DNA from: an uncultured Gammaproteobacteria bacterium | GTDB taxonomy: Bacteria > Patescibacteriota > Patescibacteriia > CAZVIU01 | DNA length: 36,290 nt | Direction: 5' to 3' | NCBI GenBank assembly: GCA_964626935.1 | Contig: CAZVIU010000003.1 | Coordinates: 1 to 36,290 of the forward strand | Shown: positions 1 through 36,290 of the stretch, one piece after another | Layout of the letters: every line of letters starts with the position of its first letter | Numbering within the stretch: position 1 is the stretch's first letter | Program-made: the position numbers and the translations under genes | The notes under the pieces: model-generated | The model's input: only the letters and a program-made list of their open reading frames with translations | The model's database searches: none | What the model was told of the DNA's origin: nothing

Positions 1-1
1 A

Positions 2-3000
2 TCAGCAGCCGGTGCCGGAGTTGGCACAGGTCTGACTGTTTCTTTAGCTCCGGATAATCCAGGAGCTTCAACTTGGGTTGTCGACGCAGCTAATGACACT
101 GCTTCATCACAAGGTTTAGCCACAGCTTTGAAGTTACGTTTTACTGCTTCAGCTGATGGCGCTGTTAAAGTCAAAACCTTGAAGCTCAAGAGAAGCGGTA
201 TTTCTGCTGATTCTGATTTGAAATCGCTTCACTTATACAGTGATGGTGTTCCAACACCGATGACTAGACTCGCCGATTATACTTCAATTGCTTCAGGCGT
301 TGTTACCTTTAATGATGCTAACGGCTTATTCACTGTGGCAGCTGGCAAAAGCTCTGATGTTGCAGTTCGTGTAGACCTTGATCGCAATACCGCAACTGGT
401 AAAACTCTTAGGTTTTCTCTTGAGGCTGCGGCTGATGTCGCCACTGATGGCAGTGCTGTTAGCGGTTCGCTCCCATTAACAAGCGCGACTCATGAAACTG
501 CTGCGGTCAGCGATTTTGCTCGTGTGCAGGTTTCAGGCGAAACTATTCCGGCGTCAGTTGATTCTGGCACCACCAATAAAGAAGCTTTACGCTTTAATTT
601 CCAGGCAACTGGTCAAAAAGTAGAGCTCCGTGGTGTTAATTTCAAAATGGTTGGCACGGCCGGAAACGCTGACATCACCAATCTTAAACTATTTGATGGC
701 GGCACCCAGCTTGGTTCAACCGTTCTCGGGTTAGCTTCAGATGGTACAGCTTGGTTTGATCTTTCGGCCAGCCCATTAGTAGTTAGCGCTGGTGTTACCA
801 AAACTTTAACAATTAATGTTGATGTTGTTGGCGGCGTAAACCGCACCTTTGAAATGACAGTACAGAAAGAAACAGACTGGGTTATTTGGGACACCAATTA
901 TAGCGCTTATGTTTTACCAGATGATTCTAGCGCTATTGGTACTTATACAGTGCTTGAGGGGGCTTCAAATATCTCTATCAATGCTGGTACGCTCACCATG
1001 AGCAAAGCCACTGATTCACCAACTGGCGATGTTACAAGAAGTTCTACCAATATTGAAGTTGCTAGATTTGATTTCAAAGCCAGCGGTGAAGCAGTTAAGA
1101 TTGAAAATGTTTATATGTGGTGTGACGTCTCTGACATTGGCGATACTGGAACCGGCGGTTTGGATAATATGAAACTTTTAGTTGATGGCGTGCAAGTTGG
1201 CACGACCGCCGATTGTACTGAAGAGGATGAAATTAATGTTAATCTTGGTTCAGCCTTCATTATTCCGGGTAATACCACTAAGACGTTATCAGTTAAAGCT
1301 GATACATATACTGTTGCTGCTGGCGCTCATACAGCTGGCGCGGTTGTTACTGTTTCTATTCGTCGAGATGACTCTACTTCTGCTCCGGGTACAGCTCGCG
1401 GTCAAGTATCGTTATCAGCTATTACCATGACTAATGTTACTGGCAATAGTTTGACCTTTAGAACTGGCGCTGTAACATCAGCCAGCAATGTTACACTCGG
1501 CAATTATTCAGCAACAAATCCAACAGGCGTAGCTAACGCCCAAGGCGTTCGTTTGGCCTCGTTTGTTGTCACTGGTGGTCTTGGTGAAGATGCCGATGTG
1601 ACGAGAATCCGATTGCGCGATGGTACAACTAACAGCAATCTAGGTGAAGACTTCCAGAATTTAAGAGTTATCCGCCGTGACACTGGAGCACAGGTTGGTA
1701 CCACTGTTGGCGCCTTAAATACTGGCTCAACAGTTGGTAATTATACCTTTACCCCAGGAACTGCTATTCGCGTTAAAAAATCAGAACAGTTAGTCTTTGA
1801 TGTCTATGCTGATGTTTTATCAACCGTAACTAACTCGGCTACTGTTTATACCGGTCTTGACCTACTGGACGTTAGCGCTACAGGTGTAGTTACTGGCGCT
1901 GCTGCTGATGACACTACAGCCAGACCCCTGCAGCAAATTTATCTAGCCGCTTCTGGAAACTTAACCGTGACTGCTGATGCGTCTACACCAAACGCTGATA
2001 ATCTAGTACTTGCTCAGACTGGAGTAGAATTGGCTCGTTTCAGGTTTGCAGCTGACGCGGCTGAAGCAGCCAATGTTTCGCAGGTTATTACCACCTTCCA
2101 GCACAGGAATCTTGGTGGTGATGTTTCAACCAACTCTGTTACTGGTACTTGGAGAAACCTGAAAGTCTATGAAGCAGAGTCAGGCGCACTTTTGGGCACA
2201 GCCGCAACCCTGTCAACTACGAACAATACAGTGCATCCGTATGCTACTTTTGCCGGACTTTCATGGAATATTCCAAAAGGCGGAGCTAAGACCTTAGTTG
2301 TTAAAGCTGACTTATCACCATTTGATGATGGTGGTGTGGCTAGCTCAACTTGGAGAGTGGAAATTCGTGAGAATTACACATCTAACAATGCTTCCGCCCA
2401 GGCGGACGAATCAGTCGCAGCTCGCGGCGTAGGCAGTGGTTCTGATCTTACTGGTGGCAGTTTAGATATTGGCGCTGATACTGATTCAGATGTTCGTGGT
2501 TCAGTAATGGATGTATTTAAGAGCAAGCTGACCCTAGCTCACGCGTCTGATGCCCCATCAGGAGTACAATCAGCTGGCACAGAGCAGACTGTGGCTAAGT
2601 TTGTGGTTAGTAACACTTCGGCTGGTGGTTACACTGCCATGCTTGAACTTCTGAATCTGACAATTACTGCAGCTGGCGCGTCACTTACCGGAGCTAGCGC
2701 TGATGTAAATGTGTACAAGTCATCAGTGACTACAGCCAACAGGTTATCAACGACTGATGACTGTTCAGTAACACTTGGTTGTCCGGCGGGTGGAAGTTGG
2801 GCTGGAACTGCCGGAGGCAATAAGACTTCAGTTACTGATGCTAACTTTACTGACACACAAATTAGCGCCGGATCAAGTCTTACCCTCATTGTTACCATGG
2901 AGACAAATACAGCCGGCTTTAGCGCCAATGAAACCTTAACGGTTGGTGTTGGTAGTCAAGCTGCGGTTAATTTTCTTAAATGGGATGATGATGCTAATGA

Positions 3001-3067
3001 CGCAACTGGTCGAGACTACACTGTTTCAACCAGCTTGCCGCTCACAGGTAAGACCCTCATCTACTAA
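2..3067 (+). CDS. Giant repetitive Thr/Ser/Ala/Gly-rich cell-surface protein (S-layer/adhesin-like), 5' end outside window
   Basis: The frame is open from nt 2 to TAA 3065-3067, with no stop before the TTG at 128 used by the ORF track. About seven divergent 130-150 aa modules share a pattern: hAxFxFxA, then V..h.h, then NhKLh.G...hGT, then KTLxVKAD. Examples are EALRFNFQATGQKVELRGVNF..NLKLFDGGTQLGST, IEVARFDFKASGEAVKIENVY..NMKLLVDGVQVGTT, VRLASFVVTGG..NLRVIRRDTGAQVGTT, VELARFRFAADAAEA..NLKVYEAESGALLGTA and TVAKFVVSNTSAGG. The composition is beta-rich, low-charge and Cys-poor, and a strong terminator follows. Function is inferred from composition and architecture only. Confidence 0.7.
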   Translation, partial: SAAGAGVGTGLTVSLAPDNPGASTWVVDAANDTASSQGLATALKLRFTASADGAVKVKTLKLKRSGISADSDLKSLHLYSDGVPTPMTRLADYTSIASGVVTFNDANGLFTVAAGKSSDVAVRVDLDRNTATGKTLRFSLEAAADVATDGSAVSGSLPLTSATHETAAVSDFARVQVSGETIPASVDSGTTNKEALRFNFQATGQKVELRGVNFKMVGTAGNADITNLKLFDGGTQLGSTVLGLASDGTAWFDLSASPLVVSAGVTKTLTINVDVVGGVNRTFEMTVQKETDWVIWDTNYSAYVLPDDSSAIGTYTVLEGASNISINAGTLTMSKATDSPTGDVTRSSTNIEVARFDFKASGEAVKIENVYMWCDVSDIGDTGTGGLDNMKLLVDGVQVGTTADCTEEDEINVNLGSAFIIPGNTTKTLSVKADTYTVAAGAHTAGAVVTVSIRRDDSTSAPGTARGQVSLSAITMTNVTGNSLTFRTGAVTSASNVTLGNYSATNPTGVANAQGVRLASFVVTGGLGEDADVTRIRLRDGTTNSNLGEDFQNLRVIRRDTGAQVGTTVGALNTGSTVGNYTFTPGTAIRVKKSEQLVFDVYADVLSTVTNSATVYTGLDLLDVSATGVVTGAAADDTTARPLQQIYLAASGNLTVTADASTPNADNLVLAQTGVELARFRFAADAAEAANVSQVITTFQHRNLGGDVSTNSVTGTWRNLKVYEAESGALLGTAATLSTTNNTVHPYATFAGLSWNIPKGGAKTLVVKADLSPFDDGGVASSTWRVEIRENYTSNNASAQADESVAARGVGSGSDLTGGSLDIGADTDSDVRGSVMDVFKSKLTLAHASDAPSGVQSAGTEQTVAKFVVSNTSAGGYTAMLELLNLTITAAGASLTGASADVNVYKSSVTTANRLSTTDDCSVTLGCPAGGSWAGTAGGNKTSVTDANFTDTQISAGSSLTLIVTMETNTAGFSANETLTVGVGSQAAVNFLKWDDDANDATGRDYTVSTSLPLTGKTLIY

Positions 3068-3135
3068 CCAGTTAGTATGAGGTAGTCTAAAGCAGAGACC
3101 CCACTACTTGCGATAAAGGCAATAGTGCAGTCAAA

Positions 3136-3168
3136 CCCCCCCCGATGTACATCGGGGGGGTTGTTTTT
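3136..3168 (+). terminator. Rho-independent terminator after surface-protein gene
   Basis: CCCCCCCCGAT-GTAC-ATCGGGGGGG is a perfect GC-rich hairpin (3136-3160) followed by TTGTTTTT. Confidence 0.85.
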
Positions 3169-3180
3169 CAGCTGTTTTTA

Positions 3181-3386
3181 GAGCCCGAAGCACCTTGGGC
3201 GCTTCTGGTTTTATTCTTGGGCCCGAAGCACCTTGGGCGCTTCGGGCCCGGCTATAGGCTTATCTTGTTTTGATCAGTTTATCGTGTTAATATCTTTGAG
3301 TCGGTTTGGTTATGAGCCCGAAGCGTCTTGGGCGTTTCGGATTTGGTTATATTTTCGGCCCGAAGCGCCCAAGGCGCTTCGGGCCC
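3181..3386. repeat. Four copies of palindromic REP-like element GCCCGAAGCRC-N4-6-GCGCTTCGGGC
   Basis: Copies lie at 3181-3208, 3219-3249, 3314-3340 and 3357-3386. Full copies read GGGCCCGAAGCACCTTGGGCGCTTCGGGCCC and are followed by a conserved RGCTAYNNGCT tail. Confidence 0.9.
3265..3293 (+). promoter_or_regulatory. Putative sigma70-type promoter for the first Wzy_C-TPR gene
   Basis: TTGTTT (3265-3270), a 17-nt spacer ending in TGT (extended -10), then TAATAT (3288-3293). This is a pattern match only. It would place REP copies 3 and 4 in the 5' UTR. Confidence 0.25.
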
Positions 3387-3392
3387 AGCTAT

Positions 3393-5744
3393 ATGCTAAA
3401 ATTTATTCGTAATCTTTTCTTATTTTCACCACTGATTTTTTTCGCTTACACGCCGTGGACTTTATATCCGGCGATCTTTGGCCGGACGATCATTTTTCAG
3501 ATCATTGTTGAAGTGATATTAGTTATAGTTATACTTGCTAATTTATTTGGGCGATCGTTAACCGGCGGAGAATTAGGAATTAAGCCCCGACGTAAAGCCC
3601 CGATATCTAAGATACAGGCTGCCGATCATAGTATCGGCACCCAAAGCGCTATTAGGAGCGCTTCGGGCTTTGTTTTGGGCCCGAAGCGCCTTGAGCGCTT
3701 CGGGCCCAGCTACTGGCTTCTCGGGATCCCAACCGAAGCGTCGGGAAATTATGAATTATGGGGACGAGCTAAGGAGATATTTTTTTCACCAATTGGGGCG
3801 AGCCTAATAATTTTTACTCTAGTTCAGTTTGTTTCTTATCTCTTTTCAGTTGATCAAGAGGCAAGCTTTTGGGGAAGTATGTCGCGAATGGATGGCATAT
3901 TTAGCTGGCTGCATATGGCAGCGCTTTTCTTTTTATTAGTTGCATTTTTGGATAAATCTGCCTGGTCCAAATTTTTAAAAATTAATGTTGTCATCGCTGG
4001 GGTCCTAAGTATTTTAGCCGTGATTCAGCATTTTTACGACCCTGTTCCTAAATATATAATTCAATCCGGTCGAGTTTATGCCACTTTTGGCAACCCAGTG
4101 TTTTTTGCCCTGTATTTATTGTTCACGATTTTTCTTACATTATATTTTTTATTGGGAGTTGAAACGAAACAAACATTGAGCCCGAAGCGCTATTATGAGC
4201 GCTTCGGGCTCAACAGACGACGCGTTGCGAAATATTTTTTTATCGGAATGCTCGCGATTTTACAAATAGTCGCGCTTTTTTGGACTGGGAGTCAGGGAGC
4301 AATTGGAGGATTTTTGGTTGGGATTTTGGTTCTTAGTTTAATAGGATTAATAAGGCAGTTCACTACCCCAGAGGTGGCGGCCACGCAAAGAATTAAGTTA
4401 GTGAGACTCATGGGAATTATAGGTATCGTCGGACTCATAAGTTTCATGGGTTTTTTCAAATTAGGTTTGGGGCAATTCGTTCGGTTACGCGAGCTTTCTT
4501 CAGTTGAAGGATTAGAAGCCCGAACAACTGTTTGGAAAATGGGTTTACAAGGATTTAAGGAACGGCCGATTTTGGGATTTGGCCCGTCAACTTTTGAATA
4601 CGTTTTTGATAAATATTATAATCCTGAACTTTTGCGGCACTCTTTTTACGAAACCGTTTCTAACAAGCCGCATAATATTTTTGTGGAAACGCTTGATCAT
4701 TTGGGGACTTTGGGATTTTTAAGTTATTTAGGTATATTTACCGCCGCCATCCTTGTTTTGCGAAAAATTAGAAAAATAGATTTTAAATTAGCTGTTATTG
4801 GTTTCGGACTTTTAGTCGCCTATCTTGGGGCCTTGCAATTTTCTTTTGATACAACTAATTCGTGGTATATGTTTGTGGTATTTTTGGCCTATATAACAGC
4901 AAGAGAACAAGAGAACAAGAGAACAAGAGAACAAGAGAACAGCGGGACTCTGTATCAGTCCGGTGGCCAGCCGATGGATACAAGACGGGCATCAAAACAT
5001 AAAAATAAACTTGTTTTCATGTTTTCATGTTTTAATGTTTTAGTGATAGCGGCGGCATTGTGGTTTGGCAACATTGAAGCTTGGGCGGCATCGGTACCCG
5101 GAGCCAGATCAAAAAATAAGTATTGGTTTCAAAAACCAATTAAGTGGGCCAATGAAGTTAGGAAAGCTATTGACGGGCCAAGTCCATATCATGATGAAAT
5201 TCGCGTAATTTTCGCGCAAGACTTGATCAAGTGGGAGGCGGGCGGCAATCTGCCAATGGTTGAGATTCAAGATCAAGTTAGTTTACTTAGGAGCAAGCTA
5301 GAAGAGAGCGCGAGTCAACACCCAAGTAATTTTCAATATCGTTTTACTTCGGCACAAATACAAGGCATTGAGGCAGAGAATTTTGACATGGCTAGATTAG
5401 GTGAAGCCATCAATTCCGCGCGTCAAGCGCGAGACTTATCACCGCGTCGTCAAGCGGCCTATTTAATTTTAGGCAAGCTTTTGCTTCAAAATGGAGATTT
5501 AAGAAGCGCCGAAGAGTTTGCGAATAAAGCGGTTGAGTTATATAAATTTGCCCCAGAATCGCACTGGTTTTTGGGCATAATCAAAAGCGCTGAAGAAAGA
5601 CTAGATGAAGCTGTTGCCGAATTCAGGCTGGCTCGTGAACTTGGCTACGATTTTAAGCCGCAAGAGATAATTTATTGGATGAGTATTAATAAAAAACGTG
5701 ATAGGGCGGAAGAGAATGATGAGCTAAGGTTGCTGCTTCAGTAA
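3393..5744 (+). CDS. O-antigen-ligase-family (Wzy_C) polytopic membrane protein with C-terminal TPR domain, paralog 1 (carries in-frame repeat insertions)
   Basis: The N-terminus MLKFIRNLFLFSPLIFFAYTPWTLYP aligns with paralogs 2-4. Shared motifs are SVDQEASFWGSMSRMDG, GNPVFFALYL, TGSQGA and ILGFGPSTFEYVFDKYYNPELLRHSFYETVSNKPHNIFVETL. The C-terminal TPR-like helices carry LSPRRQ and ESHWFLG. The ORF is open back to 3306 only because two REP copies are stop-free, so ATG 3393 is preferred. Confidence 0.8.
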   Translation: MLKFIRNLFLFSPLIFFAYTPWTLYPAIFGRTIIFQIIVEVILVIVILANLFGRSLTGGELGIKPRRKAPISKIQAADHSIGTQSAIRSASGFVLGPKRLERFGPSYWLLGIPTEASGNYELWGRAKEIFFSPIGASLIIFTLVQFVSYLFSVDQEASFWGSMSRMDGIFSWLHMAALFFLLVAFLDKSAWSKFLKINVVIAGVLSILAVIQHFYDPVPKYIIQSGRVYATFGNPVFFALYLLFTIFLTLYFLLGVETKQTLSPKRYYERFGLNRRRVAKYFFIGMLAILQIVALFWTGSQGAIGGFLVGILVLSLIGLIRQFTTPEVAATQRIKLVRLMGIIGIVGLISFMGFFKLGLGQFVRLRELSSVEGLEARTTVWKMGLQGFKERPILGFGPSTFEYVFDKYYNPELLRHSFYETVSNKPHNIFVETLDHLGTLGFLSYLGIFTAAILVLRKIRKIDFKLAVIGFGLLVAYLGALQFSFDTTNSWYMFVVFLAYITAREQENKRTREQENSGTLYQSGGQPMDTRRASKHKNKLVFMFSCFNVLVIAAALWFGNIEAWAASVPGARSKNKYWFQKPIKWANEVRKAIDGPSPYHDEIRVIFAQDLIKWEAGGNLPMVEIQDQVSLLRSKLEESASQHPSNFQYRFTSAQIQGIEAENFDMARLGEAINSARQARDLSPRRQAAYLILGKLLLQNGDLRSAEEFANKAVELYKFAPESHWFLGIIKSAEERLDEAVAEFRLARELGYDFKPQEIIYWMSINKKRDRAEENDELRLLLQ
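3644..3707. repeat. REP-like palindromes (one partial, one full copy) inside paralog-1 CDS
   Basis: 3644-3669 is AAGCGCTATTAGGAGCGCTTCGGGC (partial). 3677-3707 is GGGCCCGAAGCGCCTTGAGCGCTTCGGGCCC (full). They are translated in-frame as ..SAIRSASGFVLGPKRLERFGPSYW. Confidence 0.9.
4178..4211. repeat. REP-like palindrome inside paralog-1 CDS
   Basis: GAGCCCGAAGCGCTATTATGAGCGCTTCGGGCTC is read in-frame as LSPKRYYERFGL, in a loop that is shorter in paralogs 2-4. Confidence 0.9.
4901..4940 (+). repeat. Perfect octamer array (AAGAGAAC)x5 inside CDS
   Basis: This is a direct read of five exact units, translated REQENKRTREQEN. Confidence 0.95.
5013..5042 (+). repeat. Octamer array GTTTTCAT/GTTTTAAT x3.7 inside CDS
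   Basis: GTTTTCAT GTTTTCAT GTTTTAAT GTTTTA is translated FMFSCFNVL. The same array type occurs at 31392-31424 and, reverse-complemented, at 25549-25580. Confidence 0.9.
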
Positions 5745-5786
5745 AAATAAGCCATGGATTAATTGCGAATTGCAGTTTTCAGATTG

Positions 5787-5828
5787 CAAATTATAAATCT
5801 GAAATTTTAAATCATAAATTTGAAATTA
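5787..5828 (+). repeat. Heptamer array (NAAATYN)x6 abutting start codon of paralog 2
   Basis: CAAATTA TAAATCT GAAATTT TAAATCA TAAATTT GAAATTA ends 3 nt before ATG 5832. Confidence 0.8.
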
Positions 5829-5831
5829 TTT

Positions 5832-8054
5832 ATGTCTTTAGAAAAAGTGTGTTTTAAAATTTTGCGTCTTGGTGTTTATGCGAGCCTGGTCGCGCCTTTT
5901 TTTGTATTTCCGTGGACAATTTATCCGTATCTTTATGCCAAGGCATTATACATTAATATTATTGTAGCTGTAATGCTGCCATTTTACGTAGTTTTATTAA
6001 CCACAAATCCGGATTTTCGACCTAAAAAAAATCCCCCAACTATTGCCGTAATAGCATTTTTTCTTATCTTAATAGTTTCTAGTATTTTTAGTCCTGATCC
6101 GGGGCGGGCTTTTTGGGGAACACAAGAAAGATCAGCCGGACTATTTTTTCTGGCGCATTACTTCTTATTATTTTTAATCGCCAGCTCTATTTTTCGTAAC
6201 GAGGAGAGCTGGAAGAAACTTTTAATATTTTCTCTTTTTATAAGCATACTTGTCGCTGGCGGAACTTGGTGGGATATTGCCATGGAAAAAATCTGGAAGC
6301 CCGGAGCAGGGACAAGAACTGGCGGCACCTTGTCTAACCCTATTTTTTATGCCGCCTATCTCTTATTTCACATCCCCCCATCCCTTTGGTTAAGTTTCTC
6401 GGGTCGTAAAAAGGCGCATAAAATTGCTTGGCTGGCCGTTTTTATTTTTCTTAGTATTTCTTTGTTTTATACGCTTACTCGTGGCGCCCTACTTGGTTAC
6501 TTTGGTATGTTTTTCTTTGGTTTAATTTTAACTGGCTTATGTGTACAGAGATACCGAAAATGGATGTTTTTAGCTTCTAGTTTGATAGTAGTTTTTTTTG
6601 CCTTGATTTTTTTATTACGAACCAACCCGGTAATTTTAAAAAATCCGATATTAGGACGCCTCGCTTCGATTTCGCCCAAAGAAATAACCGCCCTAACCCG
6701 GCTAGAAGCTTGGCAAATTGCTTGGTATGGCTTTAAAGAAAAACCGATTTTAGGCTGGGGGCCGGAAAATTATTACGCTATTTTTAATAAATTTTATAAT
6801 CCAAAACTCTTGCGTTTTTCATATTATGAAACCTGGTCTGATAAACCGCACAGCATTGTTTTTGAAATTTTATCAACAACTGGTTTTTTGGGTCTAGCGG
6901 CTTATCTTGCGATCTATGGGTTGATCCTTGCTCATGGTTTTAAAAAATTGCGTAAAAAAACCATATCGGCAAAATTAACCATTCCGCTTTTAATGATTTT
7001 TGTCGGGTTTTTTATACAAAATCTTTTTGGTATTGATACAGTGAGTACCTACCTGATGTTTTATATCTTATTGGCTTTTGCCGGGTTTATTTTATATCCT
7101 ACAAATACTATAAGTCCCGTGAGTTTTGTAAGATCCGTAAACCCGATAGGAAATGTAAAACGTCCGGTAATTCTTGCCGGTATTGCAACAAGCATTCTTT
7201 CTCTTGTTTCAATCTGGCAATGGAACATCAAACCTGCTTACGCAGGCCATCTTACAGCCAAAGCAACAACCGTGGAGAATTTTGGTGCGGCTACGGATCT
7301 TTGGCAAAAAGCGTTAGATATTAAACATCCGTGGGCTTACGATGCCCAAGTTGAATACTTAAAAGGCATCACGAGAATAGTTCAGCGATCAGCAAATACG
7401 CAGTTTGAAGACTTAAAACCACTTCTCTTGCGCGGCGAGATGGCGGCAGAAGACCTAACAGCCAGTCACAAGCAAAATGCCTATTTTAATTATTTAGCCG
7501 GTAGATTTTATAGTGAATGGGGCAAGTTTGAATTTAAATATTTTGTTGAAGCAGAAAAATTATTTAAAAAATCTATTGAATTGAGCCCGCGTCGTCAGCA
7601 GCTTTTTTATGGTTTGGGTAGAATGTATTTGCTTTCCGGAAGAACTGACCAATCCTTAAAAGTATTTGAAGATTTAGTTAAGCTTGATCCCGGGGTTGAT
7701 GAATCTCACTGGTTTTATGGTTTGGCCCTGCGTCAAGCTGATCGCGGAGTCCAAGCCTACGAAGAGATAAAAGAGGCCATTCGTTTAGGATACAATGCGG
7801 TTGATTCAGGAGAGGTATTAGTTTTAGCCGAAGTAGCCACAAAAGAAAATGACCTCAAGGCGCTTCAAAAAATTTATGAAAACGCGATTGCCATTGATCC
7901 TAAGAATGGTGATTGGCACGCCCGGTTGGCGGCGTTGTATTTAGAATTGGGAAGAAAGGATGAGGCGCGCAAATTAGTTATCAGGGCAGTAGAGTTGGAC
8001 CCGACGCTTAAAGAAGAAGCAACCAAATTTTTGAAATTATTAGAAATTCAGTAG
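5832..8054 (+). CDS. Wzy_C (O-antigen-ligase family) membrane protein with C-terminal TPR domain, paralog 2
   Basis: Motifs are SPDPGRAFWGTQERSAG, TRGALLG and ILGWGPENYYAIFNKFYNPKLLRFSYYETWSDKPHSIVFEIL, with about 10-12 hydrophobic helices. TPR motifs are ELSPRRQQLFYGLGRMYLLSGR and DPKNGDWHARLAALYLELGRKDEARKLVIRAVELDP. ATG 5832 is preferred over the track's TTG 5820. Confidence 0.85.
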   Translation: MSLEKVCFKILRLGVYASLVAPFFVFPWTIYPYLYAKALYINIIVAVMLPFYVVLLTTNPDFRPKKNPPTIAVIAFFLILIVSSIFSPDPGRAFWGTQERSAGLFFLAHYFLLFLIASSIFRNEESWKKLLIFSLFISILVAGGTWWDIAMEKIWKPGAGTRTGGTLSNPIFYAAYLLFHIPPSLWLSFSGRKKAHKIAWLAVFIFLSISLFYTLTRGALLGYFGMFFFGLILTGLCVQRYRKWMFLASSLIVVFFALIFLLRTNPVILKNPILGRLASISPKEITALTRLEAWQIAWYGFKEKPILGWGPENYYAIFNKFYNPKLLRFSYYETWSDKPHSIVFEILSTTGFLGLAAYLAIYGLILAHGFKKLRKKTISAKLTIPLLMIFVGFFIQNLFGIDTVSTYLMFYILLAFAGFILYPTNTISPVSFVRSVNPIGNVKRPVILAGIATSILSLVSIWQWNIKPAYAGHLTAKATTVENFGAATDLWQKALDIKHPWAYDAQVEYLKGITRIVQRSANTQFEDLKPLLLRGEMAAEDLTASHKQNAYFNYLAGRFYSEWGKFEFKYFVEAEKLFKKSIELSPRRQQLFYGLGRMYLLSGRTDQSLKVFEDLVKLDPGVDESHWFYGLALRQADRGVQAYEEIKEAIRLGYNAVDSGEVLVLAEVATKENDLKALQKIYENAIAIDPKNGDWHARLAALYLELGRKDEARKLVIRAVELDPTLKEEATKFLKLLEIQ

Positions 8055-8160
8055 AAATTAGTTAGAAATTAAATAGAAATTAAGTATAAATAAATAGAAA
8101 TTAGCTCGCTCACGCTCGCGAAATTAGGTTACAACCTAATTTCTACTTAATTTCTACTTC
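8041..8160. repeat. Composite spacer element: phased TAGAAATT direct repeats, central hairpin, inverted AATTTCTA repeats
   Basis: TAGAAATT lies at 8041, 8052, 8063, 8074 and 8095 (11-nt phase, with degenerate TATAAATA at 8085). The hairpin AAATTAGGTT-AC-AACCTAATTT is at 8121-8142. AATTTCTA lies at 8138 and 8149. The array overlaps the paralog-2 stop codon TAG at 8052-8054. Confidence 0.85.
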
Positions 8161-8186
8161 GTTTCGTGAAGCTAATTTTTTTATTT

Positions 8187-10430
8187 ATGTTGGAAACCCG
8201 TCTCTTGCGATCAATTAAGATTTTATTGTACGCGGTACTTTTTGCTCCAGCCGTAGTAACTTACTCAACTGCTTATCCTTTTTTACATGGCAAGGTTTTC
8301 TGGATTGAGATATTCATAGAATTGCTGCTCGGTTTGTACTTAGTTTTAGTTTTAACCAGCAAAGATTATTGGCCAAAGAAAACGCCGCTTTTTTGGGCTA
8401 TGAGCGCGTTTATAGGCTCACTTGTTATTTCAACGATTTTTTCAGTTGATCGATCAATCAGTTTCTGGGGTGATTGGTCCCGTATGACCGGGCTTATTCT
8501 TTATCTACATCTTTTTGCATTTTTCATCATTTTTTCATCAGTTATAAAAAAAGATTATGAGCGACGCAACTATTTGATATTTTTTAGCTTACTCGGCACG
8601 GTTCTATCTATATTCGCCTGGATTCAAAGATACAATACAAAATTTTTAAAAGCAGTTTGGGTGGGTGGCCGTGTCGGTAGCACCATAGATAATCCGGCCT
8701 TTTTCGCGATTTTTTTAATATTCATAATTTTCATCAATCTCTGGTTAGCTTCTGTTGTTAGTAAAAAATACCGATTATTATTTTTTCTAAGCGCAATTTT
8801 TAATTTTCTAACCGTTTTTATTACCCAAACTAGAGGTGTTATTTTGGGTCTTTTTGCCGGAATGGCCATCTTTGCTTTTTTTAGAGTTATTAAGAGCACG
8901 CTTAAGTGGAAAATAGGCTTGGCAATATTTTTGGCATTGATCTTTGCCGCATTTATTTTTAAACCAACATATAATATTTTAACGCGCGCGCCTGGCCTTG
9001 GCAGAGTCTTAGAAAGTACCCTAATAGACTCCACCGCACAAACACGCCTCTTAACCTGGAAAATAGCAACGCGTGCCTGGCTCGCGCGACCAATTACTGG
9101 CTGGGGACACGAAGCCTTTTATGCGGCATTTAATAAATTCTATAAACCGGAATTTGTTCGTTTTTCTTTTTCTGAAACCTGGTTTGATAAAAGCCATAAT
9201 ATTTTTTTAGACCTTTTGTCAATGAACGGGCTCTTGGGTTTTTTTAGCTATATTTCTATTTTTATTTTTGGTTATATTGTAATAAGTCGAAGCAAAAAGT
9301 TGCCGATGGATTCGACGAGCTCGCCACAAGTGGTTACACAAAATAATGCATATATTAACAAATCACTAGTGCCACTTTATATCTCGCTAATTACGACCTA
9401 TTTCGTTGGAAATTTTTTTGAGTTTGATACGCCGGCCTCGCTTTTAGCCATATTTTTTATATTTGCCCTGATTTATTCATATAGCAACACAAATGATGCG
9501 AATGAGGCACGTTTGACGCCAGCGCAAATTGGGCGGCCAATACAGCCGTCAGTTGTCGCCCTCATCATTATAATTATCAGCATATTGTTATGGTTTGTGC
9601 CGATTAAAAGCGTTATTGCTTCCCGCGGTCTTGATCGCGCCAGTGACCTAATAAGAAATAATTTTGCCCAAGGCGCCAGCGCTTATCGCGAAATAATTGT
9701 AAAAAATAGGCGTTTTTCCGAGCCAGCAGCTCTGGAATACGCCATGCGCCTAAATCAGCTTTTATTAACTGATGACGAGGCCGTAATTAAATATAAAAAC
9801 GACTTTGATTTGACCATGAATAAACTTGAGGATAGCGCGAGGCGCCATAAATTTGATGTAAATTACGTTCTGGCCTATAGTCTTTTAGCCAATACCAGAG
9901 CCACAATGGAAACTGATTTTGCCAAAAAGGCTGAAAAATTATTAGAAGAAAATCGCTTGATGATTAATCCAGGTCGTCAGCAGGTTCTTCTCATGCTTGG
10001 AGAGACAAAACTATTATTAGACAAAAACGATGAAGCGATAAATATTTTAAAACAAGCGCAAGACTTGGCGCCAACTGCCCGTGAAATTAGTTATCGACTA
10101 GCCATTGTTTATTTTGCTAGTGGACTTGAAGAAGAAGGATTCGCGCAACTTAAGAAAGCCAAAATTTTAGGCATGGCTGATATCGGCGCGCAGCCGCTCT
10201 TAGTTTTAATAAGTGTAAACGCTTCCAGGGGTAATTGGGTAAAAGTCGCGGAACTTTACGAAAAATCTGTTAAGCTTGAGCCGAATAATGCCAAACTCTT
10301 TGCCCAAATGGCCACAGCTTATGCTACAATCGGGAATAAGAAACGAGCCCGAGAAGCTGTGGCGCGCGCTGTAGAACTTGACCCGAAATTGAAAGGAGAA
10401 GGAGAACAATTTTTAAGACAAGTTAAATAA
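8187..10430 (+). CDS. Wzy_C (O-antigen-ligase family) membrane protein with C-terminal TPR domain, paralog 3
   Basis: Motifs are SVDRSISFWGDWSRMTG, TRGVILG and ITGWGHEAFYAAFNKFYKPEFVRFSFSETWFDKSHNIFLDLL. The TPR motif is LEPNNAKLFAQMATAYATIGNKKRAREAVARAVELDP. ATG 8187 (MLETRLLRSIKILLYAV) aligns with the paralog N-termini. The track starts at GTG 8166. Confidence 0.85.
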   Translation: MLETRLLRSIKILLYAVLFAPAVVTYSTAYPFLHGKVFWIEIFIELLLGLYLVLVLTSKDYWPKKTPLFWAMSAFIGSLVISTIFSVDRSISFWGDWSRMTGLILYLHLFAFFIIFSSVIKKDYERRNYLIFFSLLGTVLSIFAWIQRYNTKFLKAVWVGGRVGSTIDNPAFFAIFLIFIIFINLWLASVVSKKYRLLFFLSAIFNFLTVFITQTRGVILGLFAGMAIFAFFRVIKSTLKWKIGLAIFLALIFAAFIFKPTYNILTRAPGLGRVLESTLIDSTAQTRLLTWKIATRAWLARPITGWGHEAFYAAFNKFYKPEFVRFSFSETWFDKSHNIFLDLLSMNGLLGFFSYISIFIFGYIVISRSKKLPMDSTSSPQVVTQNNAYINKSLVPLYISLITTYFVGNFFEFDTPASLLAIFFIFALIYSYSNTNDANEARLTPAQIGRPIQPSVVALIIIIISILLWFVPIKSVIASRGLDRASDLIRNNFAQGASAYREIIVKNRRFSEPAALEYAMRLNQLLLTDDEAVIKYKNDFDLTMNKLEDSARRHKFDVNYVLAYSLLANTRATMETDFAKKAEKLLEENRLMINPGRQQVLLMLGETKLLLDKNDEAINILKQAQDLAPTAREISYRLAIVYFASGLEEEGFAQLKKAKILGMADIGAQPLLVLISVNASRGNWVKVAELYEKSVKLEPNNAKLFAQMATAYATIGNKKRAREAVARAVELDPKLKGEGEQFLRQVK

Positions 10431-10440
10431 AAACTTAATT

Positions 10441-10553
10441 GAAATTCGGTGGAAATTTGATAGAAATTATCCCCATCTAAATCCTCCCCCTGCGATACAG
10501 GGGGAGGAAGTAGGAGAGGGTTAATTTCAACTGAATTTCGCGCAGTGAATTTC
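10441..10553. repeat. Composite spacer element: phased GAAATT repeats, GC hairpin, inverted AATTTC repeats
   Basis: GAAATT lies at 10441, 10452 and 10463 (11-nt phase). The hairpin CCTCCCCCTG-CGATA-CAGGGGGAGG is at 10483-10507. AATTTC lies at 10523, 10534 and 10548. The architecture matches 8041-8160. Confidence 0.85.
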
Positions 10554-10569
10554 TATTGAATCTCCGACA

Positions 10570-12786
10570 GTGAGTACCGAAAAACTATCAAAATATCTTT
10601 ACAGATTCATAGTTATTGGTCTGTATGCGGCATTACTCATGCCCTTTATTTATATTGATAATCTTATTTTTCCATTTATCACCGGAAAGGTTTTTATTTT
10701 TCAAATTTTGATTGAAGTCTTATTGGCAGCTTGTTTGCTCCTGATTTATTTAGACAGAAGTTTCCTGCCTAAACAGAGCCTTGTTCTCATCTCGGTTTTT
10801 TTATTTTTAATAAGCATAATTTTATCAACAATTTTTTCATATGACCCTGATCGCAGTTTCTGGGGTAATTATGAACGAATGAGCGGAACATTCACACTTC
10901 TGCATTTTGTCGCTTATTTTTTCATACTCGTTGGTATTTTACGCACGCCGCTTACCTGGAAACGGTATCTTACAGCCGCTGTAGCGCTCTCCGGAGTACA
11001 GGCGGTTATTGGTATAGCGCAATACTATTCTACGAATTTACTTTTAACAGCTGGTGGCGGAAGAATTTGGGGCACGCTGGGTAATTATATCTATTTAGCT
11101 ACTTATGCGATTTTTCACATTTTTATTGGCGCGATGCTTTTGGCGGAAGCAGGCAACAAATCGCCATCCAGTAAGAGCAAGTGGTCAAGGGTGGTTTTTG
11201 GCGGATTGATCTTCTTAAATGTGGTTGTGCTTTATCTCTCGGGCACGCGAGGCGGATATGTTGGTTTTTTATCAGGCTTGAGTTTGGTTGCTATTATTTC
11301 TGTTTTTGTAGCCAAAAATAAGAAAGTAAAATTAATTTTTATCAGCGCCCTCATTCTGGTAATTCTCTTCATGGTTATGGGGCGTGTTTATCGCAGCACT
11401 AAATTTGCGCGGAGCCTTCCCATTGTTGGGCCGCTTTTAAATTTAGACATTAAAGCCGATACTGGTTTTACTCGTTTGATCGGTTGGCAATTAGCCCTAA
11501 AGGGTTGGCAAGATAAACCAATTTTCGGTTGGGGACCAGAAAATTACTATTACGCCTTTAATAAGCATTTCGATCCTAGATCACTTGAAAGAGGGTATTA
11601 TGAAACTTGGTTTGATCGGCCGCACAATATAGTCTTTGATGTTTTATCTACCCAAGGGTTAGTCGGGCTCTTAACTTATCTAAGTATTTTTGTAAGTATT
11701 TTTATAGTTTCTTGGCGCGCTTGGCGACAAAAAATAATTTTAGGGTGGCAATTTGCCCTGTCCTTAGGGGGCGTGGGAGCATACTTTACACAAAATCTTT
11801 TCGTTTTTGATCAGCCAAGTTCTTTTCTTTTATTTTATTTGTTTATTGCTTATTTTCATTCATTGGCTGACGGAGAGCGTAAAAGTATTGAGATGGTTAA
11901 AAACGAGAATCAGAAACGTTCAAGCATTTATTTGGCGATTTTATTGGGGGTAGGGGTTTTGTGGCTGGGATATCAAAGCGTCCTAAAGCCATGGAAAGCC
12001 GGGGTTACCTCTATTGCGGCTGAAAGACTACTCACGACTGATTTTAATCAAGCTTTTGCTATATACCGGCGTGCCACCGAAATAGAAACACCATATAAAG
12101 ATGATATACAGGTTAGTTTAGCCAGAATCGTGCATGAGCGAGCCGGAACTGACGCGATCTTTATTCGCGATAATAAAGAAAAAATAGATTTTACCGTGAG
12201 CGAAGTTAAAAAATTCATTGAAATTCACCCTAACGATGTTTATCCATATATGGCCCTGGCGCAACTCTACGGACTTTTAGCCATTATTGATCCACAATAT
12301 TTTGCGCCGGCTGAAGAAGCCCTTGCCAGGGCCGCGCTTCTCTCGCCAAAACGGCAGCAGATCTATTTTGTCTGGGCCAGGTTTAAGGTCATGCAAAAAG
12401 ACTACACGCAAGCTCACGAGCTAATACAAAAAACCATAGATTTCGATCCTCAAGTTTCAGAAACTTATTGGTATCAAGCGTTAATTTATAATTCCGAAGC
12501 CAATGATGCTAAGGCCTTAGAATACATGAAAGAAGCAAGAAAAAGAGGTTATGGGTGGAAAAATACCACGGAAGCATTTTTATTCGGCAGATTGCTCGAG
12601 ATAAACAAAGATTATGATCAAATACCGCAAGTTTTAAAAGAGATCATTAGCTTAGATTCTAAGGCGGAAAACTATTATTATCTAGCCACTGCTTATCAGC
12701 GCTTGGGGAAAAACGAAGAAGCTCAAAGAGCGCTGGGAAAAGCAGTGGAGACGGACCCAAATATTTTACAAAAAATGCAAAAGTGA
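10570..12786 (+). CDS. Wzy_C (O-antigen-ligase family) membrane protein with C-terminal TPR domain, paralog 4
   Basis: Motifs are SYDPDRSFWGNYERMSG, TRGGYVG and IFGWGPENYYYAFNKHFDPRSLERGYYETWFDRPHNIVFDVL. TPR motifs are LLSPKRQQIYFVWARF, ETYWYQALIY and AENYYYLATAYQRLGKNEEAQRALGKAVETDP. The start is GTG. Confidence 0.85.
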   Translation: MSTEKLSKYLYRFIVIGLYAALLMPFIYIDNLIFPFITGKVFIFQILIEVLLAACLLLIYLDRSFLPKQSLVLISVFLFLISIILSTIFSYDPDRSFWGNYERMSGTFTLLHFVAYFFILVGILRTPLTWKRYLTAAVALSGVQAVIGIAQYYSTNLLLTAGGGRIWGTLGNYIYLATYAIFHIFIGAMLLAEAGNKSPSSKSKWSRVVFGGLIFLNVVVLYLSGTRGGYVGFLSGLSLVAIISVFVAKNKKVKLIFISALILVILFMVMGRVYRSTKFARSLPIVGPLLNLDIKADTGFTRLIGWQLALKGWQDKPIFGWGPENYYYAFNKHFDPRSLERGYYETWFDRPHNIVFDVLSTQGLVGLLTYLSIFVSIFIVSWRAWRQKIILGWQFALSLGGVGAYFTQNLFVFDQPSSFLLFYLFIAYFHSLADGERKSIEMVKNENQKRSSIYLAILLGVGVLWLGYQSVLKPWKAGVTSIAAERLLTTDFNQAFAIYRRATEIETPYKDDIQVSLARIVHERAGTDAIFIRDNKEKIDFTVSEVKKFIEIHPNDVYPYMALAQLYGLLAIIDPQYFAPAEEALARAALLSPKRQQIYFVWARFKVMQKDYTQAHELIQKTIDFDPQVSETYWYQALIYNSEANDAKALEYMKEARKRGYGWKNTTEAFLFGRLLEINKDYDQIPQVLKEIISLDSKAENYYYLATAYQRLGKNEEAQRALGKAVETDPNILQKMQK

Positions 12787-12856
12787 CATCTGTCCCCCGT
12801 AGGCGGAACATCTGACATCTGACACGGTGTTAAAAATAATATTTCAAATTGCAAAT

Positions 12857-14014
12857 TTAATATTTGTATAGCTTAACCGTTTTTATAAGCATTTTGTCAA
12901 AGTTGAATTTTTCTTGGAATTGCCTCGCGGTAGCGTGGCTTAAATTGTTGCGTAACTCTTGATTATCAATAAATTTTTTAAGAGCATTTACAATTGCCCT
13001 TGAATCAGCTGGCGGCACTAAAAGGCCGCTTGTTTCATTTTCTAACATTTCTGGTATGGCGCCCACATTTGTCGCTATAATTGGCACACCGGCTTGTATA
13101 GCTTCAAGCAAGGCATAAGGCAGACCCTCTTTTACCGAAGGGAGCACAAAGAGGTCAAAGGCCTTTAGATAGCGAGCTGCATCAGGCAGGGAGCCGATAA
13201 GATAAAAATTTTGCAATCCATAATTCTTAATTCTTAATTCTAAATTCTCGCGTTCTGGGCCAGAACCGATAATGATGAAACTTGGTTCGACCCCTTCTTT
13301 CTTAAGTACGGCTGCTGCATCAATGAGATATTCAATACCCTTGGTTTTATAAAGATTGGCGATGGTGATAATCCACAGCGGGGAATTAAGAATTGAGAAT
13401 TTAGAATTAAGCTTTGCACGCGCCTCATCGCGTGAAAGAAAACTAATTGGATTGATGCCGTGGGGGATTATGGCAAGTTTTTCCTGATCGCAGATTTTAT
13501 TTTTTAGCGCGGCGGCATAATCATATTGAGAGAGCGTAATTATTCTATCGTGAATTTTGCCAGCAACGCGCTCCATAAATACATATAGTTTTTTGCGCCA
13601 CCAAGGCAGAGGTTCGTTAAAAACCCAGCCGTGGGCAGTGTAAATTAATTTAGGTTTTAGGTTGTAGGTTGTAGGTTGTAGGAATTTTTTAGCCACTGTG
13701 CTGATGAGGCTGGCTTTGGAGCTATTTAGATGGACGATGCTGGGCTGCTCCTTTTTAAAAAATTGTGCTAGCTCAAAAATTGCCGCGATATCTTTAAGCG
13801 GATTAATTTCACGGACGAGATTTTTAAAAGTATGCGTATTAATATCCGCTTCTTTGCATTTTTGTATCAATTCCTGACTACCCTCCGCGCCAGATGCAAC
13901 AGTAATATCAAACTCATCTTTTAAGGCAGTTGCCAAATCAAAAACATAGGCTTGCGCGCCACCCCATTCGCCTTGAGTTACCACATAAATTAGCTTTAAT
14001 TTTGCTGGTTGCAT
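12857..14014 (-). CDS. GT4-family (GT-B) glycosyltransferase
   Basis: The N-terminus is KLIYVVTQGEWGGAQAYVFDLA. The C-terminal donor-binding motif is FVLPSVKEGLPYALLEAIQAGVPIIATNVGAIPEMLENETSGLLVPP (EX7E). Confidence 0.9.
   Translation of the reverse strand: MQPAKLKLIYVVTQGEWGGAQAYVFDLATALKDEFDITVASGAEGSQELIQKCKEADINTHTFKNLVREINPLKDIAAIFELAQFFKKEQPSIVHLNSSKASLISTVAKKFLQPTTYNLKPKLIYTAHGWVFNEPLPWWRKKLYVFMERVAGKIHDRIITLSQYDYAAALKNKICDQEKLAIIPHGINPISFLSRDEARAKLNSKFSILNSPLWIITIANLYKTKGIEYLIDAAAVLKKEGVEPSFIIIGSGPERENLELRIKNYGLQNFYLIGSLPDAARYLKAFDLFVLPSVKEGLPYALLEAIQAGVPIIATNVGAIPEMLENETSGLLVPPADSRAIVNALKKFIDNQELRNNLSHATARQFQEKFNFDKMLIKTVKLYKY
13221..13248. repeat. Heptamer array TAATTCT x4 inside GT4 CDS
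   Basis: TAATTCT TAATTCT TAATTCT AAATTCT is read on the minus strand as ENLELRIKNY. Confidence 0.9.
13383..13411. repeat. Heptamer array GAATTAA x4, inverted partner of 13221-13248, inside the same CDS
   Basis: GAATTAA GAATTGA GAATTTA GAATTAA G is read on the minus strand as KLNSKFSILNS. It lies 134 nt from the inverted array. Confidence 0.9.
13651..13682. repeat. Heptamer array TAGGTTK x4.6 inside GT4 CDS
   Basis: TAGGTTT TAGGTTG TAGGTTG TAGGTTG TAGG is read on the minus strand as QPTTYNLKPK. Confidence 0.9.
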
Positions 14015-14076
14015 ATAAGCATTGATCTTGATATTATAGTGTGATATAGTGGTTTATTCAAGTATCTGATTATTGA

Positions 14077-14140
14077 GCGTTTAGCGCATAGCGGTTAGCG
14101 TTTAGTTAATTGTTCTAAACCCTAAACCCTAAACCCTAGG
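14077..14140. repeat. Two heptamer arrays in divergent intergenic region
   Basis: GCGTTTA GCGCATA GCGGTTA GCGTTTA lies at 14077-14104. CTAAACC CTAAACC CTAAACC CTAGG lies at 14115-14140 and ends at the TTG start at 14141. Confidence 0.85.
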
Positions 14141-15139
14141 TTGGTGTACGAGAAACTAAAAAATGCAAAAGTATTGGTTACCGGTGGGGCCGGCTTTATT
14201 GGCTCGCATCTTTCGCGCCGGCTTTTGGATTTGGGCGCGTATGTCGTGGTTTTAGATAATTTAAGTACTGGCGACAAAAATAATTTGAAATCATGCTTAG
14301 ATTTTCCAAATTTTGATTTTTTTCAAGGTGATGTAAATATTAGAGAGCAGGTCGCCCATGTTTTTAATCATGAAAAAATTGATTATGTTTTTCACGGCGC
14401 TGCTGTTGTCGGAGTAAAAAGAGTTGAGGAGGATCCGCTTTTAGTCCTGCGAGATATTGACGGGATAAGAAATATTTTAGAACTGGCACGCGTTCATGGC
14501 GTAAAAAAAGTAGTTTTTTGTTCTTCGTCAGAAGCTTATGGCGAACCGCAAACCTTACCAGAGCGTGAGGATGGGCCGATAAATCCAAATCCGCGCGATC
14601 CTTACGCGCTTGTTAAGCTCCAGGGTGAGAATTTGATTAGAATTTATGCCGAAAAAATGGGACTTCCTGGCTGTTCTCTGCGTTATTTTAATGTTTACGG
14701 TCCCAATCAAATTGCTTCCGCCTATGGTTTTGTGGTAGGAATTTTTATAAATCAAGTTTTGCAGGGGATAAATCCAACCGTTTTTGGCGATGGCACTCAA
14801 ACACGAGATTTTGTTTATATTGATGATAATATTGAAGCCAATGTGAGAGCGTTAATTTTAGACACGGCTAATAATGGCGAAGTTATCAATGTGGGCAGCG
14901 GCAGACAAACAACCATTTTAGATTTAGCGGAAAGGATTGCTCGGTTGTCAGGAAAAGATCTGCCCTCATTGCGTTTGCCAGAAAGAAAGATTGAGATCCG
15001 TTATCGTGCCCCAGACATAACAAAAATGAAAGAATTACTTGGATTCACGCCGCAGGTTTCGTTGGATGATGGTGTGCGGAAAACAATTGAGTGGTACAAG
15101 AATTTCATTGAGCACCCATCGCCGAACGATTATATTTAG
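14141..15139 (+). CDS. NAD-dependent epimerase/dehydratase (extended SDR; UDP-sugar 4-epimerase-like)
   Basis: VLVTGGAGFIGSHL is a Rossmann motif. The SSSEAYG and YALVK (YxxxK) catalytic motifs are present, as is the FNVYGP motif. The start is TTG 14141 or GTG 14144. Confidence 0.85.
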   Translation: MVYEKLKNAKVLVTGGAGFIGSHLSRRLLDLGAYVVVLDNLSTGDKNNLKSCLDFPNFDFFQGDVNIREQVAHVFNHEKIDYVFHGAAVVGVKRVEEDPLLVLRDIDGIRNILELARVHGVKKVVFCSSSEAYGEPQTLPEREDGPINPNPRDPYALVKLQGENLIRIYAEKMGLPGCSLRYFNVYGPNQIASAYGFVVGIFINQVLQGINPTVFGDGTQTRDFVYIDDNIEANVRALILDTANNGEVINVGSGRQTTILDLAERIARLSGKDLPSLRLPERKIEIRYRAPDITKMKELLGFTPQVSLDDGVRKTIEWYKNFIEHPSPNDYI

Positions 15140-15220
15140 TAATTAAGTCATTGGTCACTAAGTCATTGAGACAATTTTAAATGACTGTTAATTACTTAAT
15201 TACTTAATTACTTAATGACT
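15140..15220. repeat. Inverted octamer arrays spanning the spacer between SDR and GT4 genes
   Basis: The left arm is TAATTAAGTCATT..CTAAGTCATT. The right arm is AAATGACT GTTAATTA CTTAATTA CTTAATTA CTTAATGA. CTTAATTA is the reverse complement of TAATTAAG. The element begins right after the stop codon at 15137-15139, and ATG 15215 lies in its last unit. Confidence 0.85.
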
Positions 15221-16495
15221 CGAGTTGTAATCTTCAGCACCTTCTACGAGCCCTTTATGTCTGGGGCCGAACGAATGGTTAAAGAAGTAGTAGAGCGGTT
15301 GCAAGAGCGCTATTCGTTTATAATTGTTACTTCTCGTTTAAGACGCAATTTGCCCCAGTTTGTTGAGGTCGAACATCGACGCACTTTGCAGCGAGCAGGA
15401 GCGAGCGAAAGAAGGAGGTTCGACCTCGATGACAGTCGAATTAAAATTGTGCGGATCGGTTTTGGTTGGAAATTTGATAAATTTTTGTATCCAATTCTCG
15501 CGCCGTTTTACGCATTAAGATATAGGCCGAAGATTGTTCACGCGATAATGGAGAGCTACGCGGGAATCGCGCTTTTAGTTTATTCGTATCTCGCCAAACT
15601 TTCAAAACCCTTAATTCTTAATTCTCAATTCTTAATTCTAACCTTACGGCGGAGATCGAATCTCGACGCACTCTGCAGCGAGCAGGAGCGAGCGAAAGAA
15701 GGAGATTCGATCTCGCATAAAAATGTATTCACCATTCTAACACTCCAGAGCGGTGACCTTGACCTACCAGAAAAACAGGCGCGGATTCCTAGGTGGCTTT
15801 GGAAGCGAATACATTGTGCGCCCAATCTCATAGTTTCTATTGGAAATTCAATGGCCGAGCGTGCAAGAAAGTTGGGAGCAAAGAGTGTTCGAGTTATTCC
15901 CAACGGTGTTAATCTTACGGAGGTCCGACCTCCAAATATACGGAGGTCGGACCTCCGTCAACATCATATTGTATGTGTTGCCCGTCTTTCTCCTGAAAAG
16001 GGAATTGAATATCTAATCGAAGCAATGCCCTTCGTAATAGCGCAATACCCTGATGCCGAGCTGGTTTTGGTGGGAAATGGCGCATTGAGAGAAAAGCTAC
16101 AAGCTACAAGCTACAAGCTACAAGCTCATGTTGAGTTTAGAGGCACGTTATCTCATGAGAAAACTCTTGAAGAAATGGCCACCTCTGATATTCTCGTTTT
16201 GCCATCTTTAGCCGAGGGCATGGGCATTGTGTTAGTCGAAGCTCAAGCGCTCGGCGTTCCAGTAATCGGTACTAATGTTGGCGGTATTCCAGATGTTATT
16301 GAGCACGAAAGAACAGGCCTGCTCGTGCCGCCACATGACCCGCGCGCAATCGCGCAAGCAGTCATTCGCTTATTTCATGATCACGAACTAAGAGAACGCA
16401 TGGTTGTTGAAGCGGAAACGCGTCTTCTTAAATTTGATTGGCAGAAGATCGCGGAAGAATATAGGAACATTTATGATCAGGTATCAAGCGTATAA
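15215..16495 (+). CDS. GT4-family glycosyltransferase carrying five in-frame repeat insertions
   Basis: The C-terminal motif is ILVLPSLAEGMGIVLVEAQALGVPVIGTNVGGIPDVIEHERTGLLVPP, and ARLSPEKGIEYLIEA is present. The N-domain is interrupted by repeat-encoded segments (see repeats at 15365, 15611, 15652, 15917 and 16094). Confidence 0.85.
   Translation: MTRVVIFSTFYEPFMSGAERMVKEVVERLQERYSFIIVTSRLRRNLPQFVEVEHRRTLQRAGASERRRFDLDDSRIKIVRIGFGWKFDKFLYPILAPFYALRYRPKIVHAIMESYAGIALLVYSYLAKLSKPLILNSQFLILTLRRRSNLDALCSEQERAKEGDSISHKNVFTILTLQSGDLDLPEKQARIPRWLWKRIHCAPNLIVSIGNSMAERARKLGAKSVRVIPNGVNLTEVRPPNIRRSDLRQHHIVCVARLSPEKGIEYLIEAMPFVIAQYPDAELVLVGNGALREKLQATSYKLQAHVEFRGTLSHEKTLEEMATSDILVLPSLAEGMGIVLVEAQALGVPVIGTNVGGIPDVIEHERTGLLVPPHDPRAIAQAVIRLFHDHELRERMVVEAETRLLKFDWQKIAEEYRNIYDQVSSV
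15365..15427 (+). repeat. 63-nt hairpin element, copy 1 (GAGGTCGAAC-N43-GTTCGACCTC)
   Basis: It has a 10-bp perfect stem and is translated EVEHRRTLQRAGASERRRFDL, with element position 1 at codon position 1. Confidence 0.9.
15611..15640 (+). repeat. Heptamer array TTAATTC x4.3 inside CDS
   Basis: TTAATTC TTAATTC TCAATTC TTAATTC TA is translated LILNSQFLIL. Confidence 0.9.
15652..15714 (+). repeat. 63-nt hairpin element, copy 2 (GAGATCGAAT-N43-ATTCGATCTC)
   Basis: The core CGACGCACTYTGCAGCGAGCAGGAGCGAGCGAAAGAAGGAG matches copy 1, which differs at one position within it (the Y). It is read in a different frame, as RRSNLDALCSEQERAKEGDSIS. Confidence 0.9.
15917..15957 (+). repeat. Two adjacent copies of palindrome ACGGAGGTCSGACCTCC inside CDS
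   Basis: Copies lie at 15917-15933 and 15940-15957 and are translated TEVRPPNIRRSDLR. The arms resemble the stem of the 63-nt element. Confidence 0.9.
16094..16127 (+). repeat. Heptamer array (AAGCTAC)x4 perfect plus a partial unit, inside CDS
   Basis: This is a direct read, translated KLQATSYKLQA. Confidence 0.95.
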
Positions 16496-16562
16496 TGTCA
16501 TCGCGAGGCAGAAGGCCGTGGCGATCTTTATAAAGATTGTAACGCTTTTGCTCGCAATGACA
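16496..16562. repeat. Intergenic inverted repeat TGTCATCGCGAG / CTCGCAATGACA with internal palindrome
   Basis: The stem is 12 bp with one mismatch. The loop contains the perfect palindrome ATCTTTATAAAGAT (16524-16537). It starts 1 nt after the stop codon at 16493-16495, so it is a possible terminator or processing structure. Confidence 0.7.
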
Positions 16563-16572
16563 TGACTGACGA

Positions 16573-17880
16573 ATGAAGATTTTAATAGCAACAGGAATTT
16601 ATGGAGGTTTGGGAGATATAGGTGGCCCGGCAATATATTCAGAGTCTCTTGCGCGAGAGTTGATTAAGCGCGGGCACAAAGTGACCGTTGTTACTTATTC
16701 TAGTTCATATAAATCCGAAATCCGAAATCCTCCGCCAAAGGCGGATCAGTCTCTGACTGAGAAATCCGAAACAAATCCGAAATCAGAAATTCAAAACTCT
16801 AATTTTTTATTAGTACGAGTTCAACGCGAATTACCACTGCTATTGCGGTATAGTTTTTATAAATTGACAGCACTCTGGCACGGATGGCACGCAGATATCA
16901 TATACGCTCAAGATTCAGTTTCTGCAGGATTTCCTACAATGTTGGCTAATCTAATTTTGCGAAAACCATTTATTTTGAAAGTTATTGGCGATTATGCGTG
17001 GGAGCAGTATCAAAATCAAAAATCAAAAATCAAAAATCAAAAATTAGGTATGTTGCCAAGCAGTATTGATCATAATGGTTTGTCGCTAGACGATTTTTTA
17101 AATGAAAAACCCAGTGGCAAGATTAAGGCTTTTTGGAATATTGAAAGATGGGTGGCAAGACGCGCCAACAAGATTATTGTGCCGAGCAATTATCTAAGAG
17201 GCGTGGTGCAGAAGTGGGGGATTCAATCAGCCAAGATTGAGGTGATTTATAATTCTTTTGACTGGAGCTCATTACAAAACTCGATCTCTAAAGTTCCGGT
17301 CGAGACCCCAGAGGCCACACCGCATGATACTATCTATTCAGTCGGTCGTCTTGTTCCGTGGAAAGGATTTGATACGTTGATTGAAATAATGCCCGAGGCA
17401 TTGAAAGAAAAACCAAATACAGAGCTCGTGATCTACGGCGATGGACCGATGCGTGAAGGTTTAAGATTTAAGATTAAAGATTTAGGATTAGAGACTCATG
17501 TGAAACTTTTGGGAAGAATAGATCACGCGAAGCTCTTGGAAGCCTTGCAGGGTGAGCGCAAGTTTTTTGTGCTTAACAGTTCGTACGAAGGTATGTCTCA
17601 TCAAATTTTAGAGTGTCAGGCTTTGAAAATTCCTTGCGCGGTTAGCCGCGTCGGCGGAAATCCGGAAATTGTGGAGAACGAAAAAACTGGTTTGCTTTTT
17701 GAATATAATAATAAAGAACAGATCAAAAACGCAATCATACGACTGCTTGACGAGCAAGCACTCGTCGAACATATAAGAGAAAAAGCCTATGCACAGATTA
17801 AAGATCGGCACGATTTTAATCAAATGATTGAAAAAACGATAACCGTACTCCAATCCACACTATCATACTATATAGTATGA
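16573..17880 (+). CDS. GT4-family glycosyltransferase carrying in-frame repeat insertions
   Basis: The N-terminus is KILIATGIYGGLGDIGGPAIYSESLARELIKRGHKVTVVT. GRLVPWKGFDTLIE is present. The C-terminal motif is FVLNSSYEGMSHQILECQALKIPCAVSRVGGNPEIVENEKTGLLFE. Confidence 0.88.
   Translation: MKILIATGIYGGLGDIGGPAIYSESLARELIKRGHKVTVVTYSSSYKSEIRNPPPKADQSLTEKSETNPKSEIQNSNFLLVRVQRELPLLLRYSFYKLTALWHGWHADIIYAQDSVSAGFPTMLANLILRKPFILKVIGDYAWEQYQNQKSKIKNQKLGMLPSSIDHNGLSLDDFLNEKPSGKIKAFWNIERWVARRANKIIVPSNYLRGVVQKWGIQSAKIEVIYNSFDWSSLQNSISKVPVETPEATPHDTIYSVGRLVPWKGFDTLIEIMPEALKEKPNTELVIYGDGPMREGLRFKIKDLGLETHVKLLGRIDHAKLLEALQGERKFFVLNSSYEGMSHQILECQALKIPCAVSRVGGNPEIVENEKTGLLFEYNNKEQIKNAIIRLLDEQALVEHIREKAYAQIKDRHDFNQMIEKTITVLQSTLSYYIV
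16711..16800 (+). repeat. 90-nt composite module: AAATCCG array, two hairpins, AAATCNG array; exactly 30 codons
   Basis: AAATCCG AAATCCG AAATCCT is followed by TCCGCC-AAA-GGCGGA, then TCAGTC-TCT-GACTGA, then AAATCCG..AAATCCG AAATCAG AAATTCA AAACTCT. It is translated KSEIRNPPPKADQSLTEKSETNPKSEIQNS. Confidence 0.9.
17011..17044 (+). repeat. Heptamer array (CAAAAAT)x4 perfect, preceded by CAAAAT, inside CDS
   Basis: This is a direct read, translated QNQKSKIKNQK. Confidence 0.95.
17460..17494 (+). repeat. Degenerate heptamer array TTTAAGA x5 inside CDS
   Basis: TTTAAGA TTTAAGA TTAAAGA TTTAGGA TTAGAGA is translated LRFKIKDLGLE. Confidence 0.8.
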
Positions 17881-17887
17881 TAGTGTG
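17856..17887. repeat. Perfect 32-nt palindrome spanning the stop codon of the GT4 gene
   Basis: CACACTATCATACTAT|ATAGTATGATAGTGTG. The TGA stop at 17878-17880 lies in the right arm. It encodes the C-terminal tail STLSYYIV and is a candidate terminator hairpin. Confidence 0.9.
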
Positions 17888-17926
17888 AGGTTCAGTTAGA
17901 TTGTCGCTGTTTCTACGGTGATAACT

Positions 17927-19153
17927 ATGCGGGTTTTAATAATAAGTCTTGATCAATCAATCCTAGATCCGGCGTCAGAAGCGCGAAGCAGGATGTTGGA
18001 ATATGCGGCGCTCGCAGATGGTTTATATGTTTTTGTATTTGCGAAACGCGGATCTACACGCGGATCTTCTCGCGCGGATCTACACGCGGATCAGAATTTA
18101 TTTATATATAGATTCAGTGCAAGCACTGTCGGTTGGATTAAGGCGTTATTTTTCGGTAGACGACTCGTGCGCGAAAAACAAATTGATGTAGTAAGTTCGC
18201 AGGATCCCTTTGAAACCGGCCTACTCGGATATCTAATTGTTAAATTGATGCACTTTCATACTATAAAGTATGAAAGTGCCAGTACAGTAGGTTTGAATGT
18301 GCAGTTGCACGGGGACTTTTATGGAAATCCATATTGGCGAATTGAACAATTATTGAATCGGTTGCGGTGGCATCTTGGATTATTTGTTATGCGTCGCGCT
18401 GGCAGCATTCGTGTTGTTAGCGAAAGAATAAAACAAAGCTTAGAAGCAAGAATTAAGAATCAAGAATTAAGGATTATCAAGGCTCCTATTTATACGGACA
18501 TAGAATTTTTTCGTACTGCCAAACCGATTTTCAACTTGAAAGAAAAGTATCCACAATTCAATTTTATAATTATCACCGTTGCTAATCTTGTGCCTGTTAA
18601 AAACTTAGAATTTCTTATTAACGCGATGAAAAAGCTGCATGAAATTTTAACCAATGCCGGATTGGTGATCGTCGGTGATGGTCCACTCCACAAAAAGCTA
18701 AAAGCTAAAAGCTACAAGCTACAAGCTAACAATTACATTATTTTTGAGGGTACGCAAAAAGGTTTAGTTTCATATTATAAAGGTGCTGATTGCTTGGCGC
18801 TTGTTTCCAAGTACGAGGGTTGGGGCAGGGTAGTGGTGGAGGCCGTCGCTAGCGGTTTGCCCATTGTGATGAGTGATGTTGGGTTAGCGGGAGAATTGAT
18901 TAGGGACGAAGAGAGCGGTCTTGTTGTGCTGAAGCGAAACTTCGACCAATGGAAGTTTCGCTTCGATCAGAACGCCGAAGATGACCTAGTTCGCGCGCTT
19001 TCACAAGTCTATTTTAACGAAAATTTAAGAAAAAAATTGATTGCTGGCGCGACAAATGCCTTGCAGCAGTTACCCTTAAAACAAGAAACACTAGAGTTGA
19101 TTAAAAAGTCGTGGGAGCTTGCAACGCGTAAAAGCAACGGTATTCACGATTAA
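17927..19153 (+). CDS. GT4-family glycosyltransferase carrying five in-frame repeat insertions
   Basis: MRVLIISLDQSILDPASEARSRMLEYA is the N-terminus. The C-terminal motif is LALVSKYEGWGRVVVEAVASGLPIVMSDVGLAGELIRDEESGLVV. ATG 17927 is preferred over GTG 17918. Confidence 0.85.
   Translation: MRVLIISLDQSILDPASEARSRMLEYAALADGLYVFVFAKRGSTRGSSRADLHADQNLFIYRFSASTVGWIKALFFGRRLVREKQIDVVSSQDPFETGLLGYLIVKLMHFHTIKYESASTVGLNVQLHGDFYGNPYWRIEQLLNRLRWHLGLFVMRRAGSIRVVSERIKQSLEARIKNQELRIIKAPIYTDIEFFRTAKPIFNLKEKYPQFNFIIITVANLVPVKNLEFLINAMKKLHEILTNAGLVIVGDGPLHKKLKAKSYKLQANNYIIFEGTQKGLVSYYKGADCLALVSKYEGWGRVVVEAVASGLPIVMSDVGLAGELIRDEESGLVVLKRNFDQWKFRFDQNAEDDLVRALSQVYFNENLRKKLIAGATNALQQLPLKQETLELIKKSWELATRKSNGIHD
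18047..18092 (+). repeat. Four copies of CGCGGATCT spaced 12/14/12 nt inside CDS
   Basis: CGCGGATCTACA CGCGGATCTTCTCG CGCGGATCTACA CGCGGATC is translated RGSTRGSSRADLHAD. The first two copies are read as R-G-S and the last two as A-D-L. Confidence 0.9.
18250..18279 (+). repeat. Hairpin GCACTTTCATACT-ATAA-AGTATGAAAGTGC inside CDS
   Basis: It has a perfect 13-bp stem and is translated MHFHTIKYESA. It shares the TCATACTAT..AGTATGA core with the palindrome at 17856-17887. Confidence 0.9.
18448..18475 (+). repeat. Heptamer array AAGAATT x4 inside CDS (same family as 13383 and 15611)
   Basis: AAGAATT AAGAATC AAGAATT AAGGATT is translated RIKNQELRI. Confidence 0.9.
18695..18729 (+). repeat. Heptamer array AAGCTAM x5 inside CDS
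   Basis: AAGCTAA AAGCTAA AAGCTAC AAGCTAC AAGCTAA is translated KLKAKSYKLQAN. The family and protein position match 16094-16127. Confidence 0.95.
18931..18964 (+). repeat. Hairpin GAAGCGAAACTTC-N8-GAAGTTTCGCTTC inside CDS
   Basis: It has a perfect 13-bp stem and is translated KRNFDQWKFRF. It shares the GAAGCG/CGCTTC core with the REP-like family at 3181-4211. Confidence 0.9.
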
Positions 19154-19164
19154 CGCGTTAAAAT

Positions 19165-19199
19165 AAAAAAGCTCGGGAACCCCGAGCTATGTATTTTTT
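19165..19199. terminator. Bidirectional rho-independent terminator between convergent genes
   Basis: An A6 tract precedes the hairpin AGCTCGGG-AAC-CCCGAGCT (19170-19188). ATGTA and a T6 tract follow. Confidence 0.8.
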
Positions 19200-19278
19200 A
19201 ACGTACTGCGGCATCAGGTGTAAATGATTATATGGCCTTTTCTAAAATCTATATAACTGCTTCGTTAAGGTAATCTTT

Positions 19279-20427
19279 TTAAGATGTCGTTCTGCCTGCG
19301 GCAATTTGTGCGTTGCTATAGCCTTCCTCATCGGTTACATCTTTCTGTGCCCTGATAAATGGAGGCACAATGAACTCCGTGTTCTCTTCAGTCAATTCAA
19401 TTTCCAAAATAGTTAGATCTGCGGGGACAATAAATTCGTCAAGATGAAAATATTGACTTCGGTAAGCAAATGAGTGTCGGCGTTTTTTAATCGTTACAAG
19501 ACGTGTATCACGATCTTCAAGGAGCGCGGCGTACTCGCGGCTAGAAATAATACGTTCGGTTTTGTACCAGGTTCCCGGGCCAATTTTCTTTTTTTCTGTG
19601 TATGTATAGAGAGTGCTTTTTGAGTCTACGCCGTACATTCTTGCTCGTACGCGGCGTTCAGCGCCAGAGTCTCCGGAATTTAGATATGTTTGTTCAATGG
19701 TGATCGTTGTTCTAGGCGTTGCTACGTCGTGCATGTCGAGTGTAACAAGAAAACGGCGAGCAATTTGGAGTGGCGCCGGAATATCGAGCGCGTGACATAC
19801 TTCAGCAACAAGTCGTTCCATTTTTTCATCAAAAGTTATTTTTTCCTCAACACCGATGATAATTTTTGTGTTACCGATAATGCGCAGATGTGGGTGTCCC
19901 ATCCAGGCGGAAAGCGTTGCGGTATCGCGTGCCATGGCGGCTTCAAGCGTTTTTTCGTATCGGGCTGGATTATCAAGATTGTAAAATTCTGGAGCGCCGT
20001 CTGCCGCAGTTACAAGGTGAATGACTGCAGTATAGCGTTCATCGCCAATAGTGCGCGGATCATATCCAAGTCCAGAAACAATGTTATCAAATACTGCCGC
20101 ATCAATATACGCTCTTCCATCCCTGAATCCACGATCACATACAAGGGCTTTCTTGCTCCCTGGTTGAATGCAGGCAAATCGTTTCCAGGCGTCCTCAATG
20201 CCGAGTTGAGTTCGCGCAATTTCTTTTTGAAATGCCGCATTCAAGGCGTGGTCCCCGACAATATCTTGAATATGCACACCACTTGTTAAAACGAGTGTAG
20301 CAACTTCTGGTACAAGAAATGGGGTTATACCAAATTCAGGTAGTTTTTGCATGAGAATAGAAAGTCCAGTGGATTTGCCAGCGCATGGCCCACCAGTTAA
20401 AACAATCCTAGGGATATGGTCGGTCAT
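19279..20427 (-). CDS. P-loop NTPase (AAA_28/NadR-kinase-like) fused to a C-terminal CYTH (triphosphate-tunnel) domain
   Basis: Walker A is VLTGGPCAGKST and Walker B-like is ALVCDRG. The C-terminal half carries CYTH-type strands: QIARRFLV (at the EXEXK position, degenerate), IEQTYL, RRVRAR, IKKRRHSFAY, YFHLDEF and ILEIEL. A canonical SD (AAGGAG) lies 9 nt upstream of the ATG. Confidence 0.7.
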   Translation of the reverse strand: MTDHIPRIVLTGGPCAGKSTGLSILMQKLPEFGITPFLVPEVATLVLTSGVHIQDIVGDHALNAAFQKEIARTQLGIEDAWKRFACIQPGSKKALVCDRGFRDGRAYIDAAVFDNIVSGLGYDPRTIGDERYTAVIHLVTAADGAPEFYNLDNPARYEKTLEAAMARDTATLSAWMGHPHLRIIGNTKIIIGVEEKITFDEKMERLVAEVCHALDIPAPLQIARRFLVTLDMHDVATPRTTITIEQTYLNSGDSGAERRVRARMYGVDSKSTLYTYTEKKKIGPGTWYKTERIISSREYAALLEDRDTRLVTIKKRRHSFAYRSQYFHLDEFIVPADLTILEIELTEENTEFIVPPFIRAQKDVTDEEGYSNAQIAAGRTTS

Positions 20428-20628
20428 CTTGGGCGTCTCCTTTTTAGTTGTTAAGGTCCGTCATCCTGTCCCTACTATGGCACTACACACATTCAAAAGT
20501 CAATAGTGACTGATTGAGGCTAAGCGCCAATCATCTGTCTATGATGGCTTACGAAGCTCGTTCTAGTTGCATAAATTATAAATAAACATTAAGATTATTT
20601 CAGGTCATTGAAATAAGGGAGGCGCACA

Positions 20629-21789
20629 ATGGACATTCAGGATGTTGATGTTTTAGTTATCGGTGCTGGAGCAATTGGGTTATCGATTGCGTGGGAGCTT
20701 GCTAAGCTAGGTCGCGATGTTATTGTGCTTGAGCGTGAGGCACATGTTGGCAGCGTACAATCTGCGCGGAATTCTGGCGTTATTCATGCGGGAATTTACT
20801 ATGAGCCAGGATCTTGGAAGGCGCGTACATGTAAAACAGAACATTTCTATGAGTTTTGCAGAACGTACGGTGTGCCACATAAGCAGACAGGTAATTTAAT
20901 CGTTGCTAGAACTATGGATGAGCTTGAGGTGCTTGGATCGCTCGAGCGACAAGCAGCCCTGAATGGCGTAAAAGATTGTCTGCTTCTTGGGGGTGCTGGT
21001 GTGCGCAAATATGAGCCAAACATTCAAGCGCTTGCGGCACTATATGATTCAGTGAGTGGTATTGTAGATGTGGCCTCGTATGTTGTCACATTGAAGCGTT
21101 TGTGCCAAGGTCTTGGAGTTATCATTTTGACGAAAACGAATGTTGATCGAATTTTTCTTGATACATTTCCCGTAGTTCATGCCACTGAAGCTAGCGGCAA
21201 CGAGCTCTACATTCGTCCAAAAATACTTGTGAACGCCGCAGGACTGGACGCAGCGCGTATTGCGCGTATGGTTAATCCGGGAAATCCTTGGAATTATGCT
21301 TTAACTCGCGGCGAATATGTTTCCTTCAATATGCGTAAGCGCAGTGATTTAGCGCTTCAAGGTCATTTGATCTATCCCATACCGTGTGTATATCAAGGTT
21401 CTGATGGAAAAGAATATACATCGCTTGGTATTCACCTCACTCCCACATTCCAGATTAATGGACATGGTGAATATGAGGTGGGACCAACTATATTAATTGG
21501 GCCTTCAGCAAAGCCGGTTCATGATGCTCTTGATTATGAAAAAGATCGGTACCCGATAAGGCACTTTATCGATAGAGTTAGTCAATTTTTTTCAACACTC
21601 CAAGAGGAAGATTGTGAATTAAGTTATAGTGGGATTGTTGCTCGTTTTGCCGCACCGCATCGTGATTTTGTTATTGAAAAAGATTCCCTGTTTCCAAATT
21701 GTATCCATCTTGTAGGTATTGATTCTCCGGGTCTTACTGCTTCGCTCGCGATTGGAGAAGAAGTAAGTAAGCTTGCGCACTCTATCTAA
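20629..21789 (+). CDS. FAD-dependent oxidoreductase (DAO family; L-2-hydroxyglutarate oxidase LhgO-like)
   Basis: VDVLVIGAGAIGLSIAWELAKLGRDVIVLE is the dinucleotide-binding fold. QSARNSGVIHAGIYYEPGSWKA is typical of LhgO-like enzymes. GIDSPGLTASLAIGE lies at the C-terminus. A strong SD (AAGGGAGG) lies 6 nt upstream. Confidence 0.75.
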   Translation: MDIQDVDVLVIGAGAIGLSIAWELAKLGRDVIVLEREAHVGSVQSARNSGVIHAGIYYEPGSWKARTCKTEHFYEFCRTYGVPHKQTGNLIVARTMDELEVLGSLERQAALNGVKDCLLLGGAGVRKYEPNIQALAALYDSVSGIVDVASYVVTLKRLCQGLGVIILTKTNVDRIFLDTFPVVHATEASGNELYIRPKILVNAAGLDAARIARMVNPGNPWNYALTRGEYVSFNMRKRSDLALQGHLIYPIPCVYQGSDGKEYTSLGIHLTPTFQINGHGEYEVGPTILIGPSAKPVHDALDYEKDRYPIRHFIDRVSQFFSTLQEEDCELSYSGIVARFAAPHRDFVIEKDSLFPNCIHLVGIDSPGLTASLAIGEEVSKLAHSI

Positions 21790-21810
21790 ACGCGCCCTAC
21801 AGCGCGTTTT
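21788..21810 (+). terminator. Rho-independent terminator
   Basis: AAACGCGC-CCTACA-GCGCGTTT is followed by T, overlapping the stop codon at 21787-21789. Confidence 0.75.
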
Positions 21811-22055
21811 ATATAATTCGCACACCACATAGGTGCGTACACATTGTGCGGCTCGATACATAAACGCATACATAAACTGATTAAATTATCGGACTGTATT
21901 ACTATAGAACCAATTGTTTTTTTACTCTTTGTAAGTCTATAGAGGGGTAAGGAGAAACGACACCTACATAAATCACGCATAATTCGTGATGCAGACGCGA
22001 TATGTGTATAAAAATAGTCTGAATTCATTAATAAAAGACAGAAAAGAAGGACCCA

Positions 22056-22460
22056 GTGTTAGTATTGATACCGGACGTAGTGTGTGAATCAGAGCGGAAA
22101 CCCGATCACGAGGACGCGCGTAGGACGCTGTGCACTATGTTTAATGGTGATCTTGGAGAATTCCGCGCGGCACAAGTCAAGTGTGTGTTTATAAAAGCGG
22201 ACGGTGTTTTAGGTGGACACTTTCATAGATATCACGAACTTTTTTATCTGCTCGATGGCGAAGCCTCATTTGTTCTACAGCATACATGTAGTCTTCTTAA
22301 GCAGCAGCTTGTATTGAGAAAAGGATCGCGAGTACTTATTCCTCCTTTTGTTGCGCATGCTGCGAAAGTCAAGGCTGGAACCATTTTGGTTGGTTGTACT
22401 GAAGTACCGTATCGATCGGCCGTAGAGAATGATCAACCATACGAAGTGAAGTTTGATTAG
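22056..22460 (+). CDS. Cupin-fold protein (WbuC/CapF-C-terminal-like, sugar-nucleotide associated)
   Basis: GGHFHRYHELFYLLDGEASFVL and LIPPFVAHA are cupin motifs 1 and 2. The start is GTG 22056, and an internal ATG is possible. Confidence 0.55.
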   Translation: MLVLIPDVVCESERKPDHEDARRTLCTMFNGDLGEFRAAQVKCVFIKADGVLGGHFHRYHELFYLLDGEASFVLQHTCSLLKQQLVLRKGSRVLIPPFVAHAAKVKAGTILVGCTEVPYRSAVENDQPYEVKFD

Positions 22461-22465
22461 TTACT

Positions 22466-22490
22466 AAAGCAACCGCCAGGGTTGCTTTTT
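22466..22490 (+). terminator. Rho-independent terminator
   Basis: AGCAACC-GCCAG-GGTTGCT is followed by a T5 tract. Confidence 0.8.
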
Positions 22491-22538
22491 AATTTATTTT
22501 AAGATAATATCAAGCCTATAACAGTCTCTATTTTGTAA

Positions 22539-23567
22539 ATGGAACTTTTGATTATTACTCAGAAAGTTGATTTAGTCGATCCAATACTCGGCTTTTTTCA
22601 TCGTTGGATTGAAAAATTTGCGCATCACTTTGAGAGAGTAGAAGTTATCGCGTTGGAAGTTAGAGAACATAATCTACCAGCAAATGTTTCAGTGCATTCC
22701 TTGGGAAAAGAAAAAGGTTATGGAAGATTGCATCGTGCTATATTCTATATTCTGTATTCTATATTCTTGCGATATGACGCGGTTTTTGTTCACATGAACC
22801 CAGAATATCTCGCTCTTTTCGGTTGGTACTGGAAATTGATGGGCAAACGCACAGCGCTATGGTACACGCATAAATCAGTAACCTGGTGGTTATGCTTGGC
22901 GGAGAAATTTGCTGATAAGATTTTTACCGCATCGCGCGAAAGTTTTCGCTTGCCGAGCAGAAAGGTTGAGATTATTGGACATGGGATAGAGATGGAACTT
23001 TTCATAAGAACACAAGAACACAAGAACACAAGAACAAATTTACGATTATTATCGGTCGGAAGAATAGCATCCAGTAAAGACTTGGAGACGATTATTCGCG
23101 CAGCTCAAAAATTATCTAACGACGGTATACAGGTTACGCTTGATATTGTTGGAGCGCCTGTAATGGGTGCTGATTTTGAATATGAGAAAGCACTGCATGA
23201 GACTATTAAAAATCTAAACCCTGAAGACGTCATTAAATTTTTAGGTCCGAAGAATTATGAAGGAATGCCCAAGATTTATGGTGAACACGATTTATTGATT
23301 CATACATCCAAAACAGGAAGTGTTGATAAAGTCGTTCTTGAAGCGCTCGCCTGTGGCACGCCAGTAATAAGTTCAAGCGAGGCATTCCACGATCTTCCAG
23401 AATATCTGCGGTTTAAGGAAAATGATGTAGAAGATTTGGCCAGTAAAATAATTAATTTCACGCAAGTCAAACCAGACATATCAAAATTGACTGAATTAGT
23501 TCGTAGCCAAAGCAATCTCGACACACTAATTAAAAAAATATCCAATTTTCTAAATTCTGCATTCTAA
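22539..23567 (+). CDS. Glycosyltransferase (GT-B/GT4-like, short form)
   Basis: Motifs are LLIITQKVDLVDPILGFFHRWIEKFA, LSVGRIASSKDLETIIRAA and LLIHTSKTGSVDKVVLEALACGTPVISSS. The stop codon lies inside a heptamer array. Confidence 0.8.
   Translation: MELLIITQKVDLVDPILGFFHRWIEKFAHHFERVEVIALEVREHNLPANVSVHSLGKEKGYGRLHRAIFYILYSIFLRYDAVFVHMNPEYLALFGWYWKLMGKRTALWYTHKSVTWWLCLAEKFADKIFTASRESFRLPSRKVEIIGHGIEMELFIRTQEHKNTRTNLRLLSVGRIASSKDLETIIRAAQKLSNDGIQVTLDIVGAPVMGADFEYEKALHETIKNLNPEDVIKFLGPKNYEGMPKIYGEHDLLIHTSKTGSVDKVVLEALACGTPVISSSEAFHDLPEYLRFKENDVEDLASKIINFTQVKPDISKLTELVRSQSNLDTLIKKISNFLNSAF
22738..22767 (+). repeat. Heptamer array CTATATT x4 inside CDS
   Basis: CTATATT CTATATT CTGTATT CTATATT is translated AIFYILYSIF. 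Confidence 0.85.
23006..23037 (+). repeat. Octamer array (AAGAACAC)x3 plus AAGAACAA inside CDS
   Basis: This is a direct read, translated RTQEHKNTRT. The family matches 4901 and 31355. Confidence 0.95.
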
Positions 23568-23582
23568 ATTCTATATTCTTGT
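23548..23582 (+). repeat. Heptamer array TTCTNNA x5 containing the gene's stop codon
   Basis: The array is TTCTAAA TTCTGCA TTCTAAA TTCTATA TTCTTGT. TAA 23565-23567 lies in unit 3. Confidence 0.85.
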
Positions 23583-23588
23583 TTTATT

Positions 23589-23640
23589 AAAATTCCTTGT
23601 TCTGTTACCATCCTCACTTTGAACTCAAGCAAGGAATTTT
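23589..23640. repeat. Intergenic stem-loop AAAATTCCTTG-N30-CAAGGAATTTT
   Basis: It has a perfect 11-bp stem (23589-23599 and 23630-23640). Confidence 0.8.
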
Positions 23641-23686
23641 GGCTGGCGCTCTCATGTAGAAAATTCCAGCTCACGTTAAATAAAAA

Positions 23687-23707
23687 AAGCTACAAGCTAT
23701 AAGCTAT
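23687..23707 (+). repeat. Heptamer array AAGCTAY x3 abutting asnB-like start codon
   Basis: AAGCTAC AAGCTAT AAGCTAT ends 2 nt before ATG 23710. Confidence 0.9.
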
Positions 23708-23709
23708 TT

Positions 23710-25557
23710 ATGTGCGCTATCAACGGATTTAATTTCCGGGATGAAAATTTAATACAACGAATGAACAAAGTAACACGCCATCGCGGCCCTGACGATACTG
23801 GTATCGCCCTTTTTGATAATTGCTCGCTTGGGCATGATCGCTTAAGTATTATTGATCTTTCATCCCGTGGTCGTCAGCCCATGAGTACGGCCGATGACCG
23901 TTACACTATTACTTATAATGGTGAGCTTTATAATTTTAAAGAAATCCGCGATGAGCTTGCGGGAAAATATAAATTTAGTTCTGATTCTGATACCGAAGTT
24001 GTTTTATATGCCTATGCTGAATGGGGCGCCCAAATGTTAAAAAGATTAAATGGTATTTTTGCCTTTGCAATTTATGATAGAGACAAGAATGAATTATTTT
24101 TAGCGCGAGACCGAGCAGGCGTTAACCCGCTTTATTACTATCATGACGGTAAACGTTTTTTCTTTTCTTCAGAAATGAAGGCGATACTTGAAGCAGGCAT
24201 GCCGCGCGCCGTAGATAAAACCGCGTTTAATCATTATATGCGGCTACTTTATGTTCCGGCGCCGCTTACGATGTTTGCGAATATTTTTAAACTTCCGGCT
24301 GCTCATTACGCATTTTTTCGAAACAACCAATTGTCAATTAGTGAATATTGGCGCGTAAGTGATTTTGAGGATTTACATGATTACGAAGACGCTAAAAACA
24401 TGATATTAAAAACAATAAAAGAAAGCGTTAGGTGGCAATTAATTTCAGATCGGCCGGTTGGAGTTTTTCTCTCTGGCGGCATTGATTCAACTGCTATTTG
24501 TGGCGCGGCGCGAGAATATATTCCGGGAAAAGTAAAAACATACTCTGTTGGTTATAAAGCAAACCTTGAAGAAGAAAAATACAATCACGATTTTTATCTG
24601 GCGCGTAAAACTGCCGAAGCGTGGAACACTGATCATCACGAATTAACTATTTCTGGAGCTGATGTTCGCGATAATTTAGAAAAGATTATTTATCATCTTG
24701 ATGAGCCCGTGGCAAATGCCACTGCCGCGTCTATGTTTTTGCTTGCGCGCGAAGCTAAACAAGATGTTGCGGTGGTGCTTGGCGGTGATGGCGGCGATGA
24801 GCTTTTTGGCGGCTATTCGCGTTATGCATTATCACGTTTTATCAGCCATTTTAGAGATAAACCAGTGCTCGTGCGGAAGATCGTAGAAACATTACTAAGA
24901 ATAAGCCGTAAAAGGGAAGTGCTTTTGAAGTTATCAACTAGTAGTGGAGCTGATCGCATCCTTACTTTCGTGGCCCAAAAGGATGATTTGCTTTGTAGCG
25001 TGTTGAATTCTAAAGTTTTTGATACGCAAGCAACGCATGATTTTTTTGAAAATAAATTCTTTCGTGGTGGTGTCCCCACGAATGACCTCGAGCGCTACTT
25101 TATGGAAGTTGATCGACAAACATGGCTCGTTGATGAATCGCTCCTCCGTTCTAACAAAATGACCTTAGCCCATGGGCTTGAGCAACGTGTGCCCATCTTG
25201 GATTACCGTATGATTGAGCTTACTGCTAAAATTCCAACAGCGTGGAAAATACGAGGAACGGGCACTTGTGCCGAAGGAAAAATTATTTGGAAAGAAGCCA
25301 TTGCCGGTTATCTGCCCGATCATATTAAGCGCGAACCAAAACGTGGGTGGTTTAGTCCAACAGCCAAGTGGCTTCGTGATGAATTACGTGAGACAGGAGA
25401 GGAGATCGTCTTTCGCGGATTAAACGAGGAACTTTTCAATAAAAAAGAAGTAGAGCGAATATGGCGCGATCACTTGGAATACCGTGAGTATAATGCTAAT
25501 ATAATTTGGGCGATCATAACATGGCATGTGTGGCATAAGACATTCGTTAAAACATGA
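23710..25557 (+). CDS. asnB: Asparagine synthase (glutamine-hydrolysing) family amidotransferase
   Basis: The N-terminus MCAINGF carries the Cys2 nucleophile of Ntn amidotransferases. HRGPDD and YNGELYN are present, as is the PP-loop VFLSGGIDST. In a glycan locus, a sugar or uronate amidotransferase role is as likely as Asn synthesis. Confidence 0.85.
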   Translation: MCAINGFNFRDENLIQRMNKVTRHRGPDDTGIALFDNCSLGHDRLSIIDLSSRGRQPMSTADDRYTITYNGELYNFKEIRDELAGKYKFSSDSDTEVVLYAYAEWGAQMLKRLNGIFAFAIYDRDKNELFLARDRAGVNPLYYYHDGKRFFFSSEMKAILEAGMPRAVDKTAFNHYMRLLYVPAPLTMFANIFKLPAAHYAFFRNNQLSISEYWRVSDFEDLHDYEDAKNMILKTIKESVRWQLISDRPVGVFLSGGIDSTAICGAAREYIPGKVKTYSVGYKANLEEEKYNHDFYLARKTAEAWNTDHHELTISGADVRDNLEKIIYHLDEPVANATAASMFLLAREAKQDVAVVLGGDGGDELFGGYSRYALSRFISHFRDKPVLVRKIVETLLRISRKREVLLKLSTSSGADRILTFVAQKDDLLCSVLNSKVFDTQATHDFFENKFFRGGVPTNDLERYFMEVDRQTWLVDESLLRSNKMTLAHGLEQRVPILDYRMIELTAKIPTAWKIRGTGTCAEGKIIWKEAIAGYLPDHIKREPKRGWFSPTAKWLRDELRETGEEIVFRGLNEELFNKKEVERIWRDHLEYREYNANIIWAIITWHVWHKTFVKT

Positions 25558-25580
25558 AAACATTAAAACATGAAAATAAT
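25549..25580. repeat. Octamer array AAAACATG x4 (reverse complement of the GTTTTCAT family) over the stop/start junction
   Basis: The array is AAAACATG AAAACATT AAAACATG AAAATAAT. It contains the asnB-like stop (25555-25557) and the ATG at 25554. Confidence 0.9.
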
Positions 25581-26258
25581 TTGTTTCAATGTTCTAGTGA
25601 CGCGCGTGCTTTCATGATGAACATTCAAGTTCCCACAACTCACTATACAAACGAACAGTATGATCACAAAGCTCGGTGGATTTCGTATTGGCAGCAAATA
25701 CACGAAGTTATGAAAGTGAGGCCACAGAATGTTCTTGAAGTTGGATTAGGAAGTGGTGTTACCGCAAATTATATCAGGGCGCGAGGAGCAGATTTAAAAA
25801 CGCTTGACATTGATGAAGCTTTGAAGCCAGATTATGCAGGATCAGTTCTTGCAATGCCACTGCTGGACAGCAGCTTTGATGTAGTCTGTGCATTTGAGGT
25901 GCTTGAACATCTACCATTTCAAGATTTTCAAAAGGCCCTGCGCGAGATGGCCCGCGTGGCGCATAAATATGTTATAATTTCTATTCCCGACAGCCGCCAT
26001 ACCCTGTTGCGTCTAACATTAAAAGTTCCATTTTTGCCCCAGATTGATTGGCTTTGGAAAATGAATTCATGGAAAGTGCATAAATTTAATGGCCAGCACT
26101 ATTGGGAAATAGGGAAACGGGGATACTCACTGTCGCGTGTGCGTAACGCAATGCAATTAGCCGGCCTAAAATTTATAAAAGACTATGTTACCACCGACTG
26201 TCCAACAAAACATTTTTTTGTACTAGAAAAAATATCTAGTGAGTCAATCGCAAAATAA
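25554..26258 (+). CDS. Class I SAM-dependent methyltransferase
   Basis: Motif I is VLEVGLGSGVTANYI, and DVVCAFEVLEHL is present. The ATGA start/stop overlap with the upstream gene suggests coupling. An alternative start at MMNIQ (about 25614) would remove the array-encoded N-terminus. Confidence 0.75.
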   Translation: MKTLKHENNLFQCSSDARAFMMNIQVPTTHYTNEQYDHKARWISYWQQIHEVMKVRPQNVLEVGLGSGVTANYIRARGADLKTLDIDEALKPDYAGSVLAMPLLDSSFDVVCAFEVLEHLPFQDFQKALREMARVAHKYVIISIPDSRHTLLRLTLKVPFLPQIDWLWKMNSWKVHKFNGQHYWEIGKRGYSLSRVRNAMQLAGLKFIKDYVTTDCPTKHFFVLEKISSESIAK

Positions 26259-26260
26259 TC

Positions 26261-26288
26261 ACCATCTTTAATATATTAAAGATGGTTA
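26261..26288 (+). terminator. Hairpin terminator after methyltransferase
   Basis: ACCATCTTTAATAT|ATTAAAGATGGT is a perfect palindrome followed by TATTTT. A second hairpin, CTTTGATACTT-GG-AAGTATCAAAG, lies at 26307-26330. Confidence 0.6.
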
Positions 26289-26381
26289 TTTTGCCACAAT
26301 TCTCTACTTTGATACTTGGAAGTATCAAAGTACAAATAAAGACTGCAGTAGATATTTTATAGATGTGCTGTAGGCCTTTTT

Positions 26382-27554
26382 ATGAGTAACGTAATCAAAG
26401 AGAAAAAATTAATATATATCGCTAATGCGCGGATGCCGACGGAGCGGGCGCATGGATGGCAGATTATGAAAATGTGCGAGGCCTTTGCTTATAATGACGT
26501 TCGTCTTACGCTAATCGTGCCTCGTAGGTGGCGCAATCCATTCCGTAGCGATCCATTTGAGTTCTATAAGATACAACGAAAATTCAGAGTCGTATATTTA
26601 CCATGTATTGATTTTTTATCACTTGTTGGCGATGGATTACCTGCGATTTTAGCTTTCAAGCTGCAAGCGGCAACATTCGCGCTCGTGGTTCTATTTTATT
26701 GTTTGTTTAAAAGATCAACTTTTTTTACACGCGATCATTTTTCTGGGCTCTTGCTCGCGCTTGCCGATAAAAAGGTATTTTTTGAAATCCATGATAATCC
26801 TCGCCCGAGCCAGTTGATGCGGCTACTTATGAGGAAAATTAGCGGACTTATCACTACTAATAAATGGAAGGGAGAAGAAGCGTGTCGGATTTTTGGATTA
26901 GCTAATGAAAAGATTTTTTTATCCTATAACGGCGTTGATACTGATCAATTTTTGGTCAGCGACGCGCAAGCTATTTGTCAGCGCAAACTAGGCATTCCCC
27001 AAGATAAAAAACTTATTGTTTACGCCGGGCATTTATATGCTTGGAAAGGAGTGCATACATTAGCGCGGGCAATACAATGGCTGCCGCAAGATGTAGAAAT
27101 CTTGTTTATTGGCGGCACAGTGAGCGATAGTCGCGAATTTGAGCAGTTTATAAACCAAAATTTACCACTATTTACAAACCGGCTGAAGCTCTTTGGCTAC
27201 AAGAGACATGAGGAGGTACCATATTTTTTGTGCGCCGCCGATGTTATTGTCGTGCCCACGAGCGCTAAAGAAAATATTGGTTCGCACGAAACCTCGCCCT
27301 TAAAATTATTTGAAGGCATGGCTGCGCGACGACCGCTTATTGTTTCGGATACGCCTGCGGCGCGAGAGATAGTTAGCGAGAATGAGGTTAATTTTTTTGA
27401 ATCTGATGAAGCAGAAAACCTGGCCGCAGTGATCAGTCAAATTTTAAATAATCCAGCCGCGGCAGAAGAAAAAACAAAAAACGCTTGGGAAAAAGTAAGA
27501 GGACTGGGCTGGGATAATCGTGCCAAAAAAATTATAAACTTCCTGTATTCCTAA
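26382..27554 (+). CDS. GT4-family glycosyltransferase
   Basis: Motifs are ERAHGWQIMKMCEAFA, YAGHLYAWKGVHTLARA and VVPTSAKENIGSHETSPLKLFEGMAARRPLIVSDTPAAREIV. Confidence 0.85.
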   Translation: MSNVIKEKKLIYIANARMPTERAHGWQIMKMCEAFAYNDVRLTLIVPRRWRNPFRSDPFEFYKIQRKFRVVYLPCIDFLSLVGDGLPAILAFKLQAATFALVVLFYCLFKRSTFFTRDHFSGLLLALADKKVFFEIHDNPRPSQLMRLLMRKISGLITTNKWKGEEACRIFGLANEKIFLSYNGVDTDQFLVSDAQAICQRKLGIPQDKKLIVYAGHLYAWKGVHTLARAIQWLPQDVEILFIGGTVSDSREFEQFINQNLPLFTNRLKLFGYKRHEEVPYFLCAADVIVVPTSAKENIGSHETSPLKLFEGMAARRPLIVSDTPAAREIVSENEVNFFESDEAENLAAVISQILNNPAAAEEKTKNAWEKVRGLGWDNRAKKIINFLYS

Positions 27555-27570
27555 TTCTGAAGTCTGTATT

Positions 27571-27960
27571 TTATTTTGTTTCAATCTCCCAATCTTTAGG
27601 ATCGGTAGGGCGACGATGCTCATCGTCGGTTGAGAATTTTTTATCAATATAGAAAACGAGCACAGCTGGTTCAAGCGATTTATATCCATGCCAAACACCC
27701 GGTGGGATAATTAAGGTTTTACGCGTGTGCTCAGAAATCACAAATTTTTCTTCGGGCCTACCATCTTCGTAGAGCAGTCGCACCAATATTGAGCCCTGGG
27801 CCACAGCAAAATAATCAGTTTGACGCTCATGCATATGCAAACCACAAATACGTCCAGCTTTCATGTGGGTGAAATTCATGTCGCCCGGAAGGCCGGGGAT
27901 AATATCGTAAAATCCTCGTCGGCGACCATCTTCGTTAAAACGTTGATCGTGAAATTGCAT
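27571..27960 (-). CDS. RmlC-like cupin (dTDP-4-dehydrorhamnose 3,5-epimerase-related, short form)
   Basis: FHDQRFNEDGRRRGFYD and GLHMHERQTDYFAVAQGSILVRL resemble the RmlC core RGLH..Q.KLV.V.G. At 129 aa it is shorter than canonical RmlC. Confidence 0.6.
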   Translation of the reverse strand: MQFHDQRFNEDGRRRGFYDIIPGLPGDMNFTHMKAGRICGLHMHERQTDYFAVAQGSILVRLLYEDGRPEEKFVISEHTRKTLIIPPGVWHGYKSLEPAVLVFYIDKKFSTDDEHRRPTDPKDWEIETK

Positions 27961-28069
27961 AATGTGATACGGATTTGCGAATTTTATGCAGATCTACAAA
28001 TGTGCGAATAGATAATTGTAATTAGCATATTCGTGCGATTCGCATAAGATTTGTAGATTCATATCATAC

Positions 28070-29110
28070 CTAGTAGTATTGTGCTTTTGATTGCCGTTCG
28101 TAATGTTCCAAAAACGTGGTTGTGTTTTTAATTTCCGTCCACCAATCACGGTTATCTAAATACCATTGTACTGTAGAGGCAAGGGCATCATCAAATTGAT
28201 ATACTGGTTGCCAGCCAAGTTCGCGAGTAATTTTACCAGAATCTGGCGCGTACCGTAAATCCGCCCCTGGCCGGTCGCTTGTGTGTACTGTATGATTTTT
28301 CAAACGATCTGCCATATTTAAGTTTTTTGCAATCTGCGATAAAACCTCGAGATTAGTTTTTGGCGCGCCGCCCGCATTATAGATTTCTCCGTCGCGGCCA
28401 TTGTGCATCACAATATCAATCGCGTTGCAGAAGTCTTGAACATAAAGCCAGCTACGGATATGTTGCCCATTGCCATGTACAGGAATTTGTTTACCCTCAA
28501 GCAAGCTGGATATAGTCAAAGGAATCAACTTTTCCGGATATTGGTACGGGCCGAAATTGTTTGAACCGCGCACGATTATTGCCGGAAGACGGTGGCTGCG
28601 AATGTATGATTTAATCAGTAAATCTGCCGCGGCTTTTGAGGATGAATACGGGCTTGAAGGATTAAGGGGCGTGTTTTCATCAGAAGCGCCGTTCGTCACA
28701 TCGCCATATACTTCATCGGTTGAAATTTGCACAAAACGATGAGTTTTAAATTGCTTTGCCGCTTCAATCAGCGCGTGCGTGCCCACCACATTCGTTCGAA
28801 TGAAGTGGTATGAGGAATGGAGCGAGCGATCAACATGCGATTCGGCAGCGAAATTTATAATTACGTCAAAGTTATCTTGAGCGAAAAGATTATCAAGTAA
28901 ACTTTTATCGCAAATATCCCCTTGGAAAAATGTGTAACGATTACTGCCCTCAAGGTCAAGCAAATTTTTTTTATTTCCCGAATAAGTCAAAAGATCCAAA
29001 TTAAAAATTTGGTAGGTAGAATAGGCGTGGTGCAAGTGACGAATGAAATTTGAGCCGATAAAACCAGCGCCGCCCGAGACAAGAATTTTTTTAAAATTAT
29101 GAGGACGCAT
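28070..29110 (-). CDS. rfbB: dTDP-glucose 4,6-dehydratase
   Basis: Motifs are KILVSGGAGFIGSNFIRH, NLDLLTYSGN, AAESHVDRS, ISTDEVYGD, YSSSKAAADL (YxxxK) and NNFGPYQYPEKLIP. Confidence 0.9.
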   Translation of the reverse strand: MRPHNFKKILVSGGAGFIGSNFIRHLHHAYSTYQIFNLDLLTYSGNKKNLLDLEGSNRYTFFQGDICDKSLLDNLFAQDNFDVIINFAAESHVDRSLHSSYHFIRTNVVGTHALIEAAKQFKTHRFVQISTDEVYGDVTNGASDENTPLNPSSPYSSSKAAADLLIKSYIRSHRLPAIIVRGSNNFGPYQYPEKLIPLTISSLLEGKQIPVHGNGQHIRSWLYVQDFCNAIDIVMHNGRDGEIYNAGGAPKTNLEVLSQIAKNLNMADRLKNHTVHTSDRPGADLRYAPDSGKITRELGWQPVYQFDDALASTVQWYLDNRDWWTEIKNTTTFLEHYERQSKAQYY

Positions 29111-30434
29111 GGGGGGAGATTTTTGAAGAGAGCGCGTAGTAGATCAGCGGATTAGTGGCGGCCTGTTTAATATCGCGAGCCGTTACTGTTTTTCCGGTTG
29201 GCAGAACAAAAACACCATCAGCCGCAAGAAATTCTTTTTCTTGTGGAATAATTACATGGGCATAATTCCAAGCGAGTAGGAGATAATAGTCAGGCAGATG
29301 CGCTAAAGCATAATCTTTGCCGACCACTGGTAGATGAGTACCCGGAGTGTAGAGTCCTTGTTTGGTTGGTATCTCATCAACTACAAAATCAAGAATTGCA
29401 TGATTAAGTCCGTAATAATTGAGTACTGTATTACCCTTGGCTGGCGCTCCGCGGGCGGCGAGTCTTTTACCTTGGGCTTTGGCCCTGCGGAACATAGTCA
29501 CGACCTTATTTTTACAAGTTTCTAATCGTTCAGCGAGCTTGTAGTAAGAATCAATTTTATCCATTTTAAGTTCTAGTTCTTTCTGAATTAAATAATTCAC
29601 ACTTGAATGAACTGGGCGTACGCCTTTGTGCCCGGTAAAGACTCGGATTGATTGGCCCTGCGACGGGGTGACCTGTACTTCAAATACTTCCAACCCAAAA
29701 CGCTTGGCCAGTCGTACCAATGGTCGAACCGCTAGGTAGGATAGGTGCTCATGATAAATTGTGTCAAAGGTTAGATTTTCAAACATATCCACAAGGTAGG
29801 GAGCTTCTAAGACAAAAACACCGTCTCTATCAAGAAGTTGGACAATCCCGCCCCACAATTCATCGTAATTATTTATATGGGCGATAACATTGTTGCCGAG
29901 GATGGCCTTGGCCTTTCCCTGTTTAGCAACTATATCTTTGGCAATGTCGGCGCTGAAATACTCGGGAATCGTGAGAATGCCGCGTTCGTTAGCAAGTTTG
30001 GCAATATTGCGAGCCGGATCAACGCCAGTCACGCGAAAGCCGTTATCTTTAAACCATTTTAAGAGGACGCCGTCATTACTGCCCAATTCAACGACTAAAT
30101 TGTTAGTTTTTAAAAATCGTTTCATTACATCTTCAGCGTATTTGCCAAAGTGGTCTGATAGCCTAGGCATGAGCGAAGAAAAGTAAACATAATCACGGAA
30201 CATAATATCCGGATTGACAATATGAATGAGTTGGGCTAGATTGCAATCTTGGCAAAAATATACATCGAGCGGAAAGCGAGCCTCTGAATCATTCAGCTGC
30301 TCTTTTTTTAAGAAAGAGTTGGACGGCGGATGTGCCCCCAAATCAATAACTTGCCGAAGGCGGGTACCTTGGCAAGCGCGGCAGGCCGTATTTGTGGTCA
30401 TAGATTGCGGCTTAGACAGCGTCATATTTAACAA
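29097..30434 (-). CDS. NDP-hexose C-methyltransferase (TylCIII-like; zinc-ribbon + SAM MTase + C-methyltransferase C-terminal domain)
   Basis: CRACQGTRLRQVIDLGAHPPSNSFL...FCQDCNLAQL is the N-terminal 4-Cys domain typical of sugar C-methyltransferases. VVELGSNDG is SAM motif I. It overlaps the rfbB start by 14 nt. Confidence 0.75.
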   Translation of the reverse strand: MLNMTLSKPQSMTTNTACRACQGTRLRQVIDLGAHPPSNSFLKKEQLNDSEARFPLDVYFCQDCNLAQLIHIVNPDIMFRDYVYFSSLMPRLSDHFGKYAEDVMKRFLKTNNLVVELGSNDGVLLKWFKDNGFRVTGVDPARNIAKLANERGILTIPEYFSADIAKDIVAKQGKAKAILGNNVIAHINNYDELWGGIVQLLDRDGVFVLEAPYLVDMFENLTFDTIYHEHLSYLAVRPLVRLAKRFGLEVFEVQVTPSQGQSIRVFTGHKGVRPVHSSVNYLIQKELELKMDKIDSYYKLAERLETCKNKVVTMFRRAKAQGKRLAARGAPAKGNTVLNYYGLNHAILDFVVDEIPTKQGLYTPGTHLPVVGKDYALAHLPDYYLLLAWNYAHVIIPQEKEFLAADGVFVLPTGKTVTARDIKQAATNPLIYYALSSKISPHASS

Positions 30435-30447
30435 TCTTAAATATAAA

Positions 30448-30484
30448 ACAAGACAATGTCAACAAGATAGTGCGACACAAGATA
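30448..30484. promoter_or_regulatory. Three direct repeats ACAAGAYA in divergent promoter region
   Basis: Copies lie at 30448, 30462 and 30477 (spacing 14 and 15 nt), between the divergently transcribed C-methyltransferase and GT2 genes. This is a candidate operator. The motif overlaps the AAGAACA octamer family. Confidence 0.3.
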
Positions 30485-30518
30485 GCGAAATTGTTAATAA
30501 TGTGTTAGTTTATAAGAC

Positions 30519-31379
30519 ATGAAGCCTGATTTATCTATAATTATCGTAACTTGGAACGTGCGGAAATCGTTTGAACAATGCTTAAATTCAATCGACAAAT
30601 GGGTTGACGCGCCCTTTGAATTATTTGTTATTGATAATGCTTCCGGCGACAGCACCCGTGTTTTTTTGGAAAATTTTAAGCCCCAAAATCAATTTTTAGC
30701 TCGCTATGAAGTGATTTATAATAATCAAAATTATGGTTTGTCCAAGGCGGCCAATATGGGTATGAGCCGGGCGCAAGGCGAGTTTATATTGTTGCTTAAT
30801 CCTGACACAAAACTATTAGGTCCTGTTTTTAATAAAATGATTACGGTTGCTAAAAACCGGCCTCGTCTTGGCATGCTTGGATTTAAGATTATGAATCCCA
30901 GCGGCAAGGTTCAGTGGTCAATTTCAAGACTGCCAACACTTGTCCGTCAAATAGAATCGCGTCTTGGTCTTTGGCGGCCAAACTTTGATTATGATCAACC
31001 CCAGGAAGTTGAACAAATTAATGCCTCGGTGGCTTTAATGCCTAAAGCCGTTTTAGATGAGATCGGCCTTTGGGACGATGGTTTTTTCATTTGGTTTGAG
31101 GAGAATGATTTTTGTAAACGCGCTCATAACGCCGGTTACAAAATCTATTATAGTCCAGAAATACAGGTAATGCATGAAAGTCAAGCCGGAATTTCTAAGA
31201 TTCCAATGTGGAAACGGCAATTGATTTGGCAGAAAAGCATGTTTCGGTATTTTAGGAAGCACCACGGTTTGCCGCAGGCAATTATGGTGTCGATTCTAGA
31301 TCCTGCTTGCATGATGATAGGGATGGCGTTTCAAAAAATCAAAAAGCGTTTATTAGAACACAAGAACAAAAGAGCATAA
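30519..31379 (+). CDS. GT2-family glycosyltransferase (rhamnosyltransferase-like)
   Basis: Motifs are LSIIIVTWNVRKSFEQCLNSI, FVIDNASGDST, LLLNPDT and FEENDFCKR. The C-terminal tail LEHKNKRA is encoded by an octamer array. Confidence 0.85.
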   Translation: MKPDLSIIIVTWNVRKSFEQCLNSIDKWVDAPFELFVIDNASGDSTRVFLENFKPQNQFLARYEVIYNNQNYGLSKAANMGMSRAQGEFILLLNPDTKLLGPVFNKMITVAKNRPRLGMLGFKIMNPSGKVQWSISRLPTLVRQIESRLGLWRPNFDYDQPQEVEQINASVALMPKAVLDEIGLWDDGFFIWFEENDFCKRAHNAGYKIYYSPEIQVMHESQAGISKIPMWKRQLIWQKSMFRYFRKHHGLPQAIMVSILDPACMMIGMAFQKIKKRLLEHKNKRA

Positions 31380-31424
31380 AAACAATTTTTTGTTTTAATG
31401 TTTTCATGTTTTAATGTTTTAATG
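31355..31424 (+). repeat. Composite element: AGAACANA octamers, 13-nt spacer, GTTTTMAT octamers, spanning a stop-intergenic-start junction
   Basis: AGAACACA AGAACAAA AGAGCATA contains the TAA stop at 31377-31379. AAAACAATTTTTT follows, then GTTTTAAT GTTTTCAT GTTTTAAT GTTTTAAT G, which contains ATG 31422. It is homologous to 4901-5042. Confidence 0.9.
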
Positions 31425-32294
31425 AAAGTCCTTATTCTCGGCGCCAAAGGTCTTTTGGGCGAGGCGCTTCAAAAGATATTTGAAGATCATGAGACAATCG
31501 TATACGATCGCGAGGAGCTTGATGTGACCGATTTTACCAAATTACGTTTAGAAATTACGCGACTACAGCCAGAGGTAATTATAAGTTGCGTTGCCTGGAA
31601 TGATGTTGATAGTGCTGAAGCAGAAGAGGGGCGAGAAAATAGTGGCGGTCTTAATCGCGCTCGATTTGTCAATTGTGATGTTCCACGAGAGCTTGCCGAA
31701 CGTAGTCGTAAACTCGGCATTATTTTTGTTACTTATTCAACCGATCATGTTTTTGATGGAGAAAATCCAGCCGGCTACAGGGAAGATGACCAGCCAAATC
31801 CTGTAAATGCATATGGGCGATCAAAATATTGTGGAGAGCAGGCGGTTCAAGCAGTCGGCGGCAAATCCTATATCATTCGAACATCAAGGCTCTACGGTCA
31901 TAAACCGCGAAGTCCGGCGGCTAAATTAAATTTTGTTTTAAGAATGATAGAACTGAGTAAAGCTAACAAAGAATTGTCAAGTGTTCACGAGGAGCCGGGT
32001 GTATTTACCTATGTGAAAGATTTAGCAGAAACAACCATGAAGTTGATTTTAGAAAAATATCCGTACGGCATTTATCACTTGACAAATAGTGGCGCGGTTA
32101 CATGGTATGAGTGCGCAAGAGAAATATTTAGATATTTAAATATTGAAATAAAACTCAAGCCGGCGGGGCGACGCGATTTTCCCAGGCCGGCTCGCACCCC
32201 AAAGCATAGTATTTTACAAAATACGAAGTTTCCGCCCTTACGAAATTGGAAAGATGCTCTCCATGATTTTCTTACAGAACTTGATCTAAAATGA
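31422..32294 (+). CDS. rfbD: dTDP-4-dehydrorhamnose reductase
   Basis: Motifs are MKVLILGAKGLLG, ELDVTD, VAWNDVDSAE, YSTDHVFDG and PVNAYGRSKYCGE. The track start 31398 (MFSCFNVL) is array-encoded, so ATG 31422 is preferred. Confidence 0.88.
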   Translation: MKVLILGAKGLLGEALQKIFEDHETIVYDREELDVTDFTKLRLEITRLQPEVIISCVAWNDVDSAEAEEGRENSGGLNRARFVNCDVPRELAERSRKLGIIFVTYSTDHVFDGENPAGYREDDQPNPVNAYGRSKYCGEQAVQAVGGKSYIIRTSRLYGHKPRSPAAKLNFVLRMIELSKANKELSSVHEEPGVFTYVKDLAETTMKLILEKYPYGIYHLTNSGAVTWYECAREIFRYLNIEIKLKPAGRRDFPRPARTPKHSILQNTKFPPLRNWKDALHDFLTELDLK

Positions 32295-32297
32295 TTT

Positions 32298-32987
32298 ATG
32301 TATGATATTTCGATCATCATTCCTGTTTATAACGAAGAGTTAGTTATATCTGGCGCGATTGAAAAGATCGGTGGGTACTTTAGCGCTCTTGACGCGCGAT
32401 TTGAGCTTGTGGTAGTTGATGATGGCTCAACTGACGATACGGTTGAAATTGTGAAGAAAAAAGCAAATCAATTTCCTGCAGTTCGCTTGATTGAAAATAA
32501 AATAAATTATGGAAAGGGTTTCTCAGTGAGACGGGGAGTTTTAGAATCACGCGGGGATTGGATGCTATTTTTAGATGCTGACTTATCAACTCAGCCGGAA
32601 GAATTTGAAAAATTTAGACCTTTCATGAACGATTGTGATATCATCATTGGTTCGCGAACACTGTCGGAGTCGCGTATTATTCTACGGCAGCCACTGTGGC
32701 GTGTTTTTGGTGGAAAATTTTTTAATCTTCTTACGTGCTTGTATCTTGGTCTTCCCTTCCGCGATACACAATGCGGTTTTAAATGTTTTCATAATAAGAC
32801 TAAATCTCTTTTTGAGAAGCAGACTATTTTTGGATGGGTATTTGATGTGGAGATCTTATATTTAGCGCAAAAAGCAGGTTTTCGTATAAAAGAAGTGCCG
32901 GTTATATGGAAACATCACCAAAGAAGCAGAGTGAAGGCGCGCCATATTGTAAAAACCTTGGCTGATCTTATAAAAATCAAAAATTAA
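32298..32987 (+). CDS. GT2 polyprenol-phosphate glycosyltransferase (DPM1/ArnC/GtrB-like)
   Basis: Motifs are ISIIIPVYNEE, ELVVVDDGSTDDT, FLDADLS and DTQCGFKCF. It is soluble-sized at 229 aa. Confidence 0.85.
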   Translation: MYDISIIIPVYNEELVISGAIEKIGGYFSALDARFELVVVDDGSTDDTVEIVKKKANQFPAVRLIENKINYGKGFSVRRGVLESRGDWMLFLDADLSTQPEEFEKFRPFMNDCDIIIGSRTLSESRIILRQPLWRVFGGKFFNLLTCLYLGLPFRDTQCGFKCFHNKTKSLFEKQTIFGWVFDVEILYLAQKAGFRIKEVPVIWKHHQRSRVKARHIVKTLADLIKIKN

Positions 32988-32994
32988 TTCTGTG

Positions 32995-33966
32995 CTACAT
33001 ACGTTGTATTTGTTTGTATATAGACAAGGAGGCGAGCGTTAGTTGATAGCCAAAATCAGCGTTTGTTGTTGGTTGGGTGTTGGTGTGTACACAATTTATG
33101 AAATGTTCTAATTCATTGCGTAGCGGTTCATTTGCCGTCACGGTTGGAATTTCCGGTTCTGGCAAATTAAAATATATCGATGACGGGAAAGTAGTGGCGG
33201 TAAAAGCTGGATAGCGGCAGCGCCAAACACGTAGTTTGTCATTCTCCTGACGATCATTTATCTCTGCAATACCCAGTTCTCCCACAACAGTAAATTTTTT
33301 TGTCTTTTCCGGCGCATACCAAGTAGTGAAAATATGCGCCCGGAGTCCTGAAGAAAACTTAATCGCGACAGAGGAGAAATCCTCGTTAACTCCGAAGCTG
33401 CTGCCGCTTACCTTTCTTGCCATGCCCGGGTTAAATAAGAAATAAATTAGCGATAGATCATGTACGCCGGCGTCAATGAAACTCCCAGCATCACTACGAA
33501 TAGGCCCGGGCGATTGGTGCTCACCAAAACAGTATTTAATTGTACCAAGTTCTGGCAGGAGGCGAGCTAAAGCACGAACAAAGTTATTATAGACATATTG
33601 GAAACCCACTAGGCACACCCGCCTCTTCTCTCGCGCGAGTATTCTAATTGTGTTAGCCTCAGCAACATTGGTGGTGAGCGGTTTTTCTACAAGCACATGC
33701 TTGCCGGCTCGCAGTGCGGCTACTACAAGAGCAAAATGCGTAGAAGCAGGCGTTGCAATCACCACACAATCAACCTGTGGGCTGGAGAGTACCTCGGCCG
33801 GATTGGTTGTTTGGAGAATATCCGGATGTAAGAGATCTTTGTGTGTGCGAAATACCTCCATGGTATCATTCGCAACGGCGATGAGGTAAACGTTTGGTAA
33901 TTCTTGCAAAAGACGAGCATAGTGTTTGCCGAAATGTCCCAATCCAATTAATCCAAAACGGAGCAT
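32995..33966 (-). CDS. Gfo/Idh/MocA-family NAD(P)-dependent sugar oxidoreductase
   Basis: Motifs are RFGLIGLGHFGKHYARLL, VVIATPASTHFALVVAALRAGKHVLVEKP and the EKP motif. Confidence 0.85.
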   Translation of the reverse strand: MLRFGLIGLGHFGKHYARLLQELPNVYLIAVANDTMEVFRTHKDLLHPDILQTTNPAEVLSSPQVDCVVIATPASTHFALVVAALRAGKHVLVEKPLTTNVAEANTIRILAREKRRVCLVGFQYVYNNFVRALARLLPELGTIKYCFGEHQSPGPIRSDAGSFIDAGVHDLSLIYFLFNPGMARKVSGSSFGVNEDFSSVAIKFSSGLRAHIFTTWYAPEKTKKFTVVGELGIAEINDRQENDKLRVWRCRYPAFTATTFPSSIYFNLPEPEIPTVTANEPLRNELEHFINCVHTNTQPTTNADFGYQLTLASLSIYKQIQRM

Positions 33967-33975
33967 AATGAAAAA

Positions 33976-35109
33976 TTATGAGTTGTTTTCCCGAAACCAC
34001 GTGAGTGTTCGTTTTAATCCGGTTTCAAGATCAACGCGTGGCAAGTAGCCGAGCGTAGTTTCTGCTTTGGTTAAATCAGGGCATCGTCGCCGCGGTTCAT
34101 CTTGCGGGTAGGTCTTCGGATAACTCACTAAATTTACCTTTATTTTATCATCAAAAATTTTTTTAGCTATTATTTCAGCTAACCCCAGCATATTTATTTC
34201 TTCTTTATCATTTCCAATATTGTATATTTCTCCGTCTTGACCAGAAAGCAATACTTTGAAAAATCCAGCAACAGCGTCAGAAACATAACAAAAACTTCTG
34301 GTTTGATTACCTTGGTCATGTACGGCGAGCGGTTTGCCCGCCAGTCCTTGGCTTAAGAAGGTGGGAACAACACGGTAATCCTTGGAATTCATCCCCGGGC
34401 CATACACATTAAATGGCCGGACAATTTTAATTGGTGTCCGGTGCACCCGATAGTAAGCAAGAGCTAGAGTTTCGCCAACCCGCTTTGATTCGTCATAGCA
34501 GGAGCGCGGGCCGGTGCTTGAAACATTGCCTTTGTAGGTCTCTGGAGTTGGAATAAAATTAGGATCCGGATCGCCGTAGATTTCGCTGGAGCTAAAATAT
34601 AAGATACTCGCAACATGTTTGGCGCGCGCCAGCTCCAAGGTGTTTTTAAGACCAAAAATCGTTCCTTCAATAGTTTCAATAGGAAACTGTTTATAATATA
34701 CGGGCGAGGCAACGCCAGCCGCGTTGATAATGTAGTCTACCGGACCATCGATCGCGATAGGCAGGCGAACATCATGTTCTAAAAAGTTAATGTATTCGCT
34801 CGTGATTGTGCGCAGCAAATTTTTCTGTTTACTAACAATATGATTATCAATAGCCACAGCTCGGCAAGTTGTTTTTAAAAAATGACGGTTTAGAAAATCG
34901 ATTGCAGCCACTATGTAACTGCCAAGGAAACCAGAGCCGCCAGTAATGACAATCGTTTTTCCCTCAAGTCTGCCTGCTTCCATGCCGAGCCATTTCGCAA
35001 TAACTAAAAGATCCTCGTCAACAACATCACGAGTAACAAGTTTTCGCAAGAGCGGCACATCGCTACGATATGAATTTAACTCTGACGGTATCTTGTTCAT
35101 AAGCCCCAT
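33976..35109 (-). CDS. UDP-glucuronate decarboxylase-like extended SDR (UXS/ArnA C-terminal-domain-like)
   Basis: Motifs are IVITGGSGFLGSY, SSSEIYGDPDPNFIPTPETYKGNVSSTGPRSCYDESKRVGETL, FNVYGPGM and GNQTRSFCYVSD. It has a 50-aa N-terminal extension and overlaps the upstream cupin gene by 47 nt. An alternative ATG lies at 35100. Confidence 0.8.
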   Translation of the reverse strand: MGLMNKIPSELNSYRSDVPLLRKLVTRDVVDEDLLVIAKWLGMEAGRLEGKTIVITGGSGFLGSYIVAAIDFLNRHFLKTTCRAVAIDNHIVSKQKNLLRTITSEYINFLEHDVRLPIAIDGPVDYIINAAGVASPVYYKQFPIETIEGTIFGLKNTLELARAKHVASILYFSSSEIYGDPDPNFIPTPETYKGNVSSTGPRSCYDESKRVGETLALAYYRVHRTPIKIVRPFNVYGPGMNSKDYRVVPTFLSQGLAGKPLAVHDQGNQTRSFCYVSDAVAGFFKVLLSGQDGEIYNIGNDKEEINMLGLAEIIAKKIFDDKIKVNLVSYPKTYPQDEPRRRCPDLTKAETTLGYLPRVDLETGLKRTLTWFRENNS

Positions 35110-35461
35110 CTTTACGAGATTTTGTAGCTAAGACCACCCAGACCGTGTCTTCTAAGAAACGCATCGCGTGCACGCGCATGGCTGGAGAAAAAATCATATC
35201 CCCCTCTTCTAAAACTATTTTTTCCGCTTCGGAATCCGGCGCATCAACAGCTTTTTCAAAATATTCCATTCGGCCACGCAGCATATAACAATAATGCGAA
35301 TCTTCCTTATGGTAGTGATTCGCGCGCACTGACCCCTTTTTCGATGTGATAATGAGCATGCTCCGCACATTGGTTTTACCGTCATCAAGGAGCATGGTGA
35401 TATCACCGCGTGCATCGCTAAATTCAGGCGCGATGTTTTTAATGATATGTAACATAACCAT
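35063..35461 (-). CDS. Cupin-fold sugar-nucleotide isomerase/epimerase-like protein (FdtA/WxcM-like)
   Basis: FSDARGDITMLL and GSVRANHYHKEDSHYCYMLRGRMEYF are cupin motifs, and SPAMRVHAM is present. Confidence 0.6.
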   Translation of the reverse strand: MVMLHIIKNIAPEFSDARGDITMLLDDGKTNVRSMLIITSKKGSVRANHYHKEDSHYCYMLRGRMEYFEKAVDAPDSEAEKIVLEEGDMIFSPAMRVHAMRFLEDTVWVVLATKSRKDGAYEQDTVRVKFIS

Positions 35462-35484
35462 TAACTATTATTAAGTATCAACTG

Positions 35485-36204
35485 TTAACTGTCAATTTTA
35501 GCAAATCGCCATTTGAAGATTGTCCAGAGAACCATAAGCCCATCGCGATAACGAATTTTTTTACCTTGAGCAAAGGTGCGTGGATGATAATGAATCGGCA
35601 CTTCAACAACACTTACTCCCTTACAAAACAACTTACATAAAAGCTCTATGTCATAGGCAAAACCGTCAGCTTGTATTTTTAAATCTTCAAAATAAGTGCG
35701 CGGCACTATTTTGTAACAGGAAAAAAAATCAGTACCGTTGCGGCCATAGAGCAGATTAATGCTTCCGATAATCAGCAAGTTGCCAAGATGCGTTAACGGA
35801 TGCGGATGTTGCCATTTTGTGTAATGACGAGTCTCTTCATTGTTATCAAGCGTGCGCGACCCCAGTGTTACTTGTGCTGTGCCAGAAAGGAGCGGCCGCA
35901 AGAGGGCGGCATAATCGTCTGGATCATATTCTAAGTCAGCGTCTTGAATAATTACAAAATCTCCTGTTGCGGCGCTAAGGCCAGTTTTAATGGCCGCGCC
36001 TTTTCCTTGATTGCGCGCTAAGAAAATTACATGATGCCGGGTAGCAAATTCTTTAAGTATTTCAGTTGTGCCGTCGAGGGATCCGTCATCAACGATGATC
36101 AGTTCTTTTTCGCATCGGAGCGTATCGGCATTTTCTACGCGATGAATTATCTCGCGCAGAGTAGCGGCTTCGTTGTATACAGGTATAATAATGGATAGTT
36201 TCAC
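35485..36204 (-). CDS. GT2 polyprenol-phosphate glycosyltransferase (DPM1/ArnC-like)
   Basis: Motifs are KLSIIIPVYNEAATL, LIIVDDGSLDGT, NQGKGAA and IIQDADLEYDP. The start is GTG. Confidence 0.85.
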   Translation of the reverse strand: MKLSIIIPVYNEAATLREIIHRVENADTLRCEKELIIVDDGSLDGTTEILKEFATRHHVIFLARNQGKGAAIKTGLSAATGDFVIIQDADLEYDPDDYAALLRPLLSGTAQVTLGSRTLDNNEETRHYTKWQHPHPLTHLGNLLIIGSINLLYGRNGTDFFSCYKIVPRTYFEDLKIQADGFAYDIELLCKLFCKGVSVVEVPIHYHPRTFAQGKKIRYRDGLMVLWTIFKWRFAKIDS

Positions 36205-36290
36205 ACGGTTGATTTTTTAGAGAGTTGCGCTATTATTAAGGGTAAAGTCTAAATATGGACACTTGCAAGCATAATTTCTAAGCTTGTAAG

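Follow-up and report, generated by a model that had tools for sequence, protein, structure and literature searches.

A surface-protein gene followed by tandem Wzy_C-TPR genes in Patescibacteria: candidate machinery for dedicated O-glycosylation

The Wzy_C superfamily is broad and includes polymerases and ligases. In the pairs pilA-tfpO and comP-pglS, the O-oligosaccharyltransferase (O-OTase) gene lies immediately 3′ of the acceptor gene. In cells without LPS, the lipoteichoic-acid ligase TacL and the Wzy polymerases use polyprenyl-PP-linked glycans on the outward side of the membrane. All known O-OTases carry Wzy_C (PMC9829042), and Und-PP-coordinating arginines and a catalytic histidine have been described for WaaL, PglS, PglL and TfpM (PMC12800693; PMC9829042). 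In PglS, 13 TM helices are combined with a large C-terminal domain in the periplasm (PMC12800693). In the slg-type systems, the O-OTase WsfB has a C-terminal TPR domain, as does PglL, the TPR-only protein WsaA adjoins WsaB, and wsfA encodes an asparagine synthase homologue (PMC2943079).

The stretch analysed here (36,290 nucleotides, the window) contains the downstream two-thirds of a conserved envelope module of Patescibacteria. The full module has the order ECF sigma factor, single-pass DUF5667 protein, large secreted wall-anchored surface protein and tandem Wzy_C-TPR proteins; its first two genes lie upstream, outside the window, and here the module is joined to a glycan-synthesis locus (Table 1). 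The named homologues of the surface protein and of the Wzy_C-TPR proteins are nearly all from Patescibacteria/CPR, the exceptions being a handful of MAGs whose labels are generic or discordant, and judged from these sequences the host is an ultra-small bacterium of this phylum, in line with the CPR-type host that the first-pass annotation had considered. Since lipid A/LPS genes are reported to be missing from the CPR genomes examined to date (PMC5220378), no lipid A acceptor is expected in such a host. Domain identities, the fold, the conservation of catalytic residues, the synteny figures and the host phylum were established directly. The reading that we favour, at a probability of roughly 0.55, is that the Wzy_C-TPR proteins act as target-linked O-OTases, WsfB/TfpO-like in logic, which would glycosylate the adjacent surface protein. 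The order of surface gene and Wzy_C-TPR gene most likely marks machinery that sugar-coats the main surface protein of the cell. The first-pass annotation had likewise proposed glycosylation of the adjacent surface protein rather than of lipid A, and the CPR synteny, the WaaL fold and the catalytic residues described below support that proposal.

Table 1. Features of the window, with coordinates as positions of the whole stretch
Feature	Coordinates	Strand	Remarks
Surface-protein gene, 3′ part	2..3067	+	1021 codons + stop; frame still open at the window's 5′ edge
Intrinsic terminator of surface-protein gene	3137..3170	+	CCCCCCCGATG-TACA-TCGGGGGGG, then TTGTTTTT
W1	3393..5744	+	783 aa, position-1 type; Pfam Wzy_C 59.9 bits + TPR; likely start ATG
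W2	5832..8054	+	740 aa, position-2 type; Pfam Wzy_C 70.2 bits + TPR; likely start ATG
W3	8187..10430	+	747 aa, extra copy akin to position-2 type; Wzy_C 63.3 bits + TPR; likely start ATG
W4	10570..12786	+	738 aa, extra copy akin to position-2 type; Wzy_C 71.2 bits + TPR; likely start GTG
First glycan-assembly block	12857..19153	mixed	Pfam Glycos_transf_1 / Glyco_transf_4 / Epimerase, E 1e-31 to 1e-60
GT4	12857-14014	minus	first block
SDR epimerase/dehydratase	14141-15139		first block
GT4	15215-16495		first block
GT4	16573-17880		first block
GT4	17918-19153		first block
Second block	22056..27554	+	Pfam
Small cupin	22056-22460	+	second block
GT4	22539-23567	+	second block
Asn-synthase homologue	23710-25557	+	second block; compare wsfA, P. 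alvei slg locus
SAM methyltransferase	25554-26258	+	second block
GT4	26382-27554	+	second block
Third block: deoxyhexose branch and further transferases	27571..36204	mixed	Pfam
RmlC/FdtA-like cupin	27571-27960	minus	third block
RmlB	28070-29110	minus	third block
NDP-hexose C-methyltransferase	29097-30434	minus	third block
GT2	30519-31379		third block
RmlD	31398-32294		third block
GT2	32298-32987		third block
GFO/IDH/MocA oxidoreductase	32995-33966	minus	third block
UXS-like SDR	33976-35109	minus	third block
Cupin	35063-35461	minus	third block
GT2	35485-36204	minus	third block

The first-pass annotation had listed a repetitive Thr/Ser-rich protein of more than 1000 aa with its own terminator, four Wzy_C membrane proteins and nine glycosyltransferase and NDP-sugar genes including rfbB and rfbD, and these elements were recovered where it had placed them, with corrections. 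The window encodes the C-terminal 1021 aa of a surface protein of ~1204 aa, whose first ~183 aa, with the signal peptide and a wall-binding-type domain, are encoded upstream. Its composition (T 13.2%, S 9.6%, A 12.4%, G 10%, V 10%) gives 22.8% Ser+Thr, compared with 7.5-13.6% for the 26 other proteins that the window encodes; K+R amount to only 6.7%, and the protein is acidic and Cys-poor. The term repetitive holds at the profile level, at which a one-domain HMM found 5-6 homologous domains of ~100 aa (residues 45-140, 189-277, 348-452, 513-616 and 672-773, and weakly 862-982), but no DNA repeats were found in the gene and self-BLAST of the protein gave no matches. Export, on which the first reading had been made to depend, is indicated by the best of 224 homologues, the full-length P0001 (1204 aa, 89% identical), whose N-terminus is a Sec-type signal (MTDALRFVRK-hydrophobic-TAHA|ATL). 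The AF2 model of a homologue with 45% identity (P0008, pLDDT 84.5) comprises an alpha/beta N-terminal domain and then a string of beta-sandwiches, which Foldseek matched to Ig-like strings, including the N. maritimus S-layer. The family is phylum-wide (1161 clusters), with an N-terminal module that is either peptidoglycan-binding (PG_binding_1) or an alternative domain, and with at least five homologous beta-sandwich domains. The product of ORF 2-3067 is thus predicted to be a secreted, Ser/Thr-rich, acidic, multi-beta-sandwich surface protein, and the signal peptide of its orthologue, together with these properties and the scarcity of Cys, makes it a plausible acceptor. The terminator scan located a stem of 10 bp, 8 of them GC, at 3137-3160, and direct reading of the sequence placed TTGTTTTT right after it; because the surface gene has its own terminator, its co-transcription with the Wzy_C-TPR genes is not assured, a point against a dedicated O-OTase.

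All four membrane proteins encoded downstream score above the gathering cut-off of Pfam PF04932 (31.7 bits), and C-terminal TPR families are present in each of them. The starts of W1-W3 were placed by N-terminal alignment with homologues, the mechanical TTG/GTG starts of the ORF finder being probably too early, and that of W4 is the listed ORF start, unchanged. W1, which has in-frame palindromic-repeat insertions within two predicted cytoplasmic loops, finds its best matches in the first Wzy_C genes of the loci L008 and L005; W2 is orthologous to L008_2 and L005_2, and a gene identical to W4 occurs on contigs L001 and L002. Positions 1 and 2 are occupied by two ancient paralogue types, their order kept across lineages, and this genome has two further copies; the set may serve different glycans or acceptor sites. 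Pfam found no Wzy_C_2 domain in W1-W4 and no curated NCBIfam family was passed, the best sub-threshold matches being IctB, far below its cut-off, and the exosortase-associated 'O-glycosylation ligase'; both results count against a dedicated O-OTase.

The sugar locus is larger than the nine genes first listed. Pfam assigned to it 7 GT4, 3 GT2, RmlB, RmlD, 2 further SDR dehydratases/epimerases and 3 small cupins (one of them RmlC/FdtA-like), as well as an NDP-hexose C-methyltransferase, a SAM methyltransferase, an Asn-synthase homologue and a GFO/IDH/MocA oxidoreductase. Within the window, no RmlA, initiating phosphoglycosyl transferase, Wzx flippase or Wzm/Wzt transporter was detected by Pfam, which also speaks against the favoured reading. 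Compared with a complete slg cluster, the window is missing the genes for initiation and export.

Of 61 species-representative loci, 30 have a Wzy_C-TPR gene immediately 3′ of the surface gene and in the same orientation; on the upstream side, the count is 1 of 63. The adjacency is seen with either N-terminal anchor, PG_binding_1 or the alternative domain, and the gene order is kept in distant CPR lineages, even without sugar genes nearby. In 13 of the 22 adjacent loci analysed for this, the flanks hold no GT/SDR gene (in L005, glycolysis genes come after the pair), so the Wzy_C-TPR genes are linked more consistently to the surface gene than to sugar genes. A split form was found in L006 and L007, with a TPR ORF of 222-224 aa and then a 659-aa Wzy_C protein. 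The remaining 31 loci encode a surface-protein family member with no adjacent Wzy_C gene, a further point against a dedicated enzyme, and in ten of them a substitute enzyme was sought downstream and none was found.

These data bear on a possible but rather unlikely alternative, namely that the Wzy_C-TPR proteins polymerise or ligate a glycopolymer of the cell wall, either a secondary cell-wall polymer or a chain resembling teichoic acid (cf. TacL and Wzy), so that the adjacency would reflect a common envelope-assembly regulon or a surface protein that binds the polymer. The breadth of Wzy_C, with its polymerases and its ligases for lipid or glycolipid acceptors, favours this alternative over a dedicated O-OTase, and it is also consistent with the four genes bordering a large sugar locus, with the two sub-threshold NCBIfam matches and with the half of the loci without adjacency. 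TPR modules, moreover, are a hallmark of polysaccharide-export scaffolds according to reference 99 as cited in PMC2943079. A glycopolymer role accounts less well for a surface-gene linkage that outlasts the sugar-gene linkage, or for adjacency regardless of wall-anchor type, including PG_binding_1 forms that need no special polymer, and neither a Wzx flippase nor a chain-length regulator was found.

It is quite unlikely that the Wzy_C-TPR proteins are general, PglL-like O-OTases serving many exported proteins, such as type IV pilins and other wall proteins, with the surface protein as one substrate or a mere neighbour. General O-OTases do have the same Wzy_C core, PglL has TPR (PMC2943079), several paralogues could serve several substrate classes, and genes for type IV pili and numerous surface proteins are present in CPR genomes (PMC5220378). 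The strongly directional, immediate adjacency resembles target-dedicated pairs instead, the order of the two paralogues is conserved beside the same target family, and the lack of a Wzy_C_2 domain also argues against a general enzyme.

The AF2 model of W2 (pLDDT 93.2, pTM 0.90) consists of a WaaL-fold core (residues 1-421, 12 helices), a 13th TM helix (~444-466) and a TPR superhelix (484-739); in the model, the 13th helix would put the TPR domain outside the membrane, presumably on the outward side. In a profile search, WaaL (7TPG, E 4e-11) was the sole PDB sequence relative of the membrane domain, and WaaL R265/H313 were aligned to W2 R290/H340. Foldseek gave 7TPG_B as the best fold match of the membrane domain (TMt 0.64) and matched the TPR domain to OGT/SPY (SPINDLY) TPR structures. 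R100, R217, R290, D337 and H340 are invariant across 45 family members and R162 nearly so, and each of the four paralogues in the window has R100, R162, R290 and H340. The invariant Arg and His residues match the arginines that coordinate Und-PP and the catalytic histidine of the known enzymes, and their invariance in 45 diverged sequences and four paralogues argues for retained catalysis, which makes it very improbable that these proteins are non-transferases (a membrane-anchored chaperone or docking factor for surface-protein secretion or lattice assembly, or an IctB-like transporter), even though TPR domains mediate protein-protein contacts and IctB is the best NCBIfam match.

Under the favoured reading of dedicated O-glycosylation, the GT4/GT2 and dTDP-/UDP-sugar enzymes would build an oligo- or polysaccharide, probably of methylated deoxyhexoses, on the inner side of the membrane, with polyprenyl pyrophosphate as its carrier, and genes outside the window would flip it outward. 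The WaaL-fold core would hold the lipid-PP-glycan via the invariant arginines, the extracytoplasmic TPR superhelix would grip the protein acceptor, and the invariant histidine would catalyse the en bloc transfer to Ser/Thr (or Tyr) hydroxyls of the surface protein emerging from Sec. The identity of the acceptor, that of the donor and the en bloc O-linkage are what we infer here.

A close likeness, judged from described domains and gene content, is to the slg systems that O-glycosylate S-layer proteins in Paenibacillus alvei (WsfB) and Geobacillus stearothermophilus (WsaB and WsaA). Shared features are a Wzy_C O-OTase with a C-terminal or neighbouring TPR domain (the split of WsaA/WsaB being mirrored in L006), a locus with rml genes, many glycosyltransferases, a methyltransferase and an Asn-synthase homologue (wsfA), a monoderm-type envelope and a secreted surface-protein target encoded nearby (PMC2943079). 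The target here, however, is unrelated to SgsE/SpaA and without SLH, its anchor being PG_binding_1 or a new N-terminal domain; two to four tandem paralogues, rather than one OTase, directly follow the target gene, and the window encodes neither a WsaP-type initiator nor a Wzm/Wzt exporter. An ECF sigma/DUF5667 pair lies upstream. With the pilin-dedicated TfpO/PilO, PglS and TfpM and the general PglL, the Wzy_C-TPR proteins share the Wzy_C core and the catalytic His and Arg, with TfpO and PglS a gene position just 3′ of the gene for the known or presumed acceptor, and with PglS also 13 TM helices and a large, probably extracytoplasmic C-terminal domain. They differ from the pilin enzymes in the predicted acceptor, a 1200-aa multidomain wall protein, and in the C-terminal domain, a TPR superhelix of ~250 aa, and from these and PglL in that no Wzy_C_2 was detected and the host is a monoderm-like CPR cell. 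WaaL of Cupriavidus metallidurans (7TPG/7TPJ), the only solved sequence-related structure and the best membrane fold match, has 12 TM helices, no TPR, lipid A-core as acceptor and only 16% identity. A TPR superhelix as the protein-acceptor-binding module of a glycosyltransferase is also found in the eukaryotic TMTC1-4, OGT and SPINDLY, but the parallel is no more than an analogy: OGT and SPY, both soluble, are GT-B enzymes that take nucleotide sugars, and the TMTCs are Dol-P-Man-dependent GT-C enzymes from a different family. TacL and the Wzy repeat-unit polymerases of monoderms belong to the same superfamily, but they lack TPR and their genes lie inside polymer loci, whereas the conserved neighbour here is a protein gene.

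The window is densely coding (~38-46% GC), and its first frame, with 1021 open codons, continues past the window's 5′ end. The product contains 13.2% Thr, 9.6% Ser, 12.4% Ala, 10% Gly and 10% Val, and its Ser+Thr content of 22.8% compares with 7.5-13.6% in all other proteins of the window. It is acidic, with 6.7% Lys+Arg and four Cys, and a 10-bp GC-rich hairpin followed by a T-run is located 3′ of the stop codon. The G+C content of this gene (46.3%) is clearly above that of the four downstream Wzy_C-TPR genes (38.9-41.3%), which could be due to the Ala/Gly/Thr-rich composition or to the codon bias of a highly expressed gene. When 5.8 billion proteins were searched, 224 relatives were found, with a typical length of ~1150-1350 aa. 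Labels, where given, are almost always Patescibacteria/CPR (Falkowbacteria, Parcubacteria, Kuenenbacteria, Komeilibacteria and others), apart from a small number of MAGs with generic or discordant names. Because the best matches (87-89% identical) are 1204-1207 aa long, ~183 N-terminal residues of the protein lie outside the window. HMMER, run exhaustively on 1.84 billion cluster representatives, gave 1161 clusters with E ≤ 1e-3 and 366 with E ≤ 1e-30.

The N-terminus was analyzed in P0001, an 89%-identical full-length orthologue. It consists of MTDALRFVRK, a 23-residue hydrophobic stretch and TAHA|ATL, which is a Sec-type signal, and is followed by a ~140-aa domain. In many relatives this domain is replaced by PG_binding_1 (PF01471), and therefore a wall-anchoring module is indicated. 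In the AF2 model of P0008, a 45%-identical full-length relative (pLDDT 84.5), the signal peptide is disordered, and an alpha/beta domain at the N-terminus (45-185) leads into a string of beta-sandwiches. With this model Foldseek retrieved generic multi-Ig strings only (alpha-2-macroglobulin, PrgB, integrins, antigen I/II and the Nitrosopumilus S-layer), and the match to the N. maritimus S-layer protein was weak. Self-BLAST detected no internal repeats; a one-domain profile located five or six homologous domain copies in the window protein. The latter lies outside all Pfam and NCBIfam families, and it has no SLH domain. We conclude that the gene encodes a secreted, wall-anchored, Ser/Thr-rich, multidomain surface protein, whose predicted features and modeled fold are compatible with an S-layer protein.

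The surface gene is followed by four long ORFs in the same orientation (W1 to W4). The first-pass annotation had described a surface gene, Wzy_C genes and sugar genes in this order, and this was correct; its elements stand, and only its gene starts and gene count needed minor corrections. The export signal expected of the full-length surface protein was found in P0001, and the assignment to Wzy_C was borne out by all four proteins, which scored 59.9, 70.2, 63.3 and 71.2 bits against the PF04932 gathering threshold of 31.7 and carry C-terminal TPR matches in Pfam. In a PDB search with the full-length enzyme the TPR matches dominated, and a membrane-domain profile was used instead. This profile matched a single sequence, C. 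metallidurans WaaL (7TPG/7TPJ, E 4.1e-11), whose R265 and H313 align with the invariant R290 and H340 (W2 numbering). In a 45-sequence alignment R100, R217, R290, D337 and H340 were invariant and R162 nearly so, and in a nine-sequence alignment that included all four window paralogues R100, R162, R290 and H340 were invariant. In WaaL, PglS, PglL and TfpM, Arg residues coordinate the pyrophosphate of Und-PP and a His is catalytically essential (PMC12800693, PMC9829042). The AF2 model of W2 (pLDDT 93.2, pTM 0.90) consists of twelve core helices with a large catalytic loop (263-341), a short K/R-containing linker, a long 13th helix (444-480) and a TPR superhelix (484-739). Its WaaL-type GT-C fold was recognized by Foldseek (7TPG_B, E 6.9e-6, TMt 0.64 over 457 columns), WaaL being the only membrane protein among the best 50 matches listed, and the TPR part resembled the TPRs of OGT and SPINDLY. 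Since the catalytic loop of WaaL is periplasmic and its termini are cytoplasmic, the one extra helix should, by analogy with WaaL topology, place the TPR domain outside the cell. No Wzy_C_2 domain was found by Pfam at E ≤ 0.01 in W1-W4, and therefore they are not members of the PglL/PglS family in the narrow sense. Likewise, none of them passed a curated NCBIfam O-antigen ligase or O-glycosylation ligase model; the best scores, below cut-off, were 67 bits for IctB (cut-off 366) and 65 bits for PEP_O_lig_1 (cut-off 188). In two related loci (L005 and L008), the gene most similar to W1 is the first Wzy_C gene and the one most similar to W2 is the second; W3 and W4 are further copies of the second, W2-like type.

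The order of genes was then compared with that of related loci. In L005 (45% identity) and in L006 and L007 (39%), an ECF sigma gene, a DUF5667 gene and the surface gene are followed by two or three Wzy_C(-TPR) genes, and the sigma/DUF5667 pair is likewise upstream in L004, the locus of an 89%-identical orthologue. In L005 the genes that come after the Wzy_C genes are gap, pgk and eno, and not sugar genes. L006 carries one Wzy_C gene without TPR, preceded by a 222-aa TPR-only ORF, and at 8 kb upstream a Glycos_transf_4 gene is found. When one genome per GTDB species was scanned, with a 9-sequence alignment as the query (a 25-sequence version was too diverse), 80 loci were obtained, almost all labeled as Patescibacteria or unclassified MAGs, and their neighboring genes were scored by comparing six-frame ORFs with HMMs from the window and L004-L006. 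A Wzy_C-TPR gene was directly downstream of the surface gene and on the same strand in 30 of the 61 loci with at least 3 kb available downstream, and within 10 kb downstream in 33 of these 61; upstream it was found in only 1 of 63. Among the adjacent loci whose sequence extended at least 4 kb past the last Wzy_C gene, 13/22 had no GT or SDR gene in the fetched flanks. The conserved partner of the Wzy_C-TPR enzymes is thus the surface gene and not a polysaccharide locus, since the synteny persists without sugar genes. When surface genes without a Wzy_C neighbor were inspected for a substitute GT-C/TPR enzyme, ten downstream ORFs encoded only a subtilase, a PG_binding_1 protein or a peptidase, or had no recognizable match.

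In the window, Pfam assigned to the sugar locus 7 GT4 and 3 GT2 glycosyltransferases, together with RmlB, RmlD, two more SDR sugar dehydratases/epimerases, three small cupins (one RmlC/FdtA-like), an NDP-hexose C-methyltransferase, a SAM methyltransferase, an asparagine-synthase (AsnB) homologue and a GFO/IDH/MocA oxidoreductase. Because of RmlB, RmlD, the C-methyltransferase and the cupins, the glycans probably contain methylated 6-deoxyhexoses. RmlA is absent from the window, and no initiating phosphoglycosyl (WsaP-type Gal-1-P) transferase, Wzx flippase or Wzm/Wzt ABC exporter was found by Pfam among its 27 ORFs; initiation and export genes may lie outside it. Two genes without an obvious role in glycan synthesis break into the locus (AAA_28 and DAO in the table). 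Three contigs that carry the exact GT4 gene are 99.97-99.99% identical fragments from the same population that end inside the locus. One of them, L003, is 99.97% identical to the window over 11441-14697, but beyond 14697, midway through the SDR gene 14141-15139, the similarity is lost altogether (L003 1-1440). This marks a recombination breakpoint between strains at the border of the sugar locus, as in the swapping of O-antigen and capsule loci.

Several kinds of repeats were also observed. Perfect palindromes of ~26-31 nt, GGGCCCGAAGCGC-N5-8-GCGCTTCGGGCCC, are grouped in the intergenic stretch that precedes W1 and also, in frame, within W1, where they encode 'PKRLERFGPSY'-type peptides in predicted cytoplasmic loops; an insertion of ~75 aa distinguishes W1 from all its paralogues. 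Zero matches were expected from shuffles, and the palindromes are absent from all 87 related loci. They are similar to the Rickettsia palindromic elements, which insert into coding genes. Many tandem repeats of 7 or 8 nt (such as AAGCTAC, AAAATCA, TAATTCT and CAAGAGAA; 4-5 copies) lie mostly in W1, the GT4 genes and gene junctions, and identical units return in different genes and on both strands. They recall the slipped-strand phase-variation tracts of glycosylation genes, but the copy-number differences that phase variation would predict were not seen, with no indels among the three near-identical contigs, which come from other samples. An 11-nt unit, TAGAAATTNNN, fills the W2-W3 intergenic region with 6.6 copies, with an inverted set just before W3; these arrays could act between the paralogues as iteron-like sites for protein binding or as signals for transcription or translation. 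Finally, a 64-nt element with ~10-nt inverted termini (GAGGTCGAAC...GTTCGACCTC) is present in two copies (91% identity) in frame in the GT4 gene 15215-16495, and looks like a miniature mobile element tolerated in coding sequence.

Coordinates of genes, repeats and upstream elements (in the window unless a related locus is named)
Feature	Coordinates	Strand	Remark
Surface-protein gene	2-3067	+	5′ end outside the window
Hairpin and T-run	3137-3160
W1	3393-5744	+	likely start, from alignment with homologues
W2	5832-8054	+	likely start, from alignment with homologues
W3	8187-10430	+	likely start, from alignment with homologues
W4	10570-12786	+	GTG start as given by the ORF finder
Palindromes	3183-3208, 3218-3249, 3313-3340, 3357-3387, 3640-3669, 3676-3708, 4179-4210
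7-/8-nt tandem repeats	4900-4941, 5012-5041, 13221-13248, 13383-13411, 13651-13682, 15610-15639, 16094-16126, 17012-17044, 17456-17494, 18448-18476, 18693-18729, 22738-22767, 23006-23036, 25549-25576, 31355-31424
11-nt arrays	8033-8104; 8129-8165; 10428-10480		second inverted; third shorter, after W3
64-nt element	15365-15428; 15652-15715
AAA_28 P-loop protein, 382 aa	within 19279-21789	minus	Pfam; C-terminal ~200 aa uncharacterised
DAO-family FAD oxidoreductase	within 19279-21789		Pfam
ECF sigma and DUF5667 pair	L004 257-1928; L005 7834-9716; L006 7453-9585	surface-gene strand	directly upstream of the surface gene
AAAGGTCGA upstream of the surface gene	L004 2112; L005 9891; L008 4826; L011 9726; L014 9916		~25 further loci
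AAAGGTCGA near HU-like gene	L034 15593-15902; L042 15645-15948

Ahead of the surface gene, 21 of 63 species loci carry an ECF sigma gene and 18 of 63 a DUF5667 gene. The sigma factor passes the superfamily model TIGR02937, with the BldN family as the best sub-threshold match, and the DUF5667 protein combines a single TM helix with a helical ectodomain. The two look like a sigma/anti-sigma pair that controls the cassette. Furthermore, the 700 nt that precede the surface gene contain 36 copies of the 9-mer AAAGGTCGA, spread over 30 of 77 loci, whereas elsewhere in 1.46 Mb there were 17 copies on the same strand and 7 on the other, a strong upstream enrichment. In ABY1-like loci it is unpaired, between an outer stem, whose sequence varies among loci with the pairing kept, and an inner hairpin (RNAfold z-scores of -1.9 to -4.8). 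No Rfam family matched the window or five related loci. The element may represent a leader RNA, an element of an ECF-type promoter or a signal for high expression. Of the 17 copies elsewhere, 11 are just past the last Wzy_C gene (L034, L042 and nine other Paceibacteria-type loci). In L034 and L042, the two examined, it is ~30 nt upstream of a gene for a 91-aa HU-like DNA-binding protein, with an ECF sigma gene and two small membrane/secreted proteins next on the opposite strand. Since AAAGGTCGA precedes both genes, one regulatory or expression signal may be common to hup and the surface gene.

O-glycosylation of the surface protein en bloc is the reading best supported by the synteny with the surface gene, the kept catalytic residues, the presumably outward, protein-binding TPR domain and a phylum reported to have no lipid A, lpxC and kdsA being reported as missing from CPR genomes (PMC5220378). 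The Wzy_C-TPR enzymes would transfer an Und-PP-linked glycan en bloc to the adjacent surface protein, and the downstream sugar locus would make the transferred glycans; we give this a probability of about 0.55. Against it, half of the family loci have no adjacent Wzy_C gene, the initiation and export genes are missing from the window, and the surface gene ends in its own terminator. The Wzy_C-TPR proteins might instead polymerise or ligate a wall glycopolymer, for which we would allow perhaps one chance in four. Such an anchoring polymer predicts that adjacency is set by the type of wall anchor; however, Wzy_C adjacency was seen with both kinds of N-terminal anchor, and PG_binding_1 forms occur with and without an adjacent Wzy_C gene, so that this role is weakened by a synteny independent of sugar genes and of anchor type. 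It is rather unlikely that they act as a general O-OTase with multiple targets, and the invariance of the catalytic residues makes a non-catalytic role very improbable.

CPR/Patescibacteria, obligate episymbionts with a poorly understood cell envelope, make up a very large share of bacterial diversity. Cryo-EM of CPR cells revealed an S-layer-like coat whose formation and structure 'remain unclear', and 'a glycosylated S-layer' was speculated (PMC5220378). The locus offers a testable candidate for a major surface protein, its glycosylating enzymes and an adjoining regulatory pair. Tentatively, the ~1200-aa family might provide the elusive S-layer or main envelope protein in a large part of the Patescibacteria. 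The ECF sigma, DUF5667, the surface protein and two ancient, non-redundant Wzy_C-TPR O-OTases might then form the core envelope unit of the phylum, this cassette and hup sharing the upstream AAAGGTCGA, and the glycan coat may vary by strain-level swapping of the sugar locus. With a gene order conserved across classes, antibodies or lectins for enrichment, the fitting of cryo-ET densities and the study of host attachment come within reach, and the compact Wzy_C-TPR enzymes could provide new O-oligosaccharyltransferases for glycoengineering.

Full-text literature searches found no prior description of a surface-protein/Wzy_C-TPR module in CPR; papers on CPR contained only a passing mention of S-layers and speculation about glycosylated ones. 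The first-pass annotation had proposed an slg-like system, and the likeness holds for the RmlB, RmlD and RmlC-like cupin genes, the 10 glycosyltransferases, the 2 methyltransferases, the AsnB homologue and the 4 Wzy_C-TPR genes near the surface gene; it does not extend to RmlA, a WsaP-type initiator, or Wzm/Wzt or Wzx export, which the window lacks. The TPR-only ORF of L006 followed by a Wzy_C gene without TPR reproduces the described WsaA/WsaB arrangement, and a C-terminal TPR was noted for the S-layer OTase WsfB and for PglL (PMC2943079). A presumed acceptor gene followed by its own OTase also recalls pilin and TfpO. PglS has a 13-TM plan and a periplasmic C-terminal domain (PMC12800693), as W2 has a 13th helix and then the TPR, but the Wzy_C_2 domain reported for PglS is not present in W1-W4, which fall outside the curated PglL/PglS-type families. 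Finally, in contrast to the slg and TfpO systems, the presumed acceptor here belongs to a new, CPR-specific family, two to four putative OTase paralogues lie in tandem in a conserved order, and an ECF sigma/anti-sigma-like pair is attached to the cassette.

Follow-up and report, generated by a model that had tools for sequence, protein, structure and literature searches.

Comparable described systems are of two kinds. In neuO, a coding heptamer array leaves the gene ON only at multiples of three, and the gene is OFF in 65.6% of genomes (PMC13001214). An excess of heptamer simple sequence repeats (SSRs), with a mode of about four units, has been accompanied by a polymerase-slippage hypothesis (PMC4692102). 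The second kind comprises the Rickettsia palindromic elements (RPEs), which the in-frame palindromes of the present locus resemble. By analogy, the arrays described here may be regarded as neuO-type coding heptamers and the hairpins as RPE-like palindromes, known kinds of element that occur here in Patescibacteria. No description of such repeats in Patescibacteria was found in the literature.

Patescibacteria are ultra-small bacteria. The stretch analysed, here called the window, is an entire Patescibacteria contig of 36,290 bp and carries a surface-glycan locus, the genes of which are real by Pfam. Tandem Repeats Finder detects about 30 tandem arrays, the unit being 7 or 8 nt in nearly all of them, and there are also 13 perfect hairpins; shuffled sequence yields essentially no arrays or hairpins. 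Perfect arrays of at least three copies in the window have period 7 (n = 6) or 8 (n = 3), with none of periods 4–6 or 9–12, and no perfect array of period at least 7 appears in 200 dinucleotide shuffles. Period-7/8 arrays reach 5.5 per 10 kb in the window; unrelated bacterial loci totalling 471 kb have 0.11 per 10 kb, and the dominant tandem periods there are 9, 12, 15 and 21. An earlier note, made from the sequence alone, had described the modules as non-random, with SSR arrays and palindromes together at unusual density in glycan genes, and this description stands. Tandem Repeats Finder recovered its listed arrays where it had placed them, at 4900, 5012, 13221, 13383, 13651, 14115, 15610, 16094, 16711/16761, 17012, 18448, 18693, 22738, 23006, 23548, 23687, 25549, 31355 and 31391. 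The exception is the TTAATTC/GAATTAA array at 3568, a weak 2-unit trace only. Additional arrays were found at 14076, 15188, 17456 and 18046, and 11-nt arrays at 8033, 8137 and 10441. The proposed unit families are real: once rotated or reverse-complemented, the units of six pairs coincide, where 0.11 pairs are expected. An array-free stretch was likewise found by the program (18737-22738), the right half of the window being sparse.

The palindromes reported earlier are all present: seven of the GCCCGAAGCGC type, two ~64-nt hairpins and a double GGAGGTCSGACCTCC palindrome. Perfect stems of at least 11 bp number 13 in the window versus 0.13 in shuffles. The first of the seven copies, GC-rich and degenerate (3183..3208), lies in the spacer that follows the terminator (3137-3160); the second, also GC-rich, is intergenic (3219..3249; 11-bp perfect stem, -28.2 kcal/mol, z -4.4). 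The third (3313..3340) and fourth (3357..3385; 13-bp stem, read GPKRPRRFGP) lie in an N-terminal extension of ORF 3306-5744 that is missing in all homologues and is probably a 5' leader. Wzy1 contains the remaining three. The fifth copy, of a TATTAG-loop subtype, is read in a different frame as QSAIRSASG inside a loop insertion (3640..3669); the sixth (3676..3708; 14-bp stem, z -7.1) is inside a ~70-aa insertion between the first two hydrophobic segments; the seventh (4176..4213; 16-bp stem, z -10.9) corresponds to a ~15-aa insertion, SPKRYYERFGL. The ~64-nt element occurs twice on the + strand. Copy 1 (15365..15428, read as VEVEHRRTLQRAGAS...), in GT4 15215-16495, lengthens the sequence by 63 nt compared with the L001 orthologue, and copy 2 (15652..15715), which differs in frame and has two compensatory changes in its stem, is part of a 99-nt stretch inserted with respect to L001; AlphaFold gives pLDDT<50 at aa 53-72 and 148-168, respectively. 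Two GGAGGTCSGACCTCC palindromes form a 17-bp perfect hairpin (15917..15958, + strand; -39.3 kcal/mol, z -8.7) in a GT4 interdomain linker, with no length difference versus homologues. An AT-rich perfect palindrome (17856..17887; 16-bp stem) spans the stop codon of GT4 16573. The second copy of its family (18250..18279, + strand) is an 11-aa insertion in GT4 17918; in the L159 orthologue that codon position is taken up by two GC-rich hairpins unrelated to it. A 13-bp perfect hairpin (18931..18964, + strand) encodes a 12-aa insertion (NFDQWKFRFDQN) missing in all homologues.

Where arrays fall in genes, these are nearly always GT4 glycosyltransferases, and the arrays recur at a few structural hot spots; the target proposed earlier, envelope-glycan genes, was too broad. 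In the unbiased loci an array is carried by 28 of 190 GT4 genes versus 3 of 401 others (P = 6e-12). Array density per 10 kb in these loci is 1.60 in GT4 genes, 0.07 in other coding DNA and 3.0 in intergenic DNA, and arrays with a period that is a multiple of three show no GT4 enrichment there. No arrays occur in epimerases, GT2, AsnB, methyltransferases or three of the four Wzy genes. Model positions 235-249 accommodate fifteen arrays, whose units are of many kinds, and positions 177-194 eight. Inside ORFs the distribution of array lengths is bimodal, dipping at 21-26 nt and peaking at 30-35 nt; outside ORFs it is flat (Fisher P = 0.018). Since a length of ~31-34 nt holds for intergenic arrays too, frame selection does not explain it. 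A lineage-specific system, as previously supposed, is contradicted by similar 7/8-nt arrays in a patchy subset of Patescibacteria, with orthologues only 40-47% identical. Arrays and hairpins act like two distinct phenomena: in-ORF hairpins in loci elsewhere show no GT4 enrichment, and the hairpin families of the window were found only in its own species.

GT4 12857-14014 has three arrays on the - strand: (AGAATTA)4 in the post-GxG helix hot spot (13221..13248; ENLELRIKNY), where a variant unit avoids TAA, (TTAATTC)4.1 in the interdomain-linker hot spot (13383..13411; LNSKFSILNS) and (CAACCTA)4.6 (13651..13682; QPTTYNLKP). Just upstream of and over the start of GT4 15215-16495 lies (TTAATTAC)4.1 (15188..15220), where other assemblies have a contig break or are joined differently. 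Within this gene, on the + strand, (CTTAATT)4.3 (15610..15639; LILNSQFLIL) has a T>C variant that abolishes TAA; the perfect (AAGCTAC)4.7 (16094..16126; KLQATSYKLQA) is a hot-spot helix (291-302 by AlphaFold) and not an insertion, and both are kept in L001. GT4 16573-17880 carries, on the + strand, two (AAATCCG) arrays in a ~22-aa loop insertion (16711..16790; pLDDT<50 at aa 52-74 by AlphaFold), a perfect (AAAATCA)4.7 (17012..17044; QNQKSKIKNQK), shared with the distant orthologues L076 and L077, and (AAGATTT)4.9 in a hot-spot helix (17456..17494; GLRFKIKDLGL; helix 294-303, pLDDT>90 by AlphaFold). At these three sites L160 has, respectively, (AAGAATT)4.9 instead of AAATCCG, three CAAATTT units in the same register, and an identical AG-to-GA difference in each of three units. 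In GT4 17918-19153 (+ strand), a 12/14-nt GC-rich array, (ACGCGGATCTAC)3.8 (18046..18092), is followed by (AAGAATT)4.1 (18440..18476; ARIKNQELRI), whose 33-nt core (18440-18472) matches the corresponding L159 segment in reverse complement at 29/33 positions, and by (AAAAGCT/CAAGCTA)5.3 in the hot-spot helix (18693..18737), where L159 has (GAATTAA)3 of equal length. GT4 22539-23567 has (CTATATT)4.3 (22738..22767; AIFYILYSIFL) and a perfect (AAGAACAC)3.9 in the linker hot spot (23006..23036), both on the + strand, and (TTCTAAA)4.6 (23548..23579) spans its stop codon.

Modules inside genes are read in frame, as first noticed. Several that had been placed within ORFs, those at 3313, 3357, 15188, 23548, 25549, 31355 and 31391, instead lie at the edge of a gene or before its likely true start. 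Some modules are indeed insertions relative to orthologues; many arrays, by contrast, leave the length unchanged and rewrite a helix or linker that is already there. In AlphaFold models the inserted segments have pLDDT<50, and these low-confidence extra loops are probably disordered; hot-spot arrays form helices. Three 7-nt units encode exactly one 7-residue heptad, and other in-gene modules are in-register, length-neutral rewrites of an amphipathic helix. The label 'stop-free' does not describe a family property. Substitutions removing the stop are carried by 24 of 26 arrays with a stop-containing unit, and stop-free units are not commoner than background (63% in both); stop-freeness is therefore a survivorship effect, from selection rather than from the repeat units. 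In genes, only frame-keeping, stop-free versions persist, translated as passenger peptides.

Orthologue comparisons show that arrays are kept homogeneous and turn over fast, given the same substitution in each unit (L160), a constant-length family swap and a 33-nt in-place inversion (both L159). Unit-number heterogeneity, which the earlier note suggested looking for, exists. The independent assembly L003 lacks exactly one 8-nt AAGAACAC unit at 23006..23036, the sole difference in 8.9 kb, and the deletion splits GT4 22539-23567 into ORFs of 176 and 134 aa; this single OFF allele rests on one short-read assembly. The frame is unbroken throughout the window, as claimed, but not in L003.

It seems slightly better than an even bet that repeats arising by slippage and template switching, and filtered by translation, make GT4 genes frameshift-prone. 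Two kinds of fast-evolving DNA-level feature would have colonised the locus, namely simple-sequence arrays, built of 7- or 8-nt units and characteristically ~31-34 nt long in all, and short, perfect hairpins or palindromes of 28-64 nt. Slippage during replication and template switching would generate both, the lineage being strongly biased towards a 7-8-nt register; this bias is probably shared by other, patchily distributed Patescibacteria whose G+C content is low to moderate. Units of this length do not divide by three, so adding or dropping a single one throws the gene out of frame, an event seen once (GT4 22539-23567), and these glycosyltransferases may thereby be switchable at low frequency. 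Such switchability could itself be selected for; alternatively, it might be only in GT4 paralogues the cell can do without that arrays are able to last. The coding heptamers are like those of neuO. Against the overall reading, one OFF allele stands here beside 71 in-frame arrays within ORFs, versus 65.6% of genomes OFF for neuO. Seven arrays in the near-identical 16-kb loci L097 and L137 show no indel, and arrays are short (3-5 units), ~60% imperfect and not concentrated near 5' ends. The behaviour is phase-variation-like but weak. PheS and MurB, both essential, carry perfect arrays as well, so growth through frameshifted intermediates cannot be the sole route.

Further arrays lie in and around Wzy genes and at gene junctions. 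In Wzy1, a perfect 8-nt array, (CAAGAGAA)5.2 (REQENKRTREQEN; 4900..4941), pairs with its inverted partner (TGTTTTCA)3.8 (5012..5041) as an imperfect long hairpin (z -4.8). An AAATNNN array of 7/14/21-nt period (5788..5827) lies in the spacer that precedes Wzy2. An 11-nt array, (GAAATTAGTTA)6.6 (8033..8104), overlaps the Wzy2 stop codon; (TAATTTCTACT)2.1 (8137..8159) is its inverted partner, and (GAAATTCGATA)2.5 of the same family (10441..10468) lies just past the Wzy3 stop. Two intergenic 7-nt arrays, (AGCGTTT)4.3 and (CTAAACC)3.4 (14076..14138), both contain stop triplets, and (AAGCTAY)3 of the AAGCTAC family (23687..23707) is intergenic, upstream of asnB. Loss of one unit from (AAAACATG)3.5 (25549..25576), which lies over the asnB stop and the methyltransferase start, would fuse the two ORFs. 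Between GT2 30519 and RmlD, the inverted 8-nt pair (AGAACAMA)3.9 and (TGTTTTAA)4.2 (31355..31424) folds as a single long hairpin (z -7.3).

Within genes, the tandem 7- and 8-nt repeats (arrays) of the window are largely confined to one enzyme family, the family-4 glycosyltransferases (GT4). Their density is 16.7 per 10 kb in GT4 genes, 1.1 in other coding DNA and 4.3 in intergenic DNA. The window is a complete contig of 36,290 bp, and the analysis covered it together with fragments of related genomes. The genes of the locus are real, as judged by their Pfam matches. Six GT4 genes, named here by start coordinate, match Glycos_transf_1 and lie at 12857–14014 (minus strand), 15215–16495, 16573–17880, 17918–19153, 22539–23567 and 26382–27554. 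Four Wzy_C+TPR paralogues (numbered from Wzy1) occupy 3306–12786, and nucleotide-sugar enzymes, GT2s, AsnB and methyltransferases were identified by Pfam elsewhere in the window. A 979-aa ORF (128–3067, open to the contig start) is rich in Thr, Ser, Ala, Gly and Val, has no Pfam match, contains no arrays and is followed by a strong terminator hairpin (3137–3160); it looks like a surface or S-layer-type protein at the head of the glycan locus. The nearest named homologues of the window's proteins belong to Patescibacteria, Parcubacteria and Kaiserbacteria, and the taxonomy rests on these homologue names. An exact-protein look-up gave no match for AsnB, Wzy3 or the epimerase, the last differing by a single SNP at 15074. 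The spacers directly after the stops of two Wzy+TPR paralogues (27% identical) share an 11-nt array family, (GAAATTAGTTA)n, at 8033–8165 and 10441–10468; in the former spacer the array has an inverted partner, giving a long hairpin.

Tandem Repeats Finder recovered each array of the earlier note in place, together with unlisted ones, and the module count, coordinates and empty stretches reported there were borne out by this program, by shuffling and by a hairpin count. Perfect arrays of at least three copies in the window have period 7 (n = 6) or period 8 (n = 3), and none has a period of 4–6 or 9–12. Period-7/8 arrays number 5.5 per 10 kb. Unrelated bacterial loci totalling 471 kb have 0.11 per 10 kb and are dominated by periods 9, 12, 15 and 21, the pattern expected of coding DNA. 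Units recur within and between loci (6 pairs identical up to rotation or strand in the window against 0.11 expected, and 34 against 4.6), and their pooled composition is A 224, T 169, C 74 and G 65. Arrays consist of 3–5 units (maximum 8) and most are imperfect. In the window, fifteen lie inside ORFs, four at ORF edges and one in a spacer. Several modules of the earlier note are located at the edges of genes or within N-terminal extensions that are spurious: the two palindromes at 3313 and 3357 lie upstream of the point where all homologues begin, and the array at 31391 lies upstream of the likely MKVLILGA start of RmlD. Length is bimodal in ORFs, with a trough at 21–26 nt and a peak at 30–35 nt, and flatter outside them (Fisher P = 0.018); intergenic arrays likewise cluster near 31–34 nt. 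Growth in steps of three units, although supported in ORFs, was rejected as the sole cause of the ~32-nt length, because intergenic arrays share this length and hot-spot arrays are length-neutral. The spacer array (CCCTAAA)3.4 at 14115–14138 has the plant-type telomere unit, most likely by coincidence.

The earlier note had regarded the arrays as lineage-specific. The same phenomenon occurs in the closer loci L001, L159 and L160 and in the distant loci L076 and L077 (47% protein identity). Among 80 loci retrieved by conserved GT4 motifs unrelated to the repeats, arrays are patchy, reaching 8 per 10 kb in some AT-richer lineages, and none occurs above 58% G+C. A census by gene class covered 73 non-redundant loci (684 kb), with our own ORF calls and GT4 classification. 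Array density was 1.60 per 10 kb in GT4 genes, 0.07 in all other coding DNA and 3.0 in intergenic DNA; an array is present in 28 of 190 GT4 genes and in 3 of 401 others (odds ratio 23, P = 6e-12). The target is thus narrower than the envelope-glycan genes of the earlier note: within genes the restriction is to GT4. Arrays with a period that is a multiple of three show no GT4 enrichment. When placed on a GT4 profile, 15 arrays, built from many different units, map to positions 235–249, the helix after the GxG motif, and 8 to the interdomain linker, 177–194; these recurrent positions are referred to as hot spots. The rare hosts other than GT4 include the essential PheS and MurB, with the array in a variable loop. 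In L076, PheS has a perfect (AAAGTCA)4.7 array (13539–13571), and L077 has two perfect 31-nt (AAATCTC)4.4 arrays (300–330 and 10127–10157), one in MurB and the other in a GT4 gene. Arrays can therefore persist in essential genes, and growth solely through frameshifted intermediates in dispensable genes is contradicted. In-ORF hairpins of other loci show no GT4 enrichment, and a joint array-plus-hairpin system was accordingly rejected as a general rule. A full-text search of an incomplete literature library gave no description of such repeats in Patescibacteria.

Array sequences are filtered for compatibility with translation. Pooled over all loci, 71 arrays lie in ORFs, and 63% have stop-free units on the coding strand, which equals the 7-mer background frequency. 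The units of the remaining 26 contain a stop, and in 24 of these an idealized perfect array would place it in frame; in all 24 the real sequence carries one to three substitutions that remove it, as in the TTAATTC family. Most intergenic arrays contain stops. Freedom from stops, which had been put forward as a property of the repeat families, is thus not one, and the pattern is one of survivorship. The stop-removing substitutions, together with frame-preserving lengths, are good evidence that the segments are translated. Removal in the manner of an intron was dismissed, as selection on frame and stops implies translation.

The translated segments are of two kinds: true insertions relative to orthologues, and arrays that add no length. 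Insertions, which the earlier note had proposed to look for, comprise the two ~64-nt hairpins of GT 15215, the GC-rich palindromes in Wzy1, two hairpins in GT 17918 and, in GT 16573, the AAATCCG arrays and the region after the CAAAAAT array; many arrays, however, are length-neutral. AlphaFold models of two GT4 proteins (pTM 0.77 and 0.82) have a normal two-domain GT4-type fold, in which the hairpin- and array-encoded insertions that were checked have pLDDT below 50. At the helix after GxG, the native segment is replaced residue for residue by the array, for which the models show a helix. Seven codons, hence one heptad, span three 7-nt units, and the hot-spot peptides ENLELRIKNY, NLKFKIKNLKL and KLQATSYKLQA mimic the native amphipathic pattern L..LI..LGL. 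The repeat-encoded peptides of the window also include NQKSKIKNQK and GPKRLERFGPSY. Protein-level selection for heptads was dismissed as the source of the arrays, as units are identical at the nucleotide level.

Turnover is rapid and homogenizing. It was followed in three orthologous genes of a related species, with 62–85% nucleotide identity in the flanks. Some arrays are kept in position, unit and length. Others are rewritten in place. The 33-nt segment 18440–18472 matches the reverse complement of its orthologue at 29 of 33 positions, against 13 of 33 in direct orientation, and both versions are in frame. The hot spot of GT 17918 carries (AAGCTAN)n in the window and (GAATTAA)3 in the orthologue, at identical length, and elsewhere in this gene the two species have unrelated hairpins at the same codon position. 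In GT 16573, three CAAAAAT units are matched by three CAAATTT units, and in the hot-spot array an AG-to-GA difference is repeated in three units in the same register; this is concerted evolution. Differences between array alleles are whole-unit changes, an inversion or a family swap rather than adenine-specific, and no ORF of the window has a reverse-transcriptase domain; a diversity mechanism of the DGR type was rejected on both counts.

One allele differs in unit number. Over 8.9 kb, the sole difference between the window and L003, an ENA contig representing another assembly of the locus, is one AAGAACAC unit missing from the array at 23006–23036, as a result of which GT4 gene 22539–23567 is called as two ORFs of 176 and 134 aa. 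This OFF allele comes from one short-read assembly. The four to five independent assemblies of the species are otherwise identical to the window, with no other unit-number difference at ~13 arrays, and L097 and L137 show none between them. Altogether 71 in-frame arrays stand against one OFF allele, and a scan for arrays at which one unit more or fewer would restore a long ORF gave only two cases, both at ORF junctions. An alternative arrangement occurs in L078 (metagenome Ga0137829), where GT 15215 adjoins a divergently oriented dnaK start in place of the epimerase. The junction, seen in one short-read assembly, is the exact left edge of the (TTAATTAC)n array (15188–15220), and L003 also starts at 15187; it may reflect a true rearrangement at the array, or else a chimera or graph branch of the assembly. 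When the contig ends of other assemblies were compared with the repeats, an array was present only at 15187. Contig ends at 18871–18874, 24084 and 26620 are common to several independent assemblies and lie inside conserved GT4 or AsnB coding sequence without a repeat, which suggests strain-level structural heterogeneity of the glycan locus.

Hairpins form a second class of feature. The window has 13 perfect hairpins (stem of at least 11 bp, loop of at most 12), against 0.13 in shuffles, and six of them lie inside ORFs; two imperfect copies of a ~64-nt hairpin come in addition. Stems are 11–17 bp long, with z-scores from −3 to −10.9. GC-rich palindromes in Wzy1 are insertions relative to seven homologues, and two hairpins in GT 17918 are insertions of 11 and 12 aa. 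The ~64-nt element has 11–12-bp terminal inverted repeats and compensatory stem changes. Both copies lie in GT 15215, as additions of 63 and 99 nt that are absent from the orthologue in L001, and the 99-nt insertion holding copy 2 is flanked by an 8-nt direct repeat, ATTCTAAC; no comparable repeat accompanies copy 1. The ~64-nt element and the GC-rich palindromes are each read in two different frames, so that the encoded peptides are passengers. Copy numbers of the hairpin families within the 36-kb contig are 7, 2 and 2, the seven palindrome copies being both intergenic and in ORFs. Outside this species, the families were not found among 157 other loci. A scan of species-representative genomes with GCCCGAAGCGC-N4-9-GCGCTTCGGGC, among whose results the window's own organism is absent, gave 63 isolated hairpins in one or two copies each, mostly from unrelated, mainly GC-rich organisms, and Rfam at gathering thresholds identified no family. 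A Saccharimonadia MAG (L067) has GGGCCCGAAGCGC...GCGCTTCGGGCCC palindromes very like the GC-rich family at 1395–1422 and 3076–3101, in apparently non-coding DNA. A Hainich groundwater contig (L148, GC 0.57) has nine perfect in-ORF hairpins within 20 kb, with stems of up to 22 bp (for example 16768–16812, 17262–17303 and 19495–19536), and represents another lineage, unrelated to that of the window, in which hairpins occur inside genes and 7-nt arrays are few.

In the preferred reading, the arrays would be created and homogenized by slipped-strand mispairing or by template switching in a 7–8-nt register, and related template-switch or insertion events may have produced the hairpins. Unit lengths not divisible by three would leave GT4 genes prone to frameshifts, with low-frequency on/off switching as the consequence. 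Such switching may be under selection, as in true contingency loci; alternatively, dispensable paralogues may simply tolerate the arrays. Selection would mean that stochastic frameshifting of GT4 genes gives an episymbiotic cell a more varied surface glycan against phages or hosts. The mechanics would be the same, with second-order selection keeping the arrays as adaptive rather than tolerated features. This reading is tentative and on balance rather doubtful. It is favoured by unit size, as only 7- and 8-nt units occur, never 6 or 9, and triplet-compatible periods are totally absent. The ~23-fold enrichment in GT4 over other genes, to about half the intergenic density, points the same way and does not extend to multiple-of-three periods, and in one sample the natural OFF allele is the consensus sequence. 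Surface-glycan transferases are moreover classical targets of SSR phase variation, which include a coding heptamer in neuO. Against selection stand the 71 ON arrays to one OFF, tracts shorter than is typical of hypermutable loci and often imperfect, the presence of two to four mid-gene arrays per gene rather than a single 5′ tract, the arrays in PheS and MurB, and the lack of variation between L097 and L137. That there is nothing special to explain, the repeats being chance low complexity, protein-level selection for heptads or low complexity, assembly artefacts or decaying pseudogenes, is scarcely credible. The hot-spot helix is naturally heptad-like (homologue consensus L..LI..LGL) and the genome is AT-rich; however, 200 dinucleotide shuffles of the window yielded no array of period 7 or more, the excess over unrelated loci is 50-fold, units match one another perfectly at the nucleotide level, a match that selection on the protein would not preserve, the sequence is the same in four to five independent assemblies, and the uninterrupted ORFs match Pfam models over their full length and have confidently predicted folds. 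The tests thus already contradict this account.

Slippage or template switching in situ must also be set against two readings in which sequence is moved. The first treats the ~33-nt arrays and 28–64-nt hairpins as ready-made modules comparable to RPEs, MITEs, REPs or cyanobacterial SDRs: as miniature mobile elements they would be copied elsewhere, in forward or reverse orientation, and survive where they land in frame. Recurrence of units far above chance would follow from such copying, as would the identical 31-nt arrays in MurB and a GT4 gene of L077, the seven palindrome copies in spacers and ORFs, and the opposite orientation of the 18440 array in the orthologue. The ~64-nt element has the corresponding attributes: terminal inverted repeats, two copies in two frames, absence from L001 and, around the 99-nt insertion, the direct repeat. 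Nevertheless, mobility is unlikely. Most arrays are length-neutral and share the 7-nt register of the orthologue's array, which fits homogenization in situ and not insertion; hairpin copy 1 lacks a target duplication, the window lacks a transposase, and the hairpin families occur only in this species among the 157 loci, with isolated one- or two-copy hits in unrelated genomes and no Rfam match. Quite improbable is cassette-type segmental gene conversion among GT4 paralogues, in which arrays would serve as homology patches or exchangeable micro-cassettes that diversify the enzymes. Arrays do occupy the same helix in four window paralogues, and AAGCTAC arrays share frame and site in two. The L159 orthologue of GT 17918 carries LELRIKNYGLQN, of which 31 of 34 nt are identical to the hot-spot module of the non-orthologous GT 12857, and the alternative junction coincides exactly with the 15188 array. 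Arrays, at ~31–34 nt, are close to the shortest length that RecA-type recombination can use. However, homology alone accounts for some of the identity to GT 12857, because the shared flank partly encodes a conserved G-L motif; no gene was shown to be a mosaic joined at an array, arrays also lie in PheS, MurB and spacers, and the L078 junction could be chimeric. Mobility and gene conversion explain some facts, such as the recurring units, the MurB/GT4 array pair, the shared module and the 15188 junction, but are not demonstrated. A broader conjecture, again an unlikely one, is a clade-wide micro-cassette system on Patescibacteria GT4 genes: ~33-nt arrays of 7/8-nt units, and in some species hairpins, at fixed structural positions would be actively rewritten by inversion, exchange among paralogues or orthologues, homogenization, or gain or loss of one unit, through dedicated or strongly biased recombination or template switching. 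If true, it would combine on/off switching with sequence diversification of surface glycosylation in ultra-small episymbiotic bacteria.

Several known systems resemble the repeats, but each differs in at least one defining feature, and the window's repeats are therefore not classed as members of any. In function, the arrays are closest to the coding heptanucleotide of neuO in Escherichia coli K1 and, as a wider class, to SSR contingency genes that act on surface glycans. The (AAGACTC)n repeat of neuO is translated, the protein being full-length in one of three repeat-number phases, and slippage changes the number; it forms a single 5′ tract of 3–53 units, and 65.6% of genomes are OFF (PMC13001214). 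Both systems place a translated 7-nt unit within the coding sequence of a surface-glycan-modifying enzyme, and the allele one unit short truncates a GT4 gene of the window's locus. Here, by contrast, there are two to four mid-gene tracts of 3–5 units per gene, predominantly ON, with many unit families, 8-nt units as well, and hot spots that recur across a whole enzyme family. The SSRs of LOS, LPS and capsule genes in Haemophilus, Neisseria and Campylobacter are likewise non-triplet repeats concentrated in glycosyltransferase genes and switch by frameshifting. Those hosts are small-genome, host-associated bacteria, whereas the present lineage of Patescibacteria is environmental. Their units are mono- to penta-nucleotides, the tracts are long, perfect and close to the 5′ end, and measured rates of switching are high, whereas the window's tracts are short and often imperfect. 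In-ORF tracts of non-triplet units in genes for variable surface structures are thus common to both, while a large OFF share and long perfect tracts were not found here.

In sequence class, the arrays are closest to the heptameric long SSRs of Xanthomonas and Nostoc (STRR-type; Mrazek 2007; Rehm 2015). Among the long SSRs of these genomes, 7-nt units are selectively over-represented; the modal length is about four units, inverted pairs are frequent, close relatives differ in length and sequence, and polymerase slippage has been hypothesized (PMC4692102). The selective 7-nt excess, the modal length (a peak at 30–35 nt in the window) and the inverted pairs are shared. Those heptamers are G-rich, potentially G-quadruplex-forming and overwhelmingly intergenic, whereas the window's units are A/T-rich and three quarters of its arrays lie in genes, where they are restricted to GT4. 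The hairpins recall RPEs and intragenic MITEs. RPEs are palindromic, occur in spacers and in frame in protein genes, and encode surface-exposed, fold-compatible segments (PMC10969869). Like them, the window's hairpins are in-frame passengers with palindromic or terminal-inverted-repeat structure, inserted relative to orthologues that lack them. RPEs measure ~100–150 bp, have tens of copies genome-wide and encode one conserved peptide per family, whereas the hairpins are local, 28–64 nt long and read in several frames, and different hairpins take the same site in orthologues. The SDRs of Nostoc punctiforme, according to Elhai et al. in 2008, are said to be hairpin-forming elements of 21–27 nt with compensatory stem changes, often embedded in tandem heptamers; they are not known to form in-frame segments of genes. 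Copy 2 of the ~64-nt hairpin abuts the heptamer array at 15610, and the window's stems also show compensatory changes, but the phylum is different and there is no sequence similarity.

Patescibacteria (CPR) are ultra-small and thought to be mostly episymbiotic, so that the cell surface governs both host attachment and exposure to phages. To our knowledge, almost nothing is known of how they vary this surface. In a subset of them, GT4 genes are almost the only genes with frame-shifting 7/8-nt repeats, which occupy recurrent structural positions and turn over rapidly; at least one natural allele is OFF. If selected, the arrays would be the first indication of SSR-type phase variation outside the classical pathogens, in a major uncultivated radiation. 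If only tolerated, they would expose an unusual 7–8-nt bias of slippage or template switching and would show, as a natural experiment, which parts of a protein tolerate arbitrary peptides. In practice, arrays and hairpins in CPR metagenome bins can be expected to cause contig breaks, split gene calls and spurious N-terminal extensions. Two arrays lie where adjacent ORFs meet. At 25549–25576, (AAAACATG)3.5 covers the asnB stop and the methyltransferase start, and one unit fewer would fuse the two ORFs (623 + 226 aa). In L094, another of the compared loci, (AAATTCT)4.9 at 1443–1476 separates two GT4 ORFs that one additional unit would fuse; the product would be a double-GT4 protein like the ~740-aa fused homologues of other Patescibacteria.

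Follow-up and report, generated by a model that had tools for sequence, protein, structure and literature searches.

The stretch analysed here (the window, 36,290 nt) carries four tandem paralogs, ∼27% identical to each other. The first (paralog 1; 3393–5744, or from an alternative start at 3312) encodes a Wzy_C (O-antigen-ligase-like) polytopic membrane domain followed by a C-terminal TPR; this and all other window features described below are on the + strand unless stated otherwise. Seven GC-rich palindromes lie at 3183, 3221, 3316, 3358, 3642, 3679 and 4180, the first four upstream of or at the start of paralog 1 and the last three within it. In the public gene call (P0001, 810 aa) the start is ATG 3312, inside the third palindromic copy. 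Both 3312 and 3393 are candidate start codons, Shine-Dalgarno motifs being rare among the genes here; a putative promoter proposed in the initial annotation did not pass a consensus scan. Upstream of all seven, a hairpin at 3137–3168 (perfect 12 bp CCCCCCCGATGT/ACATCGGGGGGG, then TTGTTTTT) looks, by its sequence, like the intrinsic terminator of the preceding 979-aa gene. Its CCGAT..ATCGG core resembles a hairpin at 3621–3638, within the coding-sequence element described below.

Searching for the palindrome arms with at most one mismatch gave 11 matches vs 0.56 expected, a count reached in 0/100 shuffles; all seven palindromes listed in the initial annotation are thus real. They are confined to 3181–4213 (1.1 kb), and the remaining 35 kb of the window has no convincing copy. 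Units are 27–38 nt long with stems of 11–16 bp and fold energies from −14.6 to −31.8 kcal/mol, and the basic module, a hairpin rich in GC, reads (T)GGGCCCGAAGCGCC-TTG-GGCGCTTCGGGCCC(A). Copy 3642 (3640–3667), originally taken as a partial copy at 3644, has the full 11-bp stem with a single A.C mismatch; it and copy 4180 represent one variant, with loops TATTAGGA and TATTATGA, respectively. In some copies the loop is found flipped between unchanged flanks (CAA vs TTG, TAA vs TTA). Over 15 hairpin copies 93.9% of stem cells were paired, four pairs showed compensatory changes, and the covariation score was reached by 0/500 shuffles. RNA folds were unusually stable, with z = −9.2 for 3125–3400 and z = −4.8 for the 162-nt core introduced below. 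The palindromes matched no Rfam family at the gathering threshold; at an E-value threshold they matched only sub-threshold generic hairpins, namely miRNA precursors and ncr1175 (36.6 bits vs a cut-off of 60).

The initial annotation treated the repeat as a 31-mer. The palindromes it described hold up, but the repeated unit is larger: they are modules of mosaic units rather than free 31-mers. One plan is seen three times, a dimer consisting of a weak hairpin, a T-rich spacer, a strong hairpin and a CCAGCTAYWGGCTT tail. Dimer a (3181–3264, 61% GC) is intergenic; its weak hairpin (3183–3209, −14.6 kcal/mol) and strong hairpin (3219–3249, −28 kcal/mol) are separated by the T-rich spacer, and its tail is CCGGCTATAGGCTT. 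Dimer b (3314–3400) has a weak hairpin with two G.T wobbles (3316–3342), a strong hairpin whose loop is flipped to CAA in place of TTG (3357–3387), and the tail CCAGCTATATGCTA. This tail contains ATG 3393, and ATG 3312 sits at the left edge of the dimer, which is therefore either 5′UTR or N-terminal coding sequence, depending on the start. The copies at 3314 and 3357 had been placed 5′ of ATG 3393; their positions are right, but that ATG is itself part of the repeat. The open frame does extend back to 3306, as first noted, by reading through these two copies. A terminator scan flagged 3183–3200 and 3318–3340 as terminator-like, a T-rich run following the first hairpin of each dimer.

The third dimer (3640–3722) lies inside the paralog 1 coding sequence, within a GC-rich composite core of 162 nt, or 54 codons (3584–3745). 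The core is 60% GC vs 40% for the host coding sequence, and its ends are terminal inverted repeats, CCCCGACG and CGTCGGG (CCCGACG type), which pair in the predicted fold. It contains hairpins at 3621–3638 (GCCGAT..ATCGGC), 3640–3667 (variant B), 3676–3708 (variant A, −31.5 kcal/mol) and 3727–3746. On either side is half of a heptamer array, (AGAATTA)n: GAATTAG GAATTAA at 3570–3583, adjoining the core, and AAATTAT GAATTAT at 3746–3759. Such arrays also occur without a core at 13220, 13383, 15611 and 18443; the window has 15 (AGAATTA)n matches vs 1.4 expected, and nine perfect period-7/8 arrays vs 0 expected. The remaining intragenic copy is a solo hairpin, d (4176–4214), with perfect 16-bp arms TTGAGCCCGAAGCGCT and AGCGCTTCGGGCTCAA, the loop ATTATG and a fold energy of −31.8 kcal/mol.

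A second copy of the core was found in another contig, L093. Window 3577–3757 aligns with L093 1793–1973 at 91.7% identity over 181 nt; the flanks are unrelated, and the L093 copy is intergenic, in the spacer that separates a CAP-domain gene from the next one. L093 and L164 are 100% identical, and L164 is from JGI sample 3300022563, which also contains the window record. Tetranucleotide signatures of L093 and the window correlate at r = 0.86, within the 0.74–0.88 observed when pieces of the window are compared with its remainder, while other loci reach at most 0.69, except for the family-2 locus L114 at 0.82. On these grounds L093/L164 likely come from the same genome as the window, and this ∼44 kb of presumed genome (window plus L164) has nine hairpins at two loci. 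A contig of a relative, L166, is syntenic with L093, their AdSS (adenylosuccinate synthetase) proteins being 79% identical. At the position of the L093 spacer L166 reads GAATTAA AAATTAT GAATTAA with no core; the site is therefore empty there. This could be a secondary deletion and not the ancestral state. With one occupied intragenic site, one occupied intergenic site and one empty orthologous site, insertion or loss is the simplest reading.

The core occupies the identical position in the heptamer unit in the window and L093 (AG^AATTA or A^AAATTA), as judged from these two sites only. Compared with the empty L166 site and with the heptamer register, neither occupied site has duplicated bases. 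A model with target-site duplication, in which a 176-nt unit is flanked by GAATTA (window) or GAATTGA (L093), was initially preferred; it was dropped because the empty site in L166, like the other (AGAATTA)4 arrays, shows that these "direct repeats" are pre-existing array units. The 162-nt core, whose ends are symmetric and whose length is divisible by three, is the better account of both sites. We also considered whether TAT in the window (3750–3752), where L093 has TAA, was an adaptive change removing a stop codon, and rejected this because the position is in the heptamer flank, outside the core.

The composite core is known in just these two copies. The metagenome scan found L093 only, and neither the scan of a genome collection (lacking the window's MAG) nor that of viral contigs gave a further related composite copy; phage BLAST had no match. 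Generic pattern scans returned 70 loci from the genome collection and 92 from the metagenome collection, almost all of them single hairpins from genomes of 55–74% GC with unrelated loops, which we rejected as chance or terminator hairpins. The related ones were exclusively low-GC: L085, L093, L114, L128, L144 and perhaps L062. Related low-GC contigs do contain related hairpins as parts of other mosaic elements, whose sites are non-orthologous; one lies at L166 3907–3937, and a 128-nt element with clear TAGAAGCGGAT terminal inverted repeats is found in L085, L114, L128 and L144. At the protein level, phmmer with the insert peptide against 1.84 billion proteins matched only the window's own protein and a spurious repeat protein (P0082); a word-indexed search of proteins for the 63-aa peptide of the insert gave no match, missing even the window's own protein, and is uninformative.

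Within the protein, the core supplies most of a 63-aa extension of the first short loop, and solo hairpin d (39 nt = 13 codons, LSPKRYYERFGLN) lengthens a second short K/R-rich loop. These extensions are peculiar to paralog 1, occurring in 0/35 homologues (paralogs 2–4 and others). Paralogs 2–4 have no copy and short loops at both coding-sequence sites, as had been observed, and the same is true of 31 further homologues. The protein collection yielded no orthologue of paralog 1, the best non-self match being 28% identical. Deleting the 162 and 39 nt keeps the frame and restores short, paralog-like loops. Paralog 1 retains 10/10 columns that are invariant among 36 sequences and 17 nearly invariant ones. 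Its N-terminus is shorter than in the other paralogs and ∼45 C-terminal TPR residues are missing. An AlphaFold2 model (pLDDT 82.5, pTM 0.85) places the inserts as low-confidence coil in the short K/R-rich loops; from residue conservation and this model, paralog 1 looks intact. The initial annotation had also read every copy downstream of 3306 in a single phase. That is so for four copies, which give (G/S)PKR..RFG(P/L/F), but copy 3642 is one phase off and gives TQSAIRSASG. Predicted insert peptides include GPKRLERFGPSYW and SPKRYYERFGL. The bare palindrome is open in all three forward phases, and the 181-nt segment in three of its six frames; GC-richness therefore explains part of this openness, and a frame free of stops is, taken alone, no strong sign of selection. 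By the initial annotation's own criterion the repeat would be just an ordinary conserved loop if it were absent elsewhere and its peptide were shared by orthologues; the L093 copy and the 0/35 homologues contradict both parts.

The likeness to Rickettsia RPEs drawn at the outset is apt, and extends to intragenic REPs (PMC10969869, PMC3733652). As PMC10969869 describes them, RPEs (Ogata et al. 2000) are palindromic, non-autonomous elements found both between genes and in-frame within them, in single units of ∼100–150 bp with a conserved peptide; proteins tolerate the added peptide at their surface or in loops, and a gene may have several insertions. The window repeats are likewise palindromic, intergenic as well as in-frame in loops, with two inserts in one gene, but the resemblance is one of mode of occurrence only. 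Here the units are mosaics of 27–38-nt GC hairpins with one hairpin in another phase, a single invaded gene is known, and the host lineage is unrelated; the host proteins resemble those of Patescibacteria, not Rickettsia.

REP, BIME and REPIN sequences are GC-rich stem-loops of 20–40 nt, often arranged as dimers 20–100 bp apart or as mixed-motif clusters (PMC3733652, PMC3116915). Most REPs lie just 3′ of ORFs, between co-directional genes; intragenic dimers or groups encode 20–82 aa, and copies annotated as N-terminal often prove extragenic (PMC3733652, PMC3116915). Our hairpins fall within the 20–40 bp GC-rich stem-loop definition, and both dimer a and the L093 copy sit just 3′ of ORFs, with co-directional genes on either side. 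The stems, however, are 11–16 bp vs 6–9 bp in most REP families. In the tagged REP superfamilies, moreover, >90% of members carry an unpaired GTAG or CGTC at one end (PMC3733652), whereas in our small sample these tags are inconsistent among hairpins of the family. Read on the minus strand, the tail CCAGCTAC shows, 2 nt away from the stem, GTAG in copies 3679 and L093b, and it gives ATAG in 3221 and 3358; nothing comparable was seen in copies 3183, 3316, 3642 and 4180, nor in those of L085, L114, L128 and L144. REPs of these superfamilies are also numerous across their genomes and flank a RAYT (Y1 transposase) gene.

The core is also MITE-like in being small (162 nt) and non-coding, with terminal inverted repeats and folded ends, and in occupying two unrelated sites with an empty syntenic site in L166, the minimum possible number. 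Classical MITEs make target-site duplications, whereas none was seen for the core. In lacking them, in its hairpin-forming ends and in its fixed short target motif, as known from two sites only, the core is compatible with a non-autonomous IS200/IS605-type element and with single-strand Y1 transposition. No transposase, whether a MITE parent or IS200/IS605 TnpA, was seen in ∼60 kb of related sequence (window genes scanned, L164 and L166), and no RAYT in the same set.

We conclude, with a probability of roughly 0.7, that the window holds members of a REP/BIME- or MITE-like family of dispersed, non-autonomous palindromes that has inserted in-frame within paralog 1 and left the gene intact; the host is an uncultivated bacterium with a genome of ∼41% GC, probably of the Patescibacteria (CPR). 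The original suggestion that a palindrome colonised the first paralog without inactivating it is thereby supported, through the L093 copy, the empty L166 site, the conserved residues, the AlphaFold2 model and the frame. The basic module is the GC hairpin, usually as a weak and strong pair with a T-rich spacer and CCAGCTAYWGGCTT tail. A 162-nt composite with CCCGACG inverted repeats would have entered paralog 1, with no target duplication, at an (AGAATTA)n array in its first short loop of cytoplasmic type; a single 39-nt hairpin would have entered the next such loop, and two further dimers the 5′ region. The insert phase is open and hydrophilic or basic and the loop sites lie outside the helical core, so that, with insert lengths in multiples of three, paralog 1 would stay intact; the inserts would be translated, presumably giving the protein two loop extensions that are disordered, as modelled. 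Copying would be by transposition. Only from the missing target duplication, the hairpin ends and a target position shared by the two sites do we infer a hairpin-recognising single-strand mobiliser (Y1/HUH, RAYT- or IS200/IS605-like). Local duplication could explain the clustering within 1.1 kb.

Local processes might conceivably explain everything: the hairpins would have arisen and been amplified on the spot by slippage, by template switching or by gene conversion among themselves, with no transposition, L093 then being a single recombination or transfer event. Seven copies in 1.1 kb and zero in the other 35 kb fit this, the loop flips between unchanged flanks indicate that intra-palindrome template switching happens, and the nine perfect period-7/8 arrays mark a slippage-prone genome. 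Yet the same 162-nt core stands at an unrelated locus in the identical heptamer position with sharp borders, and related hairpins form different mosaic elements at non-orthologous sites of several related contigs, which makes purely local amplification unlikely. Nor do we favour selected cis-regulatory RNA as the primary explanation, by which the upstream hairpins would be terminators, attenuators or mRNA stabilisers of the first paralog, the coding-sequence hairpins would slow or pause expression, and mobility would be incidental. The terminator-like T-rich runs after the first dimer hairpins, the very stable folds and the compensatory changes that keep stems paired all agree with it, and REPs elsewhere are reported to be 3′UTR regulators (PMC3733652; bioRxiv 10.64898/2026.03.23.713779). 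However, no Rfam family reached threshold, and on the + strand some copies have A.C and others G.T mismatches, so no one transcribed strand is favoured. Maintenance of palindromes at the DNA level accounts for the pairing equally well, and function leaves presence and absence at the L093/L166 site unexplained. We judge this reading improbable, though such a role is compatible with a mobile palindrome family as a secondary effect.

Whether paralog 1 is instead a decaying, redundant pseudogene, with the insertions as tolerated junk and the open frame accidental, is a question raised by its being the only invaded paralog, by the three others that could take over its function, by the shortened N-terminus and missing TPR residues, and by half of the element's frames being open in any case. 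Against this, the gene, at 40% GC, keeps a stop-free ORF of 783–812 codons, all the invariant and nearly invariant family residues are kept, the AlphaFold2 model is confident, and both inserts are multiples of three whose removal gives short paralog-like loops; decay is quite unlikely. Inverted repeats do mislead short-read assemblers, and the only other record of the region, L071, is 100% identical but from the same sample and therefore not independent support. Still, a chimeric or collapsed assembly is very improbable, as the frame is continuous and paralog homology colinear across every junction, and the core was assembled independently, in different context, from samples 3300009691 and 3300022563.

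In-frame palindrome insertion is known from Rickettsia and a few other bacteria, though not with the present repeat family. In-frame colonisation of genes by palindromes has been documented in Rickettsia, Opitutus, Coxiella, enterobacteria and cyanobacteria; our literature search found no description from small-genome, uncultivated Patescibacteria-like lineages. We give a small chance to a broader scheme, in which the core homes site-specifically to (AGAATTA)n arrays, and arrays and hairpins together form a diversification or phase-variation system for surface-glycan genes of a CPR-type bacterium. The (AGAATTA)n repeats, as taken in that scheme, belong to a broader group of ∼4-copy period-7/8 arrays scattered through the locus for surface glycans, in its glycosyltransferase and ligase genes, and arrays and insertions would be more than tolerated junk. 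Were the heptamer target preference to hold genome-wide, it would connect two forms of variation that repeats drive in surface-glycan genes. The hairpins also bear on annotation: gene callers read ORFs through them, as with P0001, which starts inside one, and with ORFs of L114 and L144 that read GPKRLRRFGP, and such read-through puts spurious N-termini and "hypothetical" peptides into metagenome protein catalogues.

The palindromes lie in and just upstream of paralog 1, the first of four tandem O-antigen-ligase-like ORFs. A search for the arm GCCCGAAGCGC, allowing a single mismatch, found 11 sites in the window, all within 3183-4209; shuffles gave a mean of 0.56 matches, and none of 100 reached 11. 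Relaxing the search to two mismatches added only two further sites in the window, both unconvincing, in agreement with the initial annotation of seven palindromes near or within paralog 1 only. Their folding energies range from -14.6 to -31.8 kcal/mol. They are not free-standing 31-mers but parts of a larger arrangement seen three times, at 3181-3264, 3314-3400 and 3640-3722. In each of these dimers a T-rich spacer of 10-17 nt separates a weaker hairpin (-14.6, -14.6 and -15.9 kcal/mol) from a strong one (-28, -29.3 and -31.5 kcal/mol), which is followed by a conserved tail, CC(A/G)GCTAYWKGCT. The seventh copy (4176-4213) is a solo hairpin of a variant whose loop region spans 8 nt; the first hairpin of the third dimer is of this variant too. 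That first hairpin, at 3644, had been called partial; it is a complete stem with a single A.C mismatch. The common reading phase proposed for all copies downstream of 3306 holds for those at 3316, 3358, 3679 and 4180, which read (G/S)PKR..RFG, and fails for the 3644 copy, which is translated one phase off as TQSAIRSASG. The copy at 3358 has its loop flipped (CAA, not TTG) between flanks of unchanged orientation, so that over 31 nt, loop included, it (3357-3387) is 97% complementary to copies 3221 (3218-3248) and 3679 (3676-3706). In the minimum-energy fold of 3125-3400, copy 3221 pairs with 3358, enclosing 3250-3356. Similar TTA/TAA loop flips were seen in the family represented by metagenome loci L085 and L114.

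The third dimer lies within an inserted core of 162 nt, or 54 codons (3584-3745, or 3585-3746 given one ambiguous base), with 60% GC against 40% in host coding sequence. CCCGACG stands at both core ends in inverted orientation, and these ends close a fold with several hairpins (-85 kcal/mol, z = -4.8). Borders were compared among two occupied sites, one site without the core and a further four (AGAATTA)4 arrays of the window (13220, 13383, 15611 and 18443). The comparison shows that the flanking GAATTRA and AAATTAW are units of a heptamer array, neither element ends nor target duplications. (AGAATTA)n has 15 matches in the window versus 1.4 expected; AGAATTA/GAATTAA arrays of about four units were seen at at least five sites (3570-3583/3746-3759, 13220-13247 on the minus strand, 13383-13410, 15611-15638 on the minus strand, 18443-18477, and 3219-3241 of contig L166).

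The composite is known from two copies only, the second being in L093 (Ga0114944_1000955), which matches window 3577-3757 with 91.7% identity over 181 nt between unrelated flanks; there the segment is intergenic, with a CAP-domain gene on one side and the next co-directional gene on the other. Core position within the heptamer unit is identical in both copies, and no bases are duplicated. The core is inside an AGAATTA array at both known sites, which may reflect a target preference. L093 is 100% identical to L164, from JGI sample 3300022563, the same sample as the window's own JGI record. In tetranucleotide signature, L093 and the window correlate at r = 0.86, where pieces of the window scored 0.74-0.88 against the rest and other loci at most 0.69, except L114 (0.82), a locus of the second family described below. 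The window protein and the L093 protein are both also listed from NCBI. We infer that L093 probably belongs to the window's genome; its identity to L164, the shared sample and the tetranucleotide correlation make it very probable that a single genome carries the composite at least twice, once between genes and once within a gene. L166 (Logan SRR22387907), from a relative, is syntenic with L093 (CAP, unknown, DsbA-like, Rieske and adenylosuccinate synthetase genes), with 79% identity in the synthetase protein and 69-78% DNA identity. Its spacer after the CAP gene, GAATTAA AAATTAT GAATTAA without the GC-rich core, is an orthologous site that is empty, or emptied, as this could be a secondary loss.

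Removing the core and the 39-nt second insert (4176-4214) in silico left a single uninterrupted ORF, with loops ...GGELGIKNYELWGRAKE... and ...ETKQTRRRVAKYFF... of lengths near those of paralogs 2-4. In an alignment of 36 homologues, insert 1 takes up 63 columns where every other sequence has about 6 residues, and insert 2 takes up 13 where others have 0-6; paralogs 2-4 were short at both sites, as first noted. All 10 invariant and 17 nearly invariant columns were listed with paralog 1's own residue. By hydropathy, both inserts fall in short K/R-rich loops separating hydrophobic helices. The corresponding loops have 11-13 and 5-15 residues in the paralogs where a crude helix scan resolves them, and are enlarged in paralog 1 to 77 residues (12 K+R) and 23 residues (7 K+R); by the positive-inside rule they would be cytoplasmic. 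AlphaFold2 gave paralog 1 a mean pLDDT of 82.5 and a pTM of 0.85. Segments with pLDDT below 50 include 56-64 and 73-120, overlapping insert 1 (residues 62-124), and 257-262, just N-terminal to insert 2 (262-274), over which 10-residue blocks average 55 and 73. Conserved columns, loop placement and model confidence thus predict an intact host fold with the inserts as disordered loop extensions. Together with the second copy in L093 and the L166 site without the core, the intact ORF and predicted fold favor the original proposal that a mobile or expanding palindrome entered paralog 1 without inactivating it.

How much weight the in-frame state can bear was also considered. The 181-nt segment is open in three of six frames and the bare palindrome in all three forward phases, so uninterrupted reading is expected in about half of insertions with length divisible by three. 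ORF finders run through these repeats elsewhere, placing GPKRLRRFGP at ORF starts in L114 and L144. The state is best read as survivorship combined with properties of the element, not as proof of peptide function. The element supplies the start codon under either gene model: ATG 3393 is inside the tail of the second dimer (TAT-ATG-CTA, versus TAC-TGG-CTT and TAT-AGG-CTT in the other tails), and ATG 3312, the start of the public gene call (P0001, 810 aa), is at that dimer's left edge. Shine-Dalgarno motifs are too rare in the window to discriminate between the two. The promoter suggested upstream of paralog 1 failed a consensus scan.

Pattern scans of 185,579 species-representative genomes and a metagenome collection yielded 162 loci. 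Nearly all were rejected as family members, being lone hairpins in GC-rich DNA whose loops are unrelated, which we regard as chance or terminator hairpins; a few low-GC contigs stand apart from the rest. The insert peptide occurred in no other protein among 1.84 billion searched. A single hairpin with the window-consensus 27-mer GCCCGAAGCGCCTTGGGCGCTTCGGGC was noted in a Parachlamydiaceae MAG (JBDHQB010000002.1, 7183-7209), in 40% GC DNA and without the TTGG/CCAG flanks; it could be either coincidence or a distant or transferred relative. In an alignment of 15 copies, taken from the window plus six further contigs, pairing holds in 93.9% of stem cells. Four outer pairs show compensatory changes, such as CCC/GGG in the window versus CTC/GAG in L093, and the covariation score was reached by 0 of 500 shuffles. 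Where stems are mismatched, some copies have A.C on the plus strand and others G.T. The covariation fits selection or templated repair for the hairpin, as DNA or RNA, which these data do not distinguish.

The central hairpin is also part of another element, 128 nt long and with TAGAAGCGGAT terminal inverted repeats, which lies between unrelated flanks in L085 (920-1047), L114 (~700-850), L128 (240-356 and 942-1025) and L144, which has two copies (208-335 and 1271-1398). This second, MITE-like family, of ~128 nt or ~152 nt with a 24-nt internal insertion, has TA at both termini, the same GGGCCCGAAGCGCC-TTA-GGCGCTTCGGGCCC hairpin at its center and flanks that differ from copy to copy; ORF finders misread it as ...LGPKRLRRFGPKN... 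at false N-termini. L166 has a degenerate hairpin copy in a non-orthologous spacer. Since it occurs in the window composite, the 128-nt element and this spacer, the hairpin is a module common to several mosaic elements of this lineage.

The data best support a non-autonomous family of dispersed palindromic elements, with insertions in paralog 1 that are tolerated since they keep the reading frame and lie in loops. Single-strand Y1/HUH transposition, of the RAYT or IS200/IS605 type, is a possible mode: the core resembles such elements in its lack of target duplication, hairpin-forming ends and fixed target position, as seen at two sites only. No transposase was seen in ~60 kb of related sequence (window, L093, L164 and L166). 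The hairpin modules combine with other motifs as REPs do in BIMEs. The GTAG/CGTC tag that defines the large REP superfamilies is inconsistently present, and the core lacks the target duplication by which classical MITEs are defined; we therefore file the element as REP/MITE-like, a member of neither. The phenomenon itself is already known from intragenic REPs, which occur as singles, dimers or groups encoding 20-82 aa in several phyla, many of them located at annotated N-termini and perhaps in truth outside the gene (PMC3733652), and from Rickettsia palindromic elements (summarized in PMC10969869). The apparent link to heptamer arrays is new here, as are the repeat family, host lineage and mosaic structure.

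The window is a complete metagenomic contig of 36,290 nt with 41.6% GC. Its four tandem ORFs (3306, 3312 or 3393 to 5744; 5820-8054; 8166-10430; 10570-12786) encode Wzy_C membrane proteins with C-terminal TPR repeats, paralogs 2-4 each being 27% identical to paralog 1. The remainder is a glycan-biosynthesis cluster with glycosyltransferases, epimerases and an asparagine-synthase-like gene. Named homologues of paralog 1 come from Kaiserbacteria, Paceibacterota and Patescibacteria, and its top match other than itself is only 28% identical, so the host is probably a CPR bacterium for whose paralog 1 no close relatives have been sequenced. Relative to paralogs 2-4, paralog 1 misses ~45 residues of TPR sequence at its C-terminus (5600-5744) and, if it starts at 3393, is ~12 residues shorter at its N-terminus, which may indicate that constraint on the invaded copy is relaxed.

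Period-7/8 tandem arrays of many different units, mostly in 3.5-5 copies, are abundant in the window, shortly 5' of start codons and within glycosyltransferase/ligase coding sequences (for example 4900-4941, 13221-13248, 13383-13411, 13651-13682, 14115-14138, 15188-15220, 15610-15639, 16094-16126, 17012-17044, 17456-17489, 18448-18476, 18693-18729, 22738-22767, 23006-23036 and 23687-23707). Perfect arrays of at least three copies number six of period 7 and three of period 8, versus none in 50 shuffles; the window has none of period 4-6 or 9-12. Period-7/8 arrays were absent from L093, L114 and the other related loci scanned. About four copies (1 + 3 units) would keep the frame, and gain or loss of one unit would shift it, as happens at phase-variable contingency loci. 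The spacer between paralogs 2 and 3 (8033-8165) has ~6 copies of TAGAAATTA-type 11-nt repeats and, after them, the hairpin GAAATTAGGTT/AACCTAATTTC and TAATTTCTACT repeats in inverted orientation; as a whole it resembles one more small element with inverted repeats at its borders. L085 has a similar array, CTAATTTCTACT, at 426-469. The spacer 5' of paralog 2 (5760-5820; TAATTGCGAATTGCAG...GAAATTTTAAAT...) shares 84% identity over 61 nt with intergenic L166 436-496, where the adjacent genes differ, and this stretch may represent either a conserved motif, promoter or regulatory, or a further small repeat.

Follow-up and report, generated by a model that had tools for sequence, protein, structure and literature searches.

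Four tandem Wzy_C–TPR fusion genes beside a secreted Ig-repeat protein gene in a patescibacterial genome: candidate protein O-oligosaccharyltransferases

We report four tandem genes (paralogs A to D) in a patescibacterial genome that are best explained as encoding extracytoplasmic, polyprenyl-diphosphate-glycan-dependent transferases of the WaaL/O-oligosaccharyltransferase (GT-C_B, Wzy_C) type. They lie in a stretch of 36,290 nucleotides, analyzed as a whole and here called the window, next to a gene for a secreted Ser/Thr-rich protein to which we refer as 'up'. By analogy with WsfB, the paralogs may be protein O-oligosaccharyltransferases (O-OTases) dedicated to the 'up' surface protein, a reading to which we give an even chance of being right. 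CPR/Patescibacteria are ultra-small, mostly uncultured episymbionts whose cell surface mediates attachment to the host, and to our knowledge almost nothing is known of their cell-surface proteins and glycans. If the reading is correct, the cassette described below identifies in one step a probable major surface glycoprotein, the enzymes that glycosylate it and its regulator, and it offers a way to test how a WaaL-fold enzyme is steered to a protein acceptor by its TPR domain. Should the paralogs have distinct specificities, such TPR-guided O-OTases would also enlarge the set of enzymes available for bioconjugate glycoengineering.

Four tandem Wzy_C–TPR paralogs

The first-pass annotation of the window had described four consecutive same-strand fusions of a Wzy_C domain and a C-terminal TPR-like domain, 738–783 aa long, and this was confirmed by the open reading frames and by Pfam Wzy_C and TPR-family matches (Table 1). 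Paralogs A, B, C and D all matched Wzy_C (PF04932) above its gathering score, with E-values of 3e-16 to 1e-20 and 60–71 bits against a cutoff of 31.7 bits, which places them in the Wzy_C superfamily. Pairwise identity among the four is 24–28%. Of the signature motifs that they were said to share, S.D...(S/A)FWG is present in all four and ETW.DKPHNI has an approximate match in all four, whereas others are missing from some copies: TRG occurs in B, C and D only (SQG in A), the exact GWGPENYY only in B and D (GWGHEAFY in C, GFGPSTFE in A), LSP(R/K)RQ in A, B and D (INPGRQ in C) and (L/R)GY in A, B and D. The resemblance between the paralogs is nonetheless beyond chance, because R104, N173, R294, H344 and G355 (paralog B numbering, used throughout) are invariant in 107 of 107 aligned family members. 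The closest relative of paralog B, 75% identical, is on a short Logan contig.

Table 1. Features of the window, with positions counted from its first nucleotide
Feature	Position	Strand	Remarks
'up' protein, C-terminal 1,021 aa of ~1,200 aa	2..3067	+	Frame open from base 2; truncated at the window's left edge
Intrinsic-terminator-like hairpin, strong	3137..3160	+	10 pairs, 8 of them G-C, then a T run; 3' of the 'up' gene
Palindromic element cluster, seven copies	3184..4210		GC-rich; GGGCCCGAAGCGC-N5-GCGCTTCGGGCCC and longer-loop variants
Palindrome copies	3184-3208, 3222-3246, 3317-3341, 3359-3383, 3640-3669, 3680-3704, 4181-4210		Three in frame inside paralog A
Paralog A, Wzy_C + TPR	3393..5744 (alternative starts 3306, 3312)	+	783 aa (812 from 3306); first-position clade
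Paralog B, Wzy_C + TPR	5820..8054	+	744 aa; copy chosen for AF2 modelling
External catalytic loop, TM9–TM10, paralog B residues 266–347	6615..6860	+	R294, G312-W-G314, E337, D341, H344
13th transmembrane helix (TM13), paralog B residues 450–470	7167..7229	+	Leads the C-terminal domain outside; topology and AF2
TPR domain, extracytoplasmic (predicted), paralog B residues 471–744	7230..8051	+	~7 helix pairs
Paralog C, Wzy_C + TPR	8166..10430	+	754 aa
Paralog D, Wzy_C + TPR	10570..12786	+	738 aa; last-position clade
GT4 (- strand), NAD-dependent epimerase/dehydratase, three GT4 glycosyltransferases	12857..19153		Syntenic with relatives' loci
Rest of the glycan-biosynthesis cluster	22539..36204		Two GT4, asparagine-synthase homologue, SAM methyltransferase, sugar C-methyltransferase, 4,6-dehydratase-like, RmlD-like, cupin, GFO/IDH/MocA oxidoreductase, three GT2

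The membrane domain has a WaaL/O-oligosaccharyltransferase fold

The PDB profile search for this domain was run with the membrane domain only, the full-length profile being swamped by TPR proteins. The search returned WaaL (7TPG) at 2e-16 and an oligosaccharyltransferase (9RMK) at 4.7e-10, and the TRG, R..W and HN-x9-G-xx-G motifs aligned in these matches. An AF2 model of paralog B was obtained with a pLDDT of 93.6 and a pTM of 0.91. When the model was submitted to Foldseek, it matched WaaL chain 7tpg_B with a target TM-score of 0.66 over 450 columns, at ~16% sequence identity, and it displays the GT-C_B fold, in which TM9 and TM10 are joined by a large external loop.

Comparison with the catalytic His and Arg residues of WaaL and PglL, which the first-pass annotation had proposed as a check, showed that R221, R294 and H344 correspond to the Arg/Arg/His of WaaL/O-OTase-type enzymes. 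All three are present in paralogs B, C and D, together with the motif H-[N/S]-x9-G355-xx-G358 that H344 opens, and paralog A has Q in place of the first Arg. Across the family, R221 is kept in 105 of 107 members. We conclude that the membrane domain combines the fold of WaaL and O-oligosaccharyltransferases with their catalytic Arg/Arg/His signature.

The TPR domain is predicted to face the same side as the catalytic loop

Topology prediction gave 13 transmembrane helices with the N-terminus inside. Lys and Arg residues, counted over the 107 members, are biased accordingly: the seven 'in' loops contain 22 of them and the five short 'out' loops 4.6. Since there are 13 helices and the N-terminus is inside, the TPR domain is predicted to be extracytoplasmic, on the same side as the catalytic (PHN) loop, a placement on which the earlier proposal had been made to depend. 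The additional hydrophobic helix that had been noticed ahead of the TPR-like domain was recovered as TM13, and it is followed by a TPR tail of 225–276 aa across the paralogs.

In the AF2 model of paralog B, 14 helices are found within residues 488–743. TPR_19, TPR_2, TPR_8 and other TPR families scored above cutoff in paralogs B and C, as did TPR_19, TPR_14 and TPR_17 in D, and the TPR-family matches in A fell below cutoff. The full-length profile matched consensus TPR and OGT TPR structures in the PDB. The tail thus has both the model matches and the helix-pair superhelix of a TPR-repeat protein. Within its S-P-x-R-Q motif, P590 and Q593 of paralog B are near-invariant. Between the paralogs, conservation is lowest in the TPR (20%, compared to 27–29% within positional clades), a sequence pattern that fits a role in specificity. 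Its position above the active site is predicted from just the topology and the high pTM of the model.

The 'up' protein belongs to a conserved cassette

The 'up' protein is rich in Thr, Ser, Ala and Gly (S+T 22.8% versus a background of 12%), with a pI of 4.6, 4 Cys residues and about 9–10 Ig-like beta-sandwich modules. Its AF2 model (pLDDT 87.7) is all-beta and was matched by Foldseek to generic multi-Ig surface proteins, with no known S-layer protein found among the matches; searches of Pfam and NCBIfam gave no family for 'up'. At E ≤ 1e-5 we found 224 homologues. Among the 120 matches listed, lengths run from ~650 to 1,510 aa, most being 1,100–1,360 aa, and all but one of those with a taxonomic name come from Patescibacteria or an unclassified bacterium. 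A Sec-type signal peptide was found in full-length relatives, and some homologues have PG_binding_1 at the N-terminus. The closest relative of 'up' (89% identical) also lies on a short Logan contig.

In 35 of the 58 loci with enough upstream DNA, including every array locus for which such DNA was available, the Wzy_C–TPR gene is directly preceded by a same-strand 'up' homologue. Upstream of 'up' itself, an ECF sigma gene is present in 27 of 27 loci and a DUF5667 gene in 25 of 27, so that the conserved order is ECF sigma, DUF5667, 'up', Wzy_C–TPR gene(s) and glycan genes. This cassette is a new observation of the present work, and our literature search found no paper mentioning DUF5667. The adjacent 'up' gene is absent from the other 23 of the 58 loci, and therefore the link between the family and this acceptor is not a strict one.

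The glycan genes that follow the array are listed in Table 1. Within the 36-kb window we found no Wzx flippase, ABC exporter or initiating phosphoglycosyl transferase, no gene for a Wzz-type co-polymerase and no LPS genes. Among 82 related loci, only 7 have a Wzx gene within 10 kb.

The family is patescibacterial and the duplications are old

The survey of the fusion's phylogenetic distribution that had been suggested at the outset revealed a large family, of 2,299 clusters (50% identity) at E ≤ 1e-30, in which every taxonomically named match is from Patescibacteria. Related loci (n = 82) were collected with a profile built from seven closer sequences, and arrays of 2–4 copies occur in 14 of them. 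Genes keep their order within arrays, and the copies in first and in last position fall into separate clades, hence the duplications are old. This, together with the low pairwise identity, bears out the first-pass view of ancient and maintained duplications. Paralog D is the orthologue of a widespread single-copy gene that adjoins 'up' in other genomes. We propose that the paralogs represent order-conserved orthologous groups, with D as the ancestral core enzyme. No paper joining CPR and O-antigen ligase was found in the literature.

Proposed mechanism and alternative explanations

The earlier suggestion of a TPR-guided extracytoplasmic ligase or OTase is retained as the best reading, backed by the tight, conserved linkage to the secreted Ser/Thr-rich 'up' protein. 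Genes for the dedicated O-OTases TfpO, TfpM and PglS typically adjoin their substrate genes. In the mechanism that we envisage, the GT4/GT2 and deoxysugar enzymes encoded nearby would assemble glycans on a lipid carrier, and these would then be flipped outward. R221 and R294 would bind the diphosphate of the lipid-linked glycan and H344 would activate a Ser/Thr/Tyr hydroxyl on the acceptor, which would be captured by the outward TPR, held above the catalytic loop by TM13. The acceptor would be 'up' itself, the secreted wall protein of ~1,200 aa, Ser/Thr-rich and built of Ig repeats, whose gene lies immediately upstream, and the paralogs may differ in site, module or glycan specificity.

A broader picture is conceivable, which we regard as doubtful enough to be offered tentatively. 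The ECF-sigma-linked cassette could be phylum-wide in Patescibacteria, with one to four TPR-guided OTases of the WaaL fold, diverged long ago, that O-glycosylate a giant Ig-repeat wall protein and each read a different module, strand or glycan. It would then be a convergent prokaryotic counterpart of TMTC1-4 and the cadherins, and the first defined CPR surface glycoprotein system.

We consider it unlikely, yet a serious contender, that the ligases move lipid-linked glycopolymer to a non-protein acceptor, either a membrane glycolipid anchor, as with TacL, the Wzy_C-family lipoteichoic-acid ligase of pneumococci, or a wall polymer, with the TPR providing a scaffold towards wall or synthesis machinery and 'up' as co-regulated envelope cargo. 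The literature search found a paper on lipoteichoic acid and the Wzy_C family. A WaaL-type signature alone does not separate protein from lipid or glycan acceptors; the signature found here is identical to that of WaaL, the acceptor of which is a glycolipid. The loci without an adjacent 'up' lie in ordinary glycan clusters (one, L001, has NeuB, CTP_transf_3 and Wzx), and the 'up' members with a peptidoglycan-binding domain could bind the polymer rather than carry it. What a non-protein acceptor leaves unexplained is why a secreted Ser/Thr-rich protein should be the neighbour with the tightest and best-conserved linkage, and why arrays occur only beside it; moreover, the TPRs of glycosyltransferases usually serve to recognise proteins, as in OGT and TMTC. 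Should a lipid or a wall polymer prove to be the acceptor, this family would instead represent the phylum's main ligase for envelope glycopolymers.

It is improbable, in our estimate, that labour is divided within one pathway, one or more copies acting as Wzy-type polymerases that lengthen the repeat unit and another as the final ligase or OTase, or all of them as a hetero-oligomer. Wzy polymerases and WaaL ligases do both belong to the Wzy_C superfamily, and nine glycosyltransferases in the downstream cluster could build a polymer. The conserved array order, with the last-position clade as the single-copy 'core' enzyme and the other positions as add-ons, can be read in the same sense. However, the copies have in common the ligase-type Arg/Arg/His (save for the Q at the first Arg of paralog A), the H-N-x9-G-xx-G motif and the TPR tail, neither a Wzz-type co-polymerase nor Wzx is encoded nearby, and one enzyme suffices in single-copy genomes. 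Very improbable indeed is a reuse of the Wzy_C fold for another membrane function (compare cyanobacterial IctB, once proposed as a 'bicarbonate transporter') or as a non-catalytic receptor: weak sub-threshold matches to the IctB family TIGR00947 and the loss of a catalytic Arg in paralog A can be cited for it, but those matches reach 39–67 bits against a cutoff of 366, the WaaL catalytic residues are kept in 105–107 of 107 members, and the genes lie inside glycan-synthesis clusters.

Relation to known systems

WsfB, the predicted S-layer O-OTase of Paenibacillus alvei, has been described as Wzy_C with a C-terminal TPR. The review describing it attributes such a motif to PglL as well; for WsaB, the TPR is on a separate partner protein, WsaA. 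Because WsfB is described in this way, the Wzy_C–TPR fusion is not unprecedented, and the first-pass statements that the fusion class was uncharacterised and that Wzy_C-family OTases lack TPRs are contradicted by the literature. It is the CPR Wzy_C–TPR family, with its arrays and its acceptor linkage, that is uncharacterised. Going by the description of WsfB alone, the likeness extends to Wzy_C with an external C-terminal TPR, a monoderm cell not known to make LPS, a surface-protein glycan cluster and a large secreted surface acceptor, the last being proposed for CPR. The P. alvei cluster has rml genes, glycosyltransferases, a methyltransferase and an asparagine-synthase homologue, as does the window, and S-layer genes of Geobacillus adjoin their slg clusters. 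In contrast to WsfB, the CPR proteins constitute a large family of their own, in which as many as four ancient paralogs stand in a row. Beside them is encoded not an SLH-type S-layer protein but one built of Ig repeats, which has an N-terminal domain of its own or PG_binding_1, and an ECF sigma/DUF5667 pair belongs to the cassette.

With WaaL (Cupriavidus metallidurans 7TPG/7TPJ; E. coli) the window proteins share the fold, the Arg/Arg/His triad with the same spacing, H[NSQ]X9GXX[GTY] and the large TM9–TM10 external loop; WaaL lacks the 13th helix and the TPR, and its acceptor is lipid A-core. Identity with WaaL proper, the LPS O-antigen ligase, is unlikely, as the named relatives all come from Patescibacteria, a phylum that is not known to make LPS.

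PglL, PglS, TfpO and TfpM likewise have a Wzy_C/WaaL-like core with the catalytic His and the Und-PP Arg residues (9RMK; PglS AlphaFold model), and their genes are often found beside substrate genes. PglS, too, has 13 transmembrane helices; its C-terminal domain, which is periplasmic and forms a cleft, is ~110 aa long, compared to the 225–276-aa TPR superhelix of the window proteins. The acceptors of these enzymes are a pilin or a general periplasmic protein, whereas the one proposed here is a giant Ig-repeat protein. Membership of the PglL/PglS class was rejected, PglL_A (PF15864) and Wzy_C_2 (PF11846) giving no match at E ≤ 0.01.

TMTC1-4, the eukaryotic ER O-mannosyltransferases of cadherins, and OGT carry a TPR fused to a polytopic (TMTC) or soluble (OGT) glycosyltransferase, and TMTC also resembles the array in that four paralogs serve proteins made of repeated beta-sandwich domains. 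TMTC, however, belongs to the GT-C/PMT clan and uses Dol-P-Man as donor, unlike the WaaL-type window proteins. Homology to TMTC/PMT (GT-C_A) was rejected, since the fold matches WaaL and no PMT family (PMT_2 / DUF1736) was matched; the resemblance to TMTC and OGT is convergent. The window also does not show what would be expected of a Wzy O-antigen or capsule polymerase, which works with Wzx and Wzz/PCP from the same cluster, neither of them encoded here. IctB was rejected, TIGR00947 matches being far below cutoff.

Paralog A and palindromic repeats

Paralog A departs from the other copies. The Arg of TRG is lost, for which there is just one other case among the 107 members, a 75-aa insertion follows TM2, and the TPR tail is ~45 aa shorter than in the other paralogs. 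Because of these three features, paralog A may be impaired or degenerate in this genome, as judged from its sequence. The first-pass description of the array as four specificity variants is thus too strong for paralog A, with its lost Arg, shortened TPR and palindrome insertions. Three copies of the palindromic element sit in frame within paralog A, and a search with the palindrome pattern gave 5 matches versus 0 expected.

The tandem genes and their catalytic core

The four consecutive same-strand genes A–D, which the first-pass annotation had described as Wzy_C paralogs with a C-terminal TPR domain, are present as ORFs, and Pfam matches agree with that description. All four match Wzy_C (PF04932, E 3e-16 to 1e-20) far above the gathering score, and TPR matches lie in the final ~230–270 residues of each. 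NCBIfam gave only sub-threshold matches, to IctB and to the exosortase-associated 'putative O-glycosylation ligase'. Pairwise identity among the four is 24–28%. The motifs said to unite them are real but do not occur in every copy: TRG is missing in A, which has SQG instead, GWGPENYY is exact in B and D only, and LSP(R/K)RQ and (L/R)GY are missing in C. A 136-aa ORF runs antisense within C and a 199-aa ORF, without a family match, runs antisense within the AAA_28 gene of the glycan cluster; both are probably spurious.

Features of the window and of related loci
Feature	Position	Strand	Description
Giant protein, C-terminal 1,021 residues of ~1,200 aa	2-3067	+	ORF running off left edge
Terminator-like hairpin, strong	3137-3160	+	CCCCCCCGATGTACATCGGGGGGG then T run; 70 nt past giant-gene stop
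Palindromic element, ~31 nt, GC-rich	3184-4210, seven copies		GGGCCCGAAGCGC-N5-GCGCTTCGGGCCC and longer-loop variants
Paralog A	3393-5744	+	ORF, 783 aa; longest ORF start 3306
Paralog B	5820-8054	+	ORF, 744 aa
Paralog C	8166-10430	+	ORF, 754 aa
ORF antisense within C	8624-9034	-	136 aa
Paralog D	10570-12786	+	ORF, 738 aa
Glycan cluster	12857-36204		Six GT4, three GT2, dehydratase/epimerase/reductase genes, cupins
Glycan cluster, further genes	12857-36204		Sugar C-methyltransferase, SAM methyltransferase, GFO/IDH/MocA oxidoreductase, asparagine-synthase homologue
Mid-cluster segment	19279-22460		AAA_28 ATPase-like gene (- strand), DAO-family FAD oxidoreductase, small cupin
ORF antisense within AAA_28 gene	19690-20289	+	199 aa
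Sugar C-methyltransferase (Methyltransf_13/14) and adjoining genes	29097-30434 and 27571-29110		Adjoining genes 4,6-dehydratase-like and cupin/isomerase-like
Giant-protein homologue	L003 2129-5764		Upstream of Wzy_C-TPR; 34 other loci likewise
ECF sigma and DUF5667	L084 1986-3778; L083 257-1928; beyond window left edge		Same strand as giant gene

Few invariant residues remain in alignments of 67 family sequences (A2) and of the membrane domain in 22 sequences (A3). Among 107 aligned members, which come from the window and from 84 related loci (B numbering), R104, N173, R294, G312, G314, H344 and G355 occur in 107/107 members, D341 in 106, R221 of the TRG motif in 105, R166 in 104 and E337 in 102. 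The membrane-domain profile matched two solved structures, the O-antigen ligase WaaL of Cupriavidus metallidurans (7TPG, E 2e-16) and a 610-aa 'oligosaccharyltransferase' (9RMK, E 4.7e-10), and the TRG, R..W and H-N-x9-G-xx-G motifs align with both residue by residue. In B, R221, R294 and H344 are spaced exactly as in WaaL (73 and 50 residues). For the O-oligosaccharyltransferase (O-OTase) PglS, the corresponding arginines are proposed to bind the diphosphate of Und-PP, and the H324A variant is inactive. An AlphaFold2 model of B built from A2 (pLDDT 93.6, pTM 0.91) aligned with WaaL chain 7tpg_B at a target-normalised TM-score of 0.66 over 450 columns, once TPR proteins are set aside. We conclude that the core of the A–D family is, as judged by signature and predicted fold, a lipid-linked-glycan transferase of the WaaL/O-OTase type. 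The signature fits ligases and oligosaccharyltransferases better than a generic Wzy_C protein.

Membrane topology

Hydropathy and the helices of the B model give 13 transmembrane helices. Across the 107 members, Lys+Arg number 22 in the 89 residues of the N-terminus and the six loops taken as cytoplasmic, compared with 4.6, mostly the conserved catalytic Arg, in the 74 residues of the five short loops taken as external. With the N-terminus inside, the SFWG loop, the G-x-R..GNP loop, TRG and the 80-residue loop with R294 and H344 (the PHN loop) face outward. TM10–12 bring the chain back to the cytoplasm, a poorly ordered linker of ~23 residues follows, and TM13 (~residues 450–470) is predicted to take the TPR domain outside again. 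On this helix count and charge bias the TPR domain and the PHN loop are both predicted to be extracytoplasmic, and the TPR-guided enzyme first proposed survives its refuting condition, a TPR domain predicted in the cytoplasm with the conserved loop outside. As modelled, the architecture of B parallels that of PglS, in which there are likewise 13 helices and the C-terminal domain, on the periplasmic side, forms a cleft above the active site. Within the S-P-x-R-Q motif of the TPR domain, P590 is kept in 104/107 and Q593 in 98/107 members, a near-invariance that points to a fixed functional contact.

Distribution of the family and age of the arrays

Homologues of B are nearly all 700–800-aa Wzy_C + TPR proteins, annotated as 'O-antigen ligase family protein' or 'O-antigen ligase/TPR repeat protein', and their named sources are all Patescibacteria/CPR (Parcu-, Azam-, Kaiser-, Uhr-, Pace- and Spechtbacteria). 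Scanning a single genome for each GTDB species gave at least 582 confirmed loci, the best 80 of which are again in Patescibacteria MAGs, some with evidently generic labels. Searched exhaustively with phmmer, 1.84 billion cluster representatives yielded 2,299 at E <= 1e-30; among the best 150, almost all align over their full length. The TPR tail is present on 109/110 family ORFs in the fetched loci. The Wzy_C-TPR family is thus large and phylum-typical, and no oddity of one genome. Our literature search found no paper connecting CPR bacteria with O-antigen ligases. Many cassette-bearing MAGs (L003, L005, L012, L018, L022 and others, from binchicken/TPA assemblies) are labelled Gammaproteobacteria or Candidatus Saccharibacteria; the labels 'uncultured Gammaproteobacteria bacterium' and 'uncultured Candidatus Saccharibacteria bacterium' on such MAGs look like placeholders or mis-assignments.

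Tandem arrays recur, with two to four adjacent copies in 14 of 82 related loci (four in L003, L005 and L015; three in L018, L020, L043 and L070). In a neighbour-joining tree, which carries no support values, A of the window belongs to an eight-gene clade whose members are all first in their arrays, and D to a seven-gene clade whose members are all last. The latter sits inside a 46-member clade that also holds B of the window and most of the single-copy genes adjoining an upstream giant protein elsewhere; second- and third-position genes of other arrays form separate clades of their own. Because genes in the same position are 28–33% identical across genomes, more than paralogs within a genome (24–28%), the duplications are older than the divergence of these lineages, with gene order retained, in keeping with the first-pass view that they are old and maintained. 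The window paralogs resemble one another most in the catalytic loop (40% identity) and least in the TPR domain (20%), and TPR identity within positional clades is 27–29%, a pattern that would be expected if the TPR domain performs paralog-specific recognition.

The upstream giant protein and the glycan cluster

The giant protein encoded directly upstream of A has no Pfam family match. Its 224 homologues are, among the matches listed, labelled hypothetical proteins, and those with a taxon come from Patescibacteria or an unclassified bacterium, with the exception of one partial protein filed under Cloacimonetes. Family members are secreted, acidic, Ser/Thr-rich proteins of ~1,150–1,430 aa with Ig-like modules; in full-length relatives a Sec-type signal peptide comes first, together with a conserved N-terminal domain, which in some members is replaced by the peptidoglycan-binding domain PF01471 (PG_binding_1). 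The protein of the window has a pI of 4.6, is almost Cys-free and contains 23% Ser+Thr, against 12% in neighbouring ORFs. Its AlphaFold2 model (pLDDT 87.7) is a chain of about nine or ten Ig-like beta-sandwiches, with PDB matches to generic multi-Ig surface proteins only. Family members are candidates for a major surface protein, or one like an S-layer protein, in CPR bacteria.

Of the 58 loci whose upstream DNA extends for 3.5 kb or more, 35 have a giant-protein homologue directly upstream of the Wzy_C-TPR gene or array, on the same strand, as does every array with enough flank; the closest homologues all adjoin arrays. Upstream of the giant-protein gene, again on the same strand, an ECF-type sigma-70 gene is found in 27/27 GTDB loci and a DUF5667 gene in 25/27, which suggests a sigma/anti-sigma-like pair dedicated to the cassette. 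DUF5667 is mentioned in no paper that we found. The strong terminator-like hairpin after the giant gene suggests that this gene and the ligase array are transcribed separately, in the manner of S-layer genes.

The remainder of the window is one 23-kb glycan-synthesis cluster, and relatives keep the downstream order of GT4 (- strand), epimerase, GT4s and asparagine-synthase homologue. Since the cluster in the window contains no Wzx flippase, ABC exporter or initiating phosphoglycosyl transferase, and Wzx lies within 10 kb in only 7/82 related loci, export and initiation genes must be located elsewhere. The sugar C-methyltransferase and its adjoining genes hint at a glycan that may contain a C-methylated (branched-chain) deoxysugar. 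The mid-cluster AAA_28, DAO oxidoreductase and small cupin genes have homologues in 0/82 related loci and may form a variable or inserted segment.

Predicted function

Patescibacteria are not known to make LPS. A WaaL-fold ligase in such a phylum, an outward-facing TPR domain predicted to recognise protein, a seemingly obligate position next to a secreted giant wall protein rich in Ser/Thr and an attached glycan factory lead us to read A–D as dedicated protein O-OTases with the giant protein as predicted acceptor, an assignment to which we give about an even chance. The neighbouring cluster would supply the glycan, the TPR domain would recognise the protein acceptor and A–D would glycosylate the wall protein encoded upstream. 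Genes of the dedicated O-OTases TfpO, TfpM and PglS characteristically lie beside their substrate genes. The main rival, ligation to a lipid or wall acceptor, draws on a catalytic signature identical to that of WaaL and on 23 loci that have no giant neighbour and lie in ordinary glycan clusters (L001 with NeuB and Wzx), and we consider it rather unlikely. Less probable still is a division of labour between polymerase and ligase among the copies, since the ligase signature and tail are common to every copy and neither Wzz nor Wzx lies in the vicinity; the invariant catalytic residues make a non-catalytic role very improbable.

By published description, Firmicutes S-layer glycosylation is the closest precedent for the dedicated O-OTase reading. 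WsfB of Paenibacillus alvei, a predicted S-layer O-OTase, is described as a Wzy_C protein that carries a TPR at its C-terminus. In Geobacillus, WsaB has WsaA as its separate TPR partner, and the S-layer genes adjoin their slg clusters; the P. alvei locus also has an asparagine-synthase homologue, as in the window. These descriptions contradict two earlier statements, that the fusion class seems uncharacterised and that TPRs are absent from this enzyme family. The analogy drawn with TMTC and OGT is reasonable as convergence but only so, since the membrane fold of A–D is of the WaaL rather than the PMT type. A tentative proposal, possible though doubtful, is that TPR-guided O-glycosylation by several paralogs operates across CPR and has converged with TMTC1–4 on cadherins. 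Already known, then, are the kind of enzyme, a TPR-tailed Wzy_C/WaaL-fold transferase of surface-protein glycosylation, and the standard annotation 'O-antigen ligase/TPR' for these genes. New are the size and phylum-specificity of the family, the ancient order-conserved arrays of up to four paralogs, and the conserved cassette joining Wzy_C-TPR genes, the ECF sigma/DUF5667 pair and the giant Ig-repeat protein, which may be the main CPR surface glycoprotein.

Paralog A and a palindromic element

Paralog A of the window has Q at the TRG arginine, which 105/107 members and the rest of the first-position clade keep, and GFGPSTF instead of GWGPENY, and its TPR tail falls ~45 residues short of the others. 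The protein further carries a 75-residue insertion after TM2 and a second insertion in the TM6-7 cytoplasmic loop, both of them in-frame copies of the GC-rich palindromic element. The seven copies of this element are limited to 1 kb, with 0 expected by chance: two are intergenic, two lie around the start of A and three within its coding sequence, and the coding copies read in frame as GPKRLERFGPSY- and SPKRYYERFG-type peptides. The element looks like a REP/MITE-like sequence invading a gene, and A of this genome may be decaying.

What the first reader, a model, noticed from the sequence alone, without database searches (positions are those of the whole stretch)
3552..3746. 65-aa mosaic insertion in the first loop of paralog 1, built entirely from repeat fragments
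Seen: between ILANLFG and NYELWGRAKEIFF, paralogs 2-4 have about 10 residues and paralog 1 has about 75. The extra 195 nt is a patchwork. It contains GAATTAG GAATTAA (two units of the TTAATTC-family heptamer, 3568-3581), GCCCCGA twice 13 nt apart, the hairpin GCCGAT-CATAGT-ATCGGC, 1.5 REP copies and CCGA-AGCG-TCGG. The length is exactly a multiple of 3. Inference: different repeat families accumulate at one tolerated site, a nested-insertion hotspot.
Basis: partly seen in the sequence, partly recalled or inferred. Interest (0 to 1): 0.6.

Follow-up and report, generated by a model that had tools for sequence, protein, structure and literature searches.

The report
Nested palindromic repeats translated inside a gene
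The extra 65 amino acids in this membrane-protein gene of an ultra-small (Patescibacteria) bacterium are complete mobile-type DNA repeats nested one inside another and read through in frame as a floppy loop, which is a known trick of "selfish" palindromes (as in Rickettsia) seen here in a new lineage.

Summary
Paralog 1 (Wzy_C/WaaL-like plus TPR, 3393-5744) has 134 residues where 62 relatives have 58-73.

The extra DNA is not a patchwork of fragments. It is three complete layers in regular order:
- A four-unit GAATTAA heptamer array (3570-3584 and 3747-3760).
- An 81-nt multi-hairpin element, here called "O" (3585-3639 and 3721-3746).
- An 81-nt REP doublet (3640-3720).

Each layer has an "empty" counterpart elsewhere in the genome. 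The whole 162-nt core recurs at 92% identity in an intergenic spacer on contig C36. So the inner nesting need not have happened at this site.

O copies also sit in frame in MurD-like, MurB and PfkB genes. Deleting the core restores an in-phase heptamer array in all 8 array-embedded copies, with no target duplication.

The REP arm (GGGCCCGAAGC) forms the inverted repeats that flank a RAYT-like Y1 transposase gene on C38.

AlphaFold models the host fold well (pLDDT 84). The insert is a low-confidence coil.

Verdict: this is an RPE/REP-like in-frame palindromic insertion in a candidate-phyla-radiation genome, probably tolerated and without a function of its own. The "hotspot" reading is only partly supported. 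Earlier follow-ups in this scan had already noted in-frame repeats in this genome.

The parts
3393..5744 (+). Host gene, paralog 1: Wzy_C (O-antigen-ligase/WaaL-like) membrane domain plus C-terminal TPR. The gene caller starts it at ATG 3312.
   Evidence: Pfam Wzy_C E=3e-16 and TPR. AlphaFold pLDDT 84.4, pTM 0.86. Best PDB fold match is WaaL 7tpg. It keeps 55 of 73 family-conserved positions, like paralogs 2-3.
3570..3584 (+). Left half of a GAATTAA-type heptamer array (GAATTAG GAATTAA G), translated as ELGIK.
   Evidence: The genome holds 44 arrays of this type with 3 or more units, 17 of them inside ORFs.
3585..3639 (+). Left arm of the 81-nt 'O' multi-hairpin element. It holds the outer stem 5' half CCCCGACG, the inner stem 5' half CCCCGAT and the hairpin GCCGAT-CATAGT-ATCGGC.
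   Evidence: Shared at 87-89% with C27, C28, C60 and C19. Pairs with 3721-3746 in the minimum-energy fold.
3640..3720 (+). REP doublet of 81 nt nested in the O element. It has two hairpins with arms (G)GGCCCGAAGCGC / GCGCTTCGGGCC(C), a T-rich spacer and the tail CAGCTACTGGCTTC.
   Evidence: Absent at the exact same junction in the C27 and C19 O copies. Same unit at 3179-3264 and 3312-3401. The arm core equals the inverted repeats flanking the Y1 transposase gene on C38.
3721..3746 (+). Right arm of the O element (TCGGGA TCCCAAC-CGAAGC-GTCGGGA).
   Evidence: The same hairpin occurs in other genomes of the class.
3747..3760 (+). Right half of the heptamer array (AATTATG AATTATG), translated as NYEL. 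The usual AATTAAG would give an in-frame TAA.
   Evidence: Joining 3584 to 3747 restores an in-phase array, with 6 of 7 matches across the joint. The C36 copy has TAA here. The MurD copy has CAA.
3179..3264 (+). REP doublet A, in the spacer upstream of paralog 1.
   Evidence: family D1.
3312..3401 (+). REP doublet B. Both candidate start codons of paralog 1 (ATG 3312 and ATG 3393) lie inside it.
4176..4213 (+). Single REP hairpin translated in frame (..SPKRYYERFG..) in a later loop of paralog 1.
   Evidence: 16-nt perfect arms (I11). 93% identical to the first hairpin of the 3640-3720 doublet (D4). Paralogs 2-3 lack about 18 residues here. pLDDT dips to 61-77.

Best explanation
What it is. The extra segment is a translated, in-frame insertion of non-autonomous palindromic repeat DNA with three nested layers:
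- A short GAATTAA heptamer array of four units, of a kind that sits in frame in many genes of this genome.
- Inside it, at the joint ...TTAAG|AATTA..., an 81-nt multi-hairpin 'O' element.
- Inside that, an 81-nt REP doublet.

How it got there. The 162-nt O+REP core exists as one unit at a second locus (C36). It therefore behaves as one composite element. Whether the composite was first assembled here or at C36 is unresolved.

How the layers move (inferred). The REP layer belongs to a small, lineage-specific family. Its arms are the inverted repeats flanking a RAYT-like HUH/Y1 transposase gene on C38, which is the likely mobilising enzyme. The O layer inserts without target duplication at a fixed short sequence, as elements moved by single-strand Y1 transposases do.

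What it does to the protein. Ribosomes read through it, giving about 64 extra residues. These form a basic, Gly/Pro/Ser-rich, probably disordered loop between two transmembrane helices of a WaaL-like protein. The loop is tolerated and not shown to be useful. Selection is visible only as survival of the one stop-free frame and as removal of the TAA that the heptamer would otherwise give.

Shown and inferred. Shown: the anatomy, the copies, the empty intermediates, the in-frame copies in other genes, the RAYT flanks and the structural model. Inferred: mobility, the enzyme, translation and neutrality.
For: Layers and intermediates:
- blastn splits the segment into O arms (C27, C19, C28, C60) and the REP doublet.
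- C27 and C19 join the two O arms directly (sequences; alignment).
- C36:1793-1973 is 91.7% identical over 181 nt, including both internal junctions, and is intergenic.

Array embedding:
- In 8 copies, deleting the core (42, 81, 101 or 162 nt) leaves heptamers in phase. Matches across the joint are 5-7 of 7 (6-7 in seven of the eight copies), against 0-4 at other shifts. No duplication is seen.
- There are 44 GAATTAA arrays, and only about 5 carry an O element.

In-frame copies in other genes:
- A MurD-like ligase on C27 reads the O element in the same frame (KELRIKSRGKVPIPKIQDADRSIGIGIPTEVSGNQELRK). MurB on C51 and a PfkB kinase on C12 also carry copies.
- A relative's TPP enzyme carries an O-type hairpin in frame.

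Frame and selection:
- 1 of 6 frames is open.
- A composition-matched random sequence is stop-free in a given frame with P = 0.057.
- The right heptamer reads TAA at C36, TAT in paralog 1 and CAA in MurD.

Transposase link:
- The genome has three Y1_Tnp genes, with REP_Tyr_transpos as best NCBIfam hit.
- The C38 gene (453-1130) is flanked by the 17-mer GGGCCCGAAGCCCCGAT at 421 and its reverse complement at 1130.
- The 11-mer arm core occurs 18 times in the genome against 0.13 expected.

Host gene integrity:
- 783 codons are open, and 55 of 73 conserved positions are kept.
- AlphaFold gives pLDDT 84.4. Residues 58-119 score 42-59 and are coil, lying between helices 29-57 and 120-130.
- The insert has 9 K+R against 5 D+E.
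- The core has 59% GC against 40% for the rest of the gene.
Against: - No orthologue with an empty site exists in any collection searched, so insertion is inferred only from paralogues and distant homologues.
Translation and population polymorphism are untested.
- Paralog 1 has lost two near-invariant family residues (R301Q, D424N) and part of its TPR tail. It may not be a working enzyme.
- The RAYT-like proteins score 45 bits against the curated 80-bit cut-off. They share only the first 11 nt of their flanking repeat with the REP arms.
- No transposase is linked to the O family.
- The heptamers could be part of the O element and not its target. In a relative, the same hairpin sits in arrays of other units.
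Confidence: 0.72

Rival explanations
1. In-situ nested hotspot. The array, the O element and the REP doublet each inserted separately at this one tolerated loop. The C36 composite is a later copy of the one built here.
For: - Three of the four REP doublets in the genome, plus a single hairpin, lie within 1 kb around paralog 1. This would fit local hopping of the doublet into an O element already sitting in the loop.
- Solo arrays and doublet-free O elements exist as possible earlier stages.
- The first hairpin of the doublet (loop TATTAGGA) is closest to the nearby hairpin at 4176-4213, at 93%.
Against: - The identical composite at C36 shows that it also moves or copies as a unit.
- The loop is of fixed length in all 62 relatives.
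- Nesting is explained by target preference, since 8 O copies share the same array joint. Hairpin-in-hairpin nesting is also seen elsewhere in the genome, at C60, C17, C4 and C10.
- Sequence characters give mixed signals on which copy is older.
Confidence: 0.3
2. Paralog 1 is a decaying, non-functional copy. The repeats pile up because nothing selects against them, and the open frame is luck or very recent.
For: - It has lost R301 (98% conserved) and D424 (97% conserved).
- The TPR tail is truncated.
- It carries five separate repeat-derived stretches, including 8-nt arrays at 4900-4941 and 5012-5041.
- Its start codons lie inside a REP doublet.
Against: - There is no stop or frameshift in 783 codons of a 40% GC gene.
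- Its conservation score equals that of paralogs 2 and 3, and the AlphaFold model is confident.
- Every repeat is in frame, and the heptamer TAA has been replaced.
- The same elements sit in frame in MurB and a MurD-like ligase, which are normally indispensable.
- The 8% divergence from the C36 copy suggests the insert is not brand new.
Confidence: 0.1
3. The insert has a function of its own. It could be an intragenic RNA or DNA structure, since the first REP hairpin followed by UUUGUUUU resembles an intrinsic terminator that could attenuate expression. It could be a slippage-prone switch. Or it could be a selected new cytoplasmic loop.
For: - It has a strong predicted structure (z = -3.75).
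- A T-rich tract follows the first hairpin in all three doublets.
- Terminator-like sites are over-represented in 3000-4400, with 8 found against 2.2 expected.
- The loop is basic, like the short native loop.
Against: - The stems carry uncompensated mismatches in both composite copies.
- Copies occur in unrelated genes and in spacers in either context.
- Only two heptamer units lie on each side, which is poor for slippage.
- No Rfam family reaches its threshold.
- The insert is modelled without structure.
Confidence: 0.1
4. Assembly artefact. The metagenome assembler joined repeat-containing reads wrongly, so the insert is not really inside the gene.
For: - The genome is a 125-contig metagenome bin.
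- Other-sample contigs of this locus break inside paralogs 3 and 4 and never reach paralog 1.
Against: - The paralog 1 copy differs from its only close relative (C36) at 15 of 181 positions, so C36 reads cannot have produced it.
- The reading frame of a conserved protein continues on both sides.
- The junctions have the same form as in 7 other loci.
Confidence: 0.03

Closest known systems
Rickettsia palindromic elements (RPEs; Ogata et al., as summarised in PMC10969869 and PMC3733652)
   Same: - They are palindromic repeats of about 100-150 nt inserted in frame into unrelated, often essential genes.
- They are read through as extra peptide in places compatible with the fold.
- Copies are also intergenic.
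- The host has a small, reduced genome.
   Different: - The lineage is different (Patescibacteria, not Alphaproteobacteria), and no sequence relationship is shown.
- Here the element is nested in a heptamer microsatellite and carries a second repeat family inside it.
- Copy number is far lower, at about 10-20.
REP / REPIN-RAYT systems (Bertels & Rainey 2011, PMC3116915; PMC3337134; PMC5581495)
   Same: - It is a short GC-rich palindrome family occurring as doublets.
- A Y1 (HUH) transposase homologue is flanked by inverted copies of the repeat arm.
- The family is lineage-specific.
   Different: - There are only about 13 hairpins, not hundreds.
- The doublet is two tandem hairpins, not two inverted REPs forming one long hairpin.
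- The transposase scores below NCBI's RAYT cut-off, and the genome has three such genes.
- About a third of the copies are inside ORFs.
Intragenic REP clusters (Di Nocera et al. 2013, PMC3733652)
   Same: That paper reports REP singletons, dimers and clusters inside ORFs. They encode 20-30 aa, and up to 43-82 aa in Thauera and R. conorii. Some genes are hit twice.
   Different: - Those REPs are GTAG- or CGTC-tagged families of Proteobacteria and a few other phyla.
- No candidate-phyla-radiation case and no microsatellite embedding is described there.
BIMEs (bacterial interspersed mosaic elements of E. coli; own knowledge)
   Same: They are mosaic combinations of REP units with other short motifs in a regular order.
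   Different: BIMEs are extragenic and are not translated.
IS200/IS605-family elements and their miniature derivatives (own knowledge of the family)
   Same: The O core inserts next to a fixed short sequence, makes no target-site duplication and has hairpins at the ends. This is the behaviour expected of single-strand Y1 transposition.
   Different: No O-linked transposase was found. The mechanism is inferred from junctions only.

Membership tests
REP/REPIN-RAYT | Short (20-40 nt) GC-rich imperfect palindrome repeated in the genome | tested here: met
   The 29-31 nt hairpin GGCCCGAAGC-N9-GCTTCGGGCC occurs 8 times in this genome and in 1 of 300 other genomes of the class. The arm 11-mer occurs 18 times against 0.13 expected.
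REP/REPIN-RAYT | A RAYT (HUH/Y1 transposase) gene flanked by the REP sequence in inverted orientation | tested here: met
   The C38 gene (453-1130) has GGGCCCGAAGCCCCGAT at 421 and its reverse complement at 1130. The first 11 nt equal the REP arm. The other two Y1 genes are flanked by other palindromes or are cut by contig ends.
REP/REPIN-RAYT | The transposase belongs to the RAYT family by curated model | tested here: not met
   NF047646 REP_Tyr_transpos is the only hit but scores 44-46 bits against a cut-off of 80. Pfam Y1_Tnp is above its cut-off. The HFH and Y-x-H-x-NP motifs are present by eye.
REP/REPIN-RAYT | REPIN form: two REPs in inverted orientation that together form one long hairpin | tested here: inconclusive
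   Each hairpin is itself two inverted 13-nt arms 5 nt apart. The doublet is two such hairpins in tandem with a T-rich spacer.
REP/REPIN-RAYT | Conserved unpaired GTAG (or CGTC) tag at one end (PMC3733652) | tested here: inconclusive
   On the minus strand the paralog 1 and C36 doublets read GTAG-CT-GGGCCC. Doublets A and B read ATAG. The C4 and C10 copies read CGTC-GTT-GGGCCC.
REP/REPIN-RAYT | High copy number and mainly extragenic location | tested here: not met
   There are about 13 hairpins. Four to five are inside ORFs: three in paralog 1 if doublet B is counted, one in the C6 GT4 gene and one inside the C38 gene.
Rickettsia palindromic elements (works-like comparison) | Palindromic element inserted in frame in several unrelated protein genes and read through | tested here: met
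   Found in paralog 1, a MurD-like ligase, MurB and a PfkB kinase. Translation itself is not testable here.
Rickettsia palindromic elements (works-like comparison) | Sequence membership in an RPE family | not tested
   No RPE sequences were compared. The host lineage is unrelated, so I claim analogy only.
MITE (IS-derived, DDE type) | Terminal inverted repeats plus a target-site duplication | tested here: not met
   The outer stem CCCCGACG/CGTCGGGA could serve as inverted repeats. However, the flanks join in phase with no duplicated bases in 8 copies.
Self-splicing intron or other known RNA | Match to an Rfam family at its gathering score | tested here: not met
   Only sub-threshold hairpin look-alikes were found in 3000-4400.

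The most novel reading that the evidence does not exclude
In this bacterial class, short heptamer microsatellites and hairpin elements may form one linked system. The arrays, including those sitting in frame inside genes, would serve as landing pads for palindromic elements moved by HUH/Y1 transposases, or would be generated beside them. Those palindromes would in turn be landing pads for REP doublets. This layered targeting would let selfish DNA enter even essential genes without breaking them. It would be a regular source of new disordered protein loops in ultra-small genomes.
Probability: 0.25. Interest if true: 0.7.

Novelty: new member of a known kind. Interest (0 to 1): 0.45.

Why it matters
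Candidate-phyla-radiation bacteria have about 1 Mb of tightly packed genes and are usually described as poor in mobile DNA. This one shows the following:
- Palindromic repeats colonise coding sequence, including cell-wall genes, in the way known from Rickettsia.
- The repeats form a clean nested series, with every intermediate still present in the same genome.
- A candidate transposase gene carries the repeat arms at its ends.

That makes the system a compact natural case for studying three things: how REP-like elements choose targets, how proteins absorb 20-65 extra residues, and whether microsatellite arrays and hairpin elements are mechanistically linked. For annotation, it warns that long 'loops' in such genomes may be repeat DNA and not lineage-specific protein features.

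Tried and rejected
Searches that led nowhere:
- Orthologue with an empty site. The protein search gave nothing above 28% identity. The JGI metagenome scan with six peptides of paralog 1 found no relative. The genome has no same-family relative among 40 and then 300 class genomes.
- Other-sample contigs of the locus (L011-L014) stop in paralogs 3 and 4.
- Contigs for the C36 locus from other JGI records are 100% identical, so they give no polymorphism. Of 32 metagenome hits to the O|REP junction 18-mer, 31 were chance matches.

Readings I rejected:
- Intron or known RNA: Rfam gave only sub-threshold hairpin look-alikes.
- An internal start downstream of the insert: the ATGs at 3751 and 3758 are out of frame, and the N-terminal helix upstream keeps family-conserved residues.
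- Target-site duplication: none at array joints. A possible K-N codon duplication at the MurB site is not convincing.
- CGTC-REP membership of the O hairpin: its CGTC lies inside the stem and is not an unpaired tag, and its stem and loop sizes differ from the published families.
- Generic over-representation of CCCGAC: absent, at 236 observed against 226 expected. The O family is therefore defined by whole hairpins and not by that 6-mer.
- The weak direct repeat 3470-3494 / 3550-3574 (72%) was judged chance.
Full report
SETTING. The window is contig C3 of a 1.0-Mb, 125-contig, 42% GC genome. Its only relatives among held genomes are 'same class'. Named homologues of its proteins come from Kaiserbacteria, Paceibacterota and Patescibacteria bins.

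After a >1000-aa surface-type protein and its terminator (3137-3160) come four tandem paralogues of a Wzy_C (O-antigen-ligase-like) membrane domain fused to TPR repeats. The AlphaFold model of paralog 1 is most like the WaaL ligase 7tpg.

OBSERVATION. Paralog 1 (ATG 3393, or ATG 3312 by the gene caller, to 5744) has 134 residues between IIFQIIVE and FWGSMSRM. The other three paralogues and 59 homologues have 58-73 residues there, and 47 of these 62 have exactly 63.

The REP arm is strongly over-represented, at 11 against 0.56 expected in the window. The segment folds far better than shuffles, at -85.4 kcal/mol with z = -3.75.

The repeat-derived stretch is 3570-3760. 3552-3569 matches nothing else in the genome.

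ANATOMY. A sensitive blastn of the segment against the whole genome, together with the printed loci, resolves three layers.

1. Heptamers. GAATTAG GAATTAA G lies at 3570-3584, and AATTATG AATTATG at 3747-3760.

2. An 81-nt multi-hairpin element, which I call O. Its left arm is 3585-3639 and its right arm is 3721-3746.
   - The outer stem is CCCCGACG/CGTCGGGA.
   - The inner stem is CCCCGAT/(A)TCGGGA.
   - It contains the small hairpin GCCGAT-CATAGT-ATCGGC and a terminal hairpin TCCCAAC-CGAAGC-GTCGGGA.

3. An 81-nt REP doublet at 3640-3720.
   - It has two hairpins with arms GGGCCCGAAGCGC/GCGCTTCGGGCCC.
   - A T-rich spacer separates them, and the tail is CAGCTACTGGCTTC.
   - The same doublet occurs twice just upstream of the gene, at 3179-3264 and 3312-3401.

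Every layer has an empty counterpart elsewhere in the genome:
- C27:2331-2411 and C19 carry the O element with the two arms joined exactly where the doublet sits here (ATCGGCA|TCGGGATCC).
- C51, C10, C2 and C27b carry a 42-nt short O with a different inner hairpin.
- The genome holds 44 GAATTAA-type arrays of 3 or more units. Only about 5 of them carry an O element.

THE COMPOSITE IS NOT UNIQUE TO THIS SITE. C36:1793-1973 is 91.7% identical over 181 nt, including both O|REP junctions. It lies in a 253-nt spacer between two genes.

At least one of the two composites was therefore copied as a pre-assembled 162-nt unit. Which one is older cannot be told:
- The two share the derived CATAGT loop.
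- Other characters group the paralog 1 copy with C28 and the C36 copy with C27, C19 and C60.
- REP doublets are concentrated around paralog 1, which would fit assembly here followed by export.
- The opposite direction is equally possible.

Other records of the C36 locus are identical, so they do not help.

JUNCTIONS. In all 8 array-embedded O copies the core is bounded by ...TTAAG| and |AATTA.... Deleting the core (42, 81, 101 or 162 nt) joins the heptamers in phase. Matches across the joint are 5-7 of 7 (6-7 in seven of the eight copies), against 0-4 when the right flank is slid by 1-3 nt. No bases are duplicated.

This is what insertion by single-strand HUH/Y1 transposases looks like, from my own knowledge of IS200/IS605 and REP biology. 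It is not what DDE-type MITEs leave.

Two readings remain:
- O targets GAATTAA arrays. Arrays are five to ten times more common than O elements, and O hairpins also occur without heptamers, for example in the C12 PfkB gene, C13, C18 and C24.
- The heptamers travel with the element. In genome G024, from another family, the same terminal hairpin doublet is embedded in arrays of other units: CAAATSG, CTACNTT and GCGWAAA.

CODING CONTEXT.
- Only one of the six frames of the insert is free of stops, and it is the one in use.
- A composition-matched random sequence is open in a given frame with P = 0.057.
- The intergenic C36 copy is open in the same frame through the whole core. Its only stop is the TAA of the right heptamer AATTAAG.
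- Paralog 1 has AATTATG (Tyr) there. The MurD copy has AATCAAG (Gln). So two different substitutions remove the stop in two genes.
- The cores of 42, 81 and 162 nt are multiples of three.
- O copies are read in frame in three other genes. One is a MurD-like ligase, where it lies inside the Mur_ligase_C domain in the same frame as in paralog 1. Another is MurB, where 39 residues lie between FKN and GWLVEQ against 5 in PDB 4pyt. The third is a PfkB kinase.
- In a relative, an O-type hairpin doublet is in frame in an acetolactate-synthase-like enzyme.

In-frame survival in genes that are normally indispensable argues that these inserts are tolerated in working proteins.

IS PARALOG 1 ALIVE?
- It has 783 open codons.
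- It keeps 55 of 73 positions that are at least 80% conserved in the family. Paralogs 2, 3 and 4 keep 53, 55 and 62.
- It gives a confident model, with pLDDT 84.4 and pTM 0.86.
- The insert (residues 58-119) scores pLDDT 42-59 and is coil, lying between helix 29-57 and helix 120-130.
- The insert is basic (9 K+R against 5 D+E) and rich in Gly, Pro and Ser. The native short loop also carries the motif Y-R-P-K-K. By the positive-inside rule the loop is probably cytoplasmic, but this is an inference.

Against full function, it alone has lost R301 and D424, it has a shortened TPR tail, and it contains further repeats. I put decay at about 10%.

WHO MOVES IT?
- The genome has three Y1_Tnp genes. 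Their only NCBIfam hit is REP-associated tyrosine transposase, but below the cut-off.
- The gene at C38:453-1130 is flanked by a perfect 17-nt inverted repeat, GGGCCCGAAGCCCCGAT at 421 and its complement at 1130. A third copy lies in frame inside the gene.
- This 17-mer occurs nowhere else in the genome.
- Its first 11 nt are the REP arm, which occurs 18 times against 0.13 expected.

This is the classical signature of a RAYT and its REPs (PMC3116915, PMC3733652). The REP hairpin is lineage-specific, with 8 copies here and one copy in 1 of 300 other genomes of the class. No enzyme is linked to the O family. The same is reported for CGTC REPs (PMC3733652).

COMPARISON WITH WHAT IS KNOWN.
- In-frame palindromic inserts are the hallmark of Rickettsia RPEs (PMC10969869).
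- Intragenic REP dimers and clusters coding up to 43-82 aa are documented (PMC3733652).
- Mosaic REP assemblies are known as BIMEs.
- A full-text search found no paper joining Patescibacteria or candidate phyla radiation with REP, RAYT, REPIN or MITE terms.
- Earlier follow-ups of this scan had already noted in-frame hairpins and 7-8-nt arrays in this genome.

I therefore file this as a new member of a known kind. The added points are the complete nested series, the in-phase array junctions and the RAYT-like flanks.

LIMITS.
- No orthologue was found.
- Gene maps outside the window come from a simple longest-ORF script.
- Mobility, the enzyme assignment and translation are inferred.

Noticed in passing
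window 3312-3401: The first 27 codons of the gene as called (ATG 3312) are a REP doublet. The alternative start ATG 3393 lies in the doublet's tail, where other copies read TAG or CTG. Paralog 1 is about 8-10 residues shorter at its N-terminus than its paralogues. The doublet may therefore have replaced the original start.
   Followed up: partly
G000 contig C38:421-1146: A RAYT-like Y1 transposase gene is flanked by perfect 17-nt inverted repeats. It also carries a third copy of the repeat in frame inside itself (..KIGASGPGPDS..).
   Followed up: partly
G000 contig C99:740-1440: A second Y1 transposase gene is flanked on both sides by a different near-palindrome, ATGTTAAACATCCGATGTCTAACAA. I did not check whether that palindrome is repeated elsewhere.
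   Followed up: no
G000 contigs C4:7330-7480, C4:8390-8550, C10:700-870, C10:4270-4440: A different palindromic element of about 130 nt, with ends TAGAAGCGGAT...ATCYGCTTCTA, carries the same REP hairpin at its apex. This is another case of hairpin-in-hairpin nesting. Two copies bracket one gene on C4.
   Followed up: partly
window 15611-15705; G000 C17:4200-4260: Inside a GT4 glycosyltransferase gene, a TTAATTC array is followed directly by a hairpin of another family (GAGATCGAATCTCGACGCAC...GATTCGATCTC). On C17, an O-type hairpin is nested in the apex of that other family.
   Followed up: partly
L022-L032 (genome G024): In a genome of another family of the class, 11 copies of the hairpin GGGATCCCGACCGAAGCGTCGGGA are mostly embedded in heptamer arrays of other units (CAAATSG, CTACNTT, GCGWAAA). 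This suggests a general link between hairpin elements and period-7 arrays.
   Followed up: partly
L003 (genome G039) 184-3028: An acetolactate-synthase-like gene and the next gene, aldehyde-dehydrogenase-like, contain repeated in-frame peptides SPSP..GRGEGEG. This is probably yet another palindromic repeat family translated inside genes.
   Followed up: no
window 4900-4941 and 5012-5041: Two 8-nt tandem arrays, CAAGAGAA x5.2 and TGTTTTCA x3.8, lie in frame in the Wzy_C-TPR linker of paralog 1. The model confidence drops to about 50 there.
   Followed up: no
G000 contig C27:1062-2642: Besides the O element, the MurD-like ligase has an in-frame AAATCCG-type heptamer stretch (..PNPKSEIRNSKSRR..) in the same domain.
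   Followed up: no

Follow-up and report, generated by a model that had tools for sequence, protein, structure and literature searches.

The window, a stretch of 36,290 nt that probably derives from a Patescibacteria lineage, contains an intact gene (paralog 1) whose product combines Wzy_C, linker, TM and TPR segments, the Pfam profile search yielding Wzy_C at E=3e-16 plus TPR. A composite element, referred to as site 1, occupies positions 4901-5042 of this gene. The make-up proposed in the first-pass annotation, namely (AAGAGAAC)x5, a 72-nt spacer and GTTTTCAT/GTTTTAAT x3.7, was borne out by sequence reading and by TRF. The gene has the following features:

3393..5744, + strand: paralog 1, intact Wzy_C-linker-TM-TPR gene, 783 aa from ATG 3393
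3640-3669, 3679-3705 and 4180-4210, + strand: GC-rich REP-like palindromes (CCCGAAGCGC..GCGCTTCGGG), in frame in paralog 1
4901..4940, + strand: site 1 A-arm, perfect (AAGAGAAC)x5 (TRF 4900-4941, 5.2 copies, 100% match)
4941..5012, + strand: site 1 spacer, 72 nt, encoding SGTLYQSGGQPMDTRRASKHKNK, with a small GC hairpin predicted by folding at 4945-4961
5013..5042, + strand: site 1 U-arm, GTTTTCAT GTTTTCAT GTTTTAAT GTTTTA (TRF 3.8 copies, 95%)
5019..5021, + strand: in-frame ATG in the U-arm, start of a 241-aa TM-TPR ORF

ATG 3393 aligns with the starts of paralogs 2-4 at MLKFIRN. Gene callers place the start at ATG 3312 (810 aa), within the REP-like palindromes upstream, four further copies of which lie just 5' of paralog 1 between 3183 and 3384. 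The in-frame palindromes translate to GTQSAIRSASGF, GPKRLERFGPS and SPKRYYERFGLN and are located within insertions absent from paralogs 2-4. The AF2 model of the protein has a mean pLDDT of 83 and a pTM of 0.85, with pLDDT below 50 for residues 55-119. An identical protein is encoded on JGI contig L001.

The A-arm is free of stops in all frames and encodes AREQENKRTREQEN (residues 503-517), which forms the tail of helix 488-519 in the AF2 model, pLDDT declining from 93 to 78. According to an alignment of 49 family members the linker of paralog 1 is about 15-20 aa longer than that of its 48 relatives, roughly the size of the A-arm, which accounts for most of the extra length. The spacer is open in the used frame only, the other two frames meeting stops 59 and 100 nt past the A-arm, and it was without similarity to any other sequence compared. 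Residues 521-540 have a pLDDT of 52-69.

The last TM helix owes its N-terminal half, LVFMFSCFNVL, to the U-arm. The arm overlies this conserved helix and adds no net length in the 49-member alignment. The proposal that the U-array codes for the beginning of the last TM helix held up, as residues 540-558 (LVFMFSCFNVLVIAAALWF) are the last hydrophobic window of the protein (Kyte-Doolittle 2.33), align with the TM helix of the 48 family members and lie within helix 534-575 of the AF2 model. The C in the second unit of the U-arm eliminates an in-frame TAA that GTTTTAAT would give. An in-frame GTG at 5043, directly behind the U-arm, occupies the position homologous to the RmlD start at site 2 (flanks GTGATAG vs ATGAAAG). 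Judged from the sequence, ATG 5019 and GTG 5043 are candidate restart codons upon slippage of the A-arm; on direct reading, ATG 5019 is not preceded by a Shine-Dalgarno-like sequence.

Many more in-frame repeats occur in paralog 1 and in the glycosyltransferase genes next to it, comprising REP-like palindromes and 7- or 8-nt arrays from which would-be stops are missing. Departures from strict periodicity are concentrated where an in-frame stop would otherwise arise, and 8 of 8 such stops are removed (odds ratio 12, p=9e-6). Site 1 appears to be tolerated because A-rich octamers give K/R/E/Q/N/T in any frame and U-rich octamers F/L/V/M/S/C.

Related arrays in the window and in other genomes

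Three further arrays in the window are related to the arms of site 1, one of which (site 3) had been missed by the first-pass annotation:

23006..23036, + strand: sister A-arm-type array in GT4e, (AAGAACAC)x3.9, in frame, encoding IRTQEHKNTRT
25549..25579, - strand: site 3, third GTTTTMAT array (the + strand reads AAAACATGAAAACATTAAAACATGAAAATAA)
31346..31429, + strand: site 2, junction hairpin between GT2 and RmlD

Matching array types at 31355-31424, around the stop of GT2 and the start of RmlD (rfbD), had already been noticed and were confirmed by sequence reading. The order at site 2 is AGAACACAAGAACAAAAGAGCATAAAAAC, about 12 nt, then GTTTTAAT GTTTTCAT GTTTTAAT GTTTTAAT G. Its A-arm (31355-31385) is degenerate (TRF 73% matches, score 34) and holds the last seven GT2 codons together with the GT2 stop at 31377-31379. 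Its U-arm (31391-31424) is solid (TRF 4.2 copies, 92%) and ends in the RmlD ATG at 31422, which is taken as the start since orthologous RmlD proteins begin with MKVLILG, MRIFILG or MTVALLG. The peptide pairs reported for the two sites, EQENKRT/EHKNKRA and FMFSCFNVL/MFSCFNVLM, are correct, but MFSCFNVL of site 2 lies 5' of the true RmlD start; the likeness of the peptides arises because one DNA sequence is read in one frame. EHKNKRA is a 7-residue GT2 tail absent from orthologous GT2 proteins, which end in ...KKLL* or ...RRIV*, and in contig L119 the GT2 and RmlD genes overlap by ATGA without the element. The element at site 2 is thus an insertion relative to the orthologs.

The U-arms of sites 1 and 2 (31390-31428) show 92% identity across 39 nt that include the flanks (family D4), and the U-arm of site 1 is 89% complementary over 35 nt to 25548-25582 at site 3, which covers the asnB stop (25555-25557) and the ATG of a methyltransferase gene (25554). 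The A-arms are less uniform: the GT4e array has 83% identity with the A-arm of site 2 across 41 nt (family D1), whereas AAGAGAAC differs from the units AAGAACAC/ACAAGAAC of the other A-arms at 2 of 8 positions (63-66% identity within D1). The patterns GTTTTMAT x3 and AAGARMAC x3 each gave six matches in the window, against 0.01 and 0.00 expected, respectively, and are not due to chance. In total, three GTTTTMAT and three A-arm-type arrays are present in the window.

At the para2/3, para3/4, epimerase/GT4b and GT2/RmlD junctions a hairpin whose arms are tandem arrays is located between stop and start. The several junctions of the window that show this design of an A-rich and a U-rich arm each use a different unit. 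Perfect arrays of at least three copies have periods of 7 and 8 only, never a multiple of three, and cluster in glycosyltransferase and Wzy genes. None of at least three copies was found in about 15 kb of the window or in L129, a 7.9-kb contig with non-polysaccharide genes; L129 and the window have the REP-like palindrome in common. GT4b furthermore contains two 64-nt palindromes. A nearly identical 29-mer is common to GT4a and GT4b and is read in different frames, which shows copying of array sequences between sites. In GT4a-d the heptamer arrays coincide with a conserved helix, whose length they leave unchanged. No transposase was detected in the window by Pfam.

That the element pair also occurs at other gene junctions was confirmed by the GT2/RmlD junction and by composites in other genomes. 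Composites of a ATTAAAAC/ACNAGAAC arm, a short loop and a GTTTTMAT arm are present at no fewer than 8-12 loci (at least) of Patescibacteria MAGs and essentially never lie within ORFs. A complementary arm was located at most 100 nt upstream of the array at 12 of 31 Patescibacteria loci and downstream at 0 of 31 (null 2.3%), and the polarity was always that of an A-rich 5' arm and a U-rich 3' arm, on both strands. ACAAGAAC units adjoin 5 of 34 Patescibacteria arrays, compared with 0.003 expected per window and 0 of 84 in other taxa, in a search whose pattern did not select for ACAAGAAC. In co-directional Patescibacteria gene pairs, as at site 2, the U-arm adjoins the downstream start codon.

GTTTTMAT arrays of other genomes were located in a same-strand open frame in 0 of 127 cases, against 30% of random positions. 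Since the element is essentially always intergenic elsewhere, its place deep in an intact 783-aa ORF is exceptional and fits capture in a linker. The suggestion that an intergenic-type element was captured is thus supported by the junction habit and the longer linker; the U-arm, however, adds no net length, so that a single capture comprising all 142 nt is not demonstrated. In viral contigs permuted-unit U-rich octamer arrays were as frequent as GTTTTMAT (43 hits against 44 and 28), so the U-array alone is a generic microsatellite type and lineage specificity belongs to the composite only. A Magnetococcales MAG shows a canonical GC-rich terminator stem followed by GTTTTCAT arrays.

The AU-rich arms of sites 1 and 2 are partly complementary, and a hairpin is possible at both. 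The predicted folds reach -42.1 kcal/mol (z=-4.6) at site 1 and -27.2 kcal/mol (z=-5.7) at site 2, where the stem is, as judged from the fold, nearly without G-C pairs. The duplex energy of arm against arm was better than in 500 of 500 shuffles of the U-arm. With both arms held periodic the actual U-unit was only the 6th best of 42 possible partners of the A-arm, and the hairpin signal is therefore partly due to equal period and A/U composition alone. A consensus terminator scan detected no canonical intrinsic terminator at 4901-5042, the GC hairpin at 4945-4961 being followed by GGTGGCC and no U-tract. Neither site 1 nor site 2, the latter judged by its fold, has the GC-rich stem with directly following U-tract of an intrinsic terminator. 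Across the whole window Rfam gave no match at gathering score, and at E<=1 only chance-level miRNA and IsrR matches.

Array length and the coupling of the two domains

Frame arithmetic shows that 2, 5 or 8 units at site 1 lead to a full protein of 775-791 aa, and that 3, 4, 6 or 7 units would lead to products of 533-552 aa without TM-TPR. The claim that gain or loss of one unit uncouples the domains is arithmetically right, and the sister array in GT4e does differ by one unit between assemblies. Contig L250 (assembly ERZ27245644) corresponds to window positions 15187-24084, with 0 substitutions in 8.9 kb, save for one AAGAACAC unit fewer in GT4e, which is thereby truncated at 176 aa. The unit loss is the consensus of the ERZ27245644 sample, and this only difference in 8.9 kb turns a glycosyltransferase off. 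In principle an assembler artefact is conceivable, but with k=141 an array of 31 nt makes it unlikely.

Other alleles of site 1, for instance of 4 or 6 units, were not found in the two assemblies covering it, which are 100% identical, nor was a truncated near-identical product of paralog 1 among 5.8 billion proteins. The two assemblies may come from one sample. About 60 array-by-assembly comparisons yielded one length change, which speaks against very fast switching unless the samples are near-clonal. Due to its 8-nt unit the perfect five-unit A-arm is expected to be a hotspot of slipped-strand mutation.

A role of the element as marker of a fusion or fission point between Wzy_C and TPR genes did not find support, because the fused form is present in all four paralogs and in about 75 homologs of 21-30% identity, many of which are Patescibacteria proteins. 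A search for split versions joined by the same element led to one natural split at exactly this linker (L125/L126), a 474-aa Wzy_C protein and a 210-aa protein with TM and TPR-like parts, the latter matching paralog 2 at E=3e-7. The element is absent there, the junction being a plain TAAaaaATG without arrays. A domain-fusion (Rosetta-stone) scar was not supported, as the fusion is not confined to the lineage and the sole split pair found lacks the element.

Possible origin and role of site 1

We consider it about evenly balanced whether site 1 is a captured junction-type repeat hairpin that acts as a slippage-prone switch. The 142-nt segment would then be a copy of the junction hairpin of the lineage, located inside a full-length Wzy_C-TM-TPR gene and translated. 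The A-arm would lengthen a linker of family-wide variable length by about 14 residues, charged or polar, the spacer would make a poorly ordered loop and the conserved TM helix would receive its first half from the U-arm, the C variant sparing the gene the one in-frame TAA of a GTTTTAAT unit. Unit counts besides 2, 5 and 8 would end the Wzy_C part beside or within the U-arm, where ATG 5019 may start a separate TM-TPR protein. The element would thus represent a contingency-type switch uncoupling the two halves of a surface-polysaccharide enzyme; site 1 itself would vary in unit number, and the switch would be adaptive. At true junctions such as site 2 the hairpin most likely couples translation, its 5' arm holding the upstream stop and its 3' arm the downstream start.

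Alternatively, the arrays may be passive passengers, neutral by-products of lineage-specific repeat generation that are kept since their peptides fit a loop and a TM helix, slippage merely producing null alleles that are purged. We regard this as possible, though clearly the less probable reading. Paralog 1 with its three REP-like palindromes in low-confidence loops and GT4b with its two 64-nt palindromes look as selfish or neutral insertions would, the assemblies covering sites 1 and 2 are all identical, copy numbers are low (3-5 units) and U-rich octamer arrays are generic. Passengers would, however, hardly be restricted to periods of 7 and 8, never 6, 9 or 12, or to glycosyltransferase and Wzy genes when about 15 kb of the window and L129 hold no array of at least three copies; and the sole difference in 8.9 kb, the consensus of its sample, is a unit loss that turns a glycosyltransferase off. 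It seems unlikely that site 1 consists of two unrelated microsatellites expanded in place, resembling the GT2/RmlD junction by compositional convergence of an A-rich linker and U-rich TM codons and forming no composite. The deviating AAGAGAAC unit, the rank of 6th of 42 under the periodic null, the U-arm that replaces a TM segment and adds none, and the GT4a-d heptamer arrays in a conserved helix without length change would agree with such an origin. Against it stand the 92% identity over 39 nt between the U-arms of sites 1 and 2, including the flanks, the near identity to site 3, the occurrence of three copies of one C/A-mixed array in 36 kb (0.01 expected), the polarity and spacing shared with the composite family and the copying between sites shown by the 29-mers of GT4a and GT4b.

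A function at the RNA level within the ORF, by transcription attenuation, mRNA processing or an internal start, might make Wzy_C and TM-TPR products unequal or separate without slippage. Despite the predicted stability of -42 kcal/mol, the in-frame ATG within the U-arm, the U-arms adjoining downstream starts at site 2 and in co-directional Patescibacteria pairs, and the GTTTTCAT arrays behind a canonical GC-rich terminator stem in the Magnetococcales MAG, we judge it very unlikely: a simple terminator scan revealed no canonical terminator at site 1, translating ribosomes would hold open an AU-rich stem with a 72-nt interior, and neither a Shine-Dalgarno-like sequence before ATG 5019 nor an Rfam family was identified. 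Even more improbable is an origin of paralog 1 from two former cistrons, one for Wzy_C and one for TM-TPR, separated by a junction element and merged after stop loss. The full junction anatomy, the stops of the other two frames near the in-frame ATG and GTG and the natural split in L125/L126 are what such a history would leave; it would require two events, fission and re-fusion, where one in-frame capture or expansion is enough, the fused architecture, shared by paralogs 2-4 and by about 75 homologs of 21-30% identity, is ancestral, and the L125/L126 junction is without arrays.

In a far-reaching version of the switch hypothesis, which we rate as quite unlikely, Patescibacteria would own a portable, frame-independent gene-junction module in form of an octamer-ladder hairpin, and a one-unit change in an ORF would reversibly turn a multidomain gene into two translationally coupled cistrons, here a Wzy-type polymerase/ligase and TM-TPR. 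According to this version each of the three frames of (GTTTTAAT)n and of its complement would contain a stop, and each frame of (GTTTTAAT)n and of (ATGAAAAC)n would also contain a start, with overlapping TAATG/ATGA chains of mini-ORFs; the C-variant (GTTTTCAT) and AAGAGAAC units would be open in every frame.

Comparison with known repeat systems and implications

Rickettsia palindromic elements (RPE), reportedly described by Ogata et al. in 2000 as selfish palindromic repeats located in frame in protein-coding genes, are non-periodic palindromes of 100-150 nt from one genus. The element shares with them the dispersed, hairpin-forming nature, the presence in intergenic regions (sites 2 and 3) as well as in frame in ORFs (site 1, 23006-23036) and the encoding of peptides in loops or surface segments, and paralog 1 likewise contains in-frame GC-rich REP-like palindromes. 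Unlike RPE its arms are tandem octamers and part of it overlies a conserved TM helix, so that it is not a pure insertion. Neither a transposase in the window nor a target duplication was identified for the element.

The STRR heptamers of heterocystous cyanobacteria form many dispersed sets of 2-6 units of 7 nt, largely intergenic, for which a regulatory role has been proposed. The TAACTGA direct repeats of marine Beggiatoaceae (PMC4679880) resemble them in being dispersed, largely intergenic runs of 2-6 tandem 7-nt units with a proposed regulatory role. Both families employ one or few fixed units, whereas nearly every array in the window has its own unit, and many arrays lie in ORFs and in complementary pairs. 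The tandem repeats of Borgs are perfect, young and pervasive in genes and intergenic regions (PMC9879509). As in the arrays described here, the coding strand of these repeats is rich in A, and the protein segments newly added by them are poorly ordered. However, their in-ORF units are all divisible by three (PMC9879509), whereas those of the window are of 7 or 8 nt, so that translation passes through all three frames of the repeat and a one-unit change shifts the frame.

Site 2, with its stop in the 5' arm, its start in the 3' arm and its predicted -27 kcal/mol, is similar to translational-coupling hairpins. The constant polarity of the composites, with an A-rich 5' arm and a U-rich 3' arm on both strands, recalls bidirectional intrinsic terminators. 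Sites 1 and 2 differ in their AU-rich stems of tandem units and the lack of a GC-rich stem with U-tract.

In Haemophilus, Neisseria and Campylobacter slipped-strand phase variation of LOS, LPS or capsule glycosyltransferase genes occurs at SSR contingency loci (PMC11868660, PMC3315296). The tract of site 1 is comparable in lying in a surface-polysaccharide ORF with a unit not divisible by three; several genes of one locus are affected, and a glycosyltransferase (GT4e) shows a one-unit frameshift between samples. In contrast to the units of 1-5 nt in many copies at those loci, the units here are of 7-8 nt in 3-5 copies, the arrays form complementary pairs that also fill intergenic junctions, the predicted OFF state at site 1 drops a domain and does not abolish the protein, and the host is probably a Patescibacteria lineage. 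The library searched contained no paper with both 'phase-variable' and 'Patescibacteria'.

Slipped-strand switching of polysaccharides has so far been studied almost only in host-adapted pathogens; if the switch hypothesis is true, an uncultivated, probably Patescibacteria lineage varies its surface polysaccharides by this process at arrays of 7- and 8-nt units. The predicted off-register states cut paralog 1 at a domain boundary that is naturally split in another lineage and beside an in-frame start, which makes site 1 a concrete place for testing a toggling between fused and split forms by slippage. Furthermore, hairpins with tandem-array arms that fill several junctions and are also written into coding sequence, minus would-be stops, bear on the origin of new protein segments and new gene boundaries.

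The arrays also affect gene annotation. N-terminal extensions encoded by repeats, as in RmlD (8 codons too long) and in paralog 1 (from REP-like palindromes), and array-induced pseudo-splits, as of GT4e in ERZ27245644, are likely to be systematic errors in such MAGs.

Paired octamer arrays and the GT2/RmlD junction

The arrays described by the first-pass annotation at 4901-5042 (site 1, inside paralog 1, a gene encoding Wzy_C, a linker, a TM helix and TPR) and at 31355-31424 (site 2, the junction of the GT2 and RmlD genes) were confirmed by re-reading of the sequence and by TRF.

Arrays of the A-rich and GTTTTMAT types
4901-4940, + strand: A-arm of site 1, perfect (AAGAGAAC)x5
72 nt between A-arm and U-arm, + strand: spacer of site 1, from sequence reading
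5013-5042, + strand: U-arm of site 1, GTTTTCAT GTTTTCAT GTTTTAAT GTTTTA
31355-31424, + strand: site 2 arrays, degenerate A-rich octamers (73% matches in TRF) and clean GTTTTAAT/GTTTTCAT, 4.2 copies
25549-25579, - strand: third GTTTTMAT array, exactly on the asnB stop and the methyltransferase start
23006-23036, + strand: third A-type array, (AAGAACAC)x3.9 inside the glycosyltransferase gene GT4e

Both array types are non-chance features, and their degenerate three-unit patterns match 6 times apiece in the window versus 0.01 and 0.00 expected. The U-rich arms of sites 1 and 2 share 92% identity across 39 nt including flanks. Within each unit, AAGAGAAC and GTTTTCAT can form six Watson-Crick pairs and a G-U pair, leaving one position mismatched.

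At site 2 the GT2 protein of the window continues with EHKNKRA* into the A-arm, whereas its orthologs end in ...KKLL* or ...RRIV*, and the GT2 stop (31377-31379) is bracketed together with the RmlD start by the two arrays. The ortholog starts (MKVLILG, MRIFILG, MTVALLG) place the RmlD start of the window at ATG 31422, which is the final ATG in the U-arm. The previously noted peptide parallel between FMFSCFNVL in paralog 1 and MFSCFNVL(M) at site 2 therefore exists in the DNA, but MFSCFNVL is not part of the RmlD protein. The RmlD gene is called 8 codons too long (31398-31421) with its start inside the U-array, likely an annotation artefact.

In the relative L119 the GT2 and RmlD genes overlap by ATGA; compared with its orthologs, site 2 is an inserted junction element. 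In its predicted fold (-27.2 kcal/mol, z=-5.7) the 5' arm comprises the last 11 GT2 codons and the stop, while the 3' arm holds the RmlD start. A stop in the 5' arm and a start in the 3' arm form the classic layout of translational coupling, and we infer that the hairpin couples the translation of GT2 and RmlD.

Within the RmlD gene itself an imperfect AAATATTT octamer array was detected at 32122-32150 (EIFRYLNIEI). TRF found arrays of the same unit in the RmlD genes of L120 (7134-7164) and L119 (4847-4873), although the proteins are merely 58-64% identical, a persistence that is unusual for a DNA repeat.

The in-frame element of paralog 1

Paralog 1 was confirmed as a genuine gene without interruption, and its product combines the Pfam domains Wzy_C and TPR (AF2 pTM 0.85). 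The longer called ORF starts within REP-like palindromes (3312-3392, 27 extra codons); the true start is probably ATG 3393 (MLKFIRN), which is preferred since MLKFIRN aligns with the starts of the sister paralogs 2-4.

According to an alignment of 49 members the family shares a last Wzy helix (..FVFD..SY.LF..LAYI), a linker, a TM helix, the motif N..P..AN and the TPR region, the hydrophilic linker comprising 42 residues in paralog 1 versus about 18-28 in the family. The A-arm encodes AREQENKRTREQEN at the linker start, and the spacer, for which no relative was found among the sequences compared, encodes a low-confidence loop (pLDDT 52-69, AF2). The peptide from the U-arm, LVFMFSCFNVL, makes up the N-terminal half of the conserved TM helix (hydropathy; AF2 helix 534-575). 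The A-arm looks like a net addition, as the proposed capture of an element in the linker would predict; the U-arm coincides with a segment present in every relative aligned.

The other part of the proposal, that gain or loss of one unit would uncouple Wzy_C from TPR, holds by frame arithmetic. In silico, the fusion is kept with 2, 5 or 8 A-arm units, while 4 or 7 units lead to a stop 59 nt past the array, 18 nt 5' of the in-frame ATG 5019, and 3 or 6 units to a stop within the U-arm. ATG 5019 starts a 241-aa TM-TPR frame, and GTG 5043 corresponds in position to the RmlD start at site 2, so that a stop/start junction would be recreated in off-register alleles. A programmed -1 frameshift in the spacer (CAT AAA AAT AAA) was rejected, its slippery heptamer lying out of the required register.

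The paralogs and the 49-member family alignment indicate that the fused architecture is ancestral, so that the element does not mark the Wzy_C-TPR fusion point, as had alternatively been suggested. A natural split version does exist at the same linker: the contigs L125/L126 (4001-6061) encode Wzy_C alone in a protein of 474 aa and, 3 nt further on, a 210-aa protein that has a TM helix at its N-terminus and a TPR-like region (motif AEKxFxKSxELxPxRxQ; BLASTP E=3e-7, hhalign 75%). Their junction is, however, a plain TAAaaaATG without arrays, which shows the split state to be viable though untied to the element. A fission and re-fusion scar, which this natural split might bring to mind, is hence considered a very improbable origin of site 1.

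Array-armed junctions in the window and in other genomes

Several further intercistronic gaps of the window present the same succession of stop, array arm, loop, complementary array arm and start, with their own 7-, 8- or 11-nt units.

Array-armed gaps between genes of the window
para2/para3 junction, 8033-8165: fold z -3.3, arms are 11-nt-period arrays GAAATTAnnnn / TAATTTCTACT
para3/para4 junction, 10431-10569: fold z -7.4, 11-nt-period arms GAAATTAnnnn / TAATTTCTACT, central GC-rich hairpin
epimerase/GT4b junction: fold z -3.05, array-armed hairpin
GT4a/epimerase junction: fold z -0.9 (not significant), arms nonetheless complementary arrays

Two more gaps contain strong hairpins (z -5.45 and -5.3) with arms that lack periodicity. 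A similar 11-mer array is located on contig L128 (426-466), which also carries the REP-like palindrome. Directly 5' of the epimerase start lies (CTAAACC)x3.4 (14115-14138), whose partner is an (AGCGTTT)x4.3 array (14076-14105). It is equivalent to (CCCTAAA)n, the plant-type telomere repeat, a resemblance that is probably coincidental.

A scan for three GTTTTMAT units in one genome per species retrieved at least 116 stretches. Among the matches listed, about one third originate from Patescibacteria MAGs, and a strongly complementary arm, composed of ATTAAAAC and ACNAGAAC units, lies up to 100 nt upstream of 12 of the 31 Patescibacteria arrays and downstream of none (0/31; null 2.3%), compared with 6 of 86 arrays in other taxa. 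Also among the matches listed, ACAAGAAC, a unit outside what the scan pattern selected and also that of the window arrays at 23006 and 31355, adjoins 5/34 Patescibacteria arrays versus 0.003 expected per window and 0/84 in other taxa. None of 127 listed arrays lies inside a same-strand open frame (30% of random positions do), and any ORF of at least 100 aa covers at most 12 of these 127. Together with the array-armed hairpins at other junctions of the window, the Patescibacteria composites support the idea of a junction-type element pair.

The GTTTTMAT array alone was rejected as a conserved cross-phylum motif, since permuted-unit octamer controls were equally frequent in viral contigs (44 and 28 versus 43 matches). 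Due to this lack of specificity a family-level claim rests on the composite, lineage specificity being confined to the form with ACNAGAAC-type arms. Likewise discarded was a role of TGTTTTAAT as sigma-70 extended -10 box giving leaderless mRNA: the second base of TTTAAT is not the A of a -10 hexamer, and no more than 14 of the 127 arrays among the matches listed abut a same-strand start.

The named best matches of RmlD and the Wzy_C-TPR family belong to Parcubacteria, Uhrbacteria, Kaiserbacteria and 'Patescibacteria group'. Judged by these matches, the window organism probably represents an uncultivated Patescibacteria lineage. PurA of L129, a contig with the REP-like palindrome, was uninformative on taxonomy, sharing at most 49% identity with any named organism. 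The Magnetococcales MAG DH2_bin6 (L016, L033, L038, L048, L095, L105) carries several copies of an element in which an A-tract is followed by a GC-rich stem-loop (GGGGGTCTGGGGGATTCATCCCCCAGG) and then by a GTTTTCAT/GTTTTAAT array; it is shaped like a canonical terminator with an octamer array for its U-tract.

In-frame repeats, unit-number variation and possible roles of site 1

A GC-rich REP-like palindrome (CCCGAAGCGC-loop-GCGCTTCGGG) occurs in 7 copies, all within 3183-4215 and none elsewhere in the 36 kb. Three are in-frame in paralog 1 (PKR..ERFG peptides), where the encoded segments are missing from paralogs 2-4 and have a pLDDT <50, and four lie just 5' of the gene; a JGI metagenome scan found the palindrome on 4 other, short contigs. 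GT4b contains two 64-nt palindromic repeats in-frame in its N-terminal domain (15365-15428 and 15652-15715, 91% identical), which explain the greater part of the approximately 58 residues that GT4b has beyond the Pfam model.

Moreover, five GT4 genes contain arrays of 7- or 8-nt units, each roughly 28-45 nt long.

Heptamer arrays in GT4 genes
13221-13248, 13383-13411, 15610-15639, 16094-16126, 17012-17044
17456-17494, 18442-18476, 18693-18737, 22738-22767

GT4a-d carry one array each at an equivalent place, in the helix that follows the GxG motif, with unchanged domain length. The window contains nine perfect arrays of at least 3 copies, with periods of 7 and 8 only, while shuffled sequences yielded none with a period of at least 6 nt. 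GT4a (13383-13411) and GT4b (15610-15638) share a 29-mer almost exactly (97%, in complementary orientation on the + strand). The two copies differ in reading frame (LNSKFSILNS vs LILNSQFLIL) and in their place in the protein, which suggests that array sequences have been copied from gene to gene.

Single substitutions remove all eight would-be in-frame stops (8/8), whereas stop triplets outside the frame mostly persist (15 of 21), and periodicity breaks concentrate at the would-be in-frame stops (odds ratio 12, p=9e-6). The same logic applies to site 1, where GTTTTAAT as second U-unit would read TTT TAA and the C variant reads TTT TCA.

Nine window-matching contigs from at least five datasets were compared. 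Seven are 100% identical to the window, and one (L249, JGI) has a G to T substitution at 15074, the sole one among the roughly 57 kb compared between assemblies. The ninth (L250; ENA ERZ27245644, contig k141_601269, 8,890 nt) has one AAGAACAC unit fewer at 23006-23036 and is otherwise the same. The resulting frameshift breaks GT4e (342 aa) into a truncated product of 176 aa and another ORF of 134 aa, apparently a natural case of slipped-strand variation in a glycosyltransferase gene. The start of L250 (window 15187) coincides with the (TTAATTAC)x4 array at 15188-15220, where length heterogeneity may have broken the assembly.

We would give an even chance to the following reading of site 1: a junction-type repeat hairpin sits in-frame inside paralog 1, would be tolerated because the residues encoded by each arm suit their place, and may act as a slippage-prone switch, A-arm slippage separating Wzy_C from TM-TPR. 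That site 1 is instead a neutral passenger with an unused switch is possible, though somewhat doubtful. No alternative allele was found in the two assemblies that span site 1, which are identical, and no truncated near-identical paralog 1 product in the protein search; the one-unit change in GT4e is contingency-locus behaviour in a sister array of the A-arm. Two unrelated local microsatellites seem unlikely. The arm-arm duplex energy is better than in 500/500 U-arm shuffles. With both arms held periodic, however, the actual U-unit ranks 6th of 42 possible units for pairing, so that much of the hairpin signal at site 1 stems from equal period and A/U composition alone. An RNA-level role within the ORF, with which the predicted fold (-42.1 kcal/mol, z=-4.6) would be compatible, appears quite improbable; Rfam returned nothing at gathering score for the entire window and chance-level matches at E<=1 around sites 1 and 2.

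In the literature searched, the array sequences gave nothing relevant (one Francisella match is a VNTR primer). Searches on tandem repeats and on hairpins of the candidate phyla radiation likewise gave no description of the element, and phase variation in Patescibacteria did not turn up in that literature either. STRR repeats have fixed units and are mostly intergenic. TAACTGA repeats, too, have fixed units and a mostly intergenic location (PMC4679880), and the site 1 element is unlike both. Tandem repeats inside Borg ORFs always have unit lengths that are multiples of three (PMC9879509), unlike the octamers of site 1. The site 1 element resembles SSR contingency loci in its working and RPE-type in-frame palindromic insertions in its looks, but differs from both in its low-copy octamers, paired complementary arrays, junction habit and domain-splitting off-state.
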